Virus record (IMG/VR): IMGVR_UViG_2061766007_000682 | Strand: one strand, 5' to 3' | DNA from: an uncultured virus (IMG/VR IMGVR_UViG_2061766007_000682) | Taxonomy: Duplodnaviria > Heunggongvirae > Uroviricota > Caudoviricetes | Length of the DNA: 64,000 nt | Shown here: piece by piece, positions 1 to 64,000 of the stretch | Layout: each line of letters starts with the position of its first letter | Position numbering within the stretch: the first letter of the stretch is position 1 | The notes under the pieces: model-generated | What the model was told of the DNA's origin: nothing | Databases searched by the model: none | The model's input: only the letters and a program-made list of their open reading frames with translations | Position numbers and translations under genes: made by a program

Positions 1-195
1 CAAAAACGATTACTGAGAATGGCACTTATAATGCATCCGATGATCACGCAGATGGATATTCTGATGTGATCGTTAATGTTCCAAGTAGTGGAGCTCAGTA
101 TNNNNNNNNNNCCAGACAGAGAGCGAGGTAAATTATTTGAACATGGCGGATCGTCTTAGTATGTAACGCCTTAGTAATCTAATATTAGTGTAAAG

Positions 196-235
196 AGAGG
201 GGGTCTGGTCTATTTCGGCTAGGCCCCTTTTTTCT
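196..235 (+). terminator. Intrinsic terminator-like hairpin
   Basis: GGGGTCTGGTC / GGCTAGGCCCC stem followed by a T-run, downstream of a truncated ORF end. Confidence 0.65.
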
Positions 236-255
236 GCTAATTATATTTTTAACTC

Positions 256-437
256 TTTAGAGGCTTTAATGGGGTGATCGGCAACTCACTTTCTGGGATT
301 TTATTGCCCACCTTAGCATAATCACTTGCTGTTTACTCCTTTTGAGATTTTACGTTCTTCCACCACATTTTATAATACTCGTACCCAATCCCATTATAAA
401 TGTGGTCTCAGTCGGTCACTCCACTAAAGCCTCTAAA
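256..437 (+). ncRNA. Putative structured ncRNA, copy A (~180 nt)
   Basis: 256-282 pairs with 411-437 (26 of 27 pairs, 3 G-U); internal hairpin CCACATTT(T)ATAAT/ATTATAAATGTGG; arms resemble 42682-42861. Confidence 0.65.
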
Positions 438-456
438 TAGAAGGTGGTGAATAATA

Positions 457-768
457 ATGGCTAATACCAAGAAATCGCCGCCCGCTTATACAGATGATGA
501 ACGAGAGAAACAGTTAATTGCCTTAGCTTATGATGAGGTTGAAAGGCGTATTCGCAACCATGAAGCAACATCACAAGAGCTTGTACATTTTTTAAAGATG
601 GGTTCCAGCCGAGAGAAGCAGGAACGAAAGATTATGGAAAAGAATGAAGAGCTACTTGGAGCTAAGACAGAATCTATACAGAATCAGAAGAGTACTGAGA
701 TATTTATGCAGGATGCTCTTCTTGCGTTTAAGGTTTATGCAGGTGATGAAGATGGACAGAAGCTATAG
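457..768 (+). CDS. Putative terminase small subunit
   Basis: 103 aa helical ORF with RBS AAGGTGGTGA, first gene of the packaging module. Confidence 0.5.
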   Translation: MANTKKSPPAYTDDEREKQLIALAYDEVERRIRNHEATSQELVHFLKMGSSREKQERKIMEKNEELLGAKTESIQNQKSTEIFMQDALLAFKVYAGDEDGQKL

Positions 769-1165
769 TGAACTGATAAAGTTAAATACATTAGAAGAAC
801 GATATCGTTATCTCAGGAACGCTCATCATGTAGGAGACCAGACACTGTATGGCTATCGTCCACTCTATCTTCAATTTCTTAAATCATCTCAATGGCTCTC
901 TGTAAGAGATCAAGTTATATTACGGGATAAAGGTTGTGACTTAGGTCTAGACGATTATCCAATAAGCGGGCGAATAATAATACATCATATAAACAGTGTA
1001 CAGATCGAAGATCTTGTAAACATGAATGAAGATGTGTTGTTAAATCCTGAGAACTTGATATCTGTTTCTCACACAACACATTTAGCTATCGATTATGGCG
1101 ATGAAAGTTTTTTACCTAAACCGCCAATAGTAAGATTGCCAAATGACACTTGTCCATGGAGGTGA
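752..1165 (+). CDS. HNH endonuclease (packaging-associated)
   Basis: W..VRD.VILRD..C, IIHHIN, NLISVSH.TH motifs; ATG at 752 after AGGTGA. Confidence 0.8.
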   Translation: MDRSYSELIKLNTLEERYRYLRNAHHVGDQTLYGYRPLYLQFLKSSQWLSVRDQVILRDKGCDLGLDDYPISGRIIIHHINSVQIEDLVNMNEDVLLNPENLISVSHTTHLAIDYGDESFLPKPPIVRLPNDTCPWR

Positions 1166-1170
1166 ATCTA

Positions 1171-1509
1171 ATGTCAGAGACATATGACTCTATACTTAAA
1201 TCTATTTGCGACAAATTAGATTCTCGGGACTATACGGTTTTTTACGATGATCTAATTTCTACCATCAACATGTGTTTTGCGTTCTGTCAGCAGTTTGGTT
1301 GCGGTCCTGAAGAAGGATTCGAAATCACTGGTGAAACTGAAACATGGGATGACTATGTTTGCAAGGATATTACTCAAAAGAATATGGCTAAGGCTTACAT
1401 TGCAGCCAAAGCCAAACTTACTTTTGATCCTCCTCAGTCAGGACCTATGCTTCAGAGTCTAGAACGTGAGATCACCAAGTATGAGTGGTACATTACAAAT
1501 TGCAGATAA
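1171..1509 (+). CDS. Head-to-tail adaptor-like protein
   Basis: SIL.SI...Y...KL.FDPP pattern; RBS GGAGGTGA. Confidence 0.55.
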   Translation: MSETYDSILKSICDKLDSRDYTVFYDDLISTINMCFAFCQQFGCGPEEGFEITGETETWDDYVCKDITQKNMAKAYIAAKAKLTFDPPQSGPMLQSLEREITKYEWYITNCR

Positions 1510-1523
1510 GGAGGTAAACTTTT

Positions 1524-1655
1524 ATGGCTAAGAGAGAAATGCCGGTTGTTAATGAGTCTGCCGAAGAGAAGAAAGATGTAGTTAACAATGAGGAGAAAAA
1601 AGAAGTAAAAGAAACAAAGCCGAAGAAGAAAAGTAGTATCGCTAAGGGTAAGTAA
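1524..1655 (+). CDS. Small charged hypothetical protein (43 aa)
   Basis: RBS AAGGAGGT, MAKREMPVVNES...AKGK. Confidence 0.55.
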   Translation: MAKREMPVVNESAEEKKDVVNNEEKKEVKETKPKKKSSIAKGK

Positions 1656-1679
1656 TATTAGAAAGTGAGGAAAATCAAA

Positions 1680-3428
1680 ATGCCTTTATCTAATACAGCA
1701 ACACCCAAGTACTACGGACAGTTTAAAGCTAAAGTTCTTAAGGGAGAAATACCAATCAACAAGGAAATTGAGATGGAAATGAACCGTATCGATAAGTTGA
1801 TTGCTAACCCTGGAATTTATTACGATGAGAAAGCCGTTGAAGGTTGGATAAAATTTTGTGAAACTGAATTGACTTTGACAGATGGATCAGAAGTTCATAT
1901 GTTAGACTCGTTTAAATTATGGGGAGAACAAATCTTTGGATGGTATTACTTTGTTGAACGAACGGTCTATGAACCAGGTAAGAATGGTAGACCAGGACAC
2001 TACGTCAACAAGATGATTAAACGTAGACTGATTAATAAACAGTATTTAATAGTAGCAAGAGGCGCTGCAAAGTCAATGTATGCGTCTTTTATACAAGCGT
2101 TTTTTCTTACTGTTGACAGAACTACAACATATCAGATCACTACCGCTCCAACAATGCTCCAAGCTGAAGAAGTAATGTCGCCTATTAAGACGGCTATTAG
2201 TAGAGCTCCGGGTCCGTACTTTAAGTTTTGTACTGCCGGCTCCATTCAGAACACTACAGGTTCTAAAGCTAATAGACCTAAATTGTTTCCTAGTAAGGAA
2301 GGAATTAAATACACGATAACCAATTCAACTTTGCAAGTTAGACCAATGTCTATTGATAAACTTCAAGGTGCGAGACCGAAGATTTGCACTGTCGATGAAT
2401 GGCTTTCTGGAGATGTAACCGAGGACGTAATCGGCGCACTTGAACAAGGTGCAGCTAAAGGCGATCAGGAATATTTGATCGTTGCTATTTCGTCTGAGGG
2501 TACGGTTCGTAATGGTTCTGGTGACACTGTTAAAATGGAGTTAATGGAAATCCTTAAAGGAAATTACGATAATCCTCATGTATCTATTTGGTATTACAAG
2601 CTGGACGATATCAAGGAAGTAGCAAATCCCAATATGTGGATTAAAGCTAACCCTAATCTTGGAAAGACTGTTACTTATGAAACTTATCAATTAGACGTTG
2701 AAAGAGCCGAAAAAGCACCTGCAACTAGAAATGACATTCTTGCCAAAAGATTCGGTATTCCTATGGAGGGTTATACGTACTTCTTTAGATACGAAGAGAC
2801 ACTTCCTCATAGAAGAAGAGACTTTTGGAACATGCGATGCTCGCTTGGTGTTGACTTATCGCAAGGTGATGACTTCTGTGCATTCACATTTCTGTTTCCG
2901 CTTCCAAGAGAACAGTTCGGTGTGAAAGCGCGTAGTTACATTTCTCAAAATACATTGGATAAATTACATCTTGCACAGCGACAAAAGTACGATGAGTTTA
3001 TCAACGAAGGAACTTTAATAGTTTTACCTGGAACAGTACTTGATTTAAGAATAGTTTACGATAATCTAATTAAATACATTGAGGATTCTCAGTACGAAGT
3101 ATGTAGTATGGGATTTGACCCGTATAATGCTCGTGAATTTGTTGAATGGTGGGAAAAAGAAAACTCGCCATATGGTGTAGAAAAAGTAATTCAGGGAGCA
3201 AAAACAGAGTCGGTTCCATTAGGAGAAATTAAACAACTTGCTGAAAATAGATTACTTATATTTGATCAGTCAATAATGACATATACAATGGGAAATTGTA
3301 TAACAATAGAAGATACAAACGGTAATAGAAAGCTATTAAAGCGCCGCTATGAGCAGAAGATTGATAATGTTTCTGCTTTAATGGATGCTTGGGTAGCTTA
3401 CAAGTTACATAAGGAAGAATACGAGTAG
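1680..3428 (+). CDS. terL: Terminase large subunit
   Basis: Walker A variant ARGAAKS, Walker B TVDEW, nuclease GVDLSQGDDF and KIDNVSALMDA. Confidence 0.95.
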   Translation: MPLSNTATPKYYGQFKAKVLKGEIPINKEIEMEMNRIDKLIANPGIYYDEKAVEGWIKFCETELTLTDGSEVHMLDSFKLWGEQIFGWYYFVERTVYEPGKNGRPGHYVNKMIKRRLINKQYLIVARGAAKSMYASFIQAFFLTVDRTTTYQITTAPTMLQAEEVMSPIKTAISRAPGPYFKFCTAGSIQNTTGSKANRPKLFPSKEGIKYTITNSTLQVRPMSIDKLQGARPKICTVDEWLSGDVTEDVIGALEQGAAKGDQEYLIVAISSEGTVRNGSGDTVKMELMEILKGNYDNPHVSIWYYKLDDIKEVANPNMWIKANPNLGKTVTYETYQLDVERAEKAPATRNDILAKRFGIPMEGYTYFFRYEETLPHRRRDFWNMRCSLGVDLSQGDDFCAFTFLFPLPREQFGVKARSYISQNTLDKLHLAQRQKYDEFINEGTLIVLPGTVLDLRIVYDNLIKYIEDSQYEVCSMGFDPYNAREFVEWWEKENSPYGVEKVIQGAKTESVPLGEIKQLAENRLLIFDQSIMTYTMGNCITIEDTNGNRKLLKRRYEQKIDNVSALMDAWVAYKLHKEEYE

Positions 3429-3444
3429 AAAGGAGGTTATATTT

Positions 3445-4032
3445 TTGAGACACGATGAATTAGCACATTATGGTGTCCGCGGTATGAAATGGCGTTTCAA
3501 GAAAGGCATTACTGTTGATCCATCTAATAAGAATGTTAGAATTAAAAGACCTAATGGTGATGTTCGTGTTGAAAGAGAAAAGAACATTTCAATGACCGGG
3601 CCAAATCATAGATTAAGAACCTCCGAGAGAGATGTCGAAAAGAAAACAGAAAAAGATGAATTTAGTAAAATGGCTAATGAAGCGGCTGAAAAAGATAGAA
3701 AAGACCGTGAGGCTCGTGAGCAGTCAGCTAGAGATGCTTACGATGAAGCTTTGCGTTTGGCAAAAGAAAGAGCTGGTAAATCCAGCGGATCTGGTGGATC
3801 TGGCTCTAGTTCTTATAAAGCTGATGATAAACCTGCTGCAAATGCAAAACCGGCAGCTAAAGATAATAAAGGAAGTAATGAAAAGAATGCTTATTATACC
3901 AAGAATGCTAGAGAGATTGAGAGTCAGTATGGCATGAAGCCACACGTTAATGTAATGAACGATGTTGGTAAAGATCCTGAAAAGAAGCAGATTCTCAATG
4001 AAATGAATAAACGGACGTATAAAAAACGGTGA
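3445..4032 (+). CDS. LxH(H/Y)G-tag protein 1
   Basis: N-terminus ELAHYGVRGMKW; basic low-complexity body; TTG start after AAGGAGG. Confidence 0.75.
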   Translation: MRHDELAHYGVRGMKWRFKKGITVDPSNKNVRIKRPNGDVRVEREKNISMTGPNHRLRTSERDVEKKTEKDEFSKMANEAAEKDRKDREAREQSARDAYDEALRLAKERAGKSSGSGGSGSSSYKADDKPAANAKPAAKDNKGSNEKNAYYTKNAREIESQYGMKPHVNVMNDVGKDPEKKQILNEMNKRTYKKR

Positions 4033-4049
4033 GGAAGGAGGATAATAGT

Positions 4050-4655
4050 ATGCGAGATTACGAGTTAGAGGAATTCCTCATGCACTATGGTGTTCCGGGT
4101 ATGAAACGTCCTAGAGGTCTTAAGTATAAGACAAGAGGAAGCACTAGTTTATATGCTAATAGACAGCGCCAAATGTATAGAAGAAATACAGGAGAATCTA
4201 AAGAAGGTTCTAAAGAAGATGGCAAATCTACAGAATGGCGTAAATGGAAAATTCTTAATGACACTAAAAATAATGTTCCTGGTACAGGAACGAATGATGA
4301 TAAGAAACCTAGTATGCCTCCAGTTCAGCAAAGACGCCTTGCGACAAAAAAACTACTGGAGAGGAATGTAATAAATAGCCCTGAAGGTATGTTTTATAGA
4401 ACTCATGAAAAGTTTAAGAACATGTTTAAACCAAAACAGAAAAAGTATAAAGATCCTTACGAAGTAATGAAAGAACGAGAAGATCGTTTAATAAAAAATC
4501 TTAAAGAAAAACATTTAACAAGATATGGTATGCGATATGCACCTAACGTAAATTCAAGAATTCAAAATCCTAAGAAAAAAATAGGATACAATAAAAGGTC
4601 TACGTTAATGCTTCATCGTAAAAATAGAGCACCAACGCACATGAAAGATATATGA
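4050..4655 (+). CDS. LxH(H/Y)G-tag protein 2
   Basis: N-terminus FLMHYGVPGMKRP; very basic body. Confidence 0.75.
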   Translation: MRDYELEEFLMHYGVPGMKRPRGLKYKTRGSTSLYANRQRQMYRRNTGESKEGSKEDGKSTEWRKWKILNDTKNNVPGTGTNDDKKPSMPPVQQRRLATKKLLERNVINSPEGMFYRTHEKFKNMFKPKQKKYKDPYEVMKEREDRLIKNLKEKHLTRYGMRYAPNVNSRIQNPKKKIGYNKRSTLMLHRKNRAPTHMKDI

Positions 4656-4670
4656 AAGGAGGGATGCTAA

Positions 4671-5414
4671 TTGAGAGATTACGATATGGAACGTTTTCTT
4701 ATGCATTACGGTGTTCCGGGTATGAAACGTCCTAAAGGACTTCGCTACAAAACTAGAGGAAGTACTAGTTTGTACGCAAACAGACAGCGTCAAATGCATG
4801 GTGAAGATAATGAGGACAATTCTGAAAGTACAGGAAATAAGTTCTTAGACATTCGGAAGAATCAGGAAAAACAGGCTAAGGAAGCTAAGAAAACAAAAGA
4901 ACAGATTGAAAAATATAGACGTGATAAATGGGTTGATGAATATTCGTCAAAGTTTTTTACTACTAAAGAAACTCCACATAGACAGCATTATAAGGAAGAA
5001 GTTAAGTCTCGTAAACTTGGTAATACTAAAGAACGAGATGACTATCTAAACAAAACAAAGAAATTTAGAGATATTCGGAAGAATCAGGAAGAGGCTATTA
5101 AAACAGCTAAACAGATTGAAAAGTATAGAAAAGATAAGGCCGAAGATGAAAAGCGGGCTAAAGTGAGACAAGAGGCTAAACAAAAAGAAGAAAATAAACG
5201 GAAATTTTTAGATATTCCTAAGAACATAGGAAAACAAGTTGAAGTTGCTAAAAAGCAGAAAAGAGTCAAAGAACAGCAATCTAAAAATGAGTTTAATAAA
5301 TCTGTTCTCGATTTGATCGATAGAAATAGAGCTGAAAGAAACGACGGAAAGATTCAGAGACTTAAAAAGAAGAGAACGTCTTCCAGTAAGTATGGACGTT
5401 CGCGACAGGGTTAA
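4671..5414 (+). CDS. LxH(H/Y)G-tag protein 3
   Basis: First ~42 aa nearly identical to the preceding gene; three internal KF(L/R)DI.KN repeats. Confidence 0.75.
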   Translation: MRDYDMERFLMHYGVPGMKRPKGLRYKTRGSTSLYANRQRQMHGEDNEDNSESTGNKFLDIRKNQEKQAKEAKKTKEQIEKYRRDKWVDEYSSKFFTTKETPHRQHYKEEVKSRKLGNTKERDDYLNKTKKFRDIRKNQEEAIKTAKQIEKYRKDKAEDEKRAKVRQEAKQKEENKRKFLDIPKNIGKQVEVAKKQKRVKEQQSKNEFNKSVLDLIDRNRAERNDGKIQRLKKKRTSSSKYGRSRQG

Positions 5415-5427
5415 GGGGTGATATACA

Positions 5428-6186
5428 ATGAAAAACGAACTATATCACCACGGTATAGACGGACAACGTTGGGGTGTTACTCATGGGCCGCCTTATCCAC
5501 TGTCAAGATCTGAGCATAGAGCTGTTGTTAAAAGTAAAAATGCTATGGAAAAACGTAATGTTTCTTACCGTAAGTCTAGAAAATTTGCTAAGCGAATGTC
5601 TGATGAAGATTTAAATGCCGCTATTGATAGACTTAGGAGAGAAGAGACCTATCGTCAGCTTGTTAGTAAAGATAAAACAGAAAAAGCTCTTAAAAGAGAG
5701 CATAAGCGAGCGAATAAAGAAGAAGTTAAACAGACCAAAGCTCTTAAAAAGGCTCAAGAGCCGACTAAGCCAAAAAATCAAAATGATGGTGTTCTTAAGA
5801 AATCTGTTAAGGAAGCCCTTGGCGGAGGAATTAAGACCATGGGAAATGCTGGCTTCCAGGCTTTAGCTAAAACTATTTGGCCAGATGAAAAGAAAGAAGA
5901 TCAACCACAAGTTGAATACTTTGTTGATAAAGATGGAACCATAAATATTAAAAGTTTAAAAGGAAATACTGCAACTCTTACACCAGATATAGTGAGTATG
6001 ATGCTAGCTAATCAAAAGCAGATGAATTTTAAAGCGCCAAATAATACGAACAATACTTCAACTACGGCTTCTACAAGTAATAATCCTGGAACTGCTTATG
6101 CTGTTCCTAAAGACGAAAATAGAAACCGAATGCTTAAAAATGTATGGAATACAGGATACGATGAGATACAAGATTCTTGGGATTAA
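5428..6186 (+). CDS. LxH(H/Y)G-tag protein 4
   Basis: ELYHHGIDGQRWGVTHGPPYPL; MSDEDL...I.RL..E..Y helix motif. Confidence 0.8.
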   Translation: MKNELYHHGIDGQRWGVTHGPPYPLSRSEHRAVVKSKNAMEKRNVSYRKSRKFAKRMSDEDLNAAIDRLRREETYRQLVSKDKTEKALKREHKRANKEEVKQTKALKKAQEPTKPKNQNDGVLKKSVKEALGGGIKTMGNAGFQALAKTIWPDEKKEDQPQVEYFVDKDGTINIKSLKGNTATLTPDIVSMMLANQKQMNFKAPNNTNNTSTTASTSNNPGTAYAVPKDENRNRMLKNVWNTGYDEIQDSWD

Positions 6187-6201
6187 GGAGGTATTATATT
6201 T

Positions 6202-7473
6202 ATGAATATTACTGAGCGTATTAAAGGCGCTTGGAATGCCTTCCTTCGACCGAATTCTAAAAAAGAGCCCGAAGTAATAGAGCCTACTTATCCTAAGTAT
6301 AATACTTATGTTAGTCCTAGTTACTTTAGACCAAATAGAAGAAAGTTATCACGGGGTGTTGAGAAAACTATACTCGGTGGTATTTACTCGAGAATGGCAG
6401 TCGATGCGTCTCAGATTGATATTAGACATGTAATTTTGGATAAAGATGAGAAATTTTTGGATATTTTTAGAGATAGTATAGACTTTCGACTTCATATCTC
6501 AACTAACATGGATCAGACACCATCCGCTTTCATAGAAGATTTAATCCTTTCTATGTTTGATGAAGGATGCGTTGCTATTGTTCCAGTTGAACGAGAAGAT
6601 GAAGAGAATAAATTTGGAATCAGAGATATCTATTCTTTAAGAGTCGGTAGAGTTACTAAATGGTATCCTTACGATGTAGAAGTAGAATGTTTCAATCAGG
6701 TAACACAAAGACAAGATAGAATTATCATGTCTAAAAATGACGTTTGTATCATTGAGAACCCATTTTATGCTGTTATGAATGAACATAACTCTACTGCACA
6801 GAGAATCCTTAGGAAACTATCTCTTTTGGATGGTATTGATGAAGAAGCCGGTTCTGGAAAGTTAGATGTTATTATTCAGTTACCGTATACTATACGAGGT
6901 GACTCTAAGAGAAAATTGGCGGATGAACGTAGGAAAGACTTGGAAAGCCAGATGGCTGATTCGAGATATGGTATCGGATACATAGATTCAACGGAACGTA
7001 TCACGCAACTTAACCGTCCGGTCGAAAACGGTATTCTTAAAGAAATCGAGTATCTTAATAATCATTTGTTAATGCAACTTGGTATTCCGCCTTCTATTAT
7101 TGAAGGAACTGCAGATGACTCTGAAAAGGTCACATATTACAATTCTGCAATAGCCCCTATTCTTAGAGCAATCACAGAGGGATTCACAAGAACTTTCTTC
7201 AGTGAAGTAAGTATTCTTGAGGGACATAGAATCATGTACTTTAGAGACGTATTTAAGGATGCTCCTATCACTCAGATGGCGGACATCGTTGATAAGTTCT
7301 CTAGAAACGAGGTTCTTACCGGTAATGAACTTAGAGGTAAGATTGGTTATCCGCCTTCAAAGGATCCGCAAGCCGATAAGTTGTTAAACAAGAATATTGC
7401 TCACAATGAACAGTTCATGGACGAACCCGAAGAACAAATTCCACAGGAAGGAGAAAATCAAAATGAAGTATGA
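6202..7473 (+). CDS. Portal protein
   Basis: 423 aa between terminase and protease; QLGIPPSII, LTGNELRGKIGYPP motifs typical of HK97-type portals. Confidence 0.9.
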   Translation: MNITERIKGAWNAFLRPNSKKEPEVIEPTYPKYNTYVSPSYFRPNRRKLSRGVEKTILGGIYSRMAVDASQIDIRHVILDKDEKFLDIFRDSIDFRLHISTNMDQTPSAFIEDLILSMFDEGCVAIVPVEREDEENKFGIRDIYSLRVGRVTKWYPYDVEVECFNQVTQRQDRIIMSKNDVCIIENPFYAVMNEHNSTAQRILRKLSLLDGIDEEAGSGKLDVIIQLPYTIRGDSKRKLADERRKDLESQMADSRYGIGYIDSTERITQLNRPVENGILKEIEYLNNHLLMQLGIPPSIIEGTADDSEKVTYYNSAIAPILRAITEGFTRTFFSEVSILEGHRIMYFRDVFKDAPITQMADIVDKFSRNEVLTGNELRGKIGYPPSKDPQADKLLNKNIAHNEQFMDEPEEQIPQEGENQNEV

Positions 7474-9769
7474 CTTTTGTGGTTATGCTACTCGGTACAA
7501 TGTAAAGTGCACCGATGGTAGAACTATTAAGTCTAATGCTTTTGCGCATTGCGATGGAGCAACGGTTCCGTTGATGTTCCAGCACGGTCATAACGATCCT
7601 GCTAACATTGTTGGTAACTGCTTGCTCGAATCCAGATCGGATGGTATGTACTGTTATGGTAGCTTCAATGATACTGTAAGCGGTGAAACTATGCGTGAAT
7701 GCGTAGAGCATGGAGACATTAATAGTCTGTCTATCTATGCGAATCATCTTCAGCAGAATAATGCACTTGAAGTGTTCCATGGAGACATTAAAGAAGTAAG
7801 TCTCGTGCTTGCTGGAGCAAACATTGGAGCTTACATCGAAGATGTCAACATTGAGCATGGCGAAGACGGCGAATCTGAGGCTATTGTTTATATGCCGGAA
7901 GAGGAGTGCCAGTTTGAGTTGTCTCATGCTGATTCAGATGAAGAAGGATCTAAGGAAACTACTAAGAAAACTGTTGGTTCTATCGTTGAAACTATGAATA
8001 AAGAACAGCAGGATGTTCTGATGTGGCTTCTGAATCAGGCGGCTGAAGGCAAACTCGATCTCAACATGGCACATTCGGATGAGGATTCTGAGTATGAAGA
8101 CGAGCATGAAGATGCTGAAGATTCTGAGTATGAGGATGACGATTCCGAGTATGAGGACGATGAAGAGTACGAAGATGACGAAGCCGAAGATGAAGAGTAC
8201 GAAGATGATGAAGAAGATTCAGAGTACGAAGATGATGAAGATGATGACGAAGATGATGACGAAAATCAAAATGATGATCTCGAACATTACGACGAAAACG
8301 ATGAAGGAGGAAACAACGAAATGAAGAGAAATGTTTTCGAAGAAAAGAGAAGCGCTGATCAGATTACACATGCTGATTTCGCACAGATCGTTCAGGATGC
8401 TGTAGTTAATAAGGCGACCCTGTCCGATTCTATCCTTATGCATGCTGACGATTATGGTATCCAGGACATCGAATCTCTGTTCCCGGATCCGAAGGACATC
8501 AACATGCCGCCGGAGTGGGTAAAGCCGGAAAATGCTTGGGTTCCGACAGTTCTCAATGGCGTATCTCACACTCCGTTCTCCCGTATCCGCACACGTTTTG
8601 CTGATATCACTGCTGATGAAGCTCGTGCTAAGGGTTATGTAAAGGGCAACAGAAAGAAGGACGAGGTATTCTCGCTGCTTAAGAGAGAAACAACACCTTG
8701 CACCATCTACAAGAAACAGAAGCTCGATCGCGATGATATCATCGATATTACTGATTTCGATATCGTTCCGTGGATCAAGAGCGAAATGCGTATGATGCTC
8801 GATCTGGAAAAGGCTATGGCTATTCTTACAGGTGATGGTCGTTCTGCATATGATGAGGATAAGATTCCTGAGGATCATATCAGACCGATTTGGAAGGATG
8901 ACGAACTGTATACTATCCGTCGCCCGGTTTATTTCCCGGAAAATGCTAGTGATACAGATAAGACAGAAATCCTCCGTCAGACAATCCTCCGTTCCCGCAA
9001 GGACTACAAGGGTTCTGGTAACATGACTCTGTTCTGCAGCCCGGATTGGCTCACAACTATGCTTCTGGCTAAGGACGGTTTCAATCATCCGCTGTACAAG
9101 TCCGATTCTGAGCTTGCTGCTGCTCTCCGTGTATCTAAGATCGTAGAAGTTCCGCAGTTTGACGATAAGGTTTATACAGATTCTGACAACAATGAGTATG
9201 ATCTCGTTGCTATCCTTGTTAACCTGGCTGACTATAAGGTTGGTGCTGATCGTGGCGGCAATACTGAGATGTTCGATGACTTCGATATCGACTTCAACCA
9301 GTATAAGTACCTGATGGAGTGCCGTTTCTCTGGTGCTCTGACGAAGCTGCGTTCTGCAATCGTTGTTGAGGCTGCTCATTATCCGATGCTTAAGATCGCT
9401 GTAGAAGCTGCTGCTCCGAATACTGATCTTCTTGGTAAGACAGCTGCTGAACTGCAGTCTGGTGTACGTATCAATGATCTCGGTGAGATCCGTGGTACTC
9501 TTAAGTATGTTACTAACTATGATGGTTTCGAGCAGGGTGCTCAGGGCAACTTCATCGGTCTCAAGTTTGATACTGATGAGGGTGCTACAACTACTGTTGA
9601 GATCATCGGCGGTACTTCTGGCCCGACGACACTCGATTCTGACAATCTCTGGGTTGGCAAGATCGCTAACAAGCAGCAGAAGATTCGTGTAATCACAACT
9701 AAGGATGGTTCCACAAATACTGTAATCTATAGTCTGAAGTACATTAATCTTGAGGCTAAGAGGGACTAA
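7463..9769 (+). CDS. Prohead protease - acidic linker - major capsid protein fusion
   Basis: N-terminal HK97-type protease (FCGYA, FQHGH, LSI, EVSLV), D/E-rich linker, capsid domain, C-terminal beta-rich extension. Confidence 0.9.
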   Translation: MKYDFCGYATRYNVKCTDGRTIKSNAFAHCDGATVPLMFQHGHNDPANIVGNCLLESRSDGMYCYGSFNDTVSGETMRECVEHGDINSLSIYANHLQQNNALEVFHGDIKEVSLVLAGANIGAYIEDVNIEHGEDGESEAIVYMPEEECQFELSHADSDEEGSKETTKKTVGSIVETMNKEQQDVLMWLLNQAAEGKLDLNMAHSDEDSEYEDEHEDAEDSEYEDDDSEYEDDEEYEDDEAEDEEYEDDEEDSEYEDDEDDDEDDDENQNDDLEHYDENDEGGNNEMKRNVFEEKRSADQITHADFAQIVQDAVVNKATLSDSILMHADDYGIQDIESLFPDPKDINMPPEWVKPENAWVPTVLNGVSHTPFSRIRTRFADITADEARAKGYVKGNRKKDEVFSLLKRETTPCTIYKKQKLDRDDIIDITDFDIVPWIKSEMRMMLDLEKAMAILTGDGRSAYDEDKIPEDHIRPIWKDDELYTIRRPVYFPENASDTDKTEILRQTILRSRKDYKGSGNMTLFCSPDWLTTMLLAKDGFNHPLYKSDSELAAALRVSKIVEVPQFDDKVYTDSDNNEYDLVAILVNLADYKVGADRGGNTEMFDDFDIDFNQYKYLMECRFSGALTKLRSAIVVEAAHYPMLKIAVEAAAPNTDLLGKTAAELQSGVRINDLGEIRGTLKYVTNYDGFEQGAQGNFIGLKFDTDEGATTTVEIIGGTSGPTTLDSDNLWVGKIANKQQKIRVITTKDGSTNTVIYSLKYINLEAKRD

Positions 9770-9772
9770 TAT

Positions 9773-10120
9773 ATGAAGTTTGCTGGGATTGTCGGGTTTG
9801 AAATATTTTCAGAAGACGTCCCGGGCGTTTTTAAGCCTACTATAGTTGAGAAATTCTATAGGGGTAATGTCGAACAGGAAGTAAGACGATTATATCCTAG
9901 TGATAAAACTATTAACAATGACATAAACATTGATGATAGAATAAAAATCGTCGCTGACCCATTTGCTCAAACGAACTATCAGCAGATACGATTTGTTGAG
10001 CATTTGGGCGCCTGTTGGACAGTTAAAACGGTCGACGTTAGAAACTATCCTAGTATGTTATTATATTTAGGAGGTGTGTATAATGGCGAACGACAACCCA
10101 AGGCAGACGAAACGACTTGA
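9773..10120 (+). CDS. Head closure/stopper-like protein
   Basis: Position after capsid; beta-rich, ends LGGVYNG. Confidence 0.6.
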   Translation: MKFAGIVGFEIFSEDVPGVFKPTIVEKFYRGNVEQEVRRLYPSDKTINNDINIDDRIKIVADPFAQTNYQQIRFVEHLGACWTVKTVDVRNYPSMLLYLGGVYNGERQPKADETT

Positions 10121-10415
10121 GTTCCATAGAAAATTGGAATCAATCCCGGGTGTTCGGAAAGCGTATTTTCAACGCCCGCCTACTAATGGAATGATATACC
10201 CATGTATATTATACAAGGCTGAACCAACGGTTAAATATTATGCAAATAATATGCCTTATATGATGGGTACCAATTACACAGTGTATTACATTCATACAGA
10301 TCCGGATGACGAAGTTGTTGATTATATTATTCAGCATTTCCAATATGCTAGTCATGATCAGCAATATGTAGCAGATGGATTATATCATGATGTATACAAT
10401 ATATTTTATAAATAG
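10083..10415 (+). CDS. Tail terminator-like protein
   Basis: YFQ.PP...YPCI.Y motif; directly precedes major tail genes. Confidence 0.65.
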   Translation: MANDNPRQTKRLEFHRKLESIPGVRKAYFQRPPTNGMIYPCILYKAEPTVKYYANNMPYMMGTNYTVYYIHTDPDDEVVDYIIQHFQYASHDQQYVADGLYHDVYNIFYK

Positions 10416-10429
10416 GAGGAAAATGCTTT

Positions 10430-11107
10430 ATGACAAAGCTTCTTTGGGATCAGACCGGCGATAAGCTCTATTCCACTGGTGTTGACCGCGGCGTTCTTTA
10501 TGTGAACGATGGTACTGCATATCAGGATGGCGTAGCTTGGAACGGTCTTACATCCTTCCAGACGTCGTCTGATGGCGGTACGGCTAATGCTATCTATGCC
10601 GACAATATTAAGTATCTCAACCTCATTGCAACTGAGGATAAGAAGGGTACTATTAAGTGCTATACTTATCCAGATGAATGGGAAGAGTGCAACGGTAAGC
10701 GCACAATCACTGGTGCAACTGGTCTTTATGTAAACCAGCAGTCCAGAAGAACTTTCGGTTTCTCTTGCCGCACTCTTATCGGTAACGATACTGAAGGTAC
10801 TGATTACGGTTATAAGATCTATATCGTTTATGGAGCAACTGCTTCTCCGTCTGATGAAGAGTATCAGACAGTAAACGATAACCCGAACGCTATCGAGTTC
10901 TCTTATGAATTTAATACCGTTCCGGTTGACGTAGGTGTTACTGGCATTAAGCCGTGTGCTATCTTCGAGATTAAGTCTACCGATTTCACAAATGATAATG
11001 CCTCTAGACTTACTACTCTTGAAGACTTGCTCTATGGTACTGCTAATTCTGCTCCTACACTTCCTACAGTTACGCAGCTCATTAACATCCTTAGTGGAAC
11101 AACGTAA
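10430..11107 (+). CDS. Major tail protein, short copy
   Basis: WD..G...Y..GVDRGVLY, AWNGL, YADNIKYL motifs; biased codon usage of a highly expressed gene. Confidence 0.9.
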   Translation: MTKLLWDQTGDKLYSTGVDRGVLYVNDGTAYQDGVAWNGLTSFQTSSDGGTANAIYADNIKYLNLIATEDKKGTIKCYTYPDEWEECNGKRTITGATGLYVNQQSRRTFGFSCRTLIGNDTEGTDYGYKIYIVYGATASPSDEEYQTVNDNPNAIEFSYEFNTVPVDVGVTGIKPCAIFEIKSTDFTNDNASRLTTLEDLLYGTANSAPTLPTVTQLINILSGTT

Positions 11108-11122
11108 TAGGAGGGTTTAATT

Positions 11123-12013
11123 ATGACAAAGCTTCTTTGGGATCAGACTGGTGAGAAGCTGTACGCAACTGGTGTAGATAGAGGTGTTCTCTATGTTAAC
11201 GATGGTACTAATTATGGTACTGGTGTTGCATGGAACGGTCTCACATCTTTCCAGACATCTTCCGATGGTGGTACAGCTAATGCCATTTATGCTGATAACA
11301 TTAAGTATCTGAATCTTATCGCTACTGAAGATAAGAAGGGTACAATTAAATGCTATACTTATCCGAGTACTTGGGAAGAGTGCAATGGTAAGCGCGGTAT
11401 ATCCGGAGCAGTTGGTCTTTATGTTGGTCAGCAGTCTAGAAAGACTTTCGGTTTCTCTTGCCGTACTCTTATTGGTAATGACACTGAAGGCACCGATTAT
11501 GGTTACAAGATCTATATCGTTTATGGTGCTACAGCTTCTCCGTCCGATGAAGAGTATCAGACAGTAAATGACAACCCGAATGCAATCGAATTCTCTTACG
11601 AGTTTAATACCGTTCCGGTCGATACTGGCATTACAGGTATTAAGCCGTGTGCGATCTTCGAGATTAAGTCTACGGACTTTAATACAACTGCACTTCAGGC
11701 TAGACTTAAGGCCCTGGAAGACATGCTGTATGGAACTACTACATCGGATCCTACTCTTCCGACAGTAGCACAACTTATTTCTATTCTTAGCGGAACATCT
11801 GGTTACAAGCTTACACTTACACAGGGCGATGATACGACTCTGTCTGTAACTCGTGGTGCTACTGCTTTGGCTAATAATGCTGATATCGCACCTGGCGATG
11901 TTCTTACTATCACTGTAACTGGTGGTACTGTTACGGTCAATGGCGAGGCATTTACATCTGGTAATACTTATACTGTTGCCAGCAATGTTATTGTCGTGTC
12001 TACTAAGACCTAA
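11123..12013 (+). CDS. Major tail protein, long copy with C-terminal beta-rich domain
   Basis: Close paralogue of 10430-11107 plus ~70 aa Thr/Val-rich extension. Confidence 0.9.
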   Translation: MTKLLWDQTGEKLYATGVDRGVLYVNDGTNYGTGVAWNGLTSFQTSSDGGTANAIYADNIKYLNLIATEDKKGTIKCYTYPSTWEECNGKRGISGAVGLYVGQQSRKTFGFSCRTLIGNDTEGTDYGYKIYIVYGATASPSDEEYQTVNDNPNAIEFSYEFNTVPVDTGITGIKPCAIFEIKSTDFNTTALQARLKALEDMLYGTTTSDPTLPTVAQLISILSGTSGYKLTLTQGDDTTLSVTRGATALANNADIAPGDVLTITVTGGTVTVNGEAFTSGNTYTVASNVIVVSTKT

Positions 12014-12078
12014 TAGCAAAAAAATCAAAATGAAGTGGGCGAACCTCTTGTGCTTAGGTCAAGGTCGAAGGTTCAATT

Positions 12079-12113
12079 AGAAGAGAGGCGGCGGGGCTCT
12101 TCTTTTTATTTTT
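12079..12113 (+). terminator. Intrinsic terminator after tail tube genes
   Basis: AGAAGAG / CTCTTCT stem followed by T-rich tract. Confidence 0.6.
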
Positions 12114-12134
12114 ATTAATGGAGGAATGTAAAAA

Positions 12135-12563
12135 ATGTTTAAGAAAACCGTAACTTATGAAGATTTTAATGGCGAAGAGAGAACAGAAACCCTATACTTT
12201 AATCTCACAAAGACGGAACTTGCAAAGCTTGAATACTCCCATGGTGGAGGTCTTACTGAATGGATCAGACGAGCAGTTGAAGCAAAAGATGGCAAGACTT
12301 TGCTCGAGACATTCGAAGAAATTATCAAAGCAACCTATGGCGTTAAGTCCGCAGATGGTAAGACATTTATGAAGTCTGATGCTATCTTTGAGGAATTTAA
12401 GGCTACTAATGCATACGACCAGCTTTACATGGAACTGGTCACAGACGGCGAAAAGGCGGCCCAGTTTATTATTGAGTGCATGCCTAAGGAACTCCGCGAT
12501 AAAGCGGCCGCCGAAGTAAAAAAACAAACTGATGCTAATGCCATCAAGAAAGTAGAGTCCTAA
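12135..12563 (+). CDS. Tail assembly chaperone
   Basis: Y.DFNG.ER.E..YFNL motif; lies between tail tube and tape measure genes. Confidence 0.75.
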   Translation: MFKKTVTYEDFNGEERTETLYFNLTKTELAKLEYSHGGGLTEWIRRAVEAKDGKTLLETFEEIIKATYGVKSADGKTFMKSDAIFEEFKATNAYDQLYMELVTDGEKAAQFIIECMPKELRDKAAAEVKKQTDANAIKKVES

Positions 12564-12566
12564 ATA

Positions 12567-13133
12567 ATGCTAACAATTACGATTAAAGCCTGCCCGGATG
12601 TCTGGGACCCAGTAACAGAAACATTCGACTCCTTGGATCGCGATTGGACAATTCAGTTGGAGCATTCCCTAATTTCGATTGCAAAATGGGAAGCAATTTA
12701 CAAGAAGCCATATCTTTCTGAAGATACTAAGAAAACTACGGAAGAAGTGCTCGAGTATATTAAATGCATGACCATCACTCCAAATGTTGATCCTCACGCA
12801 TACAAATTTCTTAGTAAAGAAAATGTCGAAGATATAGAAAAATACATTAATGATCCTCGAACTGCAACTTGGTTTGCAGAAGATCATCGCCCTGGCGGTG
12901 GAAGATCTAAGATGAGAAAGGAAGTATTAACCTCCGAACTCATTTATTACTATATGACGGCGAATGGAATTAGCTGGGAAGCTCAGAAGTGGCATATTAA
13001 TAGGCTACTTACATTGATCCGTGTTCATGGAGTAAAGGATGAAGGTGGATCTAAGATGTCTAAGAAAGACATCATCAACAGGAATTCTGCACTTAACAAA
13101 GCAAGAAGGATGGCACTTGGCTCGAAAGGATGA
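12567..13133 (+). CDS. Tail assembly chaperone 2-like protein
   Basis: LEHSL.SI.KWE, TSELIYY.M, WH.NRLLTLI motifs; synteny. Confidence 0.65.
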   Translation: MLTITIKACPDVWDPVTETFDSLDRDWTIQLEHSLISIAKWEAIYKKPYLSEDTKKTTEEVLEYIKCMTITPNVDPHAYKFLSKENVEDIEKYINDPRTATWFAEDHRPGGGRSKMRKEVLTSELIYYYMTANGISWEAQKWHINRLLTLIRVHGVKDEGGSKMSKKDIINRNSALNKARRMALGSKG

Positions 13134-13522
13134 GCTTTATGGGCATTTACTTTTCTACAAGCGGTGATTGGAGTAAAACCGAAAAACTGCTTAAGCGAAC
13201 CGCAAAAGATAGTGTAGATTTGAATGTTCTTAGACAGTATGGCGAACTTGGTATACAAAGATTAGCGTATTACACACCTAAAGAAACAGGTGAAACCTCG
13301 GAATCTTGGTACTATGAGATTTCAAGAAATCAAAATAACAAGTATGTCATCACGTTTAAGAACCGAAATAGAGTGAATGGTGTCCCTATAGCCATCATTC
13401 TACAATATGGTCATGCCACAAGAAATGGAGGTTGGGTTGAAGGCCGTGATTATATTAATCCGGCTCTTCGCCCGATCTTTGATAATATGGCCGACAAAGT
13501 TTGGAAGGAGGCGATTAAGTGA
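13130..13522 (+). CDS. Neck/tail completion protein (HK97 gp10-like)
   Basis: TP..TG....SW, LQYGH, YI.PA motifs. Confidence 0.7.
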   Translation: MSFMGIYFSTSGDWSKTEKLLKRTAKDSVDLNVLRQYGELGIQRLAYYTPKETGETSESWYYEISRNQNNKYVITFKNRNRVNGVPIAIILQYGHATRNGGWVEGRDYINPALRPIFDNMADKVWKEAIK

Positions 13523-16500
13523 GTACTAGCATAGACGAACGTGTTGTGTATATGAAGTTTGATAATAAGAACTTTGAAAACAATGCTCAAGACTCTTTGA
13601 GAACACTTGATAAATTAAAAAGTAGTTTAGATTTTAAAGATGTTCAAAGTAAACTTAATAACGTCGATCTTTCTGGATTAAAAAGAAGTATGGGGTCGAT
13701 GTTTGATAACGTTGATACTTCAAAAATGGTATCCGCAATTGATAAACTCGAATATCGAATGTCAACCCTTGGCCAATTTACTGGAAGAATTGTTCAGAAT
13801 GTTGCCGATGATATTTATTCTGTAATTAAAAAAGCATTAGGCGGAATAGAAAAAGTAGTAACTTATGCTGAATCGGGTATAATTCAGGGTGGTTATACAA
13901 GAGCGAGTAATATTCAGTCTGCAAAGTTTAGTTTGGATGGTCTTGGTATCGCGTGGGATGAAATTTCCGGCGACATTGATTATGCAGTTAAAAATACTGC
14001 ATATTCTCTTGACCAAGCAGCGACAATAGCCGCACAATTAGCATCTGCCGGTGTTAGACCAGGAGAACAATATGTTACACTTGGTGGTGAATCACGAGAC
14101 ATAGATACAATGGCTATGATTCTTCGTTCTATTTCTGGTTCTGCATCAATGTCTGGTGGAACAGCTGATTATTCACAAATAGGTGCTATTTATACAAAAA
14201 TGCTTAGTTATGGAAAAGTATACATGACCGAGTTAAATTCTCTTGCTAATTTAACAAGAGTTGGTGTAAAAGCTACTATTGCTAAATATATGTCTGAAAT
14301 TGGTTATGAAGGTCGAAATGATTGGACAGAAGCAGATGTAATTGAAATGTCTCGTAGTGGCGATATTAATCCTATGTTAGTTATCGAAGCTATGTATGAG
14401 GAATTCGGTGAACAAGCTGTAAAGGCAAATTCTACTCTCGAAGGTGTTCTGGCTAATACAAGAGCTGCTTTAGCAAGAATAGGTGCCAATTTCTTTGAAC
14501 CAATTATTGAGAATAATGGTCCTCTTGTTCATGCTTTTGAGGTTTTAAGACAAAGCATTAATGATTTAAATACTGCAATTGGACCTGTAGTTAGTGCTTT
14601 TGGTAAAGATGTTGCCGGAGTAATTGGCAAATTTGCAGATAATTTTCTAGACAAAACTTTAATTGTCGATGAAGAAGGAAACGCTGTTTTAGATAGTAGT
14701 GGCAAAGAACAGTATACATATAGCCTTAAAAAGAAAGGTGGATTATTCTCTGACTTTGTTGAAGACTTATATGTTGGCGAATGGAAGGAAAAAGGAATAC
14801 CCGGACAAAGCGATCACACTTATGTTGACTTTGATGGTGAAGTAACAACAAGAGCTGCTATTATTGCTGAAAATCTTAGACTTTCTGCAATTAATACGAT
14901 GGAAACTTTAAGACTTATTGCTACAGCGATTGGTGATGCTTTTCATGCTGTATTTCCTAATGCAGATAGTTTCGCTGAAACACTTGTCAAAATCTCAGTT
15001 AAAATTAGAGAGATTACAGATGCGTGGAAGAACTCACCTTTCTTAAAAGACGGCGCTTATGAGAAGAGCGGACTGTTTAGAATACTTAGAGGTCTTGCTG
15101 CTGGTATTGATATTGTTATTCAATTCGGATCATCGTTTAAGAAACATATTATTGATCCTATTTTTAATAAAGGAAAAGAAGCGGCGGAGAAGTCTGGTTT
15201 AGGTGGATTCTTTTTAAAGTTCTTTGACTCGATTTACGAGTTTGATCAGAAAATAAAGAACTTTGACGGTGATTATTTTGGACCTTTCTTCGAAAAAACA
15301 AAAGTAATCTTTGGCAAAATAAGAGACGTTGTACAAAAAGGCTTTAAGTTTATAAGTGATAAGTTTGAAATAATAAAGCCAAAACTTGTTGCCTTCTTTG
15401 ATTTTATTAAGCCTAAGGTTAAATCTGCATTTGATAGTATTGTAAATTGGTGGAAACCAGTAAAAGATATTTTGGTTAATAGCGATCTTTCTATACAAGA
15501 GAAATGGGATGCTATTAAGAAATATTTTAAAGATAATTTTGAGATTCCTGGTATGGATAAGCTTAGAAGTCTTAGAGATTTCTTTAGTGAACATTTCGAT
15601 ATGCCAGGCTGGGATAATGTTAAGGATTTCTTTAGCACAATTGGTGACACAATTGGCAAAGGATGGGCAAAAGTTAAAGAGATATTTGGATTCGGTAAGA
15701 AAGAAGATGAAATTAGTTTAACTACTGCTGGTGCTGGACTATCTGGTAATAATGGATTATTTGGTAATGCTGGCAAAGTAGAAACTAATCTTACTATAAG
15801 TCAGGCATTAAATATGCTAGATAAAGACACAGAAAAGATGCCCACCATTATGGAAAGAATAAAGGGATTCTTTGATGGAATAAAGGAAGTATTTACAGAT
15901 TTCGATGTCGATGGTACAAAAGCCGTTTTACTCGGATTTGTAATAGTATTTGGTGTTGCATTTGTTACTATAACATCGTTTATTTATAAGATATTTAAAA
16001 CATTAACAACTGTTGTATTTAATCTTCCAAGATTAACTGAAAAATTGTTAACAAGTTTTAATGAACTGATAAATGGTATATCTGATACAATGCGTGCAAG
16101 TAGAGTAGAAATATATTCAGATGCATTGAAAAATATTGCTGAATCAATTGCTATTCTTGCATTAGTATTCCTAGCCATATCTGCTTTCATATTATTGGCA
16201 GACAAAATAGATCCAAGTGGAAATTATGTTGACAAGCTTATAACCGTCGGTGCCGTTATAGGTATTGTAACTACTGTTCTTGGTGTCATTATTGCTGCAC
16301 TTGCTGCGTATGCTGACACTATGAATAAAATAGTAACTATTACAAAAGCGGGACTAAATATAGTAACAGAAACAGCAGCTTTTGCTGGTATTGCTGCTGT
16401 AATAACAGCATTAGTTACAGGCATTGTTATTATATCCGGTGTTATATTTGCTTTGTCTTTTATGGATGAAAAAAAGTTTAAAGACGGATTAAAACGCTTA

Positions 16501-19500
16501 GCTATAGTTGCAGGGATATTATTTGGAATGACTGCTATTCTTATGGTTTTAGCAAGAATTGTCGGTGTATTTAAATCCATTAAAGGATTCCAAATGAATA
16601 ATGGATCGAAAGTAGCAAAATCGATGGCGGTTAATTTGCTTGGTATTGCATCTATTATTAATGCAATATCAATTGGCCTTGTAGTATTAACAGGCTTAAT
16701 TGCAGTATATGGATATCTATTTACAGATTCGAAGAAATTCTGGACTGGGGTCGGATATTTAGCTGTTGTTGGTGGTCTATTAGTAGCACTAGTGGCAGGT
16801 GTTCTGTATGTTATTCGTAGTGTAGAACGTATGGATATAAAACGAGAAATATCTGTTCCAAAATTAGTAGGTATATTTGCAGGAATGATTGCTATACTTG
16901 GCGCAATTGCGACAGGAATTGTATTCCTTTCTGGTATACTAATTATATTATCCAAAGTGGCAAGTTCTGACACGGGTGCATTCTGGTCTGGAATAGCGGC
17001 ATTGGTCGTCATTGGTGGTTTAATGGTTGCTATTCCTACATTGCTCATGAAATTTAATGCAACCGCTATGTATTCGGAAATTAATGCCGGTAACTTGTTT
17101 AAATTGGCTGGCAGTATTGCTGTACTATCAGTGGCGGCATTAATAATGGCTAAAGCTTTAAGCTTAGTTGCTAATTTGGATACTGAAGGAGTATTAGCTT
17201 CTGCCGCTGCTATAGGCGGTTTGATGCTCGCATGTATGTTACTTACCGGTATTATTATCGGCATATCTAATAGTGATAAAGATGCAGCTAAAACTGGGCT
17301 AGAAACAGTTCTCGCTATGTCACTTATGTTAGCAGCATTATATCCAGTTGCTTTAGCTATTGAGAGAATAGCTAATATGGAATTTGGAGATTATATTGCT
17401 GGAGTATTTGGTATAATTGGTGTACTGGGTGCAGTAGCATTAGTAGCATTAGCTCTTAATCGTTTTACTAAAGATGCCGATATAGACGGAAAGAAATTAA
17501 TAAATGTCGCAAGCACAATGACTATAATGGCTATTGCTTTAATCCCGATAGGAGCGGCTTTAGGATTATTATTTATGTCTCTTGATGGAAGAACTATAAA
17601 TAATGATAATCTTATTACGTCGCTGACCGGATTAGGAGTAATATTCTTTGTTATGGCTATGGTAACAAAGGGCTTGATTGATAGCATGCCTAAGGATCTT
17701 AATTACAAAGGACTATTATCTTCAATTGGTGGAGTAATGGGCTTATCTTTAGCGCTAATACCTATAATTGGAGCAGTAGCTTTGTTAATGTTAGTGATAA
17801 ATAGATCGCCTAATATTGATCCTTGGATGGTGCTTTCAATTTTAACTGGCATATCTTTAACCGTTGTAGCATTAGGAGCAGCGGCTATGTTTATCGCAGC
17901 CACAGCAACAAGACAGCTTACTGATACTAATTCTAAGGCGATGAATAAGCTTGGTAAAGTTATATTTACAATGCTTGCTGGTCTGATGGGCGTAGCAACA
18001 GTATTAAGTTTGTTTGTTTTAACAATGCATGCTTTCAATATTAATCCTGGAGAAATAGGATCAGCGACCTTATCTCTGGCAGCTCTTACTACATTAATAG
18101 TAGGTCTAGGTATGGCAGTTAGTGAAGTTGCGAATAATCAGAAAGTTAATTTGTTATCTGATGAAAAGTATGCTAATATGTTCAAATCCATAGGTATAGT
18201 TATTGCCAGTGTTCTTATAGCTGCGGCATCTATTTCACTAATTAACATGACTAGTGCTGGTGGATGGAGCACACTTCAAAATGTAGTTCCATTGATTCTT
18301 ACATTAGGTGCTGTTATAGGTGCTGTTGCTGGAATTCTTGCTATAGCAAATACTAAATTAATAAATGTTAATAGTTTGTCTAAATTGCCTGCGATGTTGA
18401 TATCTGTTGCAGTAGTGACTGGAGCTATGCTTATATTAGCTGGAGCTATAGTACTGCTTAATAGATTCGCACCCGATAATATTTGGAAATCATTTGGAGT
18501 TTTAGCTGCTTTGGCGGGGTTATTATTAGGTATGACTGCACTATTTGCCGTTATTTCTATGATACCGTTTAACCCGTTACAATTGTCAGCTTTAATAACT
18601 AATATGATACCTCCTGTAATATTAGTTGGCGCTTTAGCTGGAGTAGTTATATTATTAAATAGATTCACATCTGGTAGTATTTGGAGTACATTTGGCGTTG
18701 TTGCTGCTTTGGCTGGAACATTAACAGCCATGATTGCTCTATTAGCGACAATAAGTTTAATGCCATTTGATCCAGTTAAAATGAAATCATTAATTATCGG
18801 ATTAGTAGGATGCGTAGTGGCAATTGGCGGACTTGCTATAGCAATGAGATTGCTTTCAGATATGAGTTGGGAATCTATAGCCGGAAAATTAGCTGTATTC
18901 GTTATAGCTGTTTTAGCGTTAGCTGCTGGTATAGCCCTTCTCGGTAAAATACCTGGTGCTGATTTTGCATGGGCAAGCATGGGAACTATGTTAGTAGGCC
19001 TTGGTGTAACATTAGCTGGAGCTGGTGCTTTATTATATTTGAGTGCAAAAGCATTTAGCGATTTTACGGATGCATTGCTTAATATTAGCGGTAGAGATGA
19101 AGAATTAAAGAGTGGTATGTCAGCATGGACGTCGGCTATTGTTGCTGGATTTGTAACCGGTTTACATGAATTTAATGTACAATGGCCTAATATTCAGCAC
19201 GAAATAGATACGTTCTTAGAGACTATATTCCCATGGTTAGAAAATAAGCTCAGTCAATTGTTAGATCATTTAAAGACCCAAATTGGTACTATAATAGGCG
19301 CTTTGGCGGATCTTGTAGATGATCCTGAGATTCAGGAAGATCTCGCAAGCATAATCACTAATTTACTTGACTGGTTGGATGATCATGTTGAAGACTGGTC
19401 TGAAAAATTAGTAAGTATCGGTGCTAAGATATGTAAGGGTATCGCTAAGGGAATTGTTCATGCTTTGCCTATCGAATTAGCTAACTCGACTATTACAGAT

Positions 19501-21576
19501 ACTAATTACAGTATAGCATTCGCTGATAACCTGGATGAAATTTATGGACAACTCGAAAAAAGTTTGCATGAGTATTATCTTAAAGCGGGATACCTTGAAC
19601 AGGATTGGAATAAATTTGTAAGTAGTGCTAAATTCGAAGGTTTACAGGCATTGTTAGCTGACGCCATGGTATTTGGTGATCAGGATTCTATTGATTATTT
19701 GAATAGTATTGGTGGATACCAAAATGCTATAAATGCTGCTTTTTCTTCTATTGAAAAAGAAACCGGTGTCTATACCAAGAATGATCGACGACGTTATGAA
19801 GGTCTTTTCAATCCTGAAAATCAAAATAAACTTAAAATGCTATCTTCTTATGGATTCGATACAAGTGAGATTGAAAACATATTAAGTGGAATAGATATTG
19901 CTCTTTCTGCTGGTGGAGATTGGCAGAGTGGTATTACTGAATTAGAAGATTACTTAAGTTCATTATTAGAAACAATAGATGATCCTGAAACCAGATTGAA
20001 GTTTTTAATTGCCGCCCAAAACATGGGTCTTCAGTTACATATTGGATCGGAATTTGCTTACCCGGCTTGGCTTTCTGGGGCAGAAAATGCTAAGAGTAAA
20101 TACGGAAAAATATTTGGTAAAGATTCTGATAGAAAAGACATGTTTGATAATGGCCAAAGCTTTTTGAATGCGTATATAGAAGGAGCTAAAAAGGCACTTA
20201 ATTTAAAAGATTTAAATAGTTATGAAAATAGTATTCCTTATTTAATTGGACGAGCTACTGTTAAAGCACAACGTATTGGTATGCTGGAAGAAGAAGCTGC
20301 CCAAGGTGGTATAAAAGGCGCAGTAGCAGCATCGATGCTTGGAATAGCTCAAGCCGAATTAGATGGTATAATGAATGAAATAAAAGAAGCGTCTGCAGAA
20401 CAGGCATCTGAAGTTGCTGATACAACGACTGAGGCTATTGAAAAAGAACCAATAAATGCTAGTCCAACAGCAAATGTTGATCCGCAGATTAATGTAAATT
20501 ATACAGAAGAAGATGCAAATGGTGTCGCTAGTGAAATTGGTGGCACAACAGAGACAAGTCTTAGTAATGATTTTAGATCCAGAGCATGGGGCGATGTTGC
20601 TACAAATATTCTGGATGGTATCTTTAATAAGCTTAAAGATGATGAAGAATTACTTAAACGTGCCGAAGAAGCTGCAGAAAAAATGAGAGATAAGGTTGAT
20701 GAAGGCATAAGACATAAATTCCATATGCGTTCTCCTACGAGAGACCCTAAACTGTTAAAAGATGCTGATAATATAGGTTTAGGTATCTTTAATAGGATAC
20801 AAAGTATAACTCCAGGTCTTGCTGATGATACAGCTGGTGTAATGGAAGGAAGTCTCGAATCTAGTTTCGGAGACATTGCTGATAACATAGATTTTGAAGG
20901 ATTTGCTGGAGATATCATGGATAAGTTACGCAATCGTTTGCCTACTATGGAAGAACTTACATCTGGCTTTAGCTTAGACAAAGGACTTAGCGGTAATCTT
21001 GAAAATCTGAAAAATATTTTTGGTAAAATTAAAGACGCATTTAGTAATGTCGATTCGGATATTAGCTTACCAAACATCTTTGGTAGTCTTAAAGATCGTG
21101 TTCTTTCTGCTCTTGGTATCGATAGTAATAACGATCTTGGGCAAGCTATTACTGACGGATTAAGTAATGCACTCGGAATAGACCTTAATTCCATAATGGA
21201 TGGTTCTGCTCTGAGTTCTGATTTAAGTTTAGAAAGTCTTGGAGTAAATATAGATATGTCTGGTACAACCTTTGACCCAGATGCCAATGGTTTCGGCGGT
21301 TGGGATGCTAATGATTGGATGTCGAATAACACGATTGACATCGATACAAACATCGATTTGGATCAGCAAGTGTTGGACGATTTCTTAAATCAAAATACAA
21401 CCTTAGGGTTGGCAAATTCTGTTCCTGTCGCTGGAGGTTACAGACAGTCTACTATTGGATCAACGTATGTTAATAATTATAGTTACAATCAAACTAATAA
21501 CTCTCCTACAGCTCTTAATACAAGAGAGATTAATCGTCAGAATGAGCTTCTGCTTAATAGGCGTCGTAGGGGATGA
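13519..21576 (+). CDS. Tape measure protein
   Basis: 2685 aa, tape-measure N-terminal domain, long run of hydrophobic helical repeats, position before Dit. Confidence 0.95.
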   Translation: MSTSIDERVVYMKFDNKNFENNAQDSLRTLDKLKSSLDFKDVQSKLNNVDLSGLKRSMGSMFDNVDTSKMVSAIDKLEYRMSTLGQFTGRIVQNVADDIYSVIKKALGGIEKVVTYAESGIIQGGYTRASNIQSAKFSLDGLGIAWDEISGDIDYAVKNTAYSLDQAATIAAQLASAGVRPGEQYVTLGGESRDIDTMAMILRSISGSASMSGGTADYSQIGAIYTKMLSYGKVYMTELNSLANLTRVGVKATIAKYMSEIGYEGRNDWTEADVIEMSRSGDINPMLVIEAMYEEFGEQAVKANSTLEGVLANTRAALARIGANFFEPIIENNGPLVHAFEVLRQSINDLNTAIGPVVSAFGKDVAGVIGKFADNFLDKTLIVDEEGNAVLDSSGKEQYTYSLKKKGGLFSDFVEDLYVGEWKEKGIPGQSDHTYVDFDGEVTTRAAIIAENLRLSAINTMETLRLIATAIGDAFHAVFPNADSFAETLVKISVKIREITDAWKNSPFLKDGAYEKSGLFRILRGLAAGIDIVIQFGSSFKKHIIDPIFNKGKEAAEKSGLGGFFLKFFDSIYEFDQKIKNFDGDYFGPFFEKTKVIFGKIRDVVQKGFKFISDKFEIIKPKLVAFFDFIKPKVKSAFDSIVNWWKPVKDILVNSDLSIQEKWDAIKKYFKDNFEIPGMDKLRSLRDFFSEHFDMPGWDNVKDFFSTIGDTIGKGWAKVKEIFGFGKKEDEISLTTAGAGLSGNNGLFGNAGKVETNLTISQALNMLDKDTEKMPTIMERIKGFFDGIKEVFTDFDVDGTKAVLLGFVIVFGVAFVTITSFIYKIFKTLTTVVFNLPRLTEKLLTSFNELINGISDTMRASRVEIYSDALKNIAESIAILALVFLAISAFILLADKIDPSGNYVDKLITVGAVIGIVTTVLGVIIAALAAYADTMNKIVTITKAGLNIVTETAAFAGIAAVITALVTGIVIISGVIFALSFMDEKKFKDGLKRLAIVAGILFGMTAILMVLARIVGVFKSIKGFQMNNGSKVAKSMAVNLLGIASIINAISIGLVVLTGLIAVYGYLFTDSKKFWTGVGYLAVVGGLLVALVAGVLYVIRSVERMDIKREISVPKLVGIFAGMIAILGAIATGIVFLSGILIILSKVASSDTGAFWSGIAALVVIGGLMVAIPTLLMKFNATAMYSEINAGNLFKLAGSIAVLSVAALIMAKALSLVANLDTEGVLASAAAIGGLMLACMLLTGIIIGISNSDKDAAKTGLETVLAMSLMLAALYPVALAIERIANMEFGDYIAGVFGIIGVLGAVALVALALNRFTKDADIDGKKLINVASTMTIMAIALIPIGAALGLLFMSLDGRTINNDNLITSLTGLGVIFFVMAMVTKGLIDSMPKDLNYKGLLSSIGGVMGLSLALIPIIGAVALLMLVINRSPNIDPWMVLSILTGISLTVVALGAAAMFIAATATRQLTDTNSKAMNKLGKVIFTMLAGLMGVATVLSLFVLTMHAFNINPGEIGSATLSLAALTTLIVGLGMAVSEVANNQKVNLLSDEKYANMFKSIGIVIASVLIAAASISLINMTSAGGWSTLQNVVPLILTLGAVIGAVAGILAIANTKLINVNSLSKLPAMLISVAVVTGAMLILAGAIVLLNRFAPDNIWKSFGVLAALAGLLLGMTALFAVISMIPFNPLQLSALITNMIPPVILVGALAGVVILLNRFTSGSIWSTFGVVAALAGTLTAMIALLATISLMPFDPVKMKSLIIGLVGCVVAIGGLAIAMRLLSDMSWESIAGKLAVFVIAVLALAAGIALLGKIPGADFAWASMGTMLVGLGVTLAGAGALLYLSAKAFSDFTDALLNISGRDEELKSGMSAWTSAIVAGFVTGLHEFNVQWPNIQHEIDTFLETIFPWLENKLSQLLDHLKTQIGTIIGALADLVDDPEIQEDLASIITNLLDWLDDHVEDWSEKLVSIGAKICKGIAKGIVHALPIELANSTITDTNYSIAFADNLDEIYGQLEKSLHEYYLKAGYLEQDWNKFVSSAKFEGLQALLADAMVFGDQDSIDYLNSIGGYQNAINAAFSSIEKETGVYTKNDRRRYEGLFNPENQNKLKMLSSYGFDTSEIENILSGIDIALSAGGDWQSGITELEDYLSSLLETIDDPETRLKFLIAAQNMGLQLHIGSEFAYPAWLSGAENAKSKYGKIFGKDSDRKDMFDNGQSFLNAYIEGAKKALNLKDLNSYENSIPYLIGRATVKAQRIGMLEEEAAQGGIKGAVAASMLGIAQAELDGIMNEIKEASAEQASEVADTTTEAIEKEPINASPTANVDPQINVNYTEEDANGVASEIGGTTETSLSNDFRSRAWGDVATNILDGIFNKLKDDEELLKRAEEAAEKMRDKVDEGIRHKFHMRSPTRDPKLLKDADNIGLGIFNRIQSITPGLADDTAGVMEGSLESSFGDIADNIDFEGFAGDIMDKLRNRLPTMEELTSGFSLDKGLSGNLENLKNIFGKIKDAFSNVDSDISLPNIFGSLKDRVLSALGIDSNNDLGQAITDGLSNALGIDLNSIMDGSALSSDLSLESLGVNIDMSGTTFDPDANGFGGWDANDWMSNNTIDIDTNIDLDQQVLDDFLNQNTTLGLANSVPVAGGYRQSTIGSTYVNNYSYNQTNNSPTALNTREINRQNELLLNRRRRG

Positions 21577-21604
21577 TATTAATCATTTAAGGAGGTTTGG
21601 TTAC

Positions 21605-22525
21605 ATGATTAGCTCTGTTAGAGTAATCACCCGAACCGGATATACGAGAACGATCGAATTGGGGAGGCCGGAGAGATCTGGTCTCCTCATTCGAAATATA
21701 TCTGGTATAGGACCGGGAGCGGTNNNNNNNNNNNNNNNNNNNNNNNNNNNNNNNNNNNNNNNNNNNNNNNNNNNNNNNNNNNNNNNNNNNNNNNNNNNNN
21801 NNNNNNNNNNNNNNNNNGCGCTTTGGAAAAATACTGTAGAGGAAGCCAGGCATGAAATCGAAAAAATATTTAGAATCGGAGATAGTGTAAAAATTATATT
21901 TTTCACTTCAGAACGAACATGCTATATCAATGGTATAGTAGAATCAAATGAACCTGAAATATTCAGCGGAGGAGACGTAGAAGGTATTCCTGTTCAGGTT
22001 TCAGTAGTGTGTGTAGACCCTACTTTTTATGACGTGAATCCAGTTACATTAATCTGGCCGTCACAAGGTCAAGCAGGAACGCACTTTCCGCTAGCAAATA
22101 ATGCTTCAAATAATGGGTATATGGGATACCTTATGGGTGAATACGAATTTACTGTTGACAATACAGGAACCGAAGATGTAGGCTTACATTTCAAGTTTAA
22201 TATTATAAAAGATATCAATCAGTTTAGAATAACTAATTACAGAGATAGCAGTTATATGCTTTTGAAGGCCGGTGGAGCTAAAATTATGGAAAATGGAGAC
22301 TCCTTGTTAATTGATACACGTGGTGGGCATAAAAGTATAACGTGTCAAAAGAGTGACGGTAAAGTATTAAATCTGCTAAATTGCTATACGCCGTATGAAT
22401 CTACATGGTCTTTCTTAAGGCCTGGACAAAATGCATTTGTTATAAAGGTTAACGGGAAAACTACAACAGAACATTCTTTTTCGAAAATTGAATTAGAATA
22501 TCAGCCTGTTTATTGGGGGATCTAA
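21605..22525 (+). CDS. Distal tail protein (Dit)
   Basis: Follows tape measure; C.DP.FY and W..L.PG.N motifs; internal N gap. Confidence 0.8.
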   Translation: MISSVRVITRTGYTRTIELGRPERSGLLIRNISGIGPGAXXXXXXXXXXXXXXXXXXXXXXXXXXXXXXXXALWKNTVEEARHEIEKIFRIGDSVKIIFFTSERTCYINGIVESNEPEIFSGGDVEGIPVQVSVVCVDPTFYDVNPVTLIWPSQGQAGTHFPLANNASNNGYMGYLMGEYEFTVDNTGTEDVGLHFKFNIIKDINQFRITNYRDSSYMLLKAGGAKIMENGDSLLIDTRGGHKSITCQKSDGKVLNLLNCYTPYESTWSFLRPGQNAFVIKVNGKTTTEHSFSKIELEYQPVYWGI

Positions 22526-22527
22526 CT

Positions 22528-25364
22528 ATGAACTCGCATGTTATAGATTTATACATATTAGACGAAAAATTTCGAATAATAGCGGTTGTAGACTATTATT
22601 TATCCCTAAGCTGGCACACAAATATGCTAGGCGAAGGCGAAGTTGAGATTGAAATACCATTGACCACCGGCTATGATCTCGAATATATAGCAAATGACCA
22701 GGTTGATCCTAAGAACAAAGATGATGGGAAGCGGTCTATCTTTACTAGAAATCATTATATTATTAGAACCGACGATGAAATGGTTACCATCATAACATAT
22801 ACTGAAACCAGAGAAACCGATACTGGTGACGTGTATTATATTAAAGCCGAAGATATTACTAAAAGGATTCTTAACAAAAGAATTATTTGGAAAAAAGGAG
22901 TATACTCTGGTACAGTCACGAATTGCATAAAAACATTGATAAAAGAAAATTTTCAAGAGTCTTCAAAGAAAGAAAGAAATTTAATCACAGCGGATGGACA
23001 ATATATGCTACAAACAGATTGGACTGGTGATGCTGGTGATGAAAAGTTAACGTTTTCATACGATCATGATGCTGTCGGGGATTTGATAGAAACAATATTA
23101 AATAACTGGCGTTATGGTATGCGAATGACTCTTGAACGACGATACAGCAATAAAGTTGAGGATGGTATTATTCCGCTTTTAAAATTAAAGATATATCGCC
23201 CATCAAATCGTTCGTCATATGTTATATTTAATAAGAAATTTGATAATATCATAAACACAAATTTTACATCTGAATACATAACCGGATCGAATGTTATATT
23301 TGTAAATGGAGCTGTAGATAAAGACACTGGGTACAATAGACAAATCGAAGTCGGTACTTTAGCTTCTGGATTAGACCGTAATGAATCATATTTGGATAAA
23401 ACGTCATTGTCAAGAAATATCCCATGGCATGATTTTCTTAAACAGTATCCACCAATACAAAATGTTCATGACATTGTAAAAGATGAAAATATTGGTGGAA
23501 CAACTAGAAAAGAAACCTTTAAAAGTGATTCGTTGAAAACTGATTCCGGTGAGATAGCTATGATTGAAGATGCTTGGGACAAAGATAGTTTATCCACTGG
23601 AGAAATAGTATTTCCTTACCGTAAGGAACCATATACCAGTGTAACGATCACTCATGACAGCAATTATGTCAATGAAAAAGATCCAGATACTAGTGCGTGG
23701 ATTGTAAAACGAATTATTCGCAAAGGTGACAGAGGCGATGATGTAGCTGAGATGCAGAGAAGACTTATAGAAAAAGGTTATTCTTGTGGTAATCCAGGAG
23801 CGGATGGTGTTTATGGAGATCTTACATTAGCTGCTGTAGTAAAATATCAGCAGTCATTATGGCCTGACGACCCAACACAATGGGATGGTGTTTGCGGACG
23901 AGGAACATTAGGATCACTTGGAGCTATAGTTAAGATAGACGATGGCGTTAAAACCACAGAAAAGCATACAATAGATCTTGAATATAGAGATGATCCGGAT
24001 TTGGAAGCAGACGCTTGGGTTGTTCGTCGTATATTAAGTCGCGGCGACCGAGGTGATGATGTAGCCGAGATGCAAAGACGATTAATTGAAAAAGGTCATT
24101 CATGCGGTCCTAAAGCCGACGATGGTATATTTGGTCCTCGTACAGAAGAAGCAGCCATTGCATTTCAGAAAACGGTATGGCCAGATGATTCGTCGCAATG
24201 GGATGGCATTTGTGGTCAAGGAACTCTTACTGCTCTTGGCGCAGTTTGCCGAGGTACTGTTTATGACAATAGCTGGGAAGTATACAAGGTACTTAGACAA
24301 GGAGACCGTGGCGAAGATGTTCGAGAGATGCAGAGAAGACTCATTGAACGAGGTTTCTCATGCGGTAGTACAGGAGCCGATGGTATCTTTGGACCTCGTA
24401 CTGCAGAGGCTGCTATTGAATTTCAGAAAACAGTATGGCCTGATGACCCATCTCAATGGGATGCTGTATGCGGTCATGGTACATTAGCTGCTCTTGGCGC
24501 TATTGTTAAGATTGATGACGGTACTGCAAGTGGTCATGAGTTTTATGGCGGTTATCTCGATTTTGTTAATGGCAAATTATACAGTCAGTATAACTCGGAT
24601 GGAACTGAAAAAGATCATGTAGAGATAATAGAAGTTAAAAAGATAACACTTAAATTAAGTGAATCGACGAATGCCATTTATACTAATATAGAGGATACTA
24701 CAGTTAGAGTTGGTTATTATTACAAAGTTAGAAAATGGTATTACAATATGAAAGTATTCAAAATACCGCTTATATCTAANNNNNNNNNNNNNNNNTATAT
24801 AAAGATAAAAAGTGGTATTTGAAAGATGAAGAAGTGAATAATCAAAAGATCACATATTTTTGTGTAGAAAATTGCGATATAGCCATATTTGATGTAGATA
24901 TTATATATGATCCACCAGAGAAAGAAACGCCAACAAAAGTAGATTCTAATGAAATCATAGATACTGATGTAGCTAATGAGGAAGTTAGGTACAAGACAAA
25001 TCCTACTGCATATGTGCTGAATACTTTGTATGAAGTAATGCTGACTCAGGAAGGTTACAAAGTATATTTGGAAGGAACATTAGACACTTCATTCTCTGCC
25101 GAAATTGATCCTAATGCAACCGTTAAGTACAAGGAAGATTATATTTTAGGGGACTATGTCGGAATCTACAATAACTATGGTATTAAGTCTGATGTACAGG
25201 TAACCGATGTGACAGAGACAATAGATCCGTCAGGTTATCATGTTGATATATCATTAAGTACGGCGTCTTCTATGCAAAATCAGGAAGTTACAATATTCTG
25301 TGCTACCGATGCTGTCGACACCGTTTACATATTATCGGATGATGGCAATTATATTATACTGTAA
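22528..25364 (+). CDS. Baseplate hub/Tal-like protein with three inserted peptidoglycan-binding domains
   Basis: Gp37-like N-terminus (Y.SL.W...GE.EI), C-terminal Y..DY.LGD.V; ORFs 22513 and 24819 are joined across the N gap at 24780. Confidence 0.75.
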
Positions 25365-25380
25365 AAGGAGGCTATTTAGC

Positions 25381-25704
25381 ATGGCGGGTGAAAACTGTGT
25401 TAGAACAAAAGATTTACCGGTTATTAACTCCGGTAGTGCTATTAATCCAGATGATCGAGTAATGCTTGTTTATCGGATTAAGAAAACCGAAGATGAAGCT
25501 TCCTATAGTATTCGTCATGAAGCCTTTACTAAGGGTATAGCAAAAACATTAGTGGATGATGGGTCTGTTAATAACCGTCTTTACGGATTAGCAGATCCTA
25601 ATCCAACCCTTGGTGCTGATGGTGACTTGTATTTCCAATATGACACTAACAAAACGGTTATTGCCATGTTTGTTAAATACAGTGGAGAATGGCAGAATCT
25701 GTAA
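25381..25704 (+). CDS. Minor tail protein
   Basis: P...LG.DGDLYFQ motif shared with neighbouring fibre genes. Confidence 0.6.
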   Translation: MAGENCVRTKDLPVINSGSAINPDDRVMLVYRIKKTEDEASYSIRHEAFTKGIAKTLVDDGSVNNRLYGLADPNPTLGADGDLYFQYDTNKTVIAMFVKYSGEWQNL

Positions 25705-25715
25705 AGGAGGAACGT

Positions 25716-26903
25716 ATGGCAGAAAATAACACTATAAAAACTAAAGAACTACCTATTGTTAGTCTAGATGTAGAAATAAGCACAGATGATCGGGTAGTAG
25801 CTACTCATGTAGTAGATGCAAATACAAGGCAAACAGTTGGTATTACAGTTGGCGCTCTAAGAGATAAATTCCTGGCTGATGCAACTGGCACTTCACTGTT
25901 TCCCAGAAACATTTTTGACACCGTTGATCCGACTAGTGACGTTGGTAATGACGGTGACCTTTACTTTAAGACTAATGGCGGATCTGTTGAGTCTGCATAT
26001 TTCAAAATGAATGGCGAATGGTATCCGTTTAAGATAAGCGATGATAACTGGAACAAGTTCCTTAACGGTGAAGCATTTGATGTAATCAGTATGGCTAAGT
26101 CAGTTAAGGCTCATGCATTTGAGAATAACAGTCTGTTAAGACGAGTAATCATGCCCGAATGCGAGAATGTATACGAGTATGCGTTTAAAGGTTCCAGTAT
26201 TAGGGAACTCAGTATGCCTAAACTCGAGAGAGCATGGGAGTATTCGTTTGCTGATACGGATGATTGGGTAGCAAATACTACGCTCGATTTACCGTCATTG
26301 AAAACAATTGACAATAATGCTTTTCGTGGGATTTATTTAGGAAGTGGTAATCATGTATATATGAATATCGAGAACGTTGAAACCATAGGTACTACTGCAT
26401 TCTACGAATCAGGTTCAATTATATTTTTACCATATGAAGGTCCGCTTAATGATCTAATATTACCTAAATGTACATCTATAGGNNNNNNNNNNNNNNNNNN
26501 NNNNNNNNNNNNNNNNNNNNNNNNNNNNNNNNNNNNNNNNNNNNNNNNNNNNNNNNNNNNNNNNNNNNNNNNNNNNNNNNNNNNNNNNNNNNNNNNNNNN
26601 NNNNNNNNNNNNNNNNCACAAGTATTGGATCAGGTATATTTAGTACAACATCAGATCTTGGACCTAGAGGAACAGATCCAACGTATGGGCATAATATATA
26701 CGGCGACTGGATAGATATGTATATCGAAGCCGTAAATCCTCCATCATTGGCAGGATTCTTTAATTCAGCAATGGTTCANNNNNNNNNNNNNNNNNNNNNN
26801 NNNNNNNNNNNNNNNNNNNNNNNNNNNNNNNNNNNNNNNATACAAGACACATTCTGCTTGGTCACGTTACGCTGATTATATTCAGGCAATACCAACAACA
26901 TAA
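25716..26903 (+). CDS. Tail protein with BspA-type leucine-rich repeats
   Basis: Repeats of ..P....I...AF; C-terminus YKTHSAWSRYADYI; joined across two N gaps. Confidence 0.7.
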
Positions 26904-26917
26904 AGGAGGAATAATAT

Positions 26918-27706
26918 ATGGCTGATACACCAATAAATTCAGATTATATTCAATGTGGTTTCTTTGACGCCGTTGAGACTTCTCCTGGCGTATATGACAG
27001 AATTTACGATGCAGATTCATGGAGTAATCCTTATCGCCGAATTATATCCGACGGTGTATTTGCTTCTCAGGCTGGTTCCGTTAATAGCGATTTTAAAGTA
27101 GAAGCTGTTGATGGTCAATCTAGAAATATTAGAATTACAAAAGGTGATGGTATCTTTTGGTCTAAGTGGCTTAGTTTAACGGCAGACCAGATTATTGANN
27201 NNNNNNNNNNNNNNNNNNNNNNNNNNNNNNNNNNNNNNNNNNNNNNNNNNNNNNNNNNNNNNNNNNNNNNNNNNNNNNNNNNNNNNNNNNNNNNNNNNNN
27301 NNNNNNNNNNNNNNNNNNNNNNNNNNNNNNNNNNNNGTCAACAGAAGACTTGTTTAGACAATGGACCAAATTGTATCAGGATTACTTCGAACAGACAAAA
27401 TCCTCAATAAATGCATTTATGCGCGATTTGACTGAAGATCTTACCGTTGATATGACATTGCAGGAATTAAATAGTGTTATTGAGGTGGCATCCGATACTA
27501 GTACAATTACTATTTCTAACTATGATTCTATAAGCGATGTTATATTTATAGATGTTAACGGGCTTATGTTGAACAGCGATGATTATTCTATTGATGTTAC
27601 GGGAACAACAGTTACATTTACAAACTTGTTACGTACGGGATCTAAAGTTCATGTTAAGATTCTTAAATCAGTAAAGGCTCCTACAGCAGAAGGGAGTGAA
27701 TTCTAA
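26918..27706 (+). CDS. Baseplate/receptor-binding-associated protein
   Basis: GFFD...DR.YDA N-terminus seen in siphophage baseplate proteins; internal gap. Confidence 0.6.
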   Translation: MADTPINSDYIQCGFFDAVETSPGVYDRIYDADSWSNPYRRIISDGVFASQAGSVNSDFKVEAVDGQSRNIRITKGDGIFWSKWLSLTADQIIXXXXXXXXXXXXXXXXXXXXXXXXXXXXXXXXXXXXXXXXXXXXXXXSTEDLFRQWTKLYQDYFEQTKSSINAFMRDLTEDLTVDMTLQELNSVIEVASDTSTITISNYDSISDVIFIDVNGLMLNSDDYSIDVTGTTVTFTNLLRTGSKVHVKILKSVKAPTAEGSEF

Positions 27707-28584
27707 TGTCTGTGAATTACATAATTAATGGTGATACTTTAAAAGATATTGCCGATGCCATTAGAGAGAAAAAAGAAACTTCTGCGCCAATAGATGTGAG
27801 TGATTTTGCTAATGAAATATTAACTATTTCAGGAGGAAGTTCCGTACTAATATCAAAAACGATTACTGAGAATGGCACTTATAATGCATCCGATGATCAC
27901 GCAAATGGATATTCTGATGTGATCGTTAATGTTCCAAGTAGTGGAGCTCAGTATCCTCAAGCAACAAAAACGTTAATCGTAGATAACACATCGTTAACCA
28001 ATACTTTAACTTTCACCGAATCATACACAAATTACGATTTTCTTGAAATGGTAACGTACAATTCTTCCAGTCAAAAGGAAACATCATTTTTGGTTACACC
28101 GTCTATGGTAACAGCATCTTTTACGTATTCTAGCAATCTTATGAATTTTAATGAATTTGATTCAGACCAGTATGTTTGCTATAAAAAGACATCAGATACA
28201 GTATGGACTAGAAACAATTCTAGAAATTTGAATATTAAAACAATTCATGGATTGACGTTAAGTAATGCAACTAAAACGGAAACTGAACTGTATAGTCGTG
28301 AAGCTATTAGTGGATCAAATGTAGCTCTTACTCCTCCTGCAGGTAAAACATTTTATGATTACGATTATATTTTGTTTATGACATGCACTGGTAGTAGCGA
28401 TGAAACACAGCCCTGTAATTCCGTTTTTATGAATCCTGTAAAAGATTGTATGTTTGACACTTTTGTTTCTAAAACCATAAATATCAATAAGTATAATACT
28501 TACCAATCCTCTACTGTAGAAGCTGATAGTATAACTTCATATCGGTATTTCTACGTAGTAGGATTAAATTTCGAATACACTTAA
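27706..28584 (+). CDS. Tail fibre-like protein
   Basis: L.DIADAIREK coiled N-terminus, ITENGTY.A...GYS.V.VNVP module. Confidence 0.65.
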   Translation: MSVNYIINGDTLKDIADAIREKKETSAPIDVSDFANEILTISGGSSVLISKTITENGTYNASDDHANGYSDVIVNVPSSGAQYPQATKTLIVDNTSLTNTLTFTESYTNYDFLEMVTYNSSSQKETSFLVTPSMVTASFTYSSNLMNFNEFDSDQYVCYKKTSDTVWTRNNSRNLNIKTIHGLTLSNATKTETELYSREAISGSNVALTPPAGKTFYDYDYILFMTCTGSSDETQPCNSVFMNPVKDCMFDTFVSKTININKYNTYQSSTVEADSITSYRYFYVVGLNFEYT

Positions 28585-28599
28585 TGGAGGTGACCTGAA

Positions 28600-29838
28600 A
28601 TGCCTGTTTATGCTTACGATGAAGGATACAATAAGCATGAAGTAGCATCATCTGATGCCCTCGATACATTAGAAGCAGTAGTTGAAACGAAGCAAACTTT
28701 ATTAAATATGACTCAGGGTGCGGAACAAAGTGATTACAATACCTTATCTGATACTGGTATTTATTACATGCCTGTAACTGCAGCTAATAAACCATCTAAT
28801 ACCAATTATATTCTGTTTGTTGCTCCTATTGACGATTCGGCGTCCGCTGTAATGCAAATAGCGTACAGTATAGGTGGCACATTGATGTACACTAGAGTAT
28901 ATTCCTCTGGAACTTGGTCTCCTTGGATGCGATGGGCTACGTACGAATCCGTGCAGCAAATATCGGTTCAAAAGACTTGGAGTGGTACTACAGAACCGGT
29001 CGCTTCTACTGGTAAAAATGGCGACTTATATTGTCTAATTGGAAACACCGGCATCGATGCTACGTACGTAAAAATAAATAACAATTGGATGAAAGTAGAA
29101 TCACAGCAGACATATAGCGGAAGCTCAACACCGAATAACGATTTAGGCAGTAACGGAGACTTATATTTTCAAGTTACTGTCATAAATAGCGTTATTTCTG
29201 TTGTTGCTATTTACACTAAAATTGGAGAAGAATGGGTAAGATCCGATGATGTAACTTATTCGAATTTAACGACCACGAATAAAACGTTACCTGCAGCAAT
29301 TAATGAACTTAATTCGACTAAGCAGAATTCTACTGATAATTCGTTATCAACATCCAGTAAAACAATACCTGGTGCAATTAATGAATTATATTCTAATAAG
29401 CAGAATTCTACTGATAATTCGTTATCAACATCCAGTAAAACAATACCTGGTGCAATTAACGAATTATATTCTAATAAGCAGAATTCTACTGATAATTCCT
29501 TATCAACATCCAGTAAAACAATACCTGGTGCAATTAACGAGTTAAATACTGAAAAACAGGATAGTTTATATGGTAGCACATTGGCAAATACGGATTTCAA
29601 TACTGTAAGAAAAAATGGAAATTATTGGGTAGGTGCAGGCAATACAAATATTCCTGTTTCTGGTGCTTATGGCTATTTGGAAGTAATTAATACTTACAAT
29701 AGTACATCGTCTGCTGTAATGCAGAGGTTTACACGATATGGAAATGATAGTGCATCTACTAGAGGCGAAGTATATGTACGCTTCTATACTAATAGCCAGT
29801 GGTATAGTTGGAATAAAATTGCACAGTTGATTACATAA
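28600..29838 (+). CDS. Tail fibre protein with knob-like domains
   Basis: Two D.N.....G.Y ... W..W knob-like domains, G.NGDLY motifs, KTI.GAINEL repeats. Confidence 0.75.
   Translation: MPVYAYDEGYNKHEVASSDALDTLEAVVETKQTLLNMTQGAEQSDYNTLSDTGIYYMPVTAANKPSNTNYILFVAPIDDSASAVMQIAYSIGGTLMYTRVYSSGTWSPWMRWATYESVQQISVQKTWSGTTEPVASTGKNGDLYCLIGNTGIDATYVKINNNWMKVESQQTYSGSSTPNNDLGSNGDLYFQVTVINSVISVVAIYTKIGEEWVRSDDVTYSNLTTTNKTLPAAINELNSTKQNSTDNSLSTSSKTIPGAINELYSNKQNSTDNSLSTSSKTIPGAINELYSNKQNSTDNSLSTSSKTIPGAINELNTEKQDSLYGSTLANTDFNTVRKNGNYWVGAGNTNIPVSGAYGYLEVINTYNSTSSAVMQRFTRYGNDSASTRGEVYVRFYTNSQWYSWNKIAQLIT
29319..29541 (+). repeat. 78-bp in-frame tandem repeat (about 3 near-identical copies)
   Basis: TAAGCAGAATTCTACTG starts at 29319, 29397 and 29475; encodes KQNSTDNSLSTSSKTIPGAINEL. 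Confidence 0.95.
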
Positions 29839-29852
29839 GGAGGTGACCACAA

Positions 29853-30579
29853 ATGCTTAACGAATTTATTGATTATCTAGAGCTACAGGTTGTAAATCAT
29901 AGTATTTATGTCTGGGCTGGCNNNNNNNNNNGATCGATCAGATGGAAACGTCTGCTAAGAATGCCACTAGAGCTAAGAACTTCTGGCACAAGCAGTGTGA
30001 TTTGGGCTATGCTAAGGTACTTAGAGCATTTGACTGCTCAGGACTTGGTATGACCTGGATTGAGAAACATTTCCCTTACCCGGATATGACTGCTTATGGT
30101 ATGTATACGACCCTTTGTGAGCCGATATCAAAATCACAGCTGAAGCGCGGAGACTGGGTATTTAAGAAAAATTCCACAGGCAAGATTTCGCATGTTGGTT
30201 ATATTGTAGATGCAAATCTCAATGTAATTGAAGCGAAGGGTAGAGACGATNNNNNNNNNNNNNNNNNNNNNNNNNNNNNNNNNNNNATGGAAGACCTAAG
30301 ATCTTTAAGAAGGAGATCGAGGGAGAAGGTAGTGCATGGGTCGTTACTCGTCTCTTGAAAAAGGGATGTAAGGGCGACGATGTAAAGGAGATGCAAAAGA
30401 GACTCATCGAACGTGGGTATTCTTGCGGATCCTGGGGCGCCGATGGCAGTTTCGGTGGAGCTACCCAGAAGGCTGTAATCGCATTCCAGAAGGCATATTG
30501 GCCCAACCGGCCTGAGGAATGGGATGGTCTCGCTGGTAAGCGTACACTTACTGCCTTGGGCGCCGAATGCAAATGGTGA
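29853..30579 (+). CDS. Endolysin: NlpC/P60-like peptidase plus peptidoglycan-binding domain
   Basis: YVWAG, FDCSGL, HVGY motifs; C-terminal G..G.DV.EMQ..L...GY...GADG.FG; three ORF pieces joined across N gaps. Confidence 0.8.
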
Positions 30580-30589
30580 GGTGATTGCA

Positions 30590-30892
30590 GTGGACTGGAA
30601 AGTACAAGTTGTATTAACTATTGTTACTTCTGTCCTTGCATCCTCAGGTGTATGGGCAGTCGTGGCTAGGATTTTCGATAACAGAAGTGTTAGAACACAA
30701 ATGTTAATTGGACTAGGGCACGATAGAATATGCTTCTTAGGACAGGAGTATATCAAACGTGGATATATTTATACAGATGAGTATGAAAATCTCCACGACT
30801 ACCTATACCAACCATATGCAAAGATGGGCGGTAATGGAACTGCTAAAAGAATAATGGACGAAGTTTCTAAATTGGAGGTGAGGACACGATGA
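30590..30892 (+). CDS. Holin-like membrane protein
   Basis: N-terminal TM helix, Y..MGGNG motif, directly after endolysin. Confidence 0.65.
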   Translation: MDWKVQVVLTIVTSVLASSGVWAVVARIFDNRSVRTQMLIGLGHDRICFLGQEYIKRGYIYTDEYENLHDYLYQPYAKMGGNGTAKRIMDEVSKLEVRTR

Positions 30893-31879
30893 AATATTGG
30901 AGAACAGCCGACCTGGATAATACTCCTAATTATCTAATGCATCATGGTATTCAAGGTCAGAAGTGGGGAGTATCCCATGGACCGCCGTATCCGCTTGGTA
31001 GCGATGTTAGCACTGGTAATAAGCTTAAAACTAAAGTGGTATCTAATTTGCCTCATAAGAGAATATCTGCCAACCGTATGAGAAATTATACAAAGTCTGA
31101 ACAGGCTCGTATTTCAGAAGGACAGACAATGGGAGCTNNNNNNNNNNNNNNNNNNNNNNNNNNNNNNNNAGAGGCATATTAATAGGGAAAATGCAGGACT
31201 TCGTGACAAGAAATACACAAACGATGAACGTGTTCGTATCAATAATGCTTATGAGACAACTGGTTTAATAGGAACTGCCATAAGTAGACATAATGTTAAG
31301 AAAGAAAATAAACAGGCTGCTCAGAAAGAAGCGCTTAGTGTAGTAGATAATATGAATGGCTTTAACAAGGAAGACTTTGAGGTCTCTAAAACAAAGAGGA
31401 CTAAAGATGGTAATAATTATATTATTGAGGTTAGTCATAAAGAAGATCCAGAAATGAGTATGTTTGTTAAAGTAACAAAGGATAAGAATTCGGGAAAGAT
31501 GTCAGTATCTAATATTGGTCTTACTGAGGAAGATGCCAAGTCTGGAAGCAAGGGAAGCAATGCTGAAAAGATTAAGGCTAAGTCTGATTCTTATGATACT
31601 AAGCCTGCCACNNNNNNNNNNNNNNNNNNNNNNNNNNNNNNNNNCATCTAGTAAGTCACGGGACGACAAGCAGAAAAACGCTATTGTAAGTAAGATGAAT
31701 GAACGCGGTGGCAAATTTGCTGGTATTGATAAAGATTCACTTACTAGAGTAAAAGATAGTAGAGAAACTTATGATAATCCAAATGGTACTACCGGAATTA
31801 CTGAAATGTGGACTGATGGCCATGGAAATTATTTTACTNNNNNNNNNNAGAAACAATAGATCAGATAGTAAGAGAATAA
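30889..31879 (+). CDS. LxH(H/Y)G-tag protein 5 (interrupted by gaps)
   Basis: YLMHHGIQGQKWGVSHGPPYPL; an open frame continues between three N gaps to TAA at 31879; end uncertain. Confidence 0.6.
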
Positions 31880-31894
31880 AGGAGGATTATATTT

Positions 31895-32746
31895 ATGATT
31901 TATAAACAGCCTCCTTCTTGGCTTGCTCATCATGGCGTTGAAGGGCAACGTTGGGGTGTTAAACATGGGCCTCCTTATCCGTTAGATGATGATATTAGTA
32001 CTGGAAGTAGATTAAAAATCTCTACAAATAATGATTTTACTGATAAGGATAATTTACGTGTAAAGCATGTTACTCACGTTTATGGTAAACGTAAGGGTCG
32101 TAAAGAAAAGAGCAAGATTTTAAAAGAAAAACAAAGAATAAATGAGAATCAGCAATATTTATATGACAACTATGAAAAAGAAGTAATTGATTATTTAGAT
32201 AAGGCGGATGCTTTTGATAAAAAGTATCGTTCTTTATTTGATGAATATTATGATAATCGAGATAAATACGCCGAAATAGCAGCTAATATAGCTTACGATA
32301 AATGGTCACCTAAATATTCGGATGTTTCTTCTAAAGATTATGACCGAGCTTTTTGGATTTATGGTTATGTAATGGATGATCTTGATCAAGGTAACGATTC
32401 TTCTCAGAGTTTATTTTTTCTTGATAAAAAGAGAAAAAATTATGATAAATTCATGGATCAATACTTGGAAGATAAAGAAATTATGGATGATTCTCGCAGA
32501 AAGCTTTATGATGCTTTGAAAGAAGAACATGGCACTAAACATAAATCTACTAGTACTGTTATAGAGGCTCATGATACATTAGACAAAATTTTAAAAGACA
32601 ACGGTCTTCCAGAAGATTTAGATTATGTAATGTACGAAGCGTATAAAATGGATGATTCAAATTGGAGAAAAGAGCTTTTGGCTGGTATTGACAAATACAA
32701 AGATTCTTCCTTTGATTGGGAACGAATATTAAATGAACAAGAATAA
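31895..32746 (+). CDS. LxH(H/Y)G-tag protein 6
   Basis: WLAHHGVEGQRWGVKHGPPYPL followed by an acidic helical domain. Confidence 0.8.
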   Translation: MIYKQPPSWLAHHGVEGQRWGVKHGPPYPLDDDISTGSRLKISTNNDFTDKDNLRVKHVTHVYGKRKGRKEKSKILKEKQRINENQQYLYDNYEKEVIDYLDKADAFDKKYRSLFDEYYDNRDKYAEIAANIAYDKWSPKYSDVSSKDYDRAFWIYGYVMDDLDQGNDSSQSLFFLDKKRKNYDKFMDQYLEDKEIMDDSRRKLYDALKEEHGTKHKSTSTVIEAHDTLDKILKDNGLPEDLDYVMYEAYKMDDSNWRKELLAGIDKYKDSSFDWERILNEQE

Positions 32747-32758
32747 AGGAGGCCAACA

Positions 32759-33007
32759 ATGACAGACAATCAGAAAAAGTGGTTTAAAGCAGCTGGAATT
32801 CGTGCTCTCAAGACATTCCTGCAGGTAGCTGCCGGTTTCATCACCGTAGGAGCTGCTATCAGCGACATTAAATGGGGAGTGATGTTCTCTACCGCTTTCG
32901 TAGCAGGATTATATTCTCTCATTACAAGTGTAATCACAGGTCTTCCTGAAGCACCGGCAGGATTTAAAGAGGACGAGGATAATAACAATGGACCGACAGA
33001 TACCTAA
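32759..33007 (+). CDS. Holin (r1t-like)
   Basis: W.KAA.IRALKTF.Q, two TM segments, GLPE end. Confidence 0.8.
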   Translation: MTDNQKKWFKAAGIRALKTFLQVAAGFITVGAAISDIKWGVMFSTAFVAGLYSLITSVITGLPEAPAGFKEDEDNNNGPTDT

Positions 33008-33932
33008 TTGGTTAGCTCATCATGGTGTCCAGGGGCAAAAATGGGGGATCAAACATGGTCCTCCATACCCCATCGGTTCGCATCCTAGAAAAGTATTTGT
33101 ATCCGGAACATCTAAATTCAAAGGTAAGTTACCAAAAGAGATAACTAGTAAACTGGATAATTATATTCAGAATAACTACCACATATTAATCGGGGATGCA
33201 CCGGGTATTGATACTGAAGTCCAAAAATATCTGGCGAAGAAAAATCATAGAAATGTTACAATTTATACGATTGAGAACGAACCTAGATTTCAAGCTACGA
33301 ACGATTTAGGTTGGGGAGTTAAGAAAGTCGAGGCTCCTGAATCGGAGATCGTAGACGGGTATAATCCTGCTCAGGTCTATAAGGACAAAGCTATGGCTAA
33401 GGATGCACATATTGGATTGGCAATCCCTATTGAAAACGGTGCTAAAGCTACACGTAAAAATATTGAAAGATTAGAGGGATCCGGCAAGTCGGTAGATGTT
33501 ATCGAACTTGGTACGGACGGGTATAACTCCGAGCAAAAGAACGTTAATTCTTGGGGCAAATCTAAAGACAATAACATATTATATATTTCCGGTAAAGCAG
33601 GAAGTGGAAAATCTTCTAAAGCCTTATCCATGTCTAATAATGTTATACATTTGGATTTCTATTTCGAGCCAGGTTATGAGAAGTATCAGTCTAAGGATTT
33701 CAACAAATATCTTAAACAGCACTTTCCCAATTACAAAGACTTATTAAATAAGGATAAGAACTTTGGAAAGAATCTTGAGAAGTTTGAAAACGTTATTCAA
33801 GATTATGGTAAGTATGCTTTTAACAATGGCGAATCTGTCGTGGTAGAAGGTTTACAGTTACTTGATGGAACTTTATTTCCAGATAGTAATTATTTCAACG
33901 ATAAACCTTATATTTTAATGACAAAAGAATAA
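32988..33932 (+). CDS. LxH(H/Y)G-tag protein 7 with SLOG-like and P-loop kinase-like domains
   Basis: WLAHHGVQGQKWG; VFVSG...IGDAPGID...KD.AM...T..NI (SLOG-like); ISGKAGSGKS Walker A, VVVEG. Confidence 0.75.
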   Translation: MDRQIPNWLAHHGVQGQKWGIKHGPPYPIGSHPRKVFVSGTSKFKGKLPKEITSKLDNYIQNNYHILIGDAPGIDTEVQKYLAKKNHRNVTIYTIENEPRFQATNDLGWGVKKVEAPESEIVDGYNPAQVYKDKAMAKDAHIGLAIPIENGAKATRKNIERLEGSGKSVDVIELGTDGYNSEQKNVNSWGKSKDNNILYISGKAGSGKSSKALSMSNNVIHLDFYFEPGYEKYQSKDFNKYLKQHFPNYKDLLNKDKNFGKNLEKFENVIQDYGKYAFNNGESVVVEGLQLLDGTLFPDSNYFNDKPYILMTKE

Positions 33933-33968
33933 AGGCATCGGATGAAAATCTGGTGTCTTTATTTTTTT
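33931..33968 (+). terminator. Terminator at end of the late region
   Basis: AAAGGCATCGGAT / ATCTGGTGTCTTT stem plus T-run. Confidence 0.8.
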
Positions 33969-33996
33969 CGCGTGGAAAACTGATGGTATTATAGAA
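33967..33996 (+). promoter_or_regulatory. TTCGCR-N17-TATRRAA element (first of the array)
   Basis: Same motif at 34201, 34416, 34773, 35353, 35623, 36063, 36672, 37382, 37564, 37902; gap-truncated at 35057 and 35738. Confidence 0.85.
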
Positions 33997-34019
33997 GAAC
34001 AATAATTGGAGGTGATCTT

Positions 34020-34181
34020 ATGACAAAATTAGAGAGATTGATGATCAGACTTGAAGGGATAGCTAAAAATACAGCTTTCTCTGAGAGATCAGGAATCAGC
34101 TATGATAAAGAAGGAACAAAGGAAGAACTGGAAAACATTATTGGAAAAATCTACGAAGAACTGGATAAGGTAGCGGAGTAA
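34020..34181 (+). CDS. Cassette microprotein (53 aa, helical), ends KVAE
   Basis: RBS GGAGGTGAT; stop codon lies in the loop of the downstream hairpin. Confidence 0.75.
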   Translation: MTKLERLMIRLEGIAKNTAFSERSGISYDKEGTKEELENIIGKIYEELDKVAE

Positions 34182-34242
34182 TATCTGCTCCTTATCTTTT
34201 TTCGCATTATATTCTAACCTTAATATGAAAGGAGGTGATAAC

Positions 34243-34398
34243 ATGAGAACATGCTCGAATTGCAAGTATTCTAAGGTGAATCACGAAGCAGATACTTTTT
34301 ACTGTAAAGTACACTGCGACGATACACCTAAGGAATACGGGGAGAACATGTACTGCGATTATCACGTGTTTAAACCAAGAAGAGAAGGCGCAGAGTAA
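34243..34398 (+). CDS. Cassette microprotein (51 aa, Cys/His-rich), ends EGAE
   Basis: RBS AAAGGAGGTGAT; C..C.Y...C...C..H pattern. Confidence 0.75.
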   Translation: MRTCSNCKYSKVNHEADTFYCKVHCDDTPKEYGENMYCDYHVFKPRREGAE

Positions 34399-34455
34399 TC
34401 TGCCCTTCTTATTTTTTCGCATTATATTCTGTCTCCTATATAGGAGGTGATAAGT

Positions 34456-34731
34456 ATGAACGAATTTGAAAATAAAGTAATAAATGGTATATTTGTTTCA
34501 CAATATGTAGCCGCATGGGTTAAAGAGTGTGGTGGATGTGAATATCATTACATCAAAAAAGATGGAAAGATAGAACGTGTTTGGCCGTTTAGAAAATGGT
34601 TAGAACAGCTTCTTATCAATGGAAGACATCTTACCGATGATGAGGTGAGATTCATAACCAACTTTGCAACTAACGGCAAATTGGAGTTGGAGGCAAATGC
34701 ACGACATTTTAATTCAGAAACAGAACCTTAA
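34456..34731 (+). CDS. Cassette protein, copy 1 of a duplicated gene
   Basis: FENK.INGI..SQYVAAW...NGKLELE; paralogue at 36347. Confidence 0.85.
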   Translation: MNEFENKVINGIFVSQYVAAWVKECGGCEYHYIKKDGKIERVWPFRKWLEQLLINGRHLTDDEVRFITNFATNGKLELEANARHFNSETEP

Positions 34732-34734
34732 GAT

Positions 34735-34774
34735 TAAGGAGGTTACGGACGAAAGTCCGGCCTCTTTATTTTTT
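34735..34774 (+). terminator. Type B hairpin GGAC-GAAA-GTCC
   Basis: Near-identical copy at 36635-36673; related hairpin at 54480. Confidence 0.8.
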
Positions 34775-34822
34775 CGCGCCAACTCCCGGGATCTATATAG
34801 AACATATAAGGAGGATAAAACT

Positions 34823-35017
34823 ATGAAAAAGGTTTATATTGTTACTTACAACAGAGTCGATGCTAAGGGCGTCGTAATCCTGAATGAGATTTGGCATGTT
34901 TCGTCAAGTCTTGGAAGAGCTAAGTGCTGGTGTTGGGATCACCGGCATGTAGAATATATCAACAAGAACGAGAGCGCCAAACTCATCATTGAGGAAGTCG
35001 AAGTCGACGATGAGTGA
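34823..35017 (+). CDS. Cassette microprotein (64 aa)
   Basis: RBS AAGGAGG; MKKVYIV...SS...A...IEEVEVD small phage beta-alpha-beta pattern. Confidence 0.75.
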   Translation: MKKVYIVTYNRVDAKGVVILNEIWHVSSSLGRAKCWCWDHRHVEYINKNESAKLIIEEVEVDDE

Positions 35018-35022
35018 GAGCA

Positions 35023-35058
35023 ATAAGGACGCAGAGTAATCTGCTCCTTATATTTTTT
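35023..35058 (+). terminator. Type A hairpin TAAGGA-C-GCAGA-GTAA-TCTGC-TCCTTA
   Basis: Identical core at 36247, 36861 and 37532; variants at 34165 and 34384. Confidence 0.85.
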
Positions 35059-35112
35059 CGCNNNNNNNNNNNNNNNNNNNNNTATAAAAATAATTTTTAG
35101 GAGGAAACAACT

Positions 35113-35274
35113 ATGAAAAACGAAATGGAAATGAAAAAGGATATGGTAACTCGGCTTAACAAGACCATTGAGGGACTGGAGAACCAGAAACTCAATGCGA
35201 AAAATGCTGAGGAATGGCAATTCCTTGACAAATTGGAACGTAGTTTTCAGGAAGAACTAGATGCAGTAACATAA
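35113..35274 (+). CDS. Cassette microprotein (53 aa, coiled)
   Basis: RBS AGGAGG; MKNEMEMKKDMVTRL...DAVT. Confidence 0.7.
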   Translation: MKNEMEMKKDMVTRLNKTIEGLENQKLNAKNAEEWQFLDKLERSFQEELDAVT

Positions 35275-35402
35275 AGGAATTATTATTCAATGATACGGAG
35301 CGTTAACAGCGCTCTTTATCTTTTTCGTTTACAAATCTATCTATTATATTTTTTCGCGCCAAAAACACACCTCCATATAGAACAACAAAGGAGGACAAAA
35401 CT

Positions 35403-35579
35403 ATGAAAAGAGCAATGTTAATTAAGTTGGTAGTTGGATGTATCATTCTTACATCTGGTTGTGGAGGAGACAAAACTGAAACAACTAAGAAGAAAGAAGA
35501 TAGACTTCCAAATGCCACTTATTGGGAAGATGTCTTGGTAGAAGAAACCTTAGTTGAAGAAACAATTATCGGGTGGTGA
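35403..35579 (+). CDS. Cassette lipoprotein-like microprotein (58 aa)
   Basis: MKR, hydrophobic stretch, lipobox-like LTSG-C; stop TGA lies inside the downstream hairpin. Confidence 0.7.
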   Translation: MKRAMLIKLVVGCIILTSGCGGDKTETTKKKEDRLPNATYWEDVLVEETLVEETIIGW

Positions 35580-35604
35580 AATATCCACCCTTTAATTTTT
35601 TTTT
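35571..35604 (+). terminator. Type C hairpin GGGTGG-TGAAATAT-CCACCC
   Basis: Identical copy at 37354-37383. Confidence 0.8.
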
Positions 35605-35649
35605 GCCGACAAACCTGGCACGGACGCGTTATATTCTGCTACTAATATG

Positions 35650-35730
35650 AAAGGATAATATTAGCTCAGTAGGGAGAGCACCGATCTAACAAATTGGAGG
35701 TCCTGGGTTCGATCCCCAGATTTATCCTTT
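35650..35730 (+). tRNA. tRNA-like RNA, anticodon AAC (Val), atypical acceptor stem
   Basis: D arm GCTC/GAGC, anticodon stem CCGAT/ATTGG with loop CTAACAA, T arm CTGGG-TTCGATC-CCCAG; acceptor stem extended and bulged, no CCA. Confidence 0.75.
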
Positions 35731-35794
35731 ATATTTTTTCGCGTAGAAAACGGTTCTNNNNNNNNNNNNNNNNNNNNNNNNNNNNNNNNNNATT

Positions 35795-36009
35795 ATGGGT
35801 TTTATTAACAAAATTTGGAATACAAAGTGTATGAGATGCGACGAAGAATTTCCTAAAACTCAGGCGCATTCTGTAGTAGTAGATACTAAACAGTATCTGC
35901 TATGCAAGAAATGTGCTTGGGATGTGGAAGTCCTGTTGCATTGTTCGCCACTTCCAAAATTCGGAGATGAAGGCGACATGAAAGTCATTCCATCAGAGAA
36001 TTCAAAAGA
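35795..36009 (+). CDS. Cassette zinc-finger-like protein (3' end in gap)
   Basis: CMRC...LCKKC. Confidence 0.6.
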
Positions 36010-36106
36010 NNNNNNNNNNNNNNAAATTAGAGATCGGACAAAAGTCTGGTCTTCTAATTTTTTTCGCATTATATTCTGTTATCAATATGAAAGGATGGTG
36101 ATAAAA

Positions 36107-36262
36107 ATGTTATGGTTGTTATTAGCATTTATAGTATGCCTTATACTCAGTATATCGAGTGAATATACATTCTTTATTGTATTGGGTATTGGTATAGGGT
36201 TGCTTATAGACTACATACCATTTGCAATAGCAATACTTTTGGAACGTAAGGACGCAGAGTAA
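36107..36262 (+). CDS. Cassette membrane microprotein (51 aa, 2 TM), ends KDAE
   Basis: RBS AAAGGATGGTGAT; hydrophobic; stop in hairpin loop. Confidence 0.75.
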   Translation: MLWLLLAFIVCLILSISSEYTFFIVLGIGIGLLIDYIPFAIAILLERKDAE

Positions 36263-36346
36263 TCTGCTCCTTATTTTTTTTTTTTTTNNNNNNNNNNNNN
36301 NNNNNNNNNNNNNNNNNNNNNNNNNNNNNNNNNNNNGGAATGTAAA

Positions 36347-36631
36347 ATGGACGAATTTGAGAACAAAGTTATAAATGGAATATTTACCTCACAGTATGTA
36401 GCCGCGTGGGTTAAAGAGCGTGGTGAATGCGGATATCATTACATCAAGAAAGATGGAAAGATAGAGCGTGTTTGGCCGTTTAAAAAATGGTTAGAACAGC
36501 TTCTTATCAATGGAAGGCATCTTACTGATGATGAAGTCCGATTCATTACGAACTTTGCCACTAACGGTAAACTAGAACTGCAGGCAAATGCACAACATTT
36601 TAGTTTTAATGACGAAATGGTAGAACCTTAG
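36347..36631 (+). CDS. Cassette protein, copy 2 of a duplicated gene
   Basis: Highly similar to 34456-34731. Confidence 0.85.
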   Translation: MDEFENKVINGIFTSQYVAAWVKERGECGYHYIKKDGKIERVWPFKKWLEQLLINGRHLTDDEVRFITNFATNGKLELQANAQHFSFNDEMVEP

Positions 36632-36715
36632 GGTTAAGGAGGTACGGATGAAAGTCCGGCCTCTTTATTTTTTCGCATCAGAATCATATCTCTATATGAA
36701 AGGATGGTGATTTAC

Positions 36716-36877
36716 ATGCTTATGTTTATTGGACTAATTGTACTGGTTTCAAAGTTATGTATAGCCCTTAACATACAAACAGAATATGTGATAGGGATTA
36801 TATGGGGGCTTGGAATCATGGAAGCTATAAACATGCATAGACTTGTTTTATACATGAAGTATAAGGACGCAGAGTAA
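36716..36877 (+). CDS. Cassette membrane microprotein (53 aa, 2 TM), ends KDAE
   Basis: RBS AAAGGATGGTGAT; MLMFIGLIVLV...YKDAE. Confidence 0.75.
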   Translation: MLMFIGLIVLVSKLCIALNIQTEYVIGIIWGLGIMEAINMHRLVLYMKYKDAE

Positions 36878-37187
36878 TCTGCTCCTTATTTTTTTTTTTT
36901 TNNNNNNNNNNNNNNNNNNNNNNNNNNNNNNNNNNNNNNNNNNNNNNNNNNNNNTAAACTGTAAACATCGTGATGAGTGTTGCTATAGAGGAGGCTATAG
37001 TGATCATAATTCATGGATGAGTTTACATGGCGGTATGAACCCGTATTCTGATCGTTGNNNNNNNNNNNNNNNNNNNNNNNNNNNNNNNNNNNNNNNNNNN
37101 NNNNNNNNNNNNNNNNNNNNNNNNNNNNNNNNNNNNNNNNNNNNNNNNNNNNNNNNNNNNNNNNNNNNNNNNNNNNNNNNNNNNNNN

Positions 37188-37346
37188 AAAAGGTTGTGGC
37201 TTACAGGTGTCATCATTCCCGTAGCAGGGATGTGTGTGACATTGTATGCTCACGTGCCGGAAGTACGAAGGGCTGTCAACGATATGCCTCACAATATCAA
37301 GAAGAGGGTGGCTCATCTTAAGAACCGCTTTCACAGAAAGGAGTGA
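37188..37346 (+). CDS. Cassette protein, 3' part (start in gap)
   Basis: Hydrophobic segment then basic tail; followed by type C hairpin. Confidence 0.5.
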   Translation, partial: KRLWLTGVIIPVAGMCVTLYAHVPEVRRAVNDMPHNIKKRVAHLKNRFHRKE

Positions 37347-37425
37347 AGTATCTGGGTGGTGAAATATCCACCCTTTAATTTTTCGCATTATATTCTGTCC
37401 TTTAGATGAAAGGATGGTGATTTAT

Positions 37426-37545
37426 ATGACTGGAATGAGAGATAGTATGAATGACTGTGATTTGAAAAGTAGTTACGAATGCTATTCTGGAATGAGAGAT
37501 AGTATGAATGATGACGACATTAAAGAATGTGAGGACGCAGAGTAA
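37426..37545 (+). CDS. Cassette microprotein (39 aa) with internal duplication, ends EDAE
   Basis: RBS AAAGGATGGTGAT; GMRDSMND occurs twice. Confidence 0.65.
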   Translation: MTGMRDSMNDCDLKSSYECYSGMRDSMNDDDIKECEDAE

Positions 37546-37630
37546 TCTGCTCCTTATATTTTTTTCGCGTCAGAATCGTACCTCTATATAGAACTGTAAG
37601 ATCTATATAACTTTTAAGGAGGAACTTATT

Positions 37631-37848
37631 ATGGCAAGTTTTAAAGAATCTTTTAAAAACGGTATGGCGAAGCAGGGCGGAGAAATGGCAGCAAGCGTTG
37701 TCCTTTCAGCAGCANNNNNNNNNNNNNNNNNNNNNNNNNNNNNNNNNNNNNNNNNNNNNNNNNNNNNNGAACTGATGAAACAACGCCGACACAGGAATCG
37801 GTAGAACTTCCAAAAGAGATCAAAGAAGAACAGACAAAAGAGCCGTGA
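37631..37848 (+). CDS. Cassette protein, paralogue of 37971-38195 (central gap)
   Basis: Shared leader and C-terminal ELPKE..KEE..KEP. Confidence 0.65.
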
Positions 37849-37970
37849 GACTCTATAAACTTCACATGAANNNNNNNNNNAGTCTCCTAATCTTTTTTAA
37901 ATTCGCGTGAAAAACGTATCTCTATATAGAACTGTAAGATCTATATACAAAAATTTAGGAGGAACTTATT

Positions 37971-38195
37971 ATGGCAAAAGTAACAGAAGACATGAAGAAC
38001 TTTGCAGCTTATGGCGTAGCTGCTGGACTTGCACTTGGCCTGACGGTTGGAGTGACCCACTTGGTCGCAAAAGCTGGAAGCGCTATTGCAAACAAGCACA
38101 CTGCTAAAAAGGCGGCAAAACTGGAAGAAAAGAAGAAGCCCGTAGTAACGGAGCTTCCAAAAGAAGTAGTAAAGGAAGAACAGAAAGAGCCGTGA
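37971..38195 (+). CDS. Cassette single-TM protein with charged tail
   Basis: RBS AGGAGG; Ala/Gly-rich hydrophobic helix. Confidence 0.75.
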   Translation: MAKVTEDMKNFAAYGVAAGLALGLTVGVTHLVAKAGSAIANKHTAKKAAKLEEKKKPVVTELPKEVVKEEQKEP

Positions 38196-38215
38196 GACTC
38201 TCAATTTCTCACAGG

Positions 38216-38256
38216 AAAGGAGATTGGATGAAAAATCTGATCTCCTGATCTTTTTT
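38216..38256 (+). terminator. Type D hairpin AGGAGATT.GA / TC...TCTCCT
   Basis: Related hairpins at 42641 and 45539, partial at 37881. Confidence 0.75.
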
Positions 38257-38285
38257 GCCTAATTATATTTAAGGAGGTGATTGAT

Positions 38286-38396
38286 ATGGCAGATTGTAAA
38301 TCTTGTAGGCATCATACGATATGCAATATTATATTTAAAAGTAAAAAGAATCCTTTTTGTAAGCAGGAGGTAAACAACCATGTCACATACAGTTAA
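38286..38396 (+). CDS. Small Cys-rich protein (36 aa)
   Basis: RBS AAGGAGGTGAT; CKSC....C....C. Confidence 0.5.
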   Translation: MADCKSCRHHTICNIIFKSKKNPFCKQEVNNHVTYS

Positions 38397-38558
38397 TACA
38401 GCAGTAGCAAAAAGATGCATATGTGGAAGCATTCCTGTAGTAAAACCTGCTTCAAATGAAGGCGTCGCATGTATAGTAGAATGCATGTTTTGCGACGTGG
38501 ATAGTGTAATCGGATCTAATAGGCATAACGCAATTCAGGTATGGAATGAAATGATAGA
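38380..38558 (+). CDS. Lar-like zinc-ribbon protein (3' end in gap)
   Basis: CICG..P...C..C...AI..WN. Confidence 0.55.
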
Positions 38559-38717
38559 NNNNNNNNNNNNNNNNNNNNNNNNACGCAAAGTATTTAGCAC
38601 CAAATCTGTTCAACACTTATGATGATTGGTATAATAATTATGTCAAAGATTTAGGTAAAGAGCCAGACGAGTCATTAGTTGAAGAGGCAAAGTTATATTT
38701 TAAGGAGGATAAGTAAA

Positions 38718-39056
38718 ATGGGATACAGACCATACATTTATATCAAAGAAGAAGGATGGCCGTCCGGCATAGAATTATCAAAGTTCTACGGATATGTGGA
38801 TCATAAAGAATGTAAATCGATTACCTGGCTGTTAGATCATGAAAAAATAGAAGACCCTTATACATTTTATGCAGGTGAAGGTCCATATATCGAATTCACA
38901 GCTGAAGAATTCAGAGAGTGGTTTGAATTATATTGGTCCGATATAGCCGCATACAGAGAGATACACAACATGGAACAATATGATCCATATGATGAATATC
39001 CGGAGTTAAAAGACATTTACGATGATGATAGATCAAAGATGGTAGAATGGGGGTAA
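38718..39056 (+). CDS. Hypothetical protein
   Basis: RBS AAGGAGG, tightly packed ORF. Confidence 0.7.
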   Translation: MGYRPYIYIKEEGWPSGIELSKFYGYVDHKECKSITWLLDHEKIEDPYTFYAGEGPYIEFTAEEFREWFELYWSDIAAYREIHNMEQYDPYDEYPELKDIYDDDRSKMVEWG

Positions 39057-39062
39057 TAACAT

Positions 39063-39737
39063 ATGAAAAAAGATGATATTCTTGTTACGTACGGACCAGA
39101 AGGTGGAGACTGTACACGACCGTATTATATTCGTTTGAACAGACAAGACATTACAGTGCAAGAGTTTATTGATTTTATCCTAAAAGAAGCATCCGGTGAA
39201 TGGGGAACTATAGACGTAAGAGATGTAGATAAAATGACACCCGATAAGAAATATACGGTCGAATACTCTCATGGCGAAATTAAATCACAAGTCGGAGATC
39301 CGGATTGGCTATCGGCAACAATAACTAAGATGCGCGGACAAGGAGGCTGGTCATGTAGTGACTTTATGCTAACGGTAAAACCTGCGGCATCGGAAACCAA
39401 AGAGCCAAATGATCCACCCACAATTCCAAAGCAAAAGGTTCTTGTTGTATGTCGAACGGAACATCGCCCTGTGGATTATATTTCATCACAGAAACTTGCT
39501 AGTAATACTGAGATTCATATAACAAGTAAGATTTATAAGGATTACACTACTGTAATAGGTGTATGCGAATACCATGGAGATGAAAAAGAGGCTCTATCAA
39601 TTAAGATGATAAAAGACGATAAAGAGTACCTCATTTCAAAGCATGGCAGTAAATGTGTGAATGATCCTGAATATTGTTATCGTAACAAGAAATTATATTT
39701 TGAGTATTCGGTTAGTATGATGGAGGTGAAGAAATAA
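39063..39737 (+). CDS. Hypothetical protein
   Basis: 224 aa ORF in operon. Confidence 0.7.
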   Translation: MKKDDILVTYGPEGGDCTRPYYIRLNRQDITVQEFIDFILKEASGEWGTIDVRDVDKMTPDKKYTVEYSHGEIKSQVGDPDWLSATITKMRGQGGWSCSDFMLTVKPAASETKEPNDPPTIPKQKVLVVCRTEHRPVDYISSQKLASNTEIHITSKIYKDYTTVIGVCEYHGDEKEALSIKMIKDDKEYLISKHGSKCVNDPEYCYRNKKLYFEYSVSMMEVKK

Positions 39738-40087
39738 TGGAACGTGAAACGTGTCCGCAATGTGGTGCTGCAATAACGGAAGAAAAGTGTCCTTATTGCG
39801 GAACTTTATTCTACGACTTCGCGTGCATAGATTTAAAAGAACCGTTTTGGATAAAAATTAAAGATGGTAATAACATAAGACGAATGAAGGTACGTTTGCA
39901 AGGAGCTCAATATACGGTTGGCTGTCCGGATACTAGTATAGCATATTGTGATAATGAGCCTATATACATGATGACCAGTCCTGCTACGCACGAGTTTAAC
40001 ATGTCGTTTATTGTGTTACCAGATGATGGCATTCTTGCTAAAATAGTAGATACGGACGTGATAGACAAAGATACAAAAGCGTGGTGA
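39737..40087 (+). CDS. Zinc-ribbon protein
   Basis: CPQCGA...CPYCG; TAATG coupling. Confidence 0.75.
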   Translation: MERETCPQCGAAITEEKCPYCGTLFYDFACIDLKEPFWIKIKDGNNIRRMKVRLQGAQYTVGCPDTSIAYCDNEPIYMMTSPATHEFNMSFIVLPDDGILAKIVDTDVIDKDTKAW

Positions 40088-40097
40088 GGAGGATAAC

Positions 40098-40249
40098 ATG
40101 TTACAAGTAAAATGTGATGTTTGCGGCAAAGTTTTAGATATGAACGATCATAACACAATATTTTTTAAAGCAAGATTTCAACAAGTATACCATTTTCGGT
40201 TTTCCGGAGAAAATGCAACTTCTTTATCCGATTATGGTATTAAAGACAA
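40098..40249 (+). CDS. Zinc-finger-like protein (3' end in gap)
   Basis: RBS GAGGAGG; KCDVCGK. Confidence 0.55.
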
Positions 40250-40554
40250 NNNNNNNNNNNNNNNNNNNNNNNNNNNNNNNNNNNNNNNNNNNNNNNNNNN
40301 NNNNNNNNNNNNNNNNNNNNNNNNNNNNNNNNNNNNNNNNNNNNNNGAAAAAAATATTGTTTTAATAGTGCAGATGGAACTACTAAATGTATTAAAGGAA
40401 GATGCCCGTTCGTTGATATCCGTAGCTGTAGTTGTGCATTAGGTTTATTTATGAATAGACATATTAAAGAACCAGAATCTGATTACCCATTCGATCCTAA
40501 TGTCCCTGAAATGGGACAGTTGTAATTATATATTTGTAAAGGAGAATAATTAAC

Positions 40555-40948
40555 ATGAGAAAGAAAACATATTATATTTGTTTAGTTCTTGTACTTATTA
40601 GTATTTTTGCTGTCGGTTGTGAACAGTCAGATAAGGTAAGATACAATTTGAAGAAACAGGCTGACAATTTTAATCTGGTCAGACGAATCACAGTTATCAA
40701 CTGTATAAAAGGTGATACTATATTTCAAATGACTGGAAAAATGTCTATTGAAGTAGACGAAAGTGAAAATCAGTTGGAAGTAACTGTGGAGGATGGTGGA
40801 TCATNNNNNNNNNNNNNNNNNNNNNNATGTTACTTATGTGATAGAGGATCTGAATCTTGGTGCAAATGAAGTGAGCAATTACAAATACACATTGGTGTAT
40901 AACCCAGAGATGTGGATTCCTGTGGATGGACCTGAGTATGTTGAATGA
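40555..40948 (+). CDS. Phage lipoprotein
   Basis: Signal peptide with AVG-C lipobox; ADNFN..RRITVIN; frame joined across gap to TGA at 40948. Confidence 0.7.
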
Positions 40949-41196
40949 TGTAATTTTGTTAGTTATACTTATTGTAGTTTTACTTGCTTTGTATCGTGAA
41001 GGATTAAGTAAGTTATAAAATATTGAAAGAAGGTGATGAAAAGTGAGTGAGGCAGTTTGGATACACAAAGGACTGTATGGAAATGGAACCGCATTTGCAC
41101 CTTTTATGGATTTATATGAGTGTTCTAATTGCAAGGCTCTTTCTGTTGTACTTTTTGATGAATGCCCGGAATGTCATTTGAATATGAAGAAAGAAG

Positions 41197-41562
41197 GTGA
41201 AGAGAATGGAACTTGATAGAAGATTTGACAAAATGTACTTTGATGCAGAAAAAAAGAAAGCTTTGGAATCTGATTTAGAATCCAATAACGAATCGATGAT
41301 ACAAAAAATGGTAGAGAGTTTGGTTAAAGCAGAAGAGGAACTTAAGTATATAGAGCTTCGGAATAAAGGAATCATATCTGACGTTGTGCTTGTCATGAAT
41401 CCAGGACATAAAGGAGTTATTGAACAGGCATTATATTCTGCAGGTATAAAAAAGATTCCTATCATTTATGTTGATTATGTAGAGCTTGATAAAGCATACG
41501 CGATTACAGATAAGCACTTAGTTGAAAATATTAAGAATAATCTGTCTTGGGAAGAATGGTGA
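41197..41562 (+). CDS. Hypothetical protein
   Basis: 121 aa ORF in operon; start uncertain. Confidence 0.65.
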   Translation: MKRMELDRRFDKMYFDAEKKKALESDLESNNESMIQKMVESLVKAEEELKYIELRNKGIISDVVLVMNPGHKGVIEQALYSAGIKKIPIIYVDYVELDKAYAITDKHLVENIKNNLSWEEW

Positions 41563-41568
41563 AGAGAA

Positions 41569-41799
41569 ATGAGTAGAGAATATTTTCTTGAGGACCCACT
41601 TCACCCTAATGGCGGTATTACCATAAAGTGCAGAGACGAACATGATTGTGTTTTCTGTGAGCATTGTACAGATGTATTTTGGGATTATACAAGTCTCATT
41701 TACATGATTTTTTGCAATGAAGATCATGACCCTTGGACCAGACCATGTAAACAGTTTAAAGAACGAAGTGTAAAGGACGGTGAAAAAGATGAAACATAA
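41569..41799 (+). CDS. Cys-rich hypothetical protein
   Basis: CVFCEHC...C...C..F. Confidence 0.65.
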   Translation: MSREYFLEDPLHPNGGITIKCRDEHDCVFCEHCTDVFWDYTSLIYMIFCNEDHDPWTRPCKQFKERSVKDGEKDET

Positions 41800-42136
41800 C
41801 ATTTGCCCTAATTGCGGTGCTGCTATGATACTTAATGGTTATAGATGGCATTGCGATTATTGTGGTACAGAAGTCGATGACATGGGACAAATAATTGTAC
41901 GTGTCGAGAATCCAAAAATTAAGGTCGCTGCTTCGAAGGTTGCCGTCGATAGAATGATACTTGAATTATACCCTGAAGAAGTAGAAAAGCATGCTAAAAT
42001 GGAAACATGTAGGCAATTAGCTGAGTTTCTATTCGAGAATGATCTCGTGGATTTTGAGGAAACATTCGATCCTGTATTAGCTCAACAAGTATATTTAGGC
42101 AAATTCAGATACGTAGACAAAGGAGTAAAACTATGA
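41789..42136 (+). CDS. Zinc-ribbon protein
   Basis: CPNCGA...CDYCG. Confidence 0.75.
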   Translation: MKHNICPNCGAAMILNGYRWHCDYCGTEVDDMGQIIVRVENPKIKVAASKVAVDRMILELYPEEVEKHAKMETCRQLAEFLFENDLVDFEETFDPVLAQQVYLGKFRYVDKGVKL

Positions 42137-42360
42137 ACATCGCTATACTAATTATATCCATTCTCATTCTGCTTGGTTCCATATTTTCATTTCTTATGTT
42201 CACTGTATTGTACTACGATCTGTACAAACGGACACAAGACATAACCAAACAACTGCAAATTATATTTAAGCAGAATGGTAACATGTTTAAAAAAGTAGAG
42301 TACATCGAAGATCAACTGATACAGAAGGAGGCTGAAAGATTGTCAGTTGATAAAAAATAA
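42133..42360 (+). CDS. Single-TM protein
   Basis: N-terminal hydrophobic helix, RBS AAAGGAG. Confidence 0.65.
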   Translation: MNIAILIISILILLGSIFSFLMFTVLYYDLYKRTQDITKQLQIIFKQNGNMFKKVEYIEDQLIQKEAERLSVDKK

Positions 42361-42373
42361 TCCGCTAATCGAA

Positions 42374-42403
42374 TTCGCGCGAAAATATGGTCCTCTTATA
42401 GAT
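42374..42403 (+). promoter_or_regulatory. TTCGCG-N17-TATAGAT element
   Basis: Same spacing as array elements; heads a solitary cassette. Confidence 0.75.
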
Positions 42404-42429
42404 AACGATATTAAAAGGAGGATGAATTT

Positions 42430-42618
42430 ATGAGAGATAGTTGGATTCGTAAGATCATCGTTGGAATAGCTGTGCTATTATCTATGATATTGGTTGCTAC
42501 AGGAGTAGCCTGGTGGATTGCCGGGGCTCTCTGGTCGACCTTTATTTGGGTATTAGTGGCCGCTGTACCCACGATCTTGGTAATCAAACTCATCAGAAAG
42601 ATTGCGAAATCTGCTTGA
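42430..42618 (+). CDS. Two-TM membrane protein (solitary cassette)
   Basis: RBS AAAGGAGG; followed by type D hairpin 42641-42679. Confidence 0.7.
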   Translation: MRDSWIRKIIVGIAVLLSMILVATGVAWWIAGALWSTFIWVLVAAVPTILVIKLIRKIAKSA

Positions 42619-42681
42619 TGAAGTTATCTACCAAAACAAAAAGGAGATTGGAATTATATTCTAGTCTCCTGATCTTTTTGA

Positions 42682-42861
42682 GTTTTAGAAGCCTTAGTGA
42701 GGTGGCCGGTTTTGCCGTAATTNNNNNNNNNNNNNNNNTGGTTTGTTGTTCTCCAGTAAGTATCTGTGGTGCCTGAACGATACTTACACTAAAAGACGTA
42801 TTATATTTCCACGTCTATAAAAAAAGATTTCGACCGGCCATCTCATTAAGGTTTCTAAGAC
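42682..42861 (+). ncRNA. Putative structured ncRNA, copy B (~180 nt)
   Basis: 42682-42710 pairs with 42833-42861 (29 of 29 pairs, 4 G-U); internal hairpins GTAAGTATC/GATACTTAC and AGACGT/ACGTCT. Confidence 0.7.
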
Positions 42862-42890
42862 AATTATATTTAAGTTAGGAGTGTGAAACT

Positions 42891-43202
42891 ATGACTGAAT
42901 TAGAAAAATTGATACTTCAGAAAAAGGAAATCGAGAACAGAATTCAAGAACTGAAGAACAGCAGAAAGTGCTATGGGAGTGGCAAAGTTCTTAAAAGAGA
43001 ATTTGTGGACCGACCATGTGGAAAAACAATAAAAATTTCATTAAAAACACGTATAAACCGAGAGTATAAAGTACCTACTAGTAGATGGTTTGTTCTCTCA
43101 GAAATGAGCATATCAAAGGATAAAGATGTATATGAATATCTCGAAAAAGTACGCGATGCTTTAAACGAGTATTTAGACGAGCATAATGAAGAGGAGGAAT
43201 AA
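42891..43202 (+). CDS. Hypothetical protein
   Basis: RBS AGGAG; coiled N-terminus. Confidence 0.65.
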   Translation: MTELEKLILQKKEIENRIQELKNSRKCYGSGKVLKREFVDRPCGKTIKISLKTRINREYKVPTSRWFVLSEMSISKDKDVYEYLEKVRDALNEYLDEHNEEEE

Positions 43203-43206
43203 AATT

Positions 43207-43407
43207 ATGTATGCAGTAATTAGTGAGTACTTCAATTTTAACAATCCGGAGTATAATGAATGTGATATTATCAGTTTTCACGTTACTTTGGATTCTGCTA
43301 AGGAAAAGGTTAATATTCTTAAGTCTACTGACGAGTATGTTAACCTGACAGAGCATGAGAAGGTAATTCTTAGAATTGTTAAGATGGATGTTGTTGAGGA
43401 GGCATGA
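43207..43407 (+). CDS. Hypothetical protein
   Basis: RBS GAGGAGG. Confidence 0.6.
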   Translation: MYAVISEYFNFNNPEYNECDIISFHVTLDSAKEKVNILKSTDEYVNLTEHEKVILRIVKMDVVEEA

Positions 43408-43410
43408 TGT

Positions 43411-43692
43411 ATGAAAATTGCAATTAATAAGTGTTACGGTGGTTTTGGTCTTAGCGATTTCGCATGTGAAAAACTTGGTTGTCATCCATATGATTATGAT
43501 GCCCGGTCAGCAAGAGCCAACGAGAAGCTTATTGATCTTATGGAAACGTACGGATCTGAGAAATGCAGTCGTAGCTGTGCAGCTCTTGTTATTGTAGAAA
43601 TCCCGGATGAGACTACCGATTGGGAGATTAATGAGTATGATGGCTTGGAAACGCTTACATACATAATCGACGGTAAAATCCATCATGTATGA
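43411..43692 (+). CDS. Conserved-type phage hypothetical protein
   Basis: INKCYGGFGLS...VEIPD...W.I.EYDG.E motif familiar from phage early genes. Confidence 0.75.
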   Translation: MKIAINKCYGGFGLSDFACEKLGCHPYDYDARSARANEKLIDLMETYGSEKCSRSCAALVIVEIPDETTDWEINEYDGLETLTYIIDGKIHHV

Positions 43693-43705
43693 GGAGGTGT
43701 AATAT

Positions 43706-43870
43706 ATGACTGACAGAGAAGCACAGATTATCATTATTAACATGATGTCAAAGACTAATGACATTAAAGAAATCGAAGCCTTGGCAACTGCATCTGCTGC
43801 TCTCAGTCTTAAAGAACAGTTTGTCAAGAGATTGAAACAGATGAAGGAGGATAACAATGAGAGCAGTTAA
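43706..43870 (+). CDS. Hypothetical protein (54 aa)
   Basis: RBS GAGGAGGTG; MT..EA...EAL..A..AL pattern. Confidence 0.6.
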   Translation: MTDREAQIIIINMMSKTNDIKEIEALATASAALSLKEQFVKRLKQMKEDNNESS

Positions 43871-44045
43871 GTTTTACAATTTGAATCCTGGAGATGAATT
43901 TAAACTGAATCGAGTAAGGGATAAACGAGTATTCAGACGAGAAGAAGAAGGCGCTACAACAATTCTTGATAAAGACGGTAAACCTTGTAGGCACGATTAC
44001 AAGATTTATCCGTCAATGGTTTCGGTGGTTTGGGTCGAAGACTAA
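43857..44045 (+). CDS. Hypothetical protein
   Basis: RBS AAGGAGG; F..L.PGD.F. Confidence 0.6.
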   Translation: MRAVKFYNLNPGDEFKLNRVRDKRVFRREEEGATTILDKDGKPCRHDYKIYPSMVSVVWVED

Positions 44046-44069
44046 TTATATTTGAAGGAGATGATCGAT

Positions 44070-44528
44070 ATGGATGAAAACAAACAAAATATGTACGTAA
44101 CTAATGTTAGAATCTGCCGTTACATGCTTATGGTATTTGAGGTCGGCATGATTCTAAGTATCTTTGCCATGCTTAAGCCATTGGCAATTATATTTGCAGC
44201 TTCATTACTTGTTATACGAGTATATCAGATGTTTACCATCGACAAGCTAGGACGGAAACTCGGACATGACAAGGCCAGAGAAGTTCTTGATTCCGATGAC
44301 TTTTCTCAAGCAGCGGAACTTGGAGAACAGGTCATAGGAGGGAAATATCCATTCACGAAATACCTTTTAGTTGCTGAAGGTATTACAGTAATGTTAACTG
44401 CATTGGTGACAGTATTCTGGATTGGTATCCTACCAATTATATTTGCGGCCATTGATGCTTTCATTACTGTTCTGTTTTACATAGTAATTATTAAATCAGC
44501 TATTGATATTAAGAAAGGTAGGTTTTAA
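44070..44528 (+). CDS. Four-TM membrane protein
   Basis: Two pairs of hydrophobic helices. Confidence 0.7.
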   Translation: MDENKQNMYVTNVRICRYMLMVFEVGMILSIFAMLKPLAIIFAASLLVIRVYQMFTIDKLGRKLGHDKAREVLDSDDFSQAAELGEQVIGGKYPFTKYLLVAEGITVMLTALVTVFWIGILPIIFAAIDAFITVLFYIVIIKSAIDIKKGRF

Positions 44529-44530
44529 TT

Positions 44531-44782
44531 ATGATTAAGATTTGTGACATTTGTGGAGCAAAGTTGGACACGACAAACCCGGAAGTAGATGAGGATTTCG
44601 AGTATAAGAATTATTCAATCATCCGGGTACGAACGGAGAATAGGAATCCTAGTAAACAGGCAGCCTATTATTCGGAAGGAGCACTTATGGCATGCGCTAG
44701 ATGCATGAAGAAACACGTGTTTGACATGCCATTTGGTGAGGTCATGGATCGTATGGTTGATAGAGTTAATAAGGAGGGATAA
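44531..44782 (+). CDS. Zinc-finger-like protein
   Basis: CDICG...CARC. Confidence 0.65.
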   Translation: MIKICDICGAKLDTTNPEVDEDFEYKNYSIIRVRTENRNPSKQAAYYSEGALMACARCMKKHVFDMPFGEVMDRMVDRVNKEG

Positions 44783-44783
44783 T

Positions 44784-44975
44784 ATGGAACTTCAAGATTG
44801 TAAATGCGGAAGAAAGCCATGTGTCAAACGATCGAAGCAAATCCGATTCGGTAAAGCATTTTTAAATGAAACCGAGGACTTTACTCGGATTTATTGCAGG
44901 AAATGTAAAGACAAAGCGGTAGTAAGCTTTATCGGTTATGATGCTGCTGTCAAAGCATGGAACGAAGGAAGATAG
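44784..44975 (+). CDS. Lar-like zinc-ribbon protein
   Basis: MEL..CKCG..P...C..C...A...WN. Confidence 0.6.
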   Translation: MELQDCKCGRKPCVKRSKQIRFGKAFLNETEDFTRIYCRKCKDKAVVSFIGYDAAVKAWNEGR

Positions 44976-44988
44976 GAGGATTATATTT

Positions 44989-45219
44989 ATGGACAATCCT
45001 GAGATCGTGAAGGCTGTGCCATGTCATTCATGCGGTAAACAGCCTCACACATTTAAATACAGAGACACCGATGATGGTGAACAACGATTTGAGATTTGGT
45101 GTGCTACGATGAATTGTGGAGAGCCAATTGCTATCAAGACCAAGGTTAGCATGCGTGAAGCAATTATATTGTGGAATAAGGCGCAGGCGGAGAAATCGCA
45201 CGAGAATCTACCGTCTTAA
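44989..45219 (+). CDS. Lar-like zinc-ribbon protein
   Basis: PCHSCG..P...C....C...EAI..WN. Confidence 0.6.
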   Translation: MDNPEIVKAVPCHSCGKQPHTFKYRDTDDGEQRFEIWCATMNCGEPIAIKTKVSMREAIILWNKAQAEKSHENLPS

Positions 45220-45224
45220 TAGAA
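45195..45224 (+). promoter_or_regulatory. ATCGCA-N17-AATAGAA element
   Basis: Variant of the array motif upstream of 45258. Confidence 0.6.
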
Positions 45225-45257
45225 CTATATTAGTGTATTTAAAGGAGGAATGTAAAA

Positions 45258-45530
45258 ATGGCAAACGATTTTAGTTTTGATGAGCAACAGGCATTAGAAG
45301 AACAGAAGCATCGCAATAAGATGAAAGAAATTCTTTTGCAGAATAGATGCGACAAGAATCTGGAAACGATGAAAGCTGATAATCAGCAGAAGCTCGAAGA
45401 GCAGAAAGCTAAGACAGCTAAGAAGATCNNNNNNNNNNNNNNNNNNNNNNNNNNNNNNNNNNNNNNNNNNNNNNNNNNNNNNNNNNNNNNNNNNAAGAAA
45501 TGTACCTCGGGAGAAATGAAAACTAAATAG
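45258..45530 (+). CDS. Coiled-coil hypothetical protein (solitary cassette, gap)
   Basis: RBS AAAGGAGG; followed by type D hairpin 45539-45576. Confidence 0.65.
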   Translation: MANDFSFDEQQALEEQKHRNKMKEILLQNRCDKNLETMKADNQQKLEEQKAKTAKKIXXXXXXXXXXXXXXXXXXXXXXKKCTSGEMKTK

Positions 45531-45602
45531 TATCTAAAAGGAGATTAGAATTATATTCTGGTCTCCTGATCTTTTTGAATTTTTATTAAAGGAGATGATT
45601 TT

Positions 45603-45923
45603 ATGAGTAATAATGTTGATGGTATGAAGTATACAGAAGAAGAAGCTAAGAGACTTAAAGCCAGAAGTGAAGATCTCATAGAAAACATGAATGATATGAG
45701 TGTCAATGATATTATTAATGAAACTGCCAATATTCTTTCCGATGCTATGTTAGCTTCAATTGACGGGCTGTTCATTTCATTTGGTATGGATAATGTGCCT
45801 GGACGTGAACGATTGTTTAATGCTGTCGTTCAGAAGGTGATCAATGGTATTAAGGATCGTGAGAAAAATATTGAAATGTATTATGGATCTAAGGATTCTG
45901 ATGATGTTTTCAATGTCCAGTGA
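45603..45923 (+). CDS. Hypothetical protein
   Basis: RBS AAAGGAG. Confidence 0.65.
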   Translation: MSNNVDGMKYTEEEAKRLKARSEDLIENMNDMSVNDIINETANILSDAMLASIDGLFISFGMDNVPGRERLFNAVVQKVINGIKDREKNIEMYYGSKDSDDVFNVQ

Positions 45924-45931
45924 GGTGATAT

Positions 45932-46399
45932 ATGATACTTAAAGATTATATTAAGAAGCATCCGGGTGAGATGGTTAAGATCGGAATGAAATCTGGATTC
46001 TGGTATATGGGTCGTCTTGGCAAGCTTGATGACAAATTTGCTACGAACGTTGATGAGCAATTAAAAGCTGAATCTGAAAAGAGGAAGAGAAAAGACGAGA
46101 AACAAATGAAAGTCATGCGTAAACTTTTAAAAGAGCATTTCGAGAACGAAAAGATGCATGACGATACAACACTTCGTAATCTGTGTGATCAGTATGTGGT
46201 AGCTAGTGATGGAGCTGTTGACGAACGAGTATATTTGACTAAGTATACTCCACTGATGGAACGGGAGATTGTTGCTCAATATCGTGAAGTAGTCAGCAAT
46301 GAGAAGTATATTTGGAATTTCTTAATCTTGGAAGGAAGCGAGACATGTAAGTATTATTTGTATAATGAATGGCTTAAAGATAATGATGAAAGGAAGTGA
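45932..46399 (+). CDS. Hypothetical protein
   Basis: RBS GAGGTGAT. Confidence 0.65.
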   Translation: MILKDYIKKHPGEMVKIGMKSGFWYMGRLGKLDDKFATNVDEQLKAESEKRKRKDEKQMKVMRKLLKEHFENEKMHDDTTLRNLCDQYVVASDGAVDERVYLTKYTPLMEREIVAQYREVVSNEKYIWNFLILEGSETCKYYLYNEWLKDNDERK

Positions 46400-46617
46400 T
46401 TATCATGAGCAAGTCATATCGTGGTTATTATATTCAGTGGAGTGCTTACGAGAACTGTTATCAGGTAAGGAAGTACCAAGTTGGATATAGTAATAGGTCT
46501 ATCGTTGTAGCTCGTAGAGAGTCTGAAGGTGAAGCCAAGATGTTTATCGATGACACCTTGGATGGAACGACAAAGGAAGACGAATATGAAAGAAAACAGG
46601 TCAAAGGAGGGATTTAA
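46396..46617 (+). CDS. Hypothetical protein
   Basis: GTGA overlap with the upstream gene. Confidence 0.6.
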   Translation: MIIMSKSYRGYYIQWSAYENCYQVRKYQVGYSNRSIVVARRESEGEAKMFIDDTLDGTTKEDEYERKQVKGGI

Positions 46618-46788
46618 ATGACCAAAGGATTCAGTAAGATCGTGAATTTTGAGAAGTGTAGAACTTGCCAATTCAAGGATACATCTCCCGATGAGGAACC
46701 GTGCGATGAGTGTTTGTCCAATCCAGCTCGAGATGGAGAGGAATCTCATACACCAATTAACTACAAACAAGTTGAAACTAAAAACTAA
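46618..46788 (+). CDS. Small Cys-rich protein (56 aa)
   Basis: RBS AAAGGAGG; C.TC...EEPC.ECL..P. Confidence 0.65.
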   Translation: MTKGFSKIVNFEKCRTCQFKDTSPDEEPCDECLSNPARDGEESHTPINYKQVETKN

Positions 46789-46820
46789 ATAATTATATTT
46801 GAAGTTAGGAGTGTGATAAT

Positions 46821-47903
46821 ATGTCAATTATTTGTAAGAAAGTATTAGTATGTAACAGATGCAGATGCGAAACGATAGTGGATGACGTCAAGTATATTGG
46901 AGCAGCGAATGTTAAACTCACAGCAGCTCCGCTTAATGAAAGATATCGTGTTCTTAGTCTTGATCATAATGATATTTGGGATTCTTTCTATCTCTGTGAC
47001 AAGTGCATGGATCTTGTTAGGTCTATCATTGACGGCGAGGATTATATTCTGCCTAAAATGGCTGAGAAGAACGAGAGACCGCCGGAGGACGACAAACCTG
47101 ATTTGAATCTGTATAAGAAACTGCCGGAGGATGAAGACACAGTTCCTACAGGATCTTGGCATGTAAAAGGACCTGATCCGGACGAGATGGAATTCGAGGA
47201 GATCGATTTCAATGAATCTGAAGAAGACGATGATCTTGATTCTGAGGAACCTAAGAATGAGCCGATTATTCGCAAATGGGATCCTTGTAAGGATAAGAAA
47301 CGTGAACGCATTGTATGGGACGATTATATTGTTAAGAAGATTGTCGATCTCATCAAGAAAGGTTGTAACAAAAAGCAGATTTGTACGGAACTTAAACTGA
47401 CGGACAAGCAGTATGCCAGTTTCTTGTACAAAGTTCGCAATCCGGAAGAAGTAGTTGGCGATAATACTAAATATGTTCGTTGGAACAAGATGTATAGTGA
47501 TATCTTCTCGGACTCAAATCCGCGCCAAAAGAGAAGACCATTTACCAAGTTTAATAAGATTGACAGTGACACAAAAGGAGAAATCATAACTGCGATTAAA
47601 GCAGGAAAAACAGAAGACAAAATTAGCGAAGAATTCAATGTTAGCAGAAGCACTATTTGGCTTATTAAACGTGAATTCGGTCTTATTTCTCGTAAGCTTG
47701 TTAAATCTGAAGAACGGTTCACTCCTAAACTTGTCCGCGAGATGTTCGAGGCTAGAAAAGATGGGATGGCTTGGAATGCTATAGCTCAAGTTCTTAACAT
47801 CCCGCAGTCAACCCTTAGTTTATTCGTCCGGAGTCTGCGCGAGGCAAAGCCCGGCGACTGGATGTACGATCTGGCTAAGGAATACGGTTACATCGATGAT
47901 TAA
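46821..47903 (+). CDS. Zinc finger plus multiple helix-turn-helix protein
   Basis: CNRC...CDKC, acidic linker, HTH-like segments ISEEFNVSRSTIW and IAQVLNIPQSTL. Confidence 0.7.
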   Translation: MSIICKKVLVCNRCRCETIVDDVKYIGAANVKLTAAPLNERYRVLSLDHNDIWDSFYLCDKCMDLVRSIIDGEDYILPKMAEKNERPPEDDKPDLNLYKKLPEDEDTVPTGSWHVKGPDPDEMEFEEIDFNESEEDDDLDSEEPKNEPIIRKWDPCKDKKRERIVWDDYIVKKIVDLIKKGCNKKQICTELKLTDKQYASFLYKVRNPEEVVGDNTKYVRWNKMYSDIFSDSNPRQKRRPFTKFNKIDSDTKGEIITAIKAGKTEDKISEEFNVSRSTIWLIKREFGLISRKLVKSEERFTPKLVREMFEARKDGMAWNAIAQVLNIPQSTLSLFVRSLREAKPGDWMYDLAKEYGYIDD

Positions 47904-47914
47904 GGAGAAAAAGT

Positions 47915-48106
47915 ATGCTTAGGACATGTCCATTTAAAGAAGTCAGAATAGAAAAAAGAGATGGAAACACAACAACGCAGAGTATTGAATACGGTGATTG
48001 TGTTCGATGGAGCTGCCCGTTCTTCACATGTACTCATGGATCATGGGGAGAGGATGTCTGCAAACGGGTAGACTTATATTTAAAAACCGGAGGAAACATT
48101 AAATGA
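47915..48106 (+). CDS. Small Cys-rich protein
   Basis: CPF...C....CPF...C. Confidence 0.6.
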   Translation: MLRTCPFKEVRIEKRDGNTTTQSIEYGDCVRWSCPFFTCTHGSWGEDVCKRVDLYLKTGGNIK

Positions 48107-48870
48107 AATCATCAACATTACACTGGTTAATCGGTATTGGAACCGTATTAACAGCGGTAGCAACAGGAATTACGACAAAAATTGCATCAGATAAGGTAAA
48201 TGAAGAGCGTCAAGTACGTCAGCAACAGGATCCAGGCTTCACGGATTTGACGAAATGGGAGAAATTTAAGATCTATGCACGCTGGGAAACCATTCCCTTG
48301 ACCATGGCAATAGGTACTGGAGCAGGTATTTATCAGTCATATAAGGAGTCTCAGGAAGCGATTAAAACAGTCAGTAGCGTAGCTTCGGGGGCAAGCACCT
48401 TTATAAATGGCTACAGAGACCTAACAAAAGAGGCTCTTGGAGCGAAGAAAGAAGATGCTATTTACACGAAAGCAGTGCAGGAAAATGTAATGCCAAAGAC
48501 AGTTCCGGCCAATCTAATCCTTGGAGAGAACGATTGTTTATGCATGGTTATCTCTCCAGGACTAGATGAAGTCGGTAGCGGATTGCCATTTGTTTCAAAT
48601 GCAACTAAGATTAAGGAAGCAACATTGNNNNNNNNNNNNNNNNNNNNNNNNNNNNNNNNNNNCAAATCTATGTTGAATGATGCTTCCTTTTCTATTGTCG
48701 AGTGGTTTGATTATTTAGGTGTTAAGATTGATAACCGAATTTTAGATCATCTTGGATGGACGTATCAACATGATGGAGTGATCGAGATCTCATTTAGAGC
48801 TGGATTAACAAATGATAATAAACCAATCCTGGGAATTGAATTTACGGTGGATCCGCATTATATAGAATAG
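48103..48870 (+). CDS. Membrane-anchored phage protein, paralogue of 55335
   Basis: Gly/Ala-rich TM segments, Y......G..KE, LG...GW motifs. Confidence 0.7.
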   Translation: MKSSTLHWLIGIGTVLTAVATGITTKIASDKVNEERQVRQQQDPGFTDLTKWEKFKIYARWETIPLTMAIGTGAGIYQSYKESQEAIKTVSSVASGASTFINGYRDLTKEALGAKKEDAIYTKAVQENVMPKTVPANLILGENDCLCMVISPGLDEVGSGLPFVSNATKIKEATLXXXXXXXXXXXXKSMLNDASFSIVEWFDYLGVKIDNRILDHLGWTYQHDGVIEISFRAGLTNDNKPILGIEFTVDPHYIE

Positions 48871-48998
48871 GAGGATTATATTTATGGTAAATGATCATTA
48901 TCTTAGAGTTGCTGAGTATCAAGGCGACTACGTTGACACACGAGAACTAGAGCAAACCTATAATCCCGATCTTAAGAAATATTATATTCCGGAGGGAA

Positions 48999-49232
48999 AT
49001 GAATATGGAAAAGATAGGTGAGATTTTCCTGGCGGTAAATGAGTATTACAATAACTCGCTAGGACGTAGAGAAGTAAACTCAGCAATCGCATTCAAGTCG
49101 CATGCAGCTGCGGTTGGATATTGTAATTCAAAGAACGAGGAAGAAAGAAAAGATAAAGAACGGTTAGAGCGAAATGGTATCTTTGCATCTAACTGGTACG
49201 TACGTTGCATCAATTTATACGATGTTAAGTGA
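48999..49232 (+). CDS. Hypothetical protein
   Basis: IAF.S..AA motif shared with 51375. Confidence 0.6.
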   Translation: MNMEKIGEIFLAVNEYYNNSLGRREVNSAIAFKSHAAAVGYCNSKNEEERKDKERLERNGIFASNWYVRCINLYDVK

Positions 49233-49238
49233 GTTATA

Positions 49239-49329
49239 TTTGTGGTGGCGGAATAGGTAGACGCTTATGGCAGNNNNNNNNNNNNNNNNNNNNNNNNNNN
49301 NNNNNNNNNNNNNNNNNNNNNNNCACAAA
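49239..49329 (+). tRNA. Partial tRNA-like gene (Leu-type D arm; anticodon in gap)
   Basis: TGGCGGAATAGGTAGACGC D arm; TTTGTG pairs with CACAAA after the gap. Confidence 0.5.
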
Positions 49330-49449
49330 TTATATTTAAAAGGAGATGAATTTATGGAAAGTCAAAAACTTAAATACATTATTGGCGGCATTCTGCTGTT
49401 TATTCTTTTTGTGGTTCTTGCTATTCTTAGTTTGTGACGGAGGTGTAAT

Positions 49450-49737
49450 ATGAGCGATACAGTAAAACTTGTTAAATGCGGTAACGTACGTGAAATGATA
49501 ATGGGTGACAAAATATATTTTAAAAACGCATTGGAACGATGTGAAAAACTAAATCACTGGCTGTACATTTGTGACTCAAGCGGGGTTGAATTTGAAAATA
49601 TCATATTAGAGTTAGCCCCTTTTAGCGAACTTCCGTCATTCTTGAAAAAATCATTATATTCTAATGAAGTTATTAACAAACCAATACGTATGGCAACGAT
49701 GGGCGTAGTAACTTTTGTTATGTTTTTGGATGAGTAA
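49450..49737 (+). CDS. Hypothetical protein
   Basis: RBS GGAGGTG. Confidence 0.6.
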   Translation: MSDTVKLVKCGNVREMIMGDKIYFKNALERCEKLNHWLYICDSSGVEFENIILELAPFSELPSFLKKSLYSNEVINKPIRMATMGVVTFVMFLDE

Positions 49738-49748
49738 GGAGGCACGAC

Positions 49749-49997
49749 ATGGCTAGAATTATATTTGTAGGAGAAAGTGAACTCCAGATTTCAGATGAAG
49801 ATGCAAAAAAGATATGCAACGTCATAAACTTAAGCGCTTTATTTCCTTCTGATATAAGTAAGTTTACACGTTTGTCAGATGGTGTAATAGTTAATATCAA
49901 TCATATTCTTTTCATTGATGGCATTAACTGGGAAAATATGAAAGATGGTGATGAGAATGAAAAAGACACTTTCAATGAAGAAACCTATTTAGTGTGA
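49749..49997 (+). CDS. Hypothetical protein
   Basis: RBS AAGGAGG. Confidence 0.6.
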   Translation: MARIIFVGESELQISDEDAKKICNVINLSALFPSDISKFTRLSDGVIVNINHILFIDGINWENMKDGDENEKDTFNEETYLV

Positions 49998-50230
49998 GGT
50001 TATTCGCGAATGCGGAAAGGTAATAATTAGACCAAAAGAGGAGTAATGAACATGTTCTACATCTTAAAAGAAATGTACATGACTAGGATTGCAATTGCGG
50101 CAAACCTTCCATATCCAATCCCGAAGCGTTTTAAGATTTATGACTGTTGCGGTTGTGCGAGTTACCTTATGCTTCCTAGAAAAAATGGTAAATACAGGTA
50201 CTCGATGGCTCAGTTGAGGAGGTGAAGAAA

Positions 50231-50521
50231 ATGGAAACTAAAACATCTATGACTGATGAACATGCTATCCATGTACTGGAGACGATGGCACAAATGTTTG
50301 CTATTAAATCTCGCAAAGATTCTAAGGATGAATTTAATCTTCTTGCTCAAGAAGCAATATTGCAAGCCATTTCAGCTCTAAAACGTCCTAAAGTCACTTA
50401 TATTTGCAAAGACAAAGGCAATGATTATTGTCATCATACGTCTTATGTAAACATGGCTAGGAATTTTGAGAAGGTTGGTGACAATGCGTACCAAGAAATG
50501 GAGAGACAAAATGAGATTTAA
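50231..50521 (+). CDS. Hypothetical protein
   Basis: RBS GAGGAGGTGA; MT...AI..L...EA...AISAL. Confidence 0.6.
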   Translation: METKTSMTDEHAIHVLETMAQMFAIKSRKDSKDEFNLLAQEAILQAISALKRPKVTYICKDKGNDYCHHTSYVNMARNFEKVGDNAYQEMERQNEI

Positions 50522-50803
50522 TTTAAATTATACATTTGCCGATCTTTCATCATATTTCAGGAAACATTTGGTATCAGCAGATATAGAACCACATTGGTTT
50601 AATGATGTACTAGTTACGCTGAGACGAGATGAATTCGAGGTAACTAAATTAATCCATTTGGATAAAGAAGATTTAATGGAAGAGATTGAAAATATGGTGG
50701 CTGAATTGGATAGCAATTATCCGGNNNNNNNNNNNNNNNNGGACCAGAATTTGTTACAAATGGAGAATTATGTTGGCTGGAAGAAAATACATATAAGCCG
50801 ATA

Positions 50804-51085
50804 GTGAAACTAGATGGTATTTACGGTATAAAAACTGTAAATGAAATTAGAAGCGAACTTGATCTGGATCCGGTTGATAACATTGTAGCAATCCCGCAAA
50901 GTTATTCTATCGAATTGACAGGCAGCTTTCACGTTAACGACAATGAAATTATATTTGACCTGATACATCCGGTTAAATGCAATTGCAGAAATTGTGGAGC
51001 ACCTGTTAGATTGGAATATTGCGAGTATTGTGGAACACCATATCCGACAGACTACAAGTTAGGAATGAAATTTGGAGGTAATTAA
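50804..51085 (+). CDS. Zinc-ribbon protein
   Basis: CRNCGAP...CEYCG. Confidence 0.6.
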   Translation: MKLDGIYGIKTVNEIRSELDLDPVDNIVAIPQSYSIELTGSFHVNDNEIIFDLIHPVKCNCRNCGAPVRLEYCEYCGTPYPTDYKLGMKFGGN

Positions 51086-51374
51086 ATATGTCAAACGAAG
51101 AAGCTATTGAGATGTTAGAAGCCTTGCTGGATCCCGAGACATATGATCCAAAGCTGTCAAAAAGAGCAGAAGAAGCAGTTAAAGTAGCAATCGAAGCGCT
51201 TAAGGAAAGGAGTAATTAAATGAAATGTCCATGGCAAACAGTAGAAGATACGTACAAANNNNNNNNNNNNNNNNNNNNNNNNNNNNNNNNNNNNNNNCTG
51301 TATTAAAGACTATTGCCCGTTTTACAATAGTGAAGAACGGAAGTGCAATCGAGTAGAACATAAGGAGGATACAA

Positions 51375-51657
51375 ATGGATAAAATACATGTCATATTCAC
51401 ATCATCGCTTAACAGAGACGTAGGTCATATCACAAGTGAACCGATCATCGCATTCGGCTCAAGACCTGCGGCTAAAGCATTCATGAACGAACGTAGAGAG
51501 GAGGATGAGCGGCAAAAGGAATATTATATTAGCGAAGGCATATACGATGTCAGATGGTGGATGGAAGAGGTACCGCTTAATGACATGAATCTCAATGCCG
51601 ATGCCAAGGACCGCTTAGAGGCGAAGTGGGAAATCAGACCTGCCGATAACGGCTGGG
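51375..51657 (+). CDS. Hypothetical protein (3' end in gap)
   Basis: RBS AAGGAGG; similar to 48999. Confidence 0.55.
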
Positions 51658-52585
51658 NNNNNNNNNNNNNNNNNNNNNNNNNNNNNNNNNNNNNNNNNNN
51701 NNNNNNNNNNNNNNNNNNNNNNNNNNNNNNNNNNNNNNNNNNNNNNNNNNNNNNNNGAATGAAGAAACGTTAAAGGACATTTTAAATATGTCAAATGAAG
51801 AATGTGTTAAGGTTCTCGAGGATGCTGGATTTGCAGACCTTGATAAGTCAGTAGCTCATTTTGCATCATCAGANNNNNNNNNNTAATGAAGAAACATTAA
51901 AAGACATTTTAAATATGTCAAATGAAGAATGTGTTAAGGTTCTTGAGGAGGCTGGATTTGCAGACCTTGATAAGTCAGTAGCTCATTTTGCATCATCAGA
52001 TTCCAATTTAAATGCTAAATATGGTAAGCGTGAGATCGCTTTGATGAAACAGAATGTAGCACTAACGAGAGCATTTAACGCACTTAAGGATACTACTATG
52101 AATAAGAAACAGATTGATGGGGGAACTTGTAATGGTAATTAAGTATGAATGTAAGTGTGAGAGATGTAAGAAGCCGTATAGTTTGAAAGGAGATGAGTAT
52201 TATACTAATGATCTTTTTAATACAGACATGTGCCCTGATTGCACTGCCTTAAGAGATGCNNNNNNNNNNTAGACATGTGTCCTGATTGCACTGCTTTAAG
52301 AGATGCTATGTACAATGCATTTTATTATGCTCTTCACGATAGTCCGGAGGAAAAGAAGGAACTCAAGCTCGAGGATTATGTTAACATGGCTTATCTGTAT
52401 GCTAACAAATTTACGATATACAACATTACGAATTTGTACATGCTTCCTGAGTCTGTTGTACGTAACATTATATTTGATATCAAAGCAGGAGATACGCCTA
52501 GAGCAAAGGAAGTGATGAGTATTTTAAAAGAAAAGTATGGCATTCTTGAGCTGGCAAAGAAAGCGGGTGAAAGGTTGAGTGACTA

Positions 52586-52987
52586 ATGAATGTTAAAGTT
52601 AAGAATGCTTTATGGCAATACGGGTTTATGGAAAAGCTACTTACGTATGCACTACAGAAGAATAGAATGGAGGAACTTATGAAAATCAGAGATACTAGTG
52701 GAAAACAGCCTAAGATATTTAGATTGGATGATGTTGAATCAGGTCAGCTCGTTACACTTATAAATAATGAGCATAATAAAAGTACTTTAGCGGACTGGAC
52801 AGTTAAATCAGTTTTAGACGGAACCCATAATATATTCTTTACTACCGGAACTTGGGATGACACTACATGCAGCATTGTGAGACTAGATAATGGTTATATT
52901 TATGATGTGTCAAGAGATACACAGGTATATGTCTATGACGAACCTGAGATCTTGATTAGTAATTTTAAAACAGAGGAGGATGAATGA
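52586..52987 (+). CDS. Hypothetical protein
   Basis: K.FRL.D.E.G ... V.VYD motif shared with the C-terminus of 52991. Confidence 0.6.
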   Translation: MNVKVKNALWQYGFMEKLLTYALQKNRMEELMKIRDTSGKQPKIFRLDDVESGQLVTLINNEHNKSTLADWTVKSVLDGTHNIFFTTGTWDDTTCSIVRLDNGYIYDVSRDTQVYVYDEPEILISNFKTEEDE

Positions 52988-52990
52988 TGA

Positions 52991-54076
52991 ATGAGACTGG
53001 ATGATTGTTCAGAATTTCGCGGACATAGGCTAAAAAGTTGCTCAAGATGCGGGCATCTGTTTGATGGGCTTAAGCTTACTAGATTGAATTGTGACCAATT
53101 AAATGCTATTAAAGACAAAGAATGGCAGTTTGGTTTTAAATGGAAACTGAGCGATTGGGCTGTTGGCGAAGCGGTTAAAGTGGATGTATGTCCTACATGC
53201 TATGCTGACATTATTAGTTTAATTAGTGCACATGAGCAGATTGATAAACTAACTATTGGCTATGCATCAGAGCATCCAGATTTTCTTGCTAAGCAGCTCA
53301 ACATTCCTGTGTGCAAATGCCAAATATGCCACAAGGAGTTGCCTAAGAATGGCTTCGTAAATATACCGCATTATATTACTTCTGATATATTAACGAATCC
53401 GGAGGATTATTTTGTGGAGTGGCCTAAATCTGAGAAACAAGCTTTTATAAATGTATTATCTGAATCGGCATATGTAAAAACAGTAAGAGTATGCCATCAA
53501 TGTTACGAAGGCCTTTTCCATGAATATCTTAATATTGAAGTACAAAGACTCAAGAAGGAAACTGATCATAAGGTACCGATTTATATCAATGGCGAGTATC
53601 AAGGAGAAGTATATGCAGAACCGTACAGAGTTGACACGTTACAAGGTTGCTGTATTAGAAAAAACGACATGGTAGATGCTGCAAGGTACACTTACGAAAA
53701 ATTACAACATGAAAGAAAAATACTTAAATTTAAATTGGAGGAACGTAAAATGAAAAACTTAAATGAAACAAAGACACACGCATTCGCAATTGAGAGAAAC
53801 TACGACGAGACTGATCGTAAGTTGTTTAGACTTGAAGACGCTGAAACAGGCGATTTTATCAGACTTGCTACGGACGAGGAGCGGCTCATTTACATGGTCG
53901 TAAACATCGCACCAGTCAAGAATCGCGTAAAAGTAAATGAAAAGTCAGAATCTAATTGCGTTTGGTGCGTATGCATTCAGACTCAGGATCTCGTAGCGTT
54001 AAATAGCGACGAGATGGTATATGTCTATGATCCCAGATACATCGCTTTCCGTATCGGACGTTTCATCGACGCGTAA
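52991..54076 (+). CDS. Multi zinc-finger protein, possible internal start at 53750
   Basis: CSRC/CPTC and CQIC/CHQC pairs; internal RBS GGAGG before in-frame ATG. Confidence 0.65.
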   Translation: MRLDDCSEFRGHRLKSCSRCGHLFDGLKLTRLNCDQLNAIKDKEWQFGFKWKLSDWAVGEAVKVDVCPTCYADIISLISAHEQIDKLTIGYASEHPDFLAKQLNIPVCKCQICHKELPKNGFVNIPHYITSDILTNPEDYFVEWPKSEKQAFINVLSESAYVKTVRVCHQCYEGLFHEYLNIEVQRLKKETDHKVPIYINGEYQGEVYAEPYRVDTLQGCCIRKNDMVDAARYTYEKLQHERKILKFKLEERKMKNLNETKTHAFAIERNYDETDRKLFRLEDAETGDFIRLATDEERLIYMVVNIAPVKNRVKVNEKSESNCVWCVCIQTQDLVALNSDEMVYVYDPRYIAFRIGRFIDA

Positions 54077-54089
54077 ATAAGTAACCGAA

Positions 54090-54119
54090 GACGCGCGAAA
54101 ATCTATTGATATTATAGAA
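54090..54119 (+). promoter_or_regulatory. GACGCG-N17-TATAGAA element
   Basis: Same spacing as array elements. Confidence 0.7.
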
Positions 54120-54178
54120 GCGGATAATATGCTTCTTTAATTTTTTTAATCTATATTATATTTAAGGAGGACAGTAAA

Positions 54179-54457
54179 ATGTCGGAAAACGTAAACAATG
54201 TAGAACCAAAGGTTGAGAAGAGGGGCATCTTCGCAGAAGCTAAGGCTTTCTGGTCTGATGTCGGCGCAGCTATGAAGAAGCGCAAGATGGGTAAGGTTCT
54301 CGTAGGAACCGCGATCGGCGTTGTAGTAACAACTGGCGTTGCTGTTGGAACAGTAGTAGTTACGAAGAAGCTTCGTGGTAAGAATGACGAGGAACCGAAT
54401 TATATTCCTGAAGATGCAAAGGATGTCACACCTACAGAGGAGACAACTCAGATCTAA
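54179..54457 (+). CDS. Single-TM protein with acidic tail (solitary cassette)
   Basis: RBS AAGGAGG; followed by hairpin terminator 54480-54519. Confidence 0.75.
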   Translation: MSENVNNVEPKVEKRGIFAEAKAFWSDVGAAMKKRKMGKVLVGTAIGVVVTTGVAVGTVVVTKKLRGKNDEEPNYIPEDAKDVTPTEETTQI

Positions 54458-54589
54458 GGAATAAACTGGGAAGAAATAATAAGGAGGCTGGATACCACAT
54501 CTGGCCTCTTTATTTTTTTCTTTTATTCAGAATAATTTCTCTAGGAAGAATATTCCTATTACTTAAATTATATTTAGGAGGAAAAATGT

Positions 54590-55318
54590 ATGTCATTACC
54601 AAAGTCATCGTTAAATGGTAACTTTCCTGATAACAGTGATTTCCAACTGACTGATAGTATTAAAACGGCAGAAGGTTTGACAAAGAAAGTTATCCAAGGG
54701 AAAGCGATTGAAGGTAAAAGTAATGCGTTGACAGCTGCTAAAGACTCATTCCTTTATCATGATGGCGAATCCATAGGATCAACTATCATGGAAACAGTTG
54801 TCTTGCCTGCAGCTAAGAATTTAGCAAGTAATGTAGTTGGTAGTTTCTTCGATATTGTGGTTGATTCAATCAATAATATTATATTTAAAGACGACCCAAC
54901 TCATGCTCGAGGATCATCGTATACGAAAGGAACCGGATATGTTGGCTATAGCTCTATTTTTAATAATAACTCTGGCTATTATAATGTTACTCCTTGCTCT
55001 TCTGGGTATCGCAGTAGCATTAACAATCAAGCTATTTCTCCTGCTTCTCCTACTATCCCCAATCGTTATAATAATATCATTCTTGAGAATCGTGGTGAAG
55101 CGGAAACATTCATAGACGATCTGCTTGATACGGTAAATCGTTATCAATCTATTAGTGTAGCAAATGTATATGCTAAGTTGGATTGGGTATCAACGTTCCA
55201 GGATACGAAATGGGGTTGGACGCCGGATATCCTTAATCCAAATACGATCGTTAAAAGGCGTGTTGCAAACGGAGCATGGCGTATTATATTGCCACGTCCG
55301 GTAGCTATTGATATTTAA
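54590..55318 (+). CDS. Conserved-type phage hypothetical protein
   Basis: V.LPAAK...R.EAE...SVA..Y...D.KWGW...LP.P. Confidence 0.75.
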   Translation: MSLPKSSLNGNFPDNSDFQLTDSIKTAEGLTKKVIQGKAIEGKSNALTAAKDSFLYHDGESIGSTIMETVVLPAAKNLASNVVGSFFDIVVDSINNIIFKDDPTHARGSSYTKGTGYVGYSSIFNNNSGYYNVTPCSSGYRSSINNQAISPASPTIPNRYNNIILENRGEAETFIDDLLDTVNRYQSISVANVYAKLDWVSTFQDTKWGWTPDILNPNTIVKRRVANGAWRIILPRPVAIDI

Positions 55319-55334
55319 AAGGAGGTTAAATAAA

Positions 55335-56321
55335 ATGGGATTCAAAGAAACTATTCTTGAGAAGACCGCAGGCGCAAGATTGTTCTACAAGGATCATCAG
55401 TCTGAGATTGAAATTGGAACTGGTATTGCGTGTTTCGCTCTGTCTGTTATCACAGCAGCTAGAGCAGGAATTAAAACAAAGAAGATCATTGATGATTACA
55501 ACAAAGCTGCATGCGAGGCCGAGGTGCATCGTCAGGAAGGCATGGTAACCGTTTGGTCTGACAATCAGCAGGAGATCATACCGTATACGGAAGAGGATTT
55601 TAAAAAGGAACTCCGTAACATCAAGCTTCGTACGGCCGGTAAGATCGCAGTAACATGGGCTCCTTCAGCTCTCGGCTTTGCCGGAGGTACAAGTCTTGTC
55701 CTGCATAGTCATCATCTAATGGCTCAATCTAACATTGCTCTTGCCGCTGCACTTAAGACAAGTGAAGAACAGCTTAAGAAGTACAGGGATAAGAATGCAG
55801 AAAAGATTGGCGAAGAAAAAGAACAGCAGGTGTATGACGGTCAGGAAACTGAGAAGAAAGGCAAGAAAGAGTATGTTCTTCAGGGCACACCGTTATCTAA
55901 ATATGCCAGACTGATGAGTAAGGATACGCTCGGTCGTTCTGCTGATTGGTGCAACAGCTCGTGCGATTATAATTTCGGACGTGTCAAGAGAATCAATGAG
56001 TGGGCAAATAGACAGCTTAAGATGAATGGCGTTGTAACACGAAGAGAAGTGTATGAAGCGCTTGGCTTCGATGTTACGAATGAAGATCCTGATTGTTCCG
56101 TAGATGGATGGAGACTGAAGAAATATGGTGGTAAGACTGATGAAGGTGGTATTGAGATCAGAATTATTGACCATATCGGTGGAGATCCTAATAATGTAAC
56201 CTATGTACGTGACGAGTTTGGGGACGGTTACGTACGTTCCGCGGATGCATTCTGGATTGATTTAAACTGTGAAGGTTGTATTCTTGCTGTTAGTACATTG
56301 AAGAAGCTTGGAGGAGCGTAA
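55335..56321 (+). CDS. Membrane-anchored phage protein, paralogue of 48103
   Basis: TM segments, YR......GEEKE, EVYEALG...GW, D.NC.G.I. Confidence 0.75.
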   Translation: MGFKETILEKTAGARLFYKDHQSEIEIGTGIACFALSVITAARAGIKTKKIIDDYNKAACEAEVHRQEGMVTVWSDNQQEIIPYTEEDFKKELRNIKLRTAGKIAVTWAPSALGFAGGTSLVLHSHHLMAQSNIALAAALKTSEEQLKKYRDKNAEKIGEEKEQQVYDGQETEKKGKKEYVLQGTPLSKYARLMSKDTLGRSADWCNSSCDYNFGRVKRINEWANRQLKMNGVVTRREVYEALGFDVTNEDPDCSVDGWRLKKYGGKTDEGGIEIRIIDHIGGDPNNVTYVRDEFGDGYVRSADAFWIDLNCEGCILAVSTLKKLGGA

Positions 56322-56322
56322 A

Positions 56323-56856
56323 ATGAAATATCTGAATGTTATAATTAGTTGTGTCTGTGCTATAGGCGGCGGCTTAGCTGGTTACTATTATGGTAAGCAG
56401 AAGGAAGTAAAAGCTTACGAAGCAGATATTGCATCATTAAAAGAAGAGTATCAGAAAAAGATCGATGAAGCCAAGAAAGCGGGGAGAATGGAGATGCTTA
56501 AGAATATGAGCAAAGGCCCAGTTGATGGTGAAGAACAGAAACTGAAGGAGAACGGGGATATTGATGATGAAATCGTTGAAGTTGTATCCGAGAACGATGC
56601 TCTTGATAGCCCCGTTATTGAAGACATTATATTTTTCGGTAAAGACAAAGTGTGGTGGAATCAGGATCGTGAGAAGACATACAATAACAACGATCCGTTT
56701 ACTATTCCAACAGATTTCTTTACATATTTTGGAGAAGATAAGGCGGATCTGATTTATCTTCATAACACGAAGACAAATGAGTACTTTGCCGTACGTTACA
56801 ATCCTGGATCCTATGTTTCTAATGTTCTCGGTTATGATGATACCTCTGATGATTGA
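56323..56856 (+). CDS. N-terminally anchored acidic protein
   Basis: GG.AGYYY anchor, coiled coil, FGE...D.IY..N. Confidence 0.7.
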   Translation: MKYLNVIISCVCAIGGGLAGYYYGKQKEVKAYEADIASLKEEYQKKIDEAKKAGRMEMLKNMSKGPVDGEEQKLKENGDIDDEIVEVVSENDALDSPVIEDIIFFGKDKVWWNQDREKTYNNNDPFTIPTDFFTYFGEDKADLIYLHNTKTNEYFAVRYNPGSYVSNVLGYDDTSDD

Positions 56857-56885
56857 TGCTTCTCTAAAGAGAGGAGGAATTATAT

Positions 56886-57449
56886 TTGGGAGGTACGAGA
56901 TATTTGTCGCGTGCCGAGGTTGAAAGAGATCAGTATATTGGATGGCTTGCCGATAAAATTAATATATATGTCGGCGGCCAGTATTCCAATCTGATACATT
57001 GCTTATGGGAAATTCCATTTGTGTGGCAAGTACCTGATGACAGAAATAGAGCGATCGATGGTAACATGCTACGTACGATTTATATTCAGTCACATACGGT
57101 TTTTAATACTAATATTGTGTTCCCGTATGAAGATGGTTGCACATTCTTGGAATTTCTCATAGCTCTTTCAATGAGGGCAAACGACATTATGTACGAACCA
57201 GGTGTCGACAAAACTACCGATTATTTTTGGCAGATTATAAGCAATATTGGCTTAGATCATTGTGTTAATGACACGTTTGGTAGGACTTGGGACGCCTTTT
57301 ATGTACATGAAACGATAGGAAAAATACTCTCCAGAGACTATGATTATGACGGTTTGGGAGGATTATTTCCACTAAAAAATCCAATAAATGATCAAAAAAC
57401 GGTGCCAATTTGGTATCAAATGAACGCCTATTTGAATGAAAATTCATAA
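56886..57449 (+). CDS. Conserved-type phage hypothetical protein
   Basis: D.NRA.DG..LR, LE.LIAL..R, G.GGLFPL, W.QMNAYL; start uncertain. Confidence 0.7.
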   Translation: MGGTRYLSRAEVERDQYIGWLADKINIYVGGQYSNLIHCLWEIPFVWQVPDDRNRAIDGNMLRTIYIQSHTVFNTNIVFPYEDGCTFLEFLIALSMRANDIMYEPGVDKTTDYFWQIISNIGLDHCVNDTFGRTWDAFYVHETIGKILSRDYDYDGLGGLFPLKNPINDQKTVPIWYQMNAYLNENS

Positions 57450-57652
57450 AAATTCAATTTAAAAATGTCAAATTTTGTTGATATTTAGGCCGTTTACGGG
57501 CTTAATTTGTTGACAAACCTGGCACGAACGGCGAAAAAATGTCAAATTTTAAGTCAAAATATGTCAAAAATCTTTGATATTTTTGATAAAATTGTTGAAA
57601 AAACATGAAAAATTCATCAAAATTTGCACAAAATTGCACAAAACTGTTTTTA
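57450..57652. other. Putative replication origin region
   Basis: Non-coding, AT-rich, repeated (AT)GTCAAA and TTGA(C/T)A elements, upstream of the helicase-primase. Confidence 0.5.
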
Positions 57653-58065
57653 ANNNNNNNNNNNNNNNNNNNNNNNNNNNNNNNNNNNNNNNNNNNNNNN
57701 NNNNNNNNNNNNNNNNNNNNNNNNNNNNNNNNNNNNNNNNNNNNNNNNNNNNNNNNNNNNNNNNNNNNNNNNNNNNNNNNNNNNNNNNNNNNNNNNNNNN
57801 NNNNNNNNNNNNNNNNNNNNNNNNNNNNNNNNNNNNNNNNNNNNNNNNNNNNNNNNNNNNNNNNNNNNNNNNNNNNNNNNNNNNNNNNNNNNNNNNNNNN
57901 NNNNNNNNNNNNNNNNNNNNNNNNNNNNNNNNNNNNNNNNNNNNNNNNNNNNNNNNNNNNNNNNNNNNNNNNNNNNNNNNNNNNNNNNNNNNNNNNNNNN
58001 NNNNNNNNNNNNNNNNNNNNNNNNNNNNNNNNNNNNNNNNNNNNNNNNNNNNNNNNNNNNNNNNC

Positions 58066-59738
58066 TCCAAAGATTTGATGGTAAAAGGTTCTAAGTTCTA
58101 TGCTATATGGGATGAAGAAGCCGGATTATGGTCTACAGATTTATATGACGTTCAAAGATTAATTGATAAAGAACTCGATGACTATGTAGCCAAGAATAAT
58201 TTTGACACTAGAGTCAAGATTAGATATCTGGCTTCTTTCTCTTCACAGATTTGGACTACGTTCTTGAAGTATGTAGCTTCATGTCCTGACAATTATAAAT
58301 TGCTGGATAGAACAATTACGTTTGCTGATACACCAGTTAAGAAGAGCGATTATATTTCTAGGAAGCTTCCATATACTTTGAATGATATACCAACTCCAGC
58401 GTATGATGAATTAACAAATTCATTATATTCTCCTGATCAGAAAGAAAAGTTTGAATGGGTGATTGGATCGATAATAGCTGGCGATTCAAGAAAGATTCAA
58501 AAGTTTCTTGTGTTTTATGGAAAACCTGGAACTGGTAAAAGTACAATTCTTAATATTATACAGAAATTATTTGAAGGATACTTTAATTCATTCAATTCAA
58601 AAGCATTAGGAAATTCCAATTCTGAATTTTCAATAGAACCTTTTAGATTAAATCCACTAATTGCTATTGAACATGAAGGTGATCTATCGCATATTGAAGA
58701 TAACACGAGATTAAATAGCATAACGAGCCATGAACCGATAACTGTAAACTTAAAGCATAAATCTATGTACACTGATACATTTACGTCAATGTGTATTATT
58801 GGTACTAATAAACCTGTAAAGATTACAGATTCAAAGTCTGGTATTATTCGAAGACTAATTGATGTAAATCCTAAAGGTATTATTATTCCTGAAAAGAGAT
58901 ACGACGCATTATATCATCAAATAGATTTTGAGTTAGGTGGAATCGCAAAACATTGTTTGGATGTCTATACTTCACTTGGTAAAAATTATTACAAAGATTA
59001 CAAGCCGATTGCAATGATGCAGAAAACTGATGTATTCTTCAATTATATTCAAGAGTATTACAATGAGTATGCAGATGCAAATGAAGTAACATTGAAAAAA
59101 GCTTGGATGAATTATTTGGAATTTTGTAATAATACTAATATTAAGTATGACATGCCTCAGTATAAGTTCAGAGAAGAATTAAAAGAATATTTTGATGAAT
59201 TCCTTGAACAAACTACTATGGGAAATGGAATGCGAGTACGTAGTTTATATAGAGGTTTTAAGAAAGAGAAAATTTATTTAGAAGTAACAAAGCCTGAAAA
59301 AGATAAAACTAAAAAGAACGAGGCTAAGCCATGGGCATTTAATTTAAATAGCACAAAGTCATTGTTAGACAAAGCATTGGCTGACTGTCCTGCACAATAT
59401 GCAAAAGAAGATGGAACACCTGTGACAACTTGGAGTCGTAATATGTATATATTAAAAGACATCGACACAAAAGAGTTGCATTATGTGAAACCGCCTCTTA
59501 ATCATATTGTTATTGACTTTGACTTGAAGAACTCTAATGGCGAAAAAGATTTCNNNNNNNNNNNNNNNNNNNNNNNNNNNNNNNNNNNNNNNNNNNNNNN
59601 NNNNNNNNNNNNNNNNNNCATCTTCATTATATTTATCAAGGAGACCCAGAAATGCTGGCATCTGTCTATGATACAAATATTGAAGTAAAAGTATTTAAAG
59701 GTCGTTCATCTTTGAGGCGTAAACTTACTAAATGTAAT
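58066..59738 (+). CDS. SF3 (D5-like) helicase plus primase-like domain (5' end in gap)
   Basis: Walker A GKPGTGKS, GTNK, RRL; HIVIDFD and, after a gap, HLHY AEP-like motifs. Confidence 0.8.
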
Positions 59739-59775
59739 NNNNNNNNNNNNNNNNNNNNNNNNNGCGGTTGACAAA

Positions 59776-61863
59776 ATGGTAGATTTTACAGTATTAAAGA
59801 ATGAAGCAGCATTAGACACTTATATTCGTAAGTGCCTTAATAAGGAATATTCTCCACATGCGACTAAGCCAATGATAGATTATATTTATGACGCATTGCT
59901 TAAAGCATATGAATCAGGCATGGATTATGACATGTCTAAATGGTATTCTGATATTATGGCCTTCGGACAGAATAGTTCTCATAATGCTGATTATTGTGTA
60001 CGAAAAGTAGTTGAAATGAAATTTAAAGGAAAGAAGTATGAACAGCAGGAAGAAGTTCCAACTAAAATCTCGGATGGGAAATATGACGATGATAGACTTG
60101 TGTTCTTTGATATCGAAGTATTTCCTAATCTTTTAATGATTGTGTGGAAATTTAAAGACGATGATCATATGAATGTCCTTATTAATCCAGAACAAGAAGA
60201 AGTAAGACGATTGTTTCGTTTGAAACTTGTTGGATTCAACTGCCGTCGATACGATAATCACATTGTGTATGCTGCAGGAGCAGGGTTTACACTAAAAGAA
60301 TTATATTCTTTGAGCAAGATGATTATTAAAGAGCAAAAAGGATTTATTGTGCCAGCGTATGGATTGTCGTATGCTGACATTTATGACTTCTCGACTACTA
60401 AGCAAAGTCTTAAGCGATTTGAGATTGATCTTGGTATTCATCACCAGGAACTTCCATTAGATTGGAACAAACCTGTNNNNNNNNNNNNNNNNNNNNNNNN
60501 NNNNNNNNNNTGTAACGACGTTAGAGCAACTGAAGCAACATTTAATAAGTTGCAAGCTGACTATGATGCTAGATGTATTATTGCTGAGCTGGCAGGTTTA
60601 ACACCTAACTCAACAACAAGAGTTTGCACAGAGCATATTATATTTGGCGAAGACATGCATCCGCAAGATAAGTTTGTTTACACCGACTTGTCTACAATCT
60701 TTCCGGGCTATGTATTTAAATCCGGTAAGAGTACATATGCTGGTGAAGTAATCGGAGAAGGCGGATATGTATATGCTGAACCCGGTGCGTATGGCAAAGT
60801 NNNNNNNNNNNNNNNNNNNNNNNNNNNNNNNNNNNNNNNNNNNNNNNNNNNNNNNNNNNNNNNNNNNNNNNNNNNNNNNNNNNNNNNNNNNNNNNNNNNN
60901 NNNNNTAAATGGTATCTTGGTTCCATATATGTCTGATGAAGCAGCTTGTAAAAAATTAGCTTATGCTCTAAAGATCGTAATTAATAGCGTATATGGTTTA
61001 ACATGTGCATCATTTGAGAACAGGTTTAGAGACCCAAGAAACATTGACAACATTGTTGCTAAGAGAGGCGCATTATTCATGTGCACTCTTAAACACAAGG
61101 TTCAGGAAATGGGTTACAAGGTTGTTCATATTAAAACGGATTCAATTAAGATTGCAGAGCCAGATGAGACAATTATTAAATTCGTAACAGAATTTGGTAA
61201 ATCATATGGTTACTCGTTTGAGGTTGAACATGAATTTGAACGAATCTTACTTGTAAATGATGCTGTTTATGTTGGTAAAACTACAGAACCGGATGACGAT
61301 GGTCTTTATTGGACAGCAACCGGAGCTGAGTTTAAACGGCCATACATATTTAAGATGCTCTTTACTAAGCAACCAATTATATTCTCAGACTTGTGTGAAA
61401 CAAAGCAAGTGCAAACTGAGATTTATTTGGATTTTAATGAAGAGAATCCTGATAAGCATAGATACACTTTTGTTGGTAAGGTCGGATCATTCTTACCAGT
61501 CAGAGAAGGTTGTGGCGGAGGCTTACTTATGAGAAAAGTAAATGCTGATGACCAAATACCTGTTGACGTCTGGTTGGATGAGAAAGATGTTGTTGACGAA
61601 AAAGACTCAAAGAAATTTAATAAATTTGCGTCAGTAACAGGAGCAAAAGGGTATCGTTGGAAAGAGGCTGAACTCATTAAAGATGACTTCGAGTCTCAAA
61701 TTGATATGACATACTATAATAATATGGCAGATGAAGCAAAGAATCATATTATGGAATTCTGTGATTATGAACTGTTTGTTTCAGATGACGATTATATAGT
61801 NNNNNNNNNNNNNNNNNNNNNNNNNNNNNNNNAAATGAAGATTTACCATGGGACAACAATTAA
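59776..61863 (+). CDS. DNA polymerase (3'-5' exonuclease plus family B-like motifs)
   Basis: FDIEVF, GFN..YD, C.NDV..T; KIVINSVYG and KTDS; joined across gaps. Confidence 0.85.
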
Positions 61864-61892
61864 AACATTTAAAATTTTAGGAGGATTTAAAA

Positions 61893-62366
61893 ATGAAAAT
61901 TAAGGTAATGAGACCCGCAAATGGTGGAAGAGATGTTTATGTTATTCAGAATGCTCAGCTTAAGTATAAGAACTTTAGTGGCAAGCAGGGCAAGTTCCCA
62001 GGATCTAGATCGGTCAACGTTCTTGTTGATGCTGAGGATAAGGCAATGATGGAAGCAAAGGGTCTCAGAGTTAATGAGAGAACTAATCCGCATACAAACG
62101 AAGTTGAGTATACAATTAGAATTAATGTTAAGATGCTTCCTGGCAACTCTCCGAAGATCACTCAGAGAACTGGTAANNNNNNNNNNNNNNNNGAAGTAAC
62201 TGTAGAAGCTCTCGACAGTGTTTCCATCAGCAAGGCAGATGTTGCCTGGACTTACGGTTTTGGAACAGGAAATCCCGTTGCTTACCTTAAGGAAATGAAT
62301 GTGGTTATTGTTCCTTCCATCTTTGCACCGGATGCGAATGATTATTACATGGAGACCCATGATTGA
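61893..62366 (+). CDS. Putative single-stranded DNA-binding protein
   Basis: NA....KNFSG...R, LD...I..AD, AYLK.M; position in replication module. Confidence 0.6.
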   Translation: MKIKVMRPANGGRDVYVIQNAQLKYKNFSGKQGKFPGSRSVNVLVDAEDKAMMEAKGLRVNERTNPHTNEVEYTIRINVKMLPGNSPKITQRTGXXXXXXEVTVEALDSVSISKADVAWTYGFGTGNPVAYLKEMNVVIVPSIFAPDANDYYMETHD

Positions 62367-63577
62367 TTCACTTAGATGATTATCAGTTAGATGCGATTAA
62401 AAGGCTAAGGACTGGCTCCATTCTTTGTGGTGGAGTCGGTTCTGGCAAATCGCGAACTGCATTAGCATACTATTATATTCAGCAAGGAGGGTCTTTGGAT
62501 CCTTACTCTCCTATGGATTTTTATACGGCTAAGGATTTATACATAATAACTACGGCAAGAAAACGTGATACTTATGAATGGGAAGATGAAACAATTCCAT
62601 TTCTGCTAAACAAGGAAGACGATAAACACCGTAATTATATTTGTAACTACTATGTTGATTCTTGGAACAACATTAAAAAATATGCAAACGTTAAAGATTC
62701 ATTTTTCATCTTTGATGAACAGAGAGTAGTTGGATATGGTGCATGGACTCAAGCATTTTTAAAAATAGCAAAGAACAATGCATGGATTTTATTAAGTGCT
62801 ACACCTGGCGATTGCTGGTCAGATTATATTCCAGTGTTTGTTGCAAATGGCTTTTATAAAAATAAAACTGAGTTTACAAAAGAGCATATCATTTACAAGC
62901 CATTTAGGTCTTATCCTATAATTGATCGATATGTTAATACTAGGAAGCTTGATTATTTTAAAAGTAAAATTTTAATAGACATGGATTACAAAAGTCCAGC
63001 AACAGAAATTTATATAGATGTTCCTGTTTCATATGATAGAGATAAATACATNNNNNNNNNNNNNNNNNNNNNNNNNNNNNNNNNNNNNNNNNNNNNNNNT
63101 ATTGTAAATGCTAGCGAATATTGTAGTATACTTAGAAAGATTATTAATAGCGATAAATCAAGATCCGATGAAGTTATTAGATTATGCGAAAGACATAAAA
63201 AGGTAATTATATTTTATAACTTTGATTATGAACTCGAGATATTGCAAAATTTATTAACTGTGCATAAGATACCATTTTCCGAATGGAATGGTCATAAGCA
63301 TGAACCAATTTTGAAATCAGATCATTGGGTTTACTTGATACAGTATTCTGCTGGGTCTGAAGGTTGGAACTGCATAGAGACAAATGTAATTATATTCTAT
63401 TCACAGACTTATTCATATAAGCAAATGATTCAGTCAGCTGGAAGAATTAATCGAAGGAATACACCTTTCAAAGAATTATATTTGTATCGATTTAAATCTA
63501 AAGCAGGAATTGATAAGGCAATAACTCGAGCTTTGAACAACAAAGAAGATTTTAATGCCAGAAAGTTCTTCGCGTAG
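62363..63577 (+). CDS. SF2 (SNF2-like) helicase
   Basis: GVGSGKS, FDEQ, LSATPG, EG.N, Q..GR..R. Confidence 0.9.
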   Translation: MIHLDDYQLDAIKRLRTGSILCGGVGSGKSRTALAYYYIQQGGSLDPYSPMDFYTAKDLYIITTARKRDTYEWEDETIPFLLNKEDDKHRNYICNYYVDSWNNIKKYANVKDSFFIFDEQRVVGYGAWTQAFLKIAKNNAWILLSATPGDCWSDYIPVFVANGFYKNKTEFTKEHIIYKPFRSYPIIDRYVNTRKLDYFKSKILIDMDYKSPATEIYIDVPVSYDRDKYXXXXXXXXXXXXXXXXXIVNASEYCSILRKIINSDKSRSDEVIRLCERHKKVIIFYNFDYELEILQNLLTVHKIPFSEWNGHKHEPILKSDHWVYLIQYSAGSEGWNCIETNVIIFYSQTYSYKQMIQSAGRINRRNTPFKELYLYRFKSKAGIDKAITRALNNKEDFNARKFFA

Positions 63578-63598
63578 AAATCTAACTATATTATAGAA
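63569..63598 (+). promoter_or_regulatory. TTCGCG-N17-TATAGAA element
   Basis: Overlaps helicase stop; same spacing as array elements. Confidence 0.75.
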
Positions 63599-63665
63599 GG
63601 GGATACGTAGAGTGTGTCAAAAACATGCTCTACTGCCCTTTTTATTTTTTCAGGAGGAACAGCAA

Positions 63666-63959
63666 ATGAGGGAGTCAACTTTTAGAACTGGATTTATTAG
63701 AAAGCTCAGACTCTTAAGTCCAGACATCTTTGTTGAATTCGCAGACCCATCTCGGGTTAACGGAATTCCTGATCTGATTATTTTTTATCGAGATAAGCAT
63801 GCTCGCATAGAAACTAAGAGATCAAAGAACGCATCTAAACGATTGCATCAGGAACATTATATTCAGTTGTTCAATTCGTATGGTGTTTATTCGACTTTCC
63901 TTACACCAGAAAATGAGGAGGAAGTTTTAAATGAGCTTAGAAGGTATTTCCAACTATAA
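63666..63959 (+). CDS. VRR-NUC / Holliday junction resolvase-like nuclease
   Basis: ES.F, GIPDL, IETK, Q motifs. Confidence 0.8.
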   Translation: MRESTFRTGFIRKLRLLSPDIFVEFADPSRVNGIPDLIIFYRDKHARIETKRSKNASKRLHQEHYIQLFNSYGVYSTFLTPENEEEVLNELRRYFQL

Positions 63960-64000
63960 AGACAAGCATGCGTTTCTTGCACCGTCGCAACCGGCGTGGC

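Follow-up and report, generated by a model that had tools for sequence, protein, structure and literature searches.

The window, the whole 64,000-nucleotide stretch of phage DNA analysed here, carries a short oriented word, and it is well supported that this word is a selected DNA landmark for a core protein encoded by the phage. As its reader we tentatively propose a YonO/RdRP-like single-chain RNA polymerase (RNAP), for which the word would be a short start or loading site.

A one-strand word in the window and its relatives

The first-pass annotation had described, by eye, roughly 70 or more copies of ATTATATT on the + strand and no clear opposite-strand copies. Exact counting agrees with this: there are 83 copies between 240 and 63863 on the + strand and none on the − strand, and the same polarity is seen for TTATATT (109 and 0) and ATTATAT (96 and 0). 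The consensus of the window copies is (A)TTATATT(T/C). In 100 dinucleotide shuffles, ATTATATT was found 11.8 ± 3.4 times across both strands, with a maximum of 23. The higher density past 34 kb was also confirmed (24 copies in 33.4 kb before, 59 copies in 28.4 kb after), as were copies within open reading frames, since 60 of the 83 lie in genes, 21 are intergenic and 2 are at gene edges. Codon usage, named by the annotation as what could explain the counts away, does not do so: a synonymous shuffle with the protein fixed gives 13.7 ± 3.2 coding copies and a codon-order shuffle gives 5.2 ± 2.4, and all three reading frames are used (19/28/13). AATATAA was absent compared to 11.2 ± 2.7 expected in the shuffle test; together with ATATAAT it is the most depleted of the AT-only 7-mers in the window (O/E 0.04 and 0.05), the other 124 having a median O/E of 0.85. 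An antisense sigma70 −10 box was considered and rejected: the window word reads AATATAAT on the − strand, but the conserved cores of relatives (GATATTT, CATATTC) do not preserve TATAAT.

The window falls within the 1706/Oengus/BI-DJ-CC-AM-AU-AW-EL supercluster (Koert et al.), which groups Lactococcus phage 1706 and Oengus with actinophages; the window has the common terL, portal, protease-capsid fusion, helicase and nuclease core in the same gene order, with all genes rightward. Of 101 lineages examined, 93 are enriched in the core BATATTY (z ≥ 3); they span 27–61% GC and hosts from two bacterial phyla, which suggests that the reader is phage-encoded and that the word is not a host motif. The AT core is kept at 60% GC (Rima, 80 versus 5 in coding DNA), and the word is strong in Camille (EL). 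The antisense word is below expectation in 87 of 101 lineages; generic AT-word depletion (0.3–0.5) explains part of this deficit in the actinophages. In several Arthrobacter/Curtobacterium members the antisense strand is also enriched, with 34 copies versus 15.6 expected in DoctorPepper, 34 versus 16.8 in Makai and 13 versus 3.7 in Yotsuba. Circum is likewise motif-positive on both strands (antisense 56 versus 29.1). The word is missing from 1706, which keeps the RNAP; TGACC was rejected as a substitute there, since 42 of its 45 copies fall in a single frame, a codon-pair effect. MT835495 looked negative and was dropped from the motif-negative genomes, as it does not contain the replication arm. 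Among 25 genomes, no gene family tracks motif presence, and Atlas assigned no family to two core proteins. No published description of the word was found in a search that did not cover supplements or the original 1706, ReqiPepy6/Poco6, YonO and NrS-1 papers.

A DNA signal with spacing and a gradient

In 14 reverse-strand integrase genes of relatives, there are 30 copies on the main strand of the genome compared to 20.9 expected, and 3 copies in gene sense compared to 5.8 expected, which argues for a DNA signal rather than an mRNA signal. These integrases are mutually related and thus not independent; left out were L316 (motif-negative), L304, L305, L306 and L312 (main-strand integrases) and L319 (second integrase outside the motif-rich region). 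In addition, the reverse complement is purged from the window, and an mRNA signal would leave it neutral. Of the two ideas in the first-pass annotation, an oriented binding site therefore stands as a class, and the RNA-level option does not. Copies in Firmicutes-type members do cluster on both sides of the Shine-Dalgarno sequence (SD), as an mRNA-level signal or codon by-product might, but this reading is scarcely credible and is largely refuted by the codon shuffles, both of which the word outlasts, and by the integrases, where gene sense is not followed.

The core BATATTY is under purifying selection over ~11 bp, with constraint covering −4..+6 (53 independent pairs). In the window phage and most relatives, one copy follows another at intervals of a few hundred bases, as a rule on a single strand, and gaps shorter than 60 bp are rare (14 versus 106 expected in 7 genomes); spacing was not significant in Oengus, and in Rima and Camille only short gaps were. 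No 10.5-bp phasing was found. In most of 14 genomes the excess of the word is about zero over the leftmost 20–25% of the virion DNA, with Rima a clear exception, and in the last 5%. Eleven of 12 genomes show the excess climbing within the late arm, six of them at p < 0.05, and density in the RNAP gene is lower than in the pol gene in 32 of 35 lineages (O/E 1.4 versus 3.0). The word is low in the late/virion genes of the window, Oengus and Avazak; in Rima the structural genes are as rich as the early genes, and in Scap1 most copies are in the tail region. ReqiPoco6 has 14.7 kb free of copies; a specific purge of its left arm was rejected, because the depletion there extends to every AT-only 5-mer (median O/E 0.30). 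The family-wide occurrence, the even spacing and the virion-DNA gradient are not visible from the window sequence alone.

Individual placements pointed out earlier proved to be real (window features are on the + strand unless noted). Copies precede the SD at 38262, 44045, 49329, 54155 and 54567, two of which had been given one position off, and lie between SD and ATG of the portal gene (6193..6200) and likewise at 31886, 44980 and 48875. Four copies of ATTATATT sit in the spacers of terminator plus TTCGC-N16/17-TAnnnT promoter-like cassettes (34206..37394; copies at 34206, 34421, 36068 and 37387), an element separate from the word, and two in terminator-like hairpins, at the loop of 42642..42670 (42653) and in 45539–45567 (45550). 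These CGC cassettes appear to be the motif of the cluster DJ phages of the same family, which the accessible texts of PMC9671010, PMC11008172 and PMC10868162 describe as 43–50 bp long, TATAAT-containing and intergenic, with ~5 copies per genome; the string 'ATATT' occurs 0 times in these texts. At the left end, a G-rich/C-rich hairpin at 193..247, by eye like the cos-site hairpin of the family, is followed by the first copy (240), and from this comparison the left end of the window probably lies a short way left of cos.

Candidate readers of the word

If the RNAP is the reader, it would bind the asymmetric ~11 bp site, melt the AT core and start rightwards, and with many minimal sites a small number of polymerase molecules could begin or resume transcription anywhere along the terminator-rich early/replication arm. 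A site would pay only with useful genes downstream; hence there would be no benefit in the terminal RNAP gene and a benefit fading leftwards through the tail genes, and antisense copies, or copies inside one polymerase footprint (~60 bp), would cost without benefit. The enzyme is present in relatives: the family RNAP has two sigma4-like HTH domains, carries a virion-protein annotation in 1706, and has DxDGD in 25 of 25 sequences examined. Its N- and C-terminal HTHs score in Pfam and were reported by Koert et al. (bioRxiv 10.1101/842583). The gene would lie outside the window, because in relatives a Cas4-like exonuclease and the RNAP gene follow VRR-NUC, which in the window, with a CGC cassette promoter-like element, ends the sequence (63571..63959). 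A short AT-rich promoter motif serves the virion RNAP of P23-45; according to the accessible text of PMC10770324 this gp96 motif is likewise oriented and is repeated in the region served by a two-barrel single-chain phage RNAP. It marks 14 start sites in one region, whereas the word has 60–180 copies, mostly intragenic, and lies on both strands in some lineages. The word follows the orientation of the genes in the window (83/0) and most lineages but not in Circum, DoctorPepper, Makai and Yotsuba, whose antisense enrichment is hard to square with promoters. Also counting against this reader are 1706, with an RNAP and without the word, the word-rich structural genes of Rima and the tail copies of Scap1. 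No upstream element, bipartite structure or start-site signature was found beyond −4..+6, no fixed offset to start codons was found in the actinophages, and the RNAP HTH residues do not split motif-positive from motif-negative genomes. As a candidate promoter, the separate CGC-N17-TATAAT cassette does just as well. A bolder form of the polymerase reading, which we regard as rather unlikely, is that footprint-spaced minimal start sites are written supercluster-wide into coding DNA for a virion-delivered two-barrel RNAP. Transcription would then restart every few hundred bases and keep pace with, or help pull in, the entering genome; promoters would form a lattice spread across the genome instead of serving single genes, and phages of two bacterial phyla would share it.

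Possible, if on balance unlikely, is that the word is the priming site of the fused AEP primase, of NrS-1/pRN1 type, whose helix bundle would read the word on single-stranded lagging-strand template at a fork that moves mostly in one direction, giving short Okazaki-like fragments; lineages with the word on both strands would replicate in both directions. The window encodes an SF3 helicase–AEP primase–helix bundle–PolB fusion broken by N gaps (58065..61903), an architecture named SF3+AEP+PolB for 1706 gp55 (PMC4889955), followed by a ssDNA-binding/annealing protein and SF2 helicase (61893..63577). Alignment to the relative L288 places the primase and helix bundle at ~59280–60300, and copy 59626 falls in the codons of the primase HLHYIY motif. 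Judged on L288, a pRN1/NrS-1-type prim-pol with helix bundle is encoded: the primase domain shares the fold of pRN1 ORF904 and of NrS-1 prim-pol (Foldseek E 3e-5 to 7e-4), with NrS-1 6a9w as the top VIA match (Z 9.9, rmsd 3.5, 142 aligned). These two are sequence-specific primases that recognise TTTGGTTA (NrS-1) and GTG (PMC8718748, accessible text), and the family primase has the same fold followed by a helical bundle. A priming site explains the frame independence, the lack of a flip in integrases, site turnover, even spacing and both-strand lineages, and motif strength correlates best, non-significantly, with primase/helix-bundle windows (r 0.25–0.30, p 0.25). It leaves unexplained the end-poor gradient, including the 14.7 kb of ReqiPoco6, since replicon coverage is not even. 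As a positive control, the NrS-1 8-mer failed, with a single copy in the NrS-1 genome, unlike the genome-wide polar array of the word. There is no one-sided substitution footprint or primer-side mutation excess beside sites, and polarity does not change at the A/T-rich repeated non-coding stretch ahead of the polymerase gene (57450..57653, no strand assigned), which comparison with L288 suggests is origin-like; the helix-bundle residues are ordinary in motif-poor members. Of 12 sliding partial Mantel tests, run on pol with 101 and with 39 taxa and on RNAP with 39 taxa, two were nominally significant (p 0.033 and 0.047) and were discounted.

A packaging or virion-architecture landmark, read during DNA packaging or ejection by the small terminase or a basic capsid-internal protein with a ~60 bp footprint, is improbable. 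Word density does track position along the virion DNA, an 11-bp site with 60-bp exclusion fits a dsDNA-binding oligomer that can favour either orientation, and by eye 18 of 27 cos regions have an ATATT no more than ~50 bp to the right of the hairpin, including 240 in the window. However, the cos copy belongs to a palindrome, AAAAAT-CCCCGGGG-ATTTTT, and some phages, ReqiPoco6 and 1706 among them, do not have this copy. The final 5% of the genome, the stretch that would put the greatest load on the motor, is empty, and a search for the reader protein identified none; we know of no precedent for such a landmark. By position only, a conserved 103-aa gene (457..768) ahead of the HNH endonuclease (722..1165, phrog_4321) and the terminase large subunit (1680..3428, ~70% identity with those of Streptomyces BI and Gordonia DJ phages) is a possible small terminase and candidate reader, with a weak Atlas lead to T5 TerS (0.76). 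A multi-HTH protein (46821..47903) lies outside the core genes of the family and is unlikely as a family-wide reader. The stoperators of cluster A mycobacteriophages, to which the annotation had likened the word, are ~13-bp sites, mainly at intergenic junctions, to which a temperate phage's immunity repressor binds, and follow the direction of transcription, including that of leftward genes. The word is similarly asymmetric, oriented and dispersed, but most tested features do not fit: its core is 5–8 bp, its copies are mostly intragenic, 3–5 times more numerous and not flipped in leftward genes, and its carriers include lytic phages without integrase or repressor, such as Camille as described in the accessible text of PMC7302621. 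A roadblock of this kind, in which a bound phage protein blocks elongation and silences early and middle genes, is quite improbable, as lytic members carry the word, the late genes of Rima and Scap1 are rich, and no gene family among the 25 genomes tracks it; only its orientation, dispersal and low late-gene density in the window, Oengus and Avazak favour it. Programmed single-strand nicks are known from T5 and tf. That the word is such a site, perhaps HNH-cut, is very improbable: strand bias is independent of gene direction and close pairs are avoided, but 100–180 sites per genome is far above the known nick counts, and both-strand lineages show no avoidance of opposite-strand neighbours (8 pairs versus 7.6 in Circum). 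Like Chi and KOPS, the word is over-represented, strand-polarised and intragenic in all frames; unlike them, it has no origin switch, has 60-bp exclusion and is graded along the virion DNA.

Significance for the phage family

A one-strand word suggests an undescribed landmark for one of the phage's own enzymes, in a lineage abundant in human and animal guts, of which over 200 members have been cultured and are easy to handle. The YonO-like RNA polymerase and the helicase–primase–PolB fusion of this lineage are both biochemically uncharacterised, and for each of them the word is a concrete candidate as DNA substrate. Strictly polar (Rima, Avazak), two-strand (Circum, Makai) and word-free (1706) phages provide natural controls. 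If the primase reading is true, a primase site would be strong enough to shape codon choice genome-wide; if the RNA polymerase reading is true, the word would give a minimal RNA polymerase a dense lattice of promoters.

The oriented word in the window and among its relatives

With N runs set aside, ATTATATT was the commonest 8-mer of the window, with 83 copies on the + strand and 0 on the − strand compared to 11.8 ± 3.4 on both strands in dinucleotide shuffles, which bears out the abundance and strand polarity claimed in the first-pass annotation; each placement of copies listed there was also found. Its 7-mer, TTATATT, occurs 109 times on the + strand and 0 times on the − strand. When one inner base was altered, counts dropped to 1–8; A is favoured in front and T or C behind, and among AT-only 7-mers of the window depletion is strongest for the reverse words AATATAA and ATATAAT. 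Codon usage had been named as a possible explanation, and the results argue against it: coding DNA holds 60 copies of ATTATATT, compared to 13.7 ± 3.2 when synonymous codons were shuffled with proteins fixed and 5.2 ± 2.4 when codon order was shuffled, and these copies fall 19/28/13 in the three frames. A further 21 copies lie within 6.2 kb of intergenic DNA. An RNA-level signal, also suggested earlier, is not supported: in temperate relatives, 14 integrase genes that point leftwards carry the word 30 times on the main strand (20.9 expected) and 3 times in gene sense (5.8 expected), which marks it as a DNA signal.

Among relatives the core ATATT(Y) is polarised, while its flanks vary by lineage. 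Observed/expected counts in coding DNA were 80/5 sense and 2/5 antisense in Rima, 106/31 and 2/30 in Avazak, 141/30 and 6/32 in ReqiPoco6, and 55/7 and 2/12 in Camille; the strand counts of TGATATTT in Oengus were 33/0 within 50 kb. The polymerase gene was complete at 191 loci, from which 101 non-redundant lineages were surveyed. BATATTY reached z ≥ 3 in 93 of them (3,721 in total vs 1,262 expected), and antisense copies were under expectation in 87 (1,161 vs 1,501). Below z = 3 were 1706, P078, Scap1 (this region only), Circum and four further loci (L206, L047, L416 and L436). A was never enriched before the core, which avoidance of the palindrome AATATT would predict. In Circum both strands are enriched (34 vs 15.7 and 56 vs 29.1), as they are in DoctorPepper, Makai and Yotsuba; Uzumaki has a weak antisense excess (23 vs 16.5), and no antisense purge was seen in Qui and CapnMurica. 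Lactococcus phage 1706 lacks the word. Its genome holds an excess of TGACC (45 vs 15, 42 of the 45 in one frame), which is codon-pair bias; TGACC is also elevated in the relative G011.

Selection, spacing and position

Of 19 window sites aligned with a relative at ~72% nucleotide identity, 11 are retained there, and the relative adds 2 sites that the window lacks. In 53 disjoint pairs (78–96% identity) the core was intact at 1,369 of 1,589 sites (86%) compared to 1,638 of 2,319 (71%) for control AT words, with constraint from −4 to +6 and none beyond. Within the window's dense arm, gaps are evener than random (CV 0.73, p 0.0008), the smallest between window copies being 46, 60 and 63 bp, and 7 pooled genomes have 14 gaps below 60 bp vs 106 expected. 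Spacing in Oengus taken alone was not significant, and no helical phasing was found.

In virion coordinates of 14 genomes, the excess is near zero across the first 20–25% (Rima is a clear exception) and mostly so in the last 5%; 11 of 12 genomes tested show it climbing along the structural arm, gene class and position being confounded in these data by conserved gene order. Density is lower in the RNA polymerase (RNAP) gene than in the replication polymerase gene (pol) in 32 of 35 lineages, with 0 copies inside the former in Rima, ReqiPoco6 and Avazak. Scap1 has the word plentiful in its tail region and sparse near pol. In actinophages the word keeps no preferred distance from start codons; in Firmicutes-type members it fills AT-rich space on either side of the SD.

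Genome context and neighbouring elements

The window terminase is ~70% identical to those of Streptomyces BI and Gordonia DJ phages, and its polymerase matches 252 phage records, chiefly of Arthrobacter, Gordonia, Streptomyces and Lactococcus phages; the family corresponds to the supercluster that Koert et al. described (bioRxiv 10.1101/842583), in whose term-searched text 'ATATT' and 'promoter' both gave 0 hits. All called genes are on the + strand. The window runs from a hairpin resembling the family cos hairpin to a VRR-NUC gene, so that the exonuclease and RNAP genes that end relatives' genomes would fall outside it. Two sequencing runs of one bovine gut sample contain nearly all sampled window words, making this sample a possible source.

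Immediately right of the cos-like hairpin lies an imperfect long inverted repeat (248-445; about 250–290 vs 408–440). Tandem paralogues encode two major tail proteins (10430-11107 and 11123-12013) and an early protein of 91–94 aa (34456-34731 and 36347-36631). Repeated cassettes at 33960-38270 and 63571-63605, each a terminator hairpin, TTCGC-N16/17-TAnnnT and SD, precede small early genes as well as the VRR-NUC/Cas4/RNAP operon, and apparently represent the motif reported for cluster DJ; a tRNA-like sequence (…GCTCAGTAGGGAGAGC…GGTTCGATCCCC…) lies in this region at 35655-35720. Iteron-like inverted repeats between helicase and VRR-NUC/RNAP operon in four relatives (L003 44865-45309, L006 45149-45404, L005 44994-45289, L002 26894-27766) probably mark an origin; the window's lineage has a comparable region in front of the polymerase instead. 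By eye, two temperate relatives have ORFs resembling reverse transcriptases of diversity-generating retroelements (L306 4825-6103, L311 3845-5081), close to the att site.

Candidate readers and the readings weighed

The RNAP of relatives is RdRP-like and carries a sigma4-like HTH at each end, and DxDGD is present in 25/25 examined; a RefSeq note labels the 1706 homologue a structural protein. Most aligned RNAPs open with a DUF7211-like peptide also found on small head-region proteins. This peptide, 'L-x-H-[YH]-G', opens seven window proteins (3445, 4050, 4671, 5428, 30889, 31895 and 32988) and is possibly a capsid-loading tag. The replication fusion comprises an SF3 helicase, AEP primase motifs, a helical bundle and PolB; its structure model (mean pLDDT 89) resembles the pRN1 and NrS-1 prim-pols, and the SF3 helicase–AEP primase–PolB type is named in PMC4889955. 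A TerS-like gene is an unconfirmed third candidate. Residue inspection, gene content and partial Mantel scans singled out no reader.

We are highly confident that the word is a DNA site under selection and that a phage protein reads it. Tentatively, it may be a start or loading site of the phage RNAP, which would cover the polarity, the fade towards the left, the lack of copies in the last gene, the AT core kept in GC-rich genomes and an exclusion the size of a footprint; two-strand lineages and the missing promoter anatomy are left unaccounted for. Those lineages, together with turnover and spacing, would be covered by a priming site of the fused AEP primase, a reading we rate as rather unlikely; it leaves the gradient along the genome unexplained, and the single positive control for it failed. 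The gradient agrees with a packaging landmark, which we consider improbable, its reader not having been found and its cos link being weak.

The word is apparently undescribed: full-text searches, covering main texts, turned up no description of it. PMC9671010, PMC11008172 and PMC10868162 concern a different element, a 43–50 bp intergenic repeat containing TATAAT; PMC8718748, PMC10770324, PMC7302621 and bioRxiv 10.1101/2022.11.23.517428 were also consulted. Taken together, these results show that the word is real, strongly selected and family-wide, with two enzymes of this phage family, whose hosts belong to two phyla, as candidate readers.

What the first reader, a model, noticed from the sequence alone, without database searches (positions are those of the whole stretch)
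256..437. ~180-nt structured RNA candidate A upstream of the packaging genes
Seen: intergenic 27-bp closing stem (26 pairs, 3 G-U) enclosing hairpins and a pyrimidine stretch TTTACTCCTTTT complementary to an AAGGAG Shine-Dalgarno. Its 5' arm TTTAGAGGCTTTAATGGGGTGATCGG resembles TTTAGAAGCCTTAGTGAGGTGGCCGG at 42684, with compensatory changes in the 3' arm. Inference: member of a phage ncRNA family; candidates include an SD-targeting sRNA, a 6S-sized polymerase decoy or a packaging-linked RNA.
Basis: partly seen in the sequence, partly recalled or inferred. Interest (0 to 1): 0.8.

Follow-up and report, generated by a model that had tools for sequence, protein, structure and literature searches.

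The report
Phage RNA mirroring own ribosome sites
A widespread group of tailed phages keeps, at the start of its packaging genes, a long-stemmed folded RNA whose open loops are mirror images of the ribosome-landing sites of that phage's own non-structural genes, so it probably switches those genes off together, although no transcript has yet been seen.

Summary
The structure is real (26 pairs, 3 G-U; z = -6.9) and has a second copy at 42682-42861. It belongs to an uncatalogued family in the Lactococcus 1706 / FP_oengus / Arthrobacter AM phage group: 81 of 92 usable homologous loci carry a ~30-bp closing stem. The stems differ in sequence, are G-U-biased on the + strand, and enclose an unpaired CUCCUUU word (53 of 56 clusters; 1.3 expected). 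The loops are more than generic anti-Shine-Dalgarno: they pair best with start regions of their own genome (rank 1 of 15 for 9 of 15 phages; held-out prophages rank 5, 1, 3, 5, 2 of 20), up to 19-20 contiguous pairs, mostly at non-structural genes. In five genomes ranked, the adjacent gene is not favoured. Best reading: a trans-acting, multi-target antisense RNA that blocks translation of a tagged gene set. 6S decoy, packaging RNA and MITE are not supported. Expression, processing and effect are unshown, and 4 of 15 genomes show no matching beyond the core. The scan noted this theme before in other phages (unchecked notes). This family includes cultured phages, so the unexplained 'start-associated sequences' become testable.

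The parts
194..236 (+). Terminator-like hairpin with U run closing the upstream gene; it would separate the element from upstream transcription
242..248 (+). TATATTT word just before the stem; strand-biased in the window (71 on +, 9 on -); ATATTT lies within -30..+6 of the 5' arm in 30 of 54 clusters. Possible phage promoter or processing word (inferred, untested)
256..282 (+). 5' arm of the closing stem
294..331 (+). Two short interior hairpins (294-310, 314-331)
   Evidence: prediction
327..346 (+). Anti-RBS word 1 (family core CUCCUUU, open); complementary to start regions at 42133 (11 contiguous pairs), 63666 and 61893
347..362 (+). Anti-RBS word 2; 5 of its 6 best + strand complements in the window are SD-to-ATG stretches (53737, 56310, 45244, 12120, 36334)
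   Evidence: segment chosen, so post hoc
362..406 (+). Long 3' interior hairpin
   Evidence: prediction
411..437 (+). 3' arm of the closing stem
457..768 (+). Adjacent gene, phrog_4259 (unknown function; sits before HNH, a virion protein and TerL; small-terminase role is my inference from position). Its start region is not a favoured partner (rank 30 of 91)
12120..12137 (+). Predicted target: start of phrog_4282 gene after the major tail genes; its homologue is also among the top matches in 1706 and G005, and a gene at the same position (about +10 kb) is in the top six of four held-out prophages
36334..36349 (+). Predicted target: start of ORF 36347-36631 (partly hidden by an N gap)
42119..42135 (+). 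Predicted target of word 1: start of ORF 42133-42360
42682..42861 (+). Copy B: paralogous 180-nt element, also after a terminator-like hairpin (42639-42680); 4 G-U, 0 A-C; its readable loop also ranks its own genome first of 15, weakly
45244..45260 (+). Predicted target: start of ORF 45258-45530
53737..53752 (+). Predicted target: SD and in-frame ATG (53750) inside ORF 52991-54076, probably a second start
56310..56325 (+). Predicted target: start of ORF 56323-56856 (phrog_4695), two genes before the primase-polymerase
61873..61895 (+). Predicted target: start of the single-strand annealing/binding protein gene 61893-62366

Best explanation
The element is a small non-coding RNA of the + strand: a ~30-bp closing stem holds open a variable loop that shows one to five anti-ribosome-binding-site words. 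Each word is the mirror image of an extended ribosome-binding tag (SD plus flanks, sometimes the AUG) shared by several genes of the same phage, mostly non-structural genes that head transcription units. The RNA pairs in trans with these start regions, outcompetes the 16S tail and turns the tagged genes down together. Shown here: structure, covariation, strand, family, genome-matched complementarity, bias to non-structural genes. Inferred: transcription from a promoter just upstream, release or stabilisation through the long stem (RNase III-type cleavage), repression, and timing (shut-off of early/middle genes when the late operon starts, or silencing in the lysogen for temperate members).
For: Family: 81 of 92 upstream regions have a long inverted repeat, shuffles never reach the cut-off; 59 of 76 in an independent set from bacterial genome contigs. 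Strand: G-U 133 vs A-C 35 in 56 clusters, 41 clusters G-U>A-C, 2 the reverse. Core word in 53 of 56 loops (shuffled mean 1.3, max 4), more unpaired than the rest of the loop in 44 of 53, mid-loop, never on the other strand. Own-genome match: rank 1 of 15 for 9 of 15 elements (one tied), rank 1-2 for 11 (binomial 9e-8 if independent). With core words fixed and flanks shuffled, the real loop beats all 25 shuffles in 7 of 15 genomes including this one, and all but 1-2 in 4 more. Long matches: 20 contiguous pairs with 1706 orf27 and 23 pairs around one mismatch with orf52; 19 of 19 including the AUG in the prophage of L376. Top-5 matches lie in the structural module in 9 of 75 cases against 358 of 1154 start regions (p = 1.4e-4) and 252 of 1050 for foreign elements (p = 0.016); they follow gaps >50 nt in 42 of 75 vs 372 of 1079. 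Seven of the eight window duplexes computed give -16 to -22.5 kcal/mol against -8.7 to -12 for a recalled 16S tail; the eighth, cut by an N gap, -12.3 vs -3.3. In four prophages with host DNA, strong matches are 27 of 326 phage-region starts vs 7 of 292 host starts.
Against: No transcript: two rumen metatranscriptome contig sets give no cover over the element, at depth too low to mean anything. Four of 15 genomes (G001, G003, G008, G009) show no match beyond the core. Held-out ranks are weaker (5, 1, 3, 5, 2 of 20; two of the five elements are nearly identical). Across 56 clusters the loop pairs somewhat better with its own adjacent start than with other phages' adjacent starts (mean rank 0.63-0.68 vs 0.5), which fits a cis role or shared genome-wide tags. 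A close relative (L187, 95% identical adjacent protein) keeps the stem but has lost the loop. No element at the left end of Madamato, Fazel or ReqiPepy6. Start sites for uncultured genomes come from my own caller and module borders were set by hand. Most targets have no known function.
Confidence: 0.6

Rival explanations
1. A cis-acting 5' leader of the late (packaging/structural) operon: the stem is a stabiliser or RNase III site and the loop folds back on the adjacent ribosome-binding site to delay translation.
For: Fixed position 19-71 nt before the first late gene; modest own-adjacent preference over 56 clusters; 9-11-nt matches to the adjacent SD in some loci (read); L187 keeps the stem alone.
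Against: The adjacent start ranks 30 of 91, 45 of 76, 65 of 77, 21 of 86 and 41 of 64 among own starts in five genomes; in 1706 the adjacent gene is a different gene; copy B sits among non-structural genes; in the predicted fold of 250-480 the loop does not pair with the adjacent SD (no pseudoknots modelled).
Confidence: 0.15
2. A generic anti-Shine-Dalgarno sponge aimed mainly at host mRNAs (host translation shut-off); the match to phage genes only reflects shared SD habits.
For: The conserved core equals the recalled 16S 3' tail; four genomes show core-only matching; in L376 host starts match nearly as often as phage starts (5 of 68 vs 7 of 83, best host score 15).
Against: Flank-specific matches to own genes in 11 of 15 genomes; pooled host 7 of 292 vs phage 27 of 326 (only 80 kb of each host, and the start filters differed); late genes do not avoid the core word, so a generic sponge would hit them too.
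Confidence: 0.12
3. A by-product: inverted copies of repeated promoter/RBS cassettes captured in a stem, with no regulatory effect.
For: Some matches are long and exact, as copying would give; loop lost in L187, element absent in some clade members.
Against: Retained at one position across phages whose adjacent protein is 33-100% identical, with unrelated arm sequences, covarying pairs and G-U bias; word kept unpaired and mid-loop.
Confidence: 0.06
4. A DNA-level or packaging element (cruciform near the cos end, MITE, or phi29-like pRNA), or a 6S-like polymerase decoy.
For: In most loci it begins within tens of bases of the conserved left-end motif; copy A is 182 nt; two copies in one genome.
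Against: G-U over A-C bias; lengths 93-197 nt; no complementary loop word inside (0 of 56); no Rfam 6S or pRNA hit in the window or 36 homologous loci; displaced from the end in this clade and in copy B; packaging module intact in phages without it; no flanking target duplication seen at A or B.
Confidence: 0.07

Closest known systems
Start-associated sequences (SAS) of Cluster K mycobacteriophages (PMC3203893, passages) and of Microbacterium Cluster EF (PMC7302621, passages)
   Same: An extended, genome-private ribosome-binding tag before non-structural genes that follow larger gaps; role left open, an RNA or protein partner was proposed; K1 phages have one reversed copy. That copy lies in a predicted hairpin loop in an intergenic gap in Anaya and CrimD.
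   Different: Those papers describe the tag, not an RNA. Here the tags are looser and can be several per genome, and the mirror sits in a ~30-bp-stem RNA beside the packaging genes. No exact reversed core in the TM4 and Pixie stretches read.
c4 antisense RNA of phages P1/P7 (PMC12197685, passages); P4 CI RNA (recalled)
   Same: Phage-encoded structured RNA with target-complementary loops that blocks phage gene expression near a ribosome-binding site.
   Different: c4 acts on one operon (ant); no c4 Rfam hit here; this RNA is predicted to cover many unlinked genes and its loops change with each genome.
C/U-rich-loop sRNAs of bacteria: S. aureus RNAIII and RsaE, Listeria LhrC, cuckoo/alpha-r14 (recalled; cuckoo and LhrC also named notes)
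   Same: Several unpaired anti-SD words on one RNA pair with ribosome-binding sites of many mRNAs.
   Different: Host-encoded with conserved sequence; no Rfam match; here phage-encoded, closed by a long 5'/3' stem, with genome-matched flanks.
phi29 pRNA and 6S RNA (features recalled)
   Same: Size (about 180 nt for copy A), long 5'/3' closing helix, and for pRNA a place near the left genome end.

Membership tests
Any Rfam 15 family | Covariance-model match at gathering score | tested here: not met
   Window: tRNA only; element best E = 1.2; 0 hits in 20 loci at gathering and in 16 loci at E <= 0.05
Trans-acting anti-SD sRNA (RNAIII/RsaE/cuckoo type) | Conserved unpaired C/U-rich words complementary to SD sequences | tested here: met
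   53 of 56 clusters, predicted more open than the rest of the loop in 44 of 53; 25 of 56 have two or more words
Trans-acting anti-SD sRNA (RNAIII/RsaE/cuckoo type) | Extended pairing with specific unlinked mRNA starts | tested here: met
   Computational only; not met in 4 of 15 genomes
Trans-acting anti-SD sRNA (RNAIII/RsaE/cuckoo type) | Expressed as a discrete RNA that represses its targets | not testable with these tools
   Only low-depth RNA contigs were available; none covers the element
c4 / CI phage antisense RNA | Sequence and fold of the family; ant/icd-type linked target | tested here: not met
   No Rfam hit; predicted targets scattered
6S RNA | ~180-200-nt rod with central bubble; RF model match | tested here: not met
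   Multibranch loop; family 109-194 nt (5th-95th percentile); no hit
6S RNA | Binds RNA polymerase holoenzyme | not testable with these tools
   needs a pull-down
phi29-type pRNA | Complementary loops for ring formation; required by all phages with that motor | tested here: not met
   Complement of the conserved word in 0 of 56 loops (other loop-loop pairings not searched); absent at the left end in 3 of 8 cultured relatives, loop lost in L187
MITE | Terminal inverted repeats with target-site duplication, scattered near-identical copies, no strand bias | tested here: not met
   Two diverged copies only; G-U bias; fixed position with unrelated arms
Retron msr-msd | Linked reverse transcriptase | tested here: not met
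   No RT hit among 44 (PHROG) and 58 (Pfam) chosen ORFs of 203 listed; the genome continues beyond the window
RNase III-processed sRNA | Long double-stranded stem; cleavage in vivo | tested here: inconclusive
   Stem 23-39 pairs, mismatch most often at pair 17 (11 of 55); cleavage untested

The most novel reading that the evidence does not exclude
These phages run a re-programmable antisense switch: a constant long-stem scaffold into which mirror copies of the phage's own ribosome-binding tags are captured and swapped, so one RNA silences a whole, changing set of accessory and replication genes at the early-to-late switch or in the lysogen. It would be the missing RNA partner of phage start-associated sequences, arrived at separately in this group and in Cluster K1 mycobacteriophages.
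Probability: 0.3. Interest if true: 0.87.

Novelty: new variant of a known kind. Interest (0 to 1): 0.72.

Why it matters
Phage gene timing is usually explained by promoters and proteins; known phage antisense RNAs act on one or two messages. An RNA that addresses a whole gene set through a shared start tag would be a new layer of control and would give a concrete partner for the start-associated sequences left unexplained since 2011 (PMC3203893). The family spans phages of Bacillota and Actinomycetota and includes cultured phages (Lactococcus 1706, Arthrobacter Mudcat and Sporto, FP_oengus, BitterVaud1) with named predicted targets, so the test is direct.

Tried and rejected
No whole genome is held for the window. 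Nucleotide search of cultured phages found only 34-nt chance-level matches. A 15-mer arm pattern gave 120 matches, none with a convincing partner arm; a two-arm pattern gave 7 stretches, one already known (L267 = L128) and six without the stem. No relative of copy B: two chance matches without a stem and two spurious protein hits. 'Late genes escape by weaker SD' rejected: no difference for the core word in 7 genomes (p 0.18-1). tRNA-Glu anticodon mimic considered: the 3-bp mini-hairpin with a 7-nt loop occurs in 15 of 56 clusters and is explained by mirror tags (Mudcat). Minus-strand small ORF considered: no fixed start codon after the SD-like word. Expression: 24 runs listed, 2 RNA holders with small shares; their contigs do not cover the element, and DNA contigs also break at the stem, so this says nothing. 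A mid-genome stem with an anti-SD-like word in Gordonia phage Fazel does not match its own starts. Two first attempts at the structural/non-structural split had wrong borders in several genomes (12 of 75 vs 423 of 1154; 8 of 75 vs 284 of 1154) and were replaced. Literature searches (listings only) showed no description of this RNA; passages of 10.1101/842583 and PMC5513430 do not mention it. PMC10690425: passages read, 6 supplementary files searched without a hit, files 1, 2 and 4 could not be searched, so part of this family may be among its unnamed candidates. Subscription papers, including the original 1706 description, were not searchable.

Full report
1. Observation. The stem, its three G-U pairs, the pyrimidine stretch and the likeness to 42684 are all there. 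Rfam has nothing for it.

2. Setting. The window is most of a tailed phage genome with all large genes on the + strand: phrog_4259, HNH, TerL, portal, protease-capsid fusion, tail genes, then many small genes and a primase-polymerase. The gene after the element has relatives in 228 records of the phage collection, mainly Arthrobacter, Gordonia and Streptomyces phages, also Faecalibacterium and Bifidobacterium phages and Lactococcus phages. This is the group described in 10.1101/842583 (passages), which shares a putative YonO-like RNA polymerase; that gene would lie beyond the window's end. Identical DNA lies in a bovine gut metagenome run (X1). Many relatives are prophages in Lachnospiraceae and other Bacillota.

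3. Family. I fetched 58 viral and the best 80 of 141 metagenomic loci of the adjacent gene. After dropping duplicates 117 remained, 25 with under 200 nt upstream; of the other 92, 81 hold an inverted repeat scoring 14 or more, while one shuffle of each never passed 13. Median stem 30 pairs, median length 149 nt, 19-71 nt before the start. In the best 80 of 210 loci from bacterial genome contigs, 59 of 76 usable ones have it and 55 carry CTCCTTT. Arm sequences are unrelated between clades, loops vary freely, but over 56 sequence clusters G-U outnumbers A-C 133 to 35, which points to a + strand RNA, and 53 loops hold CUCCUUU, mid-loop and predicted open. Among 8 cultured relatives examined it is present in 1706, FP_oengus, Mudcat, Sporto (variant word) and BitterVaud1, and not at the left end of Madamato, Fazel or ReqiPepy6. 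In 1706 it precedes orf1, not the phrog_4259 gene, so it follows the head of the late region rather than one gene. Mostly it starts just after the conserved left-end motif; in this window's clade other genes and a terminator lie in front.

4. What the loops match. Earlier notes of this scan gave the lead to compare loops with the phage's own start regions. The adjacent gene is not favoured (ranks 30/91, 45/76, 65/77, 21/86, 41/64). Instead the loops mirror extended tags before unlinked genes: in 1706, 20 contiguous pairs with orf27, 23 around one mismatch with orf52, and a second loop with orf56; in Mudcat a 13-nt tag before gp27, gp44, gp76 and others. In a 15 x 15 test (10 IMG/VR records, the window, 4 cultured phages) the own genome ranked first for 9 elements and second for 2; the misses ranked 3, 4, 5 and 6. 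Keeping the SD-complementary cores and shuffling the flanks, the real loop beat all 25 shuffles in 7 genomes, all but one or two in 4, and showed nothing in 4. So the signal is not only the 16S-like core. Five held-out prophages ranked 5, 1, 3, 5, 2 of 20, two being near-duplicates and three sharing a tag with each other; one has a 19-of-19 match that covers the AUG. Best matches avoid the structural module (9 of 75; background 358 of 1154; foreign elements 252 of 1050) and prefer genes after gaps, as SAS genes do. The recurring exception is the phrog_4282 gene behind the major tail genes.

5. This window. Copy A ranks its own genome first (13.5 vs at most 12.5; 10 starts at score 11 or more) and beats 25 of 25 flank shuffles. 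Copy B also ranks its own genome first, weakly and with a gap in its loop; I found no relative of B.

6. Mechanism. Shown by computation: a covarying + strand stem, open anti-RBS words, genome-matched complementarity, bias to non-structural genes. Inferred: the RNA is made from a promoter near the TATATTT word or with the late operon, is freed or protected by its stem, pairs over SD and spacer more strongly than the 16S tail, and blocks initiation on the tagged genes, either at the switch to late expression or, in temperate members, in the lysogen. I put 0.6 on this. Against it: no expression data, four genomes without flank matching, a modest cis signal, loop loss in L187, and host mRNAs not excluded. 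Rivals: cis leader 0.15, host-directed sponge 0.12, DNA/packaging/6S 0.07, by-product 0.06.

7. Known systems. It works like c4 of P1/P7 (PMC12197685, passages) and like C-rich-loop sRNAs of Gram-positive bacteria (recalled) but is a member of none. The closest open question is the SAS of Cluster K (PMC3203893, passages) and Cluster EF (PMC7302621, passages). The single reversed site that Pope et al. noted in K1 phages lies in a predicted hairpin loop in an intergenic gap in Anaya (59870) and CrimD (58838); no exact reversed core was seen in the parts of TM4 and Pixie read. After reaching this I found that the scan had noted the same theme, and the SAS link, in at least eight other phage genomes; these notes are unchecked and are not counted as support. 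My searches of the paper library listed no description of this family; unread supplements of PMC10690425 and subscription papers may bear on that.

8. Verdict. Real, conserved, uncatalogued RNA family; new variant of a known kind; interest 0.72.

Noticed in passing
window 57461-57660: AT-rich nested inverted and direct repeats just before the primase-polymerase gene; comparable repeat-rich stems without a loop word occur in 1706, FP_oengus, Mudcat, Madamato, G004, G006 and G010. Candidate replication origin.
   Followed up: partly
window 33950-38000: Repeated cassettes of terminator hairpin plus a TTCGC-N17-TATA-type promoter-like word plus strong RBS in front of single small genes (families D11-D13, D15); probably early modules.
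   Followed up: no
window 35653-35728: tRNA-Val with anticodon AAC, unusual in bacteria (recalled).
   Followed up: no
window 49240-49330: tRNA-like 5' half (D-arm-like) running into an N gap; not called by ARAGORN or Rfam.
   Followed up: no
window 3445-6186, 30889-33932: Seven genes begin with the same short N-terminal motif (Pfam DUF7211; DNA repeat family D17).
   Followed up: no
window 52991-54076: Strong SD and in-frame ATG at 53750 inside a 361-codon ORF: fused genes or an internal start.
   Followed up: partly
window 8076-8300: Long Asp/Glu-rich tandem repeat inside the protease-capsid fusion gene.
   Followed up: no
L187 1405-1475: Close relative keeps the closing stem as a plain hairpin with the whole loop deleted.
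   Followed up: partly
L399 (Anaya 59870) and L400 (CrimD 58838): The reversed SAS of Cluster K1 sits in the loop of a conserved predicted hairpin in an intergenic gap.
   Followed up: partly
L284 26445-26616 (Fazel 36533-36704): Mid-genome 172-nt long-stem element with an anti-SD-like word that does not match the phage's own starts.
   Followed up: partly
L272 1-584 (Sporto): A second long stem (45-154) precedes the family element in a 580-nt gene-free left end.
   Followed up: no
L275 12286-12421, L274 9201-9336, L280 8960-9096: A long-range stem near the start of the TerL coding region recurs in three relatives.
   Followed up: no

Follow-up and report, generated by a model that had tools for sequence, protein, structure and literature searches.

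The 64,000-nucleotide window analyzed here, from an uncultured virus (IMG/VR IMGVR_UViG_2061766007_000682), contains at 33931-38256 a tandem array of 16 units. The array is best read, with a probability of roughly 0.6, as an early, hyperplastic part of the genome of a siphophage in the 1706/Oengus group, composed of shuffled monocistronic units whose shared motif would be read by a phage polymerase. This gut phage is a member of the Lactococcus 1706 / Oengus / actinophage AM-AU-AW-BI-CC-DJ-EL group, with the characteristic capsid-protease fusion, duplicated major tail protein, primase-polymerase fusion, and placement of all genes on one strand present in the window. Each unit would comprise a promoter, a small ORF or tRNA-like RNA, and an intrinsic terminator. 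With a promoter and a terminator in every unit, a unit would be expressed wherever it lands.

The first-pass annotation had claimed about 16 consecutive self-contained units, and 16 were found (Table 1), spaced about 115-385 bp apart, with estimated values wherever an N-run intervenes. Eleven complete copies of the motif, CGC[AG]-N17-xAT[AG][AG], can be read on the + strand of the array and none on the - strand; 500 first-order Markov simulations gave a mean of 0.28 and a maximum of 3. In two further copies N masks part of the motif, and the heads of three units fall within N-runs. The 17-base spacing is rigid, with no copies of the motif halves at spacings of 13-16 or 18-21. Terminator-like hairpins are likewise enriched (23 in 33000-39000, versus 2.8 +/- 1.8 in shuffles). 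The T-run of one unit was said to abut the CGC of the next, but the motif of unit 7 stands apart from the preceding T-run, and that of unit 16 is preceded by only two T.

Table 1. Units of the array and related features of the window.
Feature	Position	Strand	Content
Type D terminator and T-run ending upstream 314-aa gene (array left edge)	33933..33968	+	fold z -4.15
Unit 1	33969..34202	+	motif 33969-33995; 53-aa helical ORF 34020-34181; type A variant terminator with stop codon
Unit 2	34203..34417	+	motif; 51-aa Cys-rich ORF 34243-34398; type A variant terminator with stop codon
Unit 3	34418..34774	+	motif; 91-aa ORF 34456-34731; type B terminator 34739-34764
Unit 4	34775..35058	+	motif; 64-aa ORF 34823-35017; type A terminator 35025-35046
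Unit 5	35059..35354	+	N-masked motif part; 53-aa coiled-coil-like ORF 35113-35274; single-copy hairpin 35297-35314
Unit 6	35355..35624	+	motif; 58-aa lipoprotein-like ORF 35403-35579; type C terminator 35571-35590 with stop codon
Unit 7	35625..35739	+	motif and tRNA-like RNA, then T-run
Unit 8	35740..36064	+	N-masked motif part; two-CxxC ORF from 35795; type D terminator 36030-36053
Unit 9	36065..36287	+	motif; 51-aa two-TM ORF 36107-36262; type A terminator with stop codon
Unit 10	36288..36673	+	head in N-run; 94-aa unit 3 paralogue 36347-36631; type B terminator
Unit 11	36674..36901	+	motif; 53-aa two-TM ORF 36716-36877; type A terminator with stop codon
Units 12 and 13	36902..37383	+	N-hidden heads; type C terminator 37354-37373; boundary between units inferred
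Units 12 and 13, cargo	about 36957-37057; 37191-37346	+	Cys-rich ORF fragment; TM-bearing ORF end
Unit 14	37384..37565	+	motif; 39-aa internally repeated ORF 37426-37545; type A terminator with stop codon
Unit 15	37566..37903	+	motif; TM/charged-tail ORF 37631-37848 interrupted by N
Unit 15, 3' end		+	hairpin E containing stop codon; terminator partly hidden
Unit 16	37904..38256	+	motif; 74-aa TM/charged-tail ORF 37971-38195; hairpin E; type D terminator 38218-38246
Outlying unit	42376..42680	+	motif; 62-aa hydrophobic ORF 42430-42618; type D terminator 42644-42668
Outlying unit	45197..45570	+	motif; 90-aa ORF 45258-45530; type D terminator 45541-45565
Motif at head of operon leading to primase-polymerase	54092..54118	+
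Putative single-strand annealing / ssDNA-binding protein	61893..62366	+	phrog_4787 E 2.9e-14; PF24083 E 1.7e-6
Motif at head of VRR-nuclease gene	63571..63597	+	in relatives, operon continues with exonuclease and RNA polymerase

Seven N-runs lie inside the array, several directly 3' of T-runs, and no single contig crosses all of it, as would be expected if assembly of a mixed population had produced some of the order and repetition. That reading is scarcely credible: run X1 has overlapping contigs that match 32000-35055 and 35090-36276 almost base for base, in support of the unit order, and the N-free relative L207 and cultured Oengus share the array design.

The junction families were re-counted as claimed (A six times, B twice, C twice, D-like three times), and a further reused hairpin missing from the earlier list, type E, closes units 15 and 16. 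Six junction hairpins, each folded alone, gave z scores of -3.2 to -5.3. The stop codon lies within the type A terminator for 5 of 6 window ORFs and 2 of 2 in L207. Across 19 junctions, terminator similarity is unrelated to promoter similarity (Mantel r -0.02, p 0.58). The two halves thus assort independently, which points to exchange at the short T-run/CGC seam besides the longer repeats.

Comparison between strains shows that the junctions are where whole units come and go, are duplicated, and change order, and that terminator and promoter halves reassort freely; junction shuffling is very probable. Alignment across related contigs (L207, X3, L128/L134, and eight pairs of relatives) bears out the gain, loss, and reordering of units at these sites. 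In L207, the flanking endolysin, holin, and upstream protein are 98-99% identical to those of the window, the terminator at the left edge of the array is identical, and DNA identity (94.5%) continues through the first junction and ends inside the first unit. Its junctions A and B are 97.8% and 97.7% identical to those of the window, and 2 of its 8 cargo ORFs match by blastp: a 51% homologue of the unit 1 protein, found there as unit 2, and a 48% homologue of the unit 6 protein, under a different promoter and terminator. A 4.1-kb block separates the array from the outlying unit at 42376, which is probably the true last unit, and this block is absent from L207.

Losses of single units are seen at closer range. 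A contig from run X3 (4088 bp, depth 13) joins 33964 to 34197, so that exactly unit 1 is missing, at the T-run, with a short side of 217 bases. L128 and L134 differ by one 343-bp unit flanked by a duplicated terminator. Units 7-8 also occur in run X4 with 3 differences in about 300 bases; array parts without cover in X3, X4, and X6 are not counted as absent. Of 20 holder runs, 16 with small shares play no part in this comparison. Among the eight pairs, 17 of 26 homology-block ends within arrays lie no more than 45 bases from a motif, against 6.6 expected, although the pairs lack independence and, since unrelated cargo cannot align, the counts of block ends and joints carry some circularity. 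The crossover sites deduced from these comparisons narrow to a core of only 9-14 bases, and longer duplicated terminators flank some indels. Backward joints are seen in contigs, and both mini-circles and reordered arrays would give them. Searches with exact junction patterns returned isolated matches and no arrays in viral contigs (5 loci; 18 loci) and no matches in genome contigs, and the unit 3 protein as query found no locus.

Exchange would rely on recombination driven by homology or microhomology, with single-strand annealing the probable route and no dedicated integrase, at the reused 25-45-bp terminators and promoters and at the 9-14-bp T-run/CGC seam. The reported absence of an integrase was confirmed, with none among the 65 window ORFs and no tblastn match of the Oengus integrase in the window or L207. 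Recombination between junction repeats as the simplest mechanism, as first proposed, is likewise supported. The putative annealing protein at 61893..62366 is a candidate recombination factor. The 'RDF' label (phrog_478) of the protein at 40555 was given no weight as a sign of site-specific recombination; this protein starts with a signal-peptide-like stretch.

An integron-like process, with a site-specific recombinase acting at the T-run/CGC core, would fit the shortness of the crossover core and the tyrosine integrase that lies divergently beside the array in Oengus and the relative G004. It is nonetheless very improbable: the window has no integrase, nor does L207 have one between its array and the upstream gene, motif arrays occur without an integrase match in 5 of 6 whole relatives, and some indels end at the longer duplicated terminators. 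The Oengus enzyme sits at the record end, where a prophage integrase would be expected. RYYYAAC...GTTRRRY attC cores occur in the array as 2 and 1 isolated copies, all inside cargo and none paired at junctions, and the integron analogy drawn in the first-pass annotation is not supported in the form given. The shuffling quite likely involves no site-specific recombinase.

A promoter-like element had been assigned to each cassette. The units are indeed self-contained, but the motif is genome-wide and not specific to the array, recurring at 42376, 45197, 54092, and 63571, where the first two copies head motif-ORF-terminator units. A motif matrix, trained on some of the genomes scanned, gave 116 + strand versus 6 - strand matches in 10 sequences, nearly all outside structural genes. 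It finds the motif in AU phage CapnMurica and has no match ahead of the polymerase operon in G002. One motif is common to phages of Firmicutes and Actinobacteria hosts.

The motif is probably a phage-specific promoter with a start at about position 24, the first purine after xAT, and would serve the replication genes and the operon of the polymerase as well. The pattern used in the search itself requires purines at positions 24-25. Among motif-headed tRNA-like genes, 10 of 11 begin at motif positions 25-28, and their 11-bp covarying acceptor stem extends to positions 24-25. Shine-Dalgarno cores start at positions 24-28 in 73 of 331 cases. Stems and Shine-Dalgarno sites that start inside the last hexamer argue against a sigmaA -10.

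Such a -10 (positions 18-23, with TTCGCR as a weak -35) is what would be expected if the junctions were true PeSLs (promoter-early stem-loop cassettes) with a host sigmaA/sigma70 early promoter and the phage polymerase were late-only as in SPbeta. The available text of the Vardy and Conley papers sees TATAAT in the cluster DJ motif (PMC9671010, PMC10868162), and YonO is described as a late enzyme in SPbeta in the consulted portion of its report (PMC5467207). Perfect TATAAT occurs at the G002 and CapnMurica sites, TGnTATTAT lies one turn upstream at window positions 33969 and 54092, and TA stands at positions 18-19 in 172 of 441 sites. The motif is also found in front of the polymerase operon and keeps away from late genes. 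This explanation is unlikely, however. A occupies the -11-equivalent position in only 204 of 441 sites (6 of 15 in the window); initiation at 29-31 would truncate the 5' strand of the tRNA-like stems as well as the 73 Shine-Dalgarno cores; and a sequence-level sigma70 scan gave no excess (21 versus 18.5). The rigid spacing and the occurrence of the same motif across both host phyla also count against it.

Host polymerase could instead be directed by a phage activator or alternative sigma-like factor, as at middle promoters. The 360-aa multi-HTH protein at 46821-47903 is an example candidate, and the conserved CGC and the internal C (84% of sites) could form a protein-binding site. This arrangement is rather improbable, since no sigma factor family is found among the 65 ORFs, a -10 at its usual distance from position 24 would not fit, and the constant that the group shows is a polymerase rather than an activator.

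Reading of the motif by a phage polymerase is the likely case. The reader would be a YonO-like one-chain RNA polymerase that the phage itself encodes and probably packs into its virion. Such an enzyme is encoded in 20 of 20 near-complete motif-rich relatives, a co-occurrence that largely reflects shared ancestry; in single-motif loci, a weak control with 9 of 39 loci not searchable, it is also present in 6 of 10 near-complete records. For cultured phages, capsid and polymerase genus tallies are equal for nine shared genus labels. The polymerase of relatives carries DFDGD, its C-terminal HTH is similar to sigma region 4, and a sequence search found no solved relative. Phage 1706 orf75, a 43%-identical homologue, is labeled a structural protein in GenBank, which together with the 20 relatives makes an injected phage polymerase the likeliest reader. 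The window ends at the VRR nuclease and the polymerase gene would lie beyond it, so its presence in this phage is presumed. The DUF7211 tag of seven late proteins was considered as a packaging signal for the polymerase and rejected, as an HMM of the seven matched no polymerase N-terminus. An HYG resemblance is seen by eye.

The cargo is mostly unrelated, as had been stated, except that units 3 and 10 are 87% identical and units 9 and 11 31%. Pfam, PHROG, and PADLOC scans of 12 cargo proteins gave no convincing family match. The unit 3 protein belongs to an uncharacterised family of 135 clusters, for which Pfam on 100 members and a PDB sequence search returned nothing; its model (pLDDT 92) reached 0.84 at best in the Atlas, and three fold searches gave a best Z of 3.9, none significant. 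With no convincing family or fold match, the suggested host-takeover, anti-defence, or exclusion role finds no support. The tRNA-like cargo was borne out: the unit 7 RNA matches Rfam tRNA RF00005 at 47.7 bits (gathering 29), with a cloverleaf and D- and T-arm consensus. It has anticodon AAC with A at position 34, no encoded CCA, and a bulged acceptor stem extended back into the motif. After processing it could be a working tRNA-Val; GTT is the most frequent Val codon in late genes (176/355).

The closer model for the array is the T4-type PeSL, not the integron. As far as the consulted parts describe them (PMC2839356, PMC4122927), PeSLs are likewise terminator-promoter elements repeated between ORFans in a hyperplastic region, where indels and replacements end at the elements, stop codons lie at the 5' edge, and no integrase is involved. 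In contrast, their promoters are sigma70 consensus and work with host polymerase, whereas the motif here is non-canonical; their hairpin is often within the promoter, whereas here terminator and promoter abut at the T-run and reassort independently; and mini-circles have been demonstrated, whereas this array is known from contigs alone. Integron cassette arrays share tandem single-gene units and variable content; here IntI, attI/attC, and any sign of ordered insertion at one end are absent, and each unit has its own promoter and terminator.

The array design is already in print for clusters AU and DJ, which limits its surprise. The portions seen describe a 32-bp boundary repeat in Arthrobacter cluster AU phages (Giantsbane preprint 10.1101/2020.01.10.891226) and a 50/43-bp motif in cluster DJ phages Vardy and Conley (PMC9671010, PMC10868162), in the same phage group and genome place after the tail genes, with small membrane-rich genes and, as here, deletions and translocations at the repeats. 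Those portions give 5-6 copies, call the motif sigma70 or leave it unread, and make no tie to a phage polymerase; the present array has 16 units, several terminator families, and one RNA unit. YonO of SPbeta and the 1706 enzymes, named as one YonO-like family, are one-chain two-barrel polymerases with DFDGD in the text available (PMC5467207, PMC2919709). YonO is there assigned one late operon, its promoter sequence left undetermined (PMC5467207), whereas the candidate promoter here is multi-copy and early and the 1706 enzyme is annotated as a virion protein. A literature search outside subscription papers found no promoter for a 1706-type polymerase and no account of its tRNA-like units. PMC12859696 and a Rhodococcus preprint say nothing of the motif, and PMC7302621 and PMC5513430 supplied background on the group.

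A bolder and quite tentative reading combines a virion-carried polymerase with a start inside xATRR. Units would then be host-independent expression cassettes, exchanged among phages of Firmicutes and Actinobacteria hosts by annealing at the seam of about ten bases, with a tRNA-shaped decoy RNA. If true, the array would be an integrase-free counterpart of the integron, and the recurrent tRNA-shaped RNA with its scrambled anticodon loop a decoy, not a decoder. The analysis provides a concrete candidate promoter and start site for a one-chain polymerase family whose promoter the YonO paper left open, and shows PeSL-type shuffling in phages well removed from the T4 group, supported at strain level by the loss of exactly one unit. 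The compact polymerase-promoter pair could become a new orthogonal expression tool, and the array offers functional screens a ready supply of accessory microgenes and tRNA-like RNAs, each expressed separately, from a phage group whose cultured, harmless members number in the hundreds.

The array described by the first-pass annotation proved real, with 16 self-contained units, each consisting of the motif CGCR-N17-xATRR, a small ORF or RNA, and a terminator. At a spacing of exactly 17, 11 copies of the motif are visible in the array against 0.28 by chance, and the array scan found none on the opposite strand and none with spacings of 13-16 or 18-21. There are 23 terminator-like hairpins, compared with 2.8 by chance. 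The junction families recur as annotated (type A six times, B and C twice each, D-like three times), and a further hairpin, E, is also reused. Seven N-runs mask five unit heads, wholly or partly. At five of the six type A junctions, the stop codon of the upstream ORF is the TAA in the hairpin loop, so unrelated genes have their last codons in common with the repeat. The cargo is mostly unrelated, except for two paralogous pairs. The motif is a per-cassette element but is not restricted to the array: it recurs at four other sites, two heading complete outlying units and two heading operons. Two type D terminators enclose a 4.1-kb block of small genes that lack the motif; this block is missing from the metagenome relative L207 and may represent a large inserted unit in its own right.

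Positions of the features discussed in the text
Feature	Sequence	Position
Array of 16 units	window	33931-38256
Motifs heading outlying units	window	42376; 45197
Motif heading replication operon	window	54092
Motif heading VRR-nuclease operon	window	63571
Other outlying matrix hits	window; relative G005	15828; 8630
Motif-free block	window	38258-42370
Stem element, ~29 bp	window	258-430; 42683-42860
Stem element, ~29 bp	L207	12435-12575
ATTATATTT stretch	window	38261; 42862; 54140
ATTATATTT stretch	L207	12755
Seven tagged late-region proteins	window	3445-6186; 30889; 31895; 32988
Tyrosine integrase	L025; G004	146-1387; 27104-28312
Tape measure gene	window	13519-21576
Multi-HTH protein	window	46821-47903
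Primase-polymerase	window	57574-61903
Annealing-type protein	window	61893

The window phage falls in the group formed by Lactococcus phage 1706, Oengus, and the actinophage clusters AM, AU, BI, CC, DJ, and EL; cluster AW belongs to it too. Its capsid protein has matches in 244 phage records (~46-51% identity among the matches listed), whose names of hosts are Arthrobacter, Gordonia, Streptomyces, Lactococcus, Microbacterium, Rhodococcus, and Faecalibacterium. Apart from that of AW, the cluster links of the group are given in the available text of PMC7302621 and PMC5513430. The runs best covering the window are labelled bovine gut metagenome, and the host is probably a member of the Firmicutes. 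The large genes are on the + strand throughout. PHROG matches among 65 scanned ORFs give the order terminase, portal, capsid-protease fusion, two major tail proteins, and tail and lysis genes, followed by small unknown genes, a primase-polymerase fusion, annealing protein, helicase, and, last before the right edge, a VRR nuclease. The primase-polymerase, a single 1300-aa gene in relatives, is broken at N-runs into three ORFs, most likely by assembly gaps. The tape measure gene, with 2685 codons, is unusually long given the genome size, and a 360-aa protein with several HTH repeats is a candidate regulator.

Gain, loss, and reordering of units at the junctions, as had been proposed, are seen in both a relative and strain-level contigs. 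L207, the one metagenome relative found, has an endolysin, holin, and upstream protein 99% identical to those of the window. At the DNA level the two are 94.5% identical up to and including the first terminator and its CGC, and the match breaks off within the first unit. Eight motif-headed units follow with A, B, and D junctions as in the window (97.8% identity over 45 bases for A, 97.7% over 43 for B); only two of their cargo ORFs match the window by blastp, and a third is like unit 8 by visual comparison alone. Four sequencing runs supplied contigs for comparison with window 32000-40000. Overlapping pieces from X1, which is probably the source sample, cover most of the array as in the window, an X3 contig fuses 33964 to 34197, an exact loss of unit 1 at the T-run between terminators of different families, and an X6 contig meets the junctions in a different order. 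Of 22 joints shown, 17 were used (three outside the array, one across an N gap, and one within a diverged gene were dropped); 32 of their 34 ends fall in junction zones, which make up 38% of the array, a count that is partly circular because cargo without homology gives no alignment. Elsewhere in the group, 12 close pairs were compared, and 8 of them showed homology-block ends within arrays; of these 26 ends, 17 are no more than 45 bases from a motif, where 6.6 would be expected, the pairs having events in common. A 343-bp unit flanked by duplicated terminators distinguishes L128 from L134.

Among 19 junctions drawn from the window and L207, those with similar terminators are no more likely to carry similar promoters after them (Mantel r -0.02, p 0.58). 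Terminator A precedes three or more promoter types, and B precedes four. Such new pairings demand exchange within the 9-14 bases common to both junction halves; longer repeats serve for exchange too. The suggested analogy to an integron is not supported: attC-type cores are absent from the junctions and, in agreement with the annotation, no integrase was found in the window or in L207. Among six whole IMG/VR relatives, all with motif clusters, only G004 has an integrase; Oengus has one as well. In the temperate relatives L025 and G004, a divergent tyrosine integrase directly precedes the array, a layout that mimics an integron. Recombination between junction repeats is kept as the simplest reading: short-homology recombination would move the units, with the annealing-type protein as a candidate factor.

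The geometry of the motif places its probable transcription start near position 24 (first C = 0). ARAGORN found 14 tRNA-like genes in 35 loci, 10 of them motif-headed, or 11 counting that of the window, and 10 of these 11 start at positions 25-28. Aligning 10 of them, with one near-duplicate left out, shows that their acceptor stem spans 11 bp, carries compensatory changes, and extends back to positions 24-25. Shine-Dalgarno calls were made at 331 of 441 distinct motif sites, and 73 of these 331 start at 24-28. A sigmaA/sigma70 promoter with its -10 element at 18-23 would start the RNA at 29-31, cutting both the tRNA-like stems and the Shine-Dalgarno cores. The sigmaA -10 consensus has one near-invariant A, present in 204 of the 441 sites. 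Against a start near position 24, some sites do carry perfect or extended -10 boxes, and the available text of PMC9671010 and PMC10868162 interprets the motif of cluster DJ phages as sigma70.

The start near position 24 probably serves the YonO-like one-chain RNA polymerase of the relatives. Scanning 10 sequences with a matrix derived from 44 strict sites turned up 116 matches on the coding strand against 6 on the opposite one. Nearly all fall in the interval that separates the lysis genes from the polymerase operon, exceptions including window 15828 and G005 8630. The motif lies immediately 5' of the VRR-exonuclease-polymerase operon in six of eight relatives and between exonuclease and polymerase in a seventh, G005; the eighth, G002, has none at this operon. 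ReqiPoco6 also has the motif before its polymerase operon. Of 33 records with motif-rich loci, all 20 that are at least 90% complete encode the polymerase, which carries a DFDGD motif and a C-terminal HTH weakly matching sigma region 4. Its phage 1706 homologue, orf75, is labelled a structural protein, and such labels reportedly came from virion mass spectrometry. An injected polymerase would read the motif heading its own gene, which would explain that placement. The literature search found no promoter given for this family; in the available text of PMC5467207, YonO of SPbeta is a late enzyme, a point for the sigma70 reading, and its promoter sequence is left undetermined.

Other signals lie outside the motif. 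A short ATTATATTT stretch recurs just 5' of ribosome-binding sites of genes without the main motif, and could be another promoter or a signal for translation. Seven late-region proteins start with a DUF7211-like HHG/HYG tag on unrelated bodies, most matches being under the curated cut-off; the literature search found no paper naming DUF7211. Polymerase N-termini resemble the tag by eye, and an HMM search gave no match there.

Searches of 12 cargo proteins against Pfam, PHROG, and PADLOC gave no convincing match. The unit 3 and unit 10 proteins fall into an unnamed 135-cluster family; its structure was predicted with confidence, and the fold search found no match for it. Unit 7 is a tRNA-shaped RNA with anticodon AAC. 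All 11 motif-headed RNAs have a T-run at the 3' side and none encodes CCA, whereas three of four tRNA genes not under the motif have a CCA end; 8 of the 10 in relatives lack a readable anticodon. They look like recurring tRNA-derived small-RNA cargo, several relatives being close kin. A decoy role is speculation, and anti-defence or takeover functions are a guess from genome position. Three copies exist of a ~29-bp stem with compensatory changes that encloses 100-140 variable bases. In L207 and in an X6 contig this element comes after the final array unit; in the window it stands ahead of the first of the late genes. It has no Rfam match and is possibly a structured RNA.

The array works in like manner to the promoter-early stem-loop cassettes of T4-type phages, as described in the available text of PMC2839356 and PMC4122927, and differs in that its motif, judged by sequence, does not qualify as their sigma70 promoter. 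The design is already known from related phages: repeats flanking shuffled small genes are in print for cluster AU (10.1101/2020.01.10.891226, available text), and a motif for cluster DJ. New here are the predicted start site mapped from tRNA-like stems, exact unit loss at strain level, and independent assortment of the terminator and promoter halves of the junctions.

Follow-up and report, generated by a model that had tools for sequence, protein, structure and literature searches.

A fixed-spacing element ahead of small-gene cassettes as a candidate early promoter of a YonO-like phage RNA polymerase

A repeated element with one spacing

The stretch of phage DNA analyzed here (64,000 nucleotides; the window) carries an array of small genes with a short element repeated ahead of them, which raises the question of whether the element is a promoter and, if so, which polymerase reads it and where transcription starts. 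The initial annotation described the element as TTCGCR-N17-TATRRAA, in 15 copies with a fixed 17-nt spacing. All 15 were confirmed where it had placed them; they are on the + strand, and in each the CGCR and the box are separated by exactly 17 nt. The strict form of the consensus did not hold, since it fits only 9/15 copies; the conserved core is CGCR-N7-C-N9-WAT-RRRR. The TT that leads CGCR in 12/15 copies belongs for the most part to the U-tract of the preceding terminator, and a hairpin plus T-tract lies directly 5′ of 8/15. A third conserved base, overlooked in the annotation, is a C at spacer position 8 (14/15 copies). Two probable further copies are interrupted by N gaps (35059 and 35740). 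The features are listed below, with ribosome-binding site abbreviated RBS.

33933..38256, +: small-gene cassette array (terminator hairpin with T-tract, putative promoter, RBS, short ORF)
33969..33996, +: putative promoter copy 1 (CGCG to box end), directly after a −23.5 kcal/mol hairpin with T-tract; predicted +1 33993
34203..34230, +: copy 2; predicted +1 34227; RBS from box position 5
34418..34445, +: copy 3; predicted +1 34442; RBS AGGAGGTGA from box position 4; ATG at 34456
34775..34802, +: copy 4; predicted +1 34799
35059..35089, +: probable further copy, interrupted by an N gap
35355..35382, +: copy 5; predicted +1 35379
35625..35652, +: copy 6, lacking the leading TT, 5′ of the tRNA-like gene; predicted +1 35649
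35653..35728, +: tRNA-like RNA with anticodon AAC; its stem can be extended to 35650, and a T-tract follows
35740..35757, +: probable further copy, interrupted by an N gap
36065..36092, +: copy 7; predicted +1 36089
36674..36701, +: copy 8; predicted +1 36698
37384..37411, +: copy 9, box GATGAAA; predicted +1 37408
37566..37593, +: copy 10; predicted +1 37590
37904..37931, +: copy 11; predicted +1 37928
42376..42403, +: copy 12, the weakest, with A replacing the conserved C; predicted +1 42400
45197..45224, +: copy 13, box AATAGAA; predicted +1 45221
54092..54119, +: copy 14, 5′ of the replication gene block; predicted +1 54116
63571..63598, +: copy 15, 5′ of the VRR-NUC / Cas4-like / RNA polymerase block; predicted +1 63595
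63595..63650, +: hairpin (−22.8 kcal/mol, z −6.15) and T-tract that follow copy 15 directly, a putative terminator or attenuator of the polymerase block
63666..63959, +: VRR-NUC-type endonuclease gene

The relaxed pattern CGCR-N17-[TAG]ATRRR matches the window 17 times on the + strand and never on the − strand, and the same pattern at other spacings from 12 to 22 nt gives 0 to 3 matches each on the + strand. A first-order Markov null yielded a mean of 2.8 matches and a maximum of 7 in 100, a lenient comparison because the pattern was tuned on the window; the relatives provide the independent check. Two of the 17 matches (47271 and 54265) are intragenic, lack the conserved C, and were taken as chance. 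The tRNA-like RNA had been reported to begin at 35650, which is where its extended stem begins, while ARAGORN and Rfam place the start of the RNA itself at 35653/35654. A weak sigma70-like match (35606-35635) overlaps copy 6.

Conservation and the start-site register

The phage was assigned to the lineage of Lactococcus phage 1706, FP_oengus, and actinophage clusters AM-AU-BI-CC-DJ-EL, whose hosts are Bacillota and Actinomycetota, including Lactococcus, gut clostridia, and actinobacteria. The window phage itself is a gut phage. Membership in the Heliusvirales was considered and not established; the Heliusvirales paper names neither oengus, Arthrobacter, RNA polymerase, nor promoter. A motif search in related phages, which the initial annotation had proposed as a check, recovered the element and its spacing in 8/8 cultured relatives examined, with 9 to 16 copies each and 0 or 1 on the opposite strand. 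Across 308 distinct sites, the invariant features are CGCR, the C, and the third and fourth box positions (T in 98% and a purine in 99%, respectively). TT precedes CGCR in 67/308 sites, and there is no TTGACA-like −35, the conserved part being CGCR. A sigma54 promoter was rejected because the element does not resemble the sigma54 consensus.

The RBSs begin at the purine after TAT, and RBS-led start codons appear sharply from box positions 16 to 18. GGAGGTG starts at box position 4 or 5 in 16 ORFs of 9 unrelated groups. Transcription from box position 8 would remove the RBS from 6/252 genes, from position 10 34/252, and from position 13 (7 nt past the box) 44/252. From the RBSs, the start can be narrowed no further than to position 8 of the box or before it. 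In the window, a canonical start had been expected to destroy the RBS at 34201, 34416, 36063, 36672, and 37382. This held for 34416 (copy 3, where a start at box position 10 is already sufficient), and at the other four, transcription beginning 6 nt beyond TAT would leave the RBS partly intact (dG about −7.5). The annotation's interpretation is supported in part: of the readings considered, a phage-specific promoter whose start falls within the box has the best support, with the lineage's own two-barrel RNA polymerase as a fitting reader, and the presumed start is placed by the RBS bound. A pairing test on the hairpins (20 stems from 307 sites, box positions 4 to 9) gave no excess of G:C pairing and no significant position, its register being ambiguous because of purine repeats. 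With regard to leaderless translation from an ATG inside the box, 64/245 such ATGs open at least 40 codons, a raw count.

The phage RNA polymerase as the probable reader

The lineage encodes a YonO/RdRP-like two-barrel RNA polymerase of about 900 amino acids with helix-turn-helix (HTH) domains, known from about 250 sequenced records, mostly of cultured phages. Many records name it merely "helix-turn-helix protein." The gene order in relatives is VRR-NUC, Cas4-like gene, RNA polymerase gene, with the polymerase downstream of VRR-NUC in 79/79 loci. In the window phage, the Cas4-like and polymerase genes presumably follow just beyond the window edge, as placed from relatives. Metagenome contigs yielded no exact match to the window's end; a protein search then gave near relatives. 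Contig L187 is 96.6% identical in DNA to window positions 63709-64000 and continues into the first 205 polymerase residues, and the relative L186 carries a full 917-amino-acid copy, with a different hairpin at the place equivalent to 63595..63650. In public runs, the array is present in two DNA runs, and one contig extends 1,089 nt beyond the window edge. Contigs from two RNA runs, which cannot show start sites, were compared with 56000-64000 and gave 0 contigs and 3 short partial matches.

The motif DFDGD (D525-F-D527-G-D529, the DxDGD catalytic loop) is invariant across 52 polymerase sequences. The predicted fold (pLDDT 84) matches QDE-1, RDR2, and the P23-45 proteins gp64, gp62, and gp96; Foldseek gave E values of 3e-9 for QDE-1 and 4e-7 for gp64, with TM-scores of only 0.25 to 0.34. 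At the sequence level, the Pfam RdRP match falls under its cut-off (E 0.008), a profile search of the PDB returned repeat and HTH proteins and no polymerase, and the DUF7211 tag is absent from the Pfam matches listed for the two polymerases scanned (the best 25 in one listing). Sigma70 region-4-like HTH matches occur at both ends of the protein. The homologs in 1706 and ReqiPoco6 are labeled "structural protein" in GenBank, the Poco6 label deriving from similarity to 1706.

When records were selected by the motif, the polymerase was found in 19/20 near-complete viral records and 36/48 overall (records that are not phylogenetically independent) and in 24/33 bacterial genomes, where the pattern mostly adjoins a phage polymerase gene. 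Such co-occurrence follows from common ancestry, and the same score would be expected of any protein present throughout the lineage. Two small proteins without assigned function are likewise present in 8/8 relatives (window 56886-57449 and an 87-amino-acid gene after the polymerase) and remain candidate activators. The polymerase is the only lineage-wide protein with a recognized DNA-binding domain. No sigma factor was found among the 97 window proteins, and the HTH protein at 46821-47903 was discarded as the reader because it is absent from 8/8 relatives.

The analysis shows the element with its geometry and conservation, a gene for a polymerase with the catalytic motif and fold prediction described above, and the co-occurrence of the two. 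From this we infer that the element is probably the early promoter of the phage's own polymerase, with transcription starting at or near the purine after TAT. The reader would be the single-chain YonO/RdRP-like two-barrel enzyme. With that purine as the presumed +1, CGCR would lie at −24 to −21, likely read by the polymerase HTH domains, the C at −13, followed by an A/T-rich melting stretch, a T at −1, and a purine run from +1 to +4. The polymerase would probably be packaged in the virion and enter along with the DNA, and the small early genes of the array would be transcribed cassette by cassette, each transcript ending at a terminator whose T-tract abuts the next promoter. Temperate members of the lineage, such as FP_oengus with its integrase, would need another start-up route when no virion is present. 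Phage polymerases with their own promoters are already known, and promoter recognition by YonO-like enzymes was left open (PMC5467207); for one YonO-like family, the present reading proposes a promoter and a start site precise enough to be tested. It would account for a common early program of a single lineage in Lactococcus, gut clostridia, and actinobacteria and for the arrangement of the small genes as separate cassettes, and it could supply a small orthogonal polymerase-promoter pair for Gram-positive bacteria. More tentatively, and a little short of what we would call probable, a virion-borne single chain of about 100 kDa may use its own HTHs and no sigma factor to read CGCR at −24, C at −13, and a T/R start, as a pair unchanged across two phyla. 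If true, a YonO-like enzyme would thereby have a defined promoter, and the pair would amount to a compact expression system that does not depend on the host machinery.

Alternative readings and known systems

The actinophage copies contain a perfect TATAAT, and a second −10 register, with a TAnnnT hexamer located 3 nt 5′ of the box, is found in 65/68 actinophage sites and 9/9 sites of 1706, which keeps a reading by the host polymerase alive. On this reading, the hexamer that has TAT as its last three bases would serve the host primary sigma factor as −10. The −35 would be replaced by a phage activator at CGCR (then centered near −29), a role that MotA plays in T4 middle promoters. The phage polymerase would serve other genes, for example late ones, as with YonO, which transcribes late genes (PMC5467207). 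The Vardy paper, in its accessible part, takes the DJ motif as a sigma70 TATAAT promoter (PMC9671010), and a start at box position 8 costs few RBSs (6/252). However, the hexamer is in register in just 5/15 window sites, 76/195 gut/environmental sites, and 1/30 sites of G002, the key A being mostly missing, and the normal start at position 10 removes the RBS from 34/252 genes. A single activator would also have to suit the host polymerases of two phyla. The sole lineage-wide protein with a recognized DNA-binding domain is the polymerase. We consider an activated host promoter unlikely.

An ordinary strong host promoter, with TTCGCR as a divergent −35, the box as −10, and no phage factor, is very unlikely. 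The 17-nt spacing is the sigma70 optimum (range for sigma70/sigmaA promoters, 15 to 19 nt), TTCGCA agrees with TTGACA at 4/6 positions, and TT is present in 12/15 window copies, but it falls to 67/308 sites overall. T occupies the sixth box position in 0/15 window copies and 4/308 sites, and a start 7 nt past the box loses the RBS in 44/252 genes, so that the annotation was right to reject the box as an ordinary −10. A sigma70 scan of 33000-46000 returned 56 sites against 44 ± 6 expected, an uninformative total, and 0/13 element copies there were listed with the box as −10. In bacterial genomes, the pattern is found mostly next to the phage polymerase gene. It is hardly credible that the main role of the repeat is to mark boundaries or to promote recombination between cassettes rather than to act as a promoter, as the accessible part of the Giantsbane preprint suggests for a 32-bp repeat in cluster AU (10.1101/2020.01.10.891226). 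The window does hold a duplicated cassette gene (34456-34714 and 36347-36605, 87% identical) and repeated terminators, but the spacer has diverged while fixed positions and spacing were kept, and homologous recombination would need the opposite. Outside the array, single copies precede conserved gene blocks (54092 and 63571), and RBSs and tRNA-like genes keep a fixed register with the copies. Exchange between similar cassette ends is likely to occur as a by-product.

T4 middle promoters combine a MotA box with a sigma70 −10 read by the host polymerase, and the PeSL cassettes of T4-type phages are arrays of promoters and stem-loops around small variable genes. The element resembles these in having a phage-specific box at a fixed distance upstream of an AT-rich hexamer and in its promoter/stem-loop cassettes. 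They keep a canonical −10 and the host polymerase, whereas most Bacillota-phage sites here have no canonical −10.

Among phage polymerases, the 1706 protein was named as one YonO-like family (PMC2919709), and the accessible part of Koert et al. (10.1101/842583) counts the 1706-type polymerase, with an HTH at both ends, among the signature genes of this group and names no promoter. YonO of SPbeta, likewise a single-chain two-barrel enzyme of about 100 kDa with DxDGD, is expressed from the prophage and transcribes late genes from a promoter sequence left undetermined (PMC5467207); here, in contrast, the genes behind the element are small and of early type, and the enzyme carries a structural label. 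According to the available portion of the report on Thermus phage P23-45, its RNA polymerases gp96, which is in the virion, and gp64, which is not, have their own conserved promoter motifs, assigned through start-site mapping and co-occurrence among relatives (PMC10770324). The likeness lies in phage two-barrel polymerases with their own promoters, and gp64, gp62, and gp96 are among the fold matches of the lineage model; the present system differs in having just one enzyme, free-standing and with an HTH domain at each end, and an element of the spaced form CGCR / C / TR.

No literature link between such repeats and a phage polymerase was found. The repeats themselves were noticed earlier in relatives by two papers, one taking them for a sigma70 promoter and the other for a recombination boundary. 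In the parts accessible, each is described in one cluster, without a link to a phage polymerase or to Bacillota phages. The 50-bp motif of Gordonia phage Vardy (PMC9671010) and the 32-bp repeat of cluster AU (10.1101/2020.01.10.891226) belong to the same lineage and region, lie before small genes, and, from their position and TATAAT, are probably this element.

The element in the window and in related phages

Every long gene of the window lies on the + strand.

Gene order in the window (+ strand): HNH, terminase, portal, protease-capsid, tail, lysis, small-gene array, primase-polymerase, helicase, VRR-NUC-type nuclease

The initial annotation had described 15 copies of a promoter-like element, CGCR and a TATRRAA-like box separated by 17 nt, and all 15 were recovered where it had placed them. 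Its strict consensus, TTCGCR-N17-TATRRAA, fits nine of these copies and fails in the other six. The pattern CGCR-N17-[TAG]ATRRR, which was tuned on the window itself, matched 17 times on the + strand and never on the − strand. The remaining spacings between 12 and 22 each gave 0 to 3 + strand matches, and a Markov null had a mean of 2.8 and a maximum of 7 in 100. Two of the 17 matches were discarded as copies, being inside genes and lacking the conserved C; two additional copies are interrupted by N gaps. The structural region (1-33,900) holds none of the 15, and the top profile score there (12.4 at 15828) falls within the tape measure gene. Because TT directly precedes CGCR in 12/15 copies and a hairpin with a T-tract immediately precedes 8/15, the array can be read as successive linked cassettes, each consisting of a terminator, a promoter, a ribosome binding site (RBS), and a short gene.

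The window also contains two major tail protein genes in tandem (10430-12013), repeated endolysin-type (cell wall binding) stretches fused to a minor tail protein (22513-24822), and a non-coding, highly A/T-rich stretch containing repeats immediately before the primase-polymerase gene (57450-57653, partly in an N gap), possibly a replication origin. About 90% of the array's words were present in two bovine-gut DNA runs from one sample, from which the window may originate.

The window helicase matched proteins in 252 phage records, predominantly those of Arthrobacter, Gordonia, Streptomyces, and Lactococcus phages and of Faecalibacterium phage FP_oengus, a group spanning Actinobacteria and Firmicutes according to Koert et al. 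(10.1101/842583). A motif search in related phages, a check suggested in the initial annotation, found the element at the same spacing in all eight cultured relatives, which were also checked by direct pattern search. A profile built from all material yielded 9 to 16 sites per cultured relative (FP_oengus, Circum, CapnMurica, Tanis, DrGrey, and Count scanned whole, 1706 and ReqiPoco6 in part) and 0 or 1 on the opposite strand. The first 30 kb of FP_oengus gave 15 regex matches at spacing 17 versus 0 to 2 on the + strand at other spacings, and 80 viral loci around the helicase gave 189 + strand matches versus 14 to 48 at other spacings and 11 on the − strand. CGCR, the C of spacer position 8, and the T and purine of box positions 3 and 4, respectively, are invariant; positions 4 to 7 are purines in >95% of 308 distinct sites, a count that is not independent because many sites come from close relatives, and the constraint stops after position 7. 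The element is real and lineage-wide. One relative's record (G002, the record behind locus L106), rated complete, carries 31 promoter copies across ∼41 kb without a match to the window structural genes and probably belongs to a larger genome whose array is much expanded.

A phage-encoded polymerase as candidate reader

The window stops shortly past the VRR-NUC gene. In FP_oengus, gp55, annotated as an RNA-dependent RNA polymerase, is encoded behind the VRR-NUC and exonuclease genes, and its homologues occur in 250 records with the same host spread as the helicase. In all 79 viral loci found with the window VRR-NUC protein, the polymerase gene lies downstream, 500 to 700 nt away in all but one. 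Locus L187, 96.6% identical to window positions 63709-64000, continues through a Cas4-like gene into polymerase residues 1-205, and locus L186 encodes a complete 917-aa polymerase and retains the element, with a hairpin, ahead of the block. DFDGD is invariant in 52 aligned polymerases (that of L186 and 51 representing 77 full-length ORFs). An AlphaFold model (pLDDT, 84) matched the folds of QDE-1, RDR2, and Thermus phage gp64/gp62/gp96, although the TM-scores were low (0.16 to 0.34). Pfam assigned residues 91-123 and 874-910 to HTH domains. The matches include sigma70 region-4 models; many HTH proteins give such matches, which show no sigma ancestry. In GenBank, the 1706 homologue is labeled a structural protein, reportedly on the basis of virion mass spectrometry, and the Poco6 homologue is so labeled by similarity to 1706. 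The polymerase genes of prophages G054, G072, and G070 are truncated or carry an internal stop.

When 18 proteins were scanned, DUF7211 was found on 7, all from the window; it is absent among the Pfam matches listed for the two polymerases scanned, whose N termini nevertheless carry an HYG stretch resembling the motif. A test of 105 proteins showed that 8/8 relatives share these non-structural ones: the primase-polymerase, the helicase, the Cas4-like nuclease, the RNA polymerase, an 87-aa protein, and a 187-aa protein (56886). The window's 360-aa multi-HTH protein (46821-47903) has a homologue in 0/8 relatives.

Protein features
Window 3445-6186 and 30889-33932: seven proteins with a short N-terminal DUF7211 motif
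Window 56886-57449: the 187-aa protein conserved in 8/8 relatives, candidate polymerase cofactor
L186 4566-4829: the 87-aa protein conserved in 8/8 relatives, candidate polymerase cofactor

A motif-first scan of viral contigs listed 80 of at least 149 loci, on 58 contigs; the polymerase was encoded in 36 of 48 records tested, including 19/20 of those ≥90% complete. In bacterial genomes, 80 of at least 130 loci were listed, and 33 genomes with a contig of ≥60 kb were tested. Because 24/33 of these hold the polymerase and 21/33 have it no more than 30 kb downstream in the same orientation, as judged from coordinates on contig numbers unmapped to accessions, the motif is a marker of prophages of the lineage rather than of host genes. 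This co-occurrence reflects shared descent and falls short of proving that the enzyme reads the motif.

Start site and recognition

An RBS-led ORF lies within 70 nt of 252 of 319 distinct sites. Start codons first appear at box positions 16 to 18 (22 sites, ∼5 of which resemble chance ORFs in terminator leaders), with a single outlier at 13. If the RNA of these 252 genes began at position 4, none would lose its RBS, compared with 6 at position 8, 34 at position 10, and 44 at position 13. GGAGGTG begins at position 4 or 5 in 16 ORFs from nine unrelated protein groups, including window position 34418, and tRNA-like genes begin at positions 5 to 11 (9 loci). Together, these positions exclude both usual sigma70 starts for a sizeable minority of genes. 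The proposal of the initial annotation that transcription starts inside the box is partly supported, although the start is bounded only to about position 8. A pyrimidine-purine step is typical of initiation sites; because T3-R4 is such a step and the purine run begins there, +1 is predicted at position 4. A hairpin pairing test for the start position gave no signal, and the stem at 63595, which folds at −22.8 from position 4 versus −15.1 from position 10, proves little because its outer pairs are made with the T-tract.

A hexamer ending at the TAT of the box (TAnnnT) might instead serve as a host −10, with CGCR as an activator box. Actinophage sites, which read CTATAATGAGA, fit this, with TAnnnT in 65/68, as do the 1706 sites (9/9), but the register occurs in only 5/15 window copies, 76/195 gut/environmental sites, 6/11 in relative G001, and 1/30 in G002. 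A weak sigma70-like match overlaps the tRNA cassette of the window. Temperate members exist in the lineage, so a prophage must have another route for first expressing the polymerase; the promoter and hairpin ahead of the polymerase block suggest autoregulation, with the problem of initial expression remaining. YonO transcribes late genes (PMC5467207), which counts against an early promoter. On balance, the two-barrel polymerase encoded by the phage most likely uses the element as its early promoter, with transcription beginning on the purine that follows TAT or close to it. A phage-specific promoter and recognition factor, as first proposed, is the best-supported reading, with this polymerase as candidate reader, despite the fit of the actinophage and 1706 sites to a host −10.

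The 1706 protein is listed as a YonO-like family (PMC2919709), Koert et al. suggest that it acts as a polymerase, with no promoter named in the parts consulted, and PMC5467207 leaves the YonO promoter open; the closest worked example is PMC10770324. A 50-bp motif with TATAAT in a DJ phage was interpreted as a sigma70 promoter (PMC9671010), and a 32-bp repeat in AU phages was interpreted as a recombination boundary (Giantsbane preprint). The passages searched in PMC11283538, 10.64898/2026.01.26.701711, 10.1101/2022.11.23.517428, PMC12859696, PMC7302621, PMC5759034, and PMC5883640 give no promoter for the lineage. In the literature searched, no paper linked the repeat to the polymerase; Garneau 2008 and Summer 2011 may describe it.

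Associated RNAs and a second skewed motif

A tRNA-like RNA lies directly behind one promoter:

35653-35728: tRNA-like RNA with anticodon AAC, an extended acceptor stem, and a T-tract replacing CCA

The anticodon AAC is unusual in bacteria. tRNA-like RNAs likewise follow the promoter in FP_oengus, ReqiPoco6, and viral loci L043, L076, L081, L092, L135, and L136, mostly with an odd anticodon arm and likewise with a long acceptor stem and a T-tract instead of CCA, and are possibly decoy RNAs. At 63595-63650 and at many loci in L091-L169, the promoter of the VRR-NUC/Cas4-like/polymerase block usually leads straight into a hairpin with a T-tract, the sequence of which varies. This conserved feature may be an attenuator or a small RNA and may set the timing of polymerase synthesis.

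Across the whole window, TTATATT is found at 109 places on the + strand and at 0 on the − strand (null, ∼14), within genes and before RBSs, and its one-mismatch neighbors show little strand bias. A skew of the ATATT core is also seen in Tanis (129:1), DrGrey (102:1), part of Poco6 (168:7), Count (225:16), G001, and G002. Because it is missing in the 1706 part, Circum, and CapnMurica, the skew is separate from the CGCR element. TTATATT may represent a second, short class of promoter, or it may give direction to replication, recombination, or packaging.
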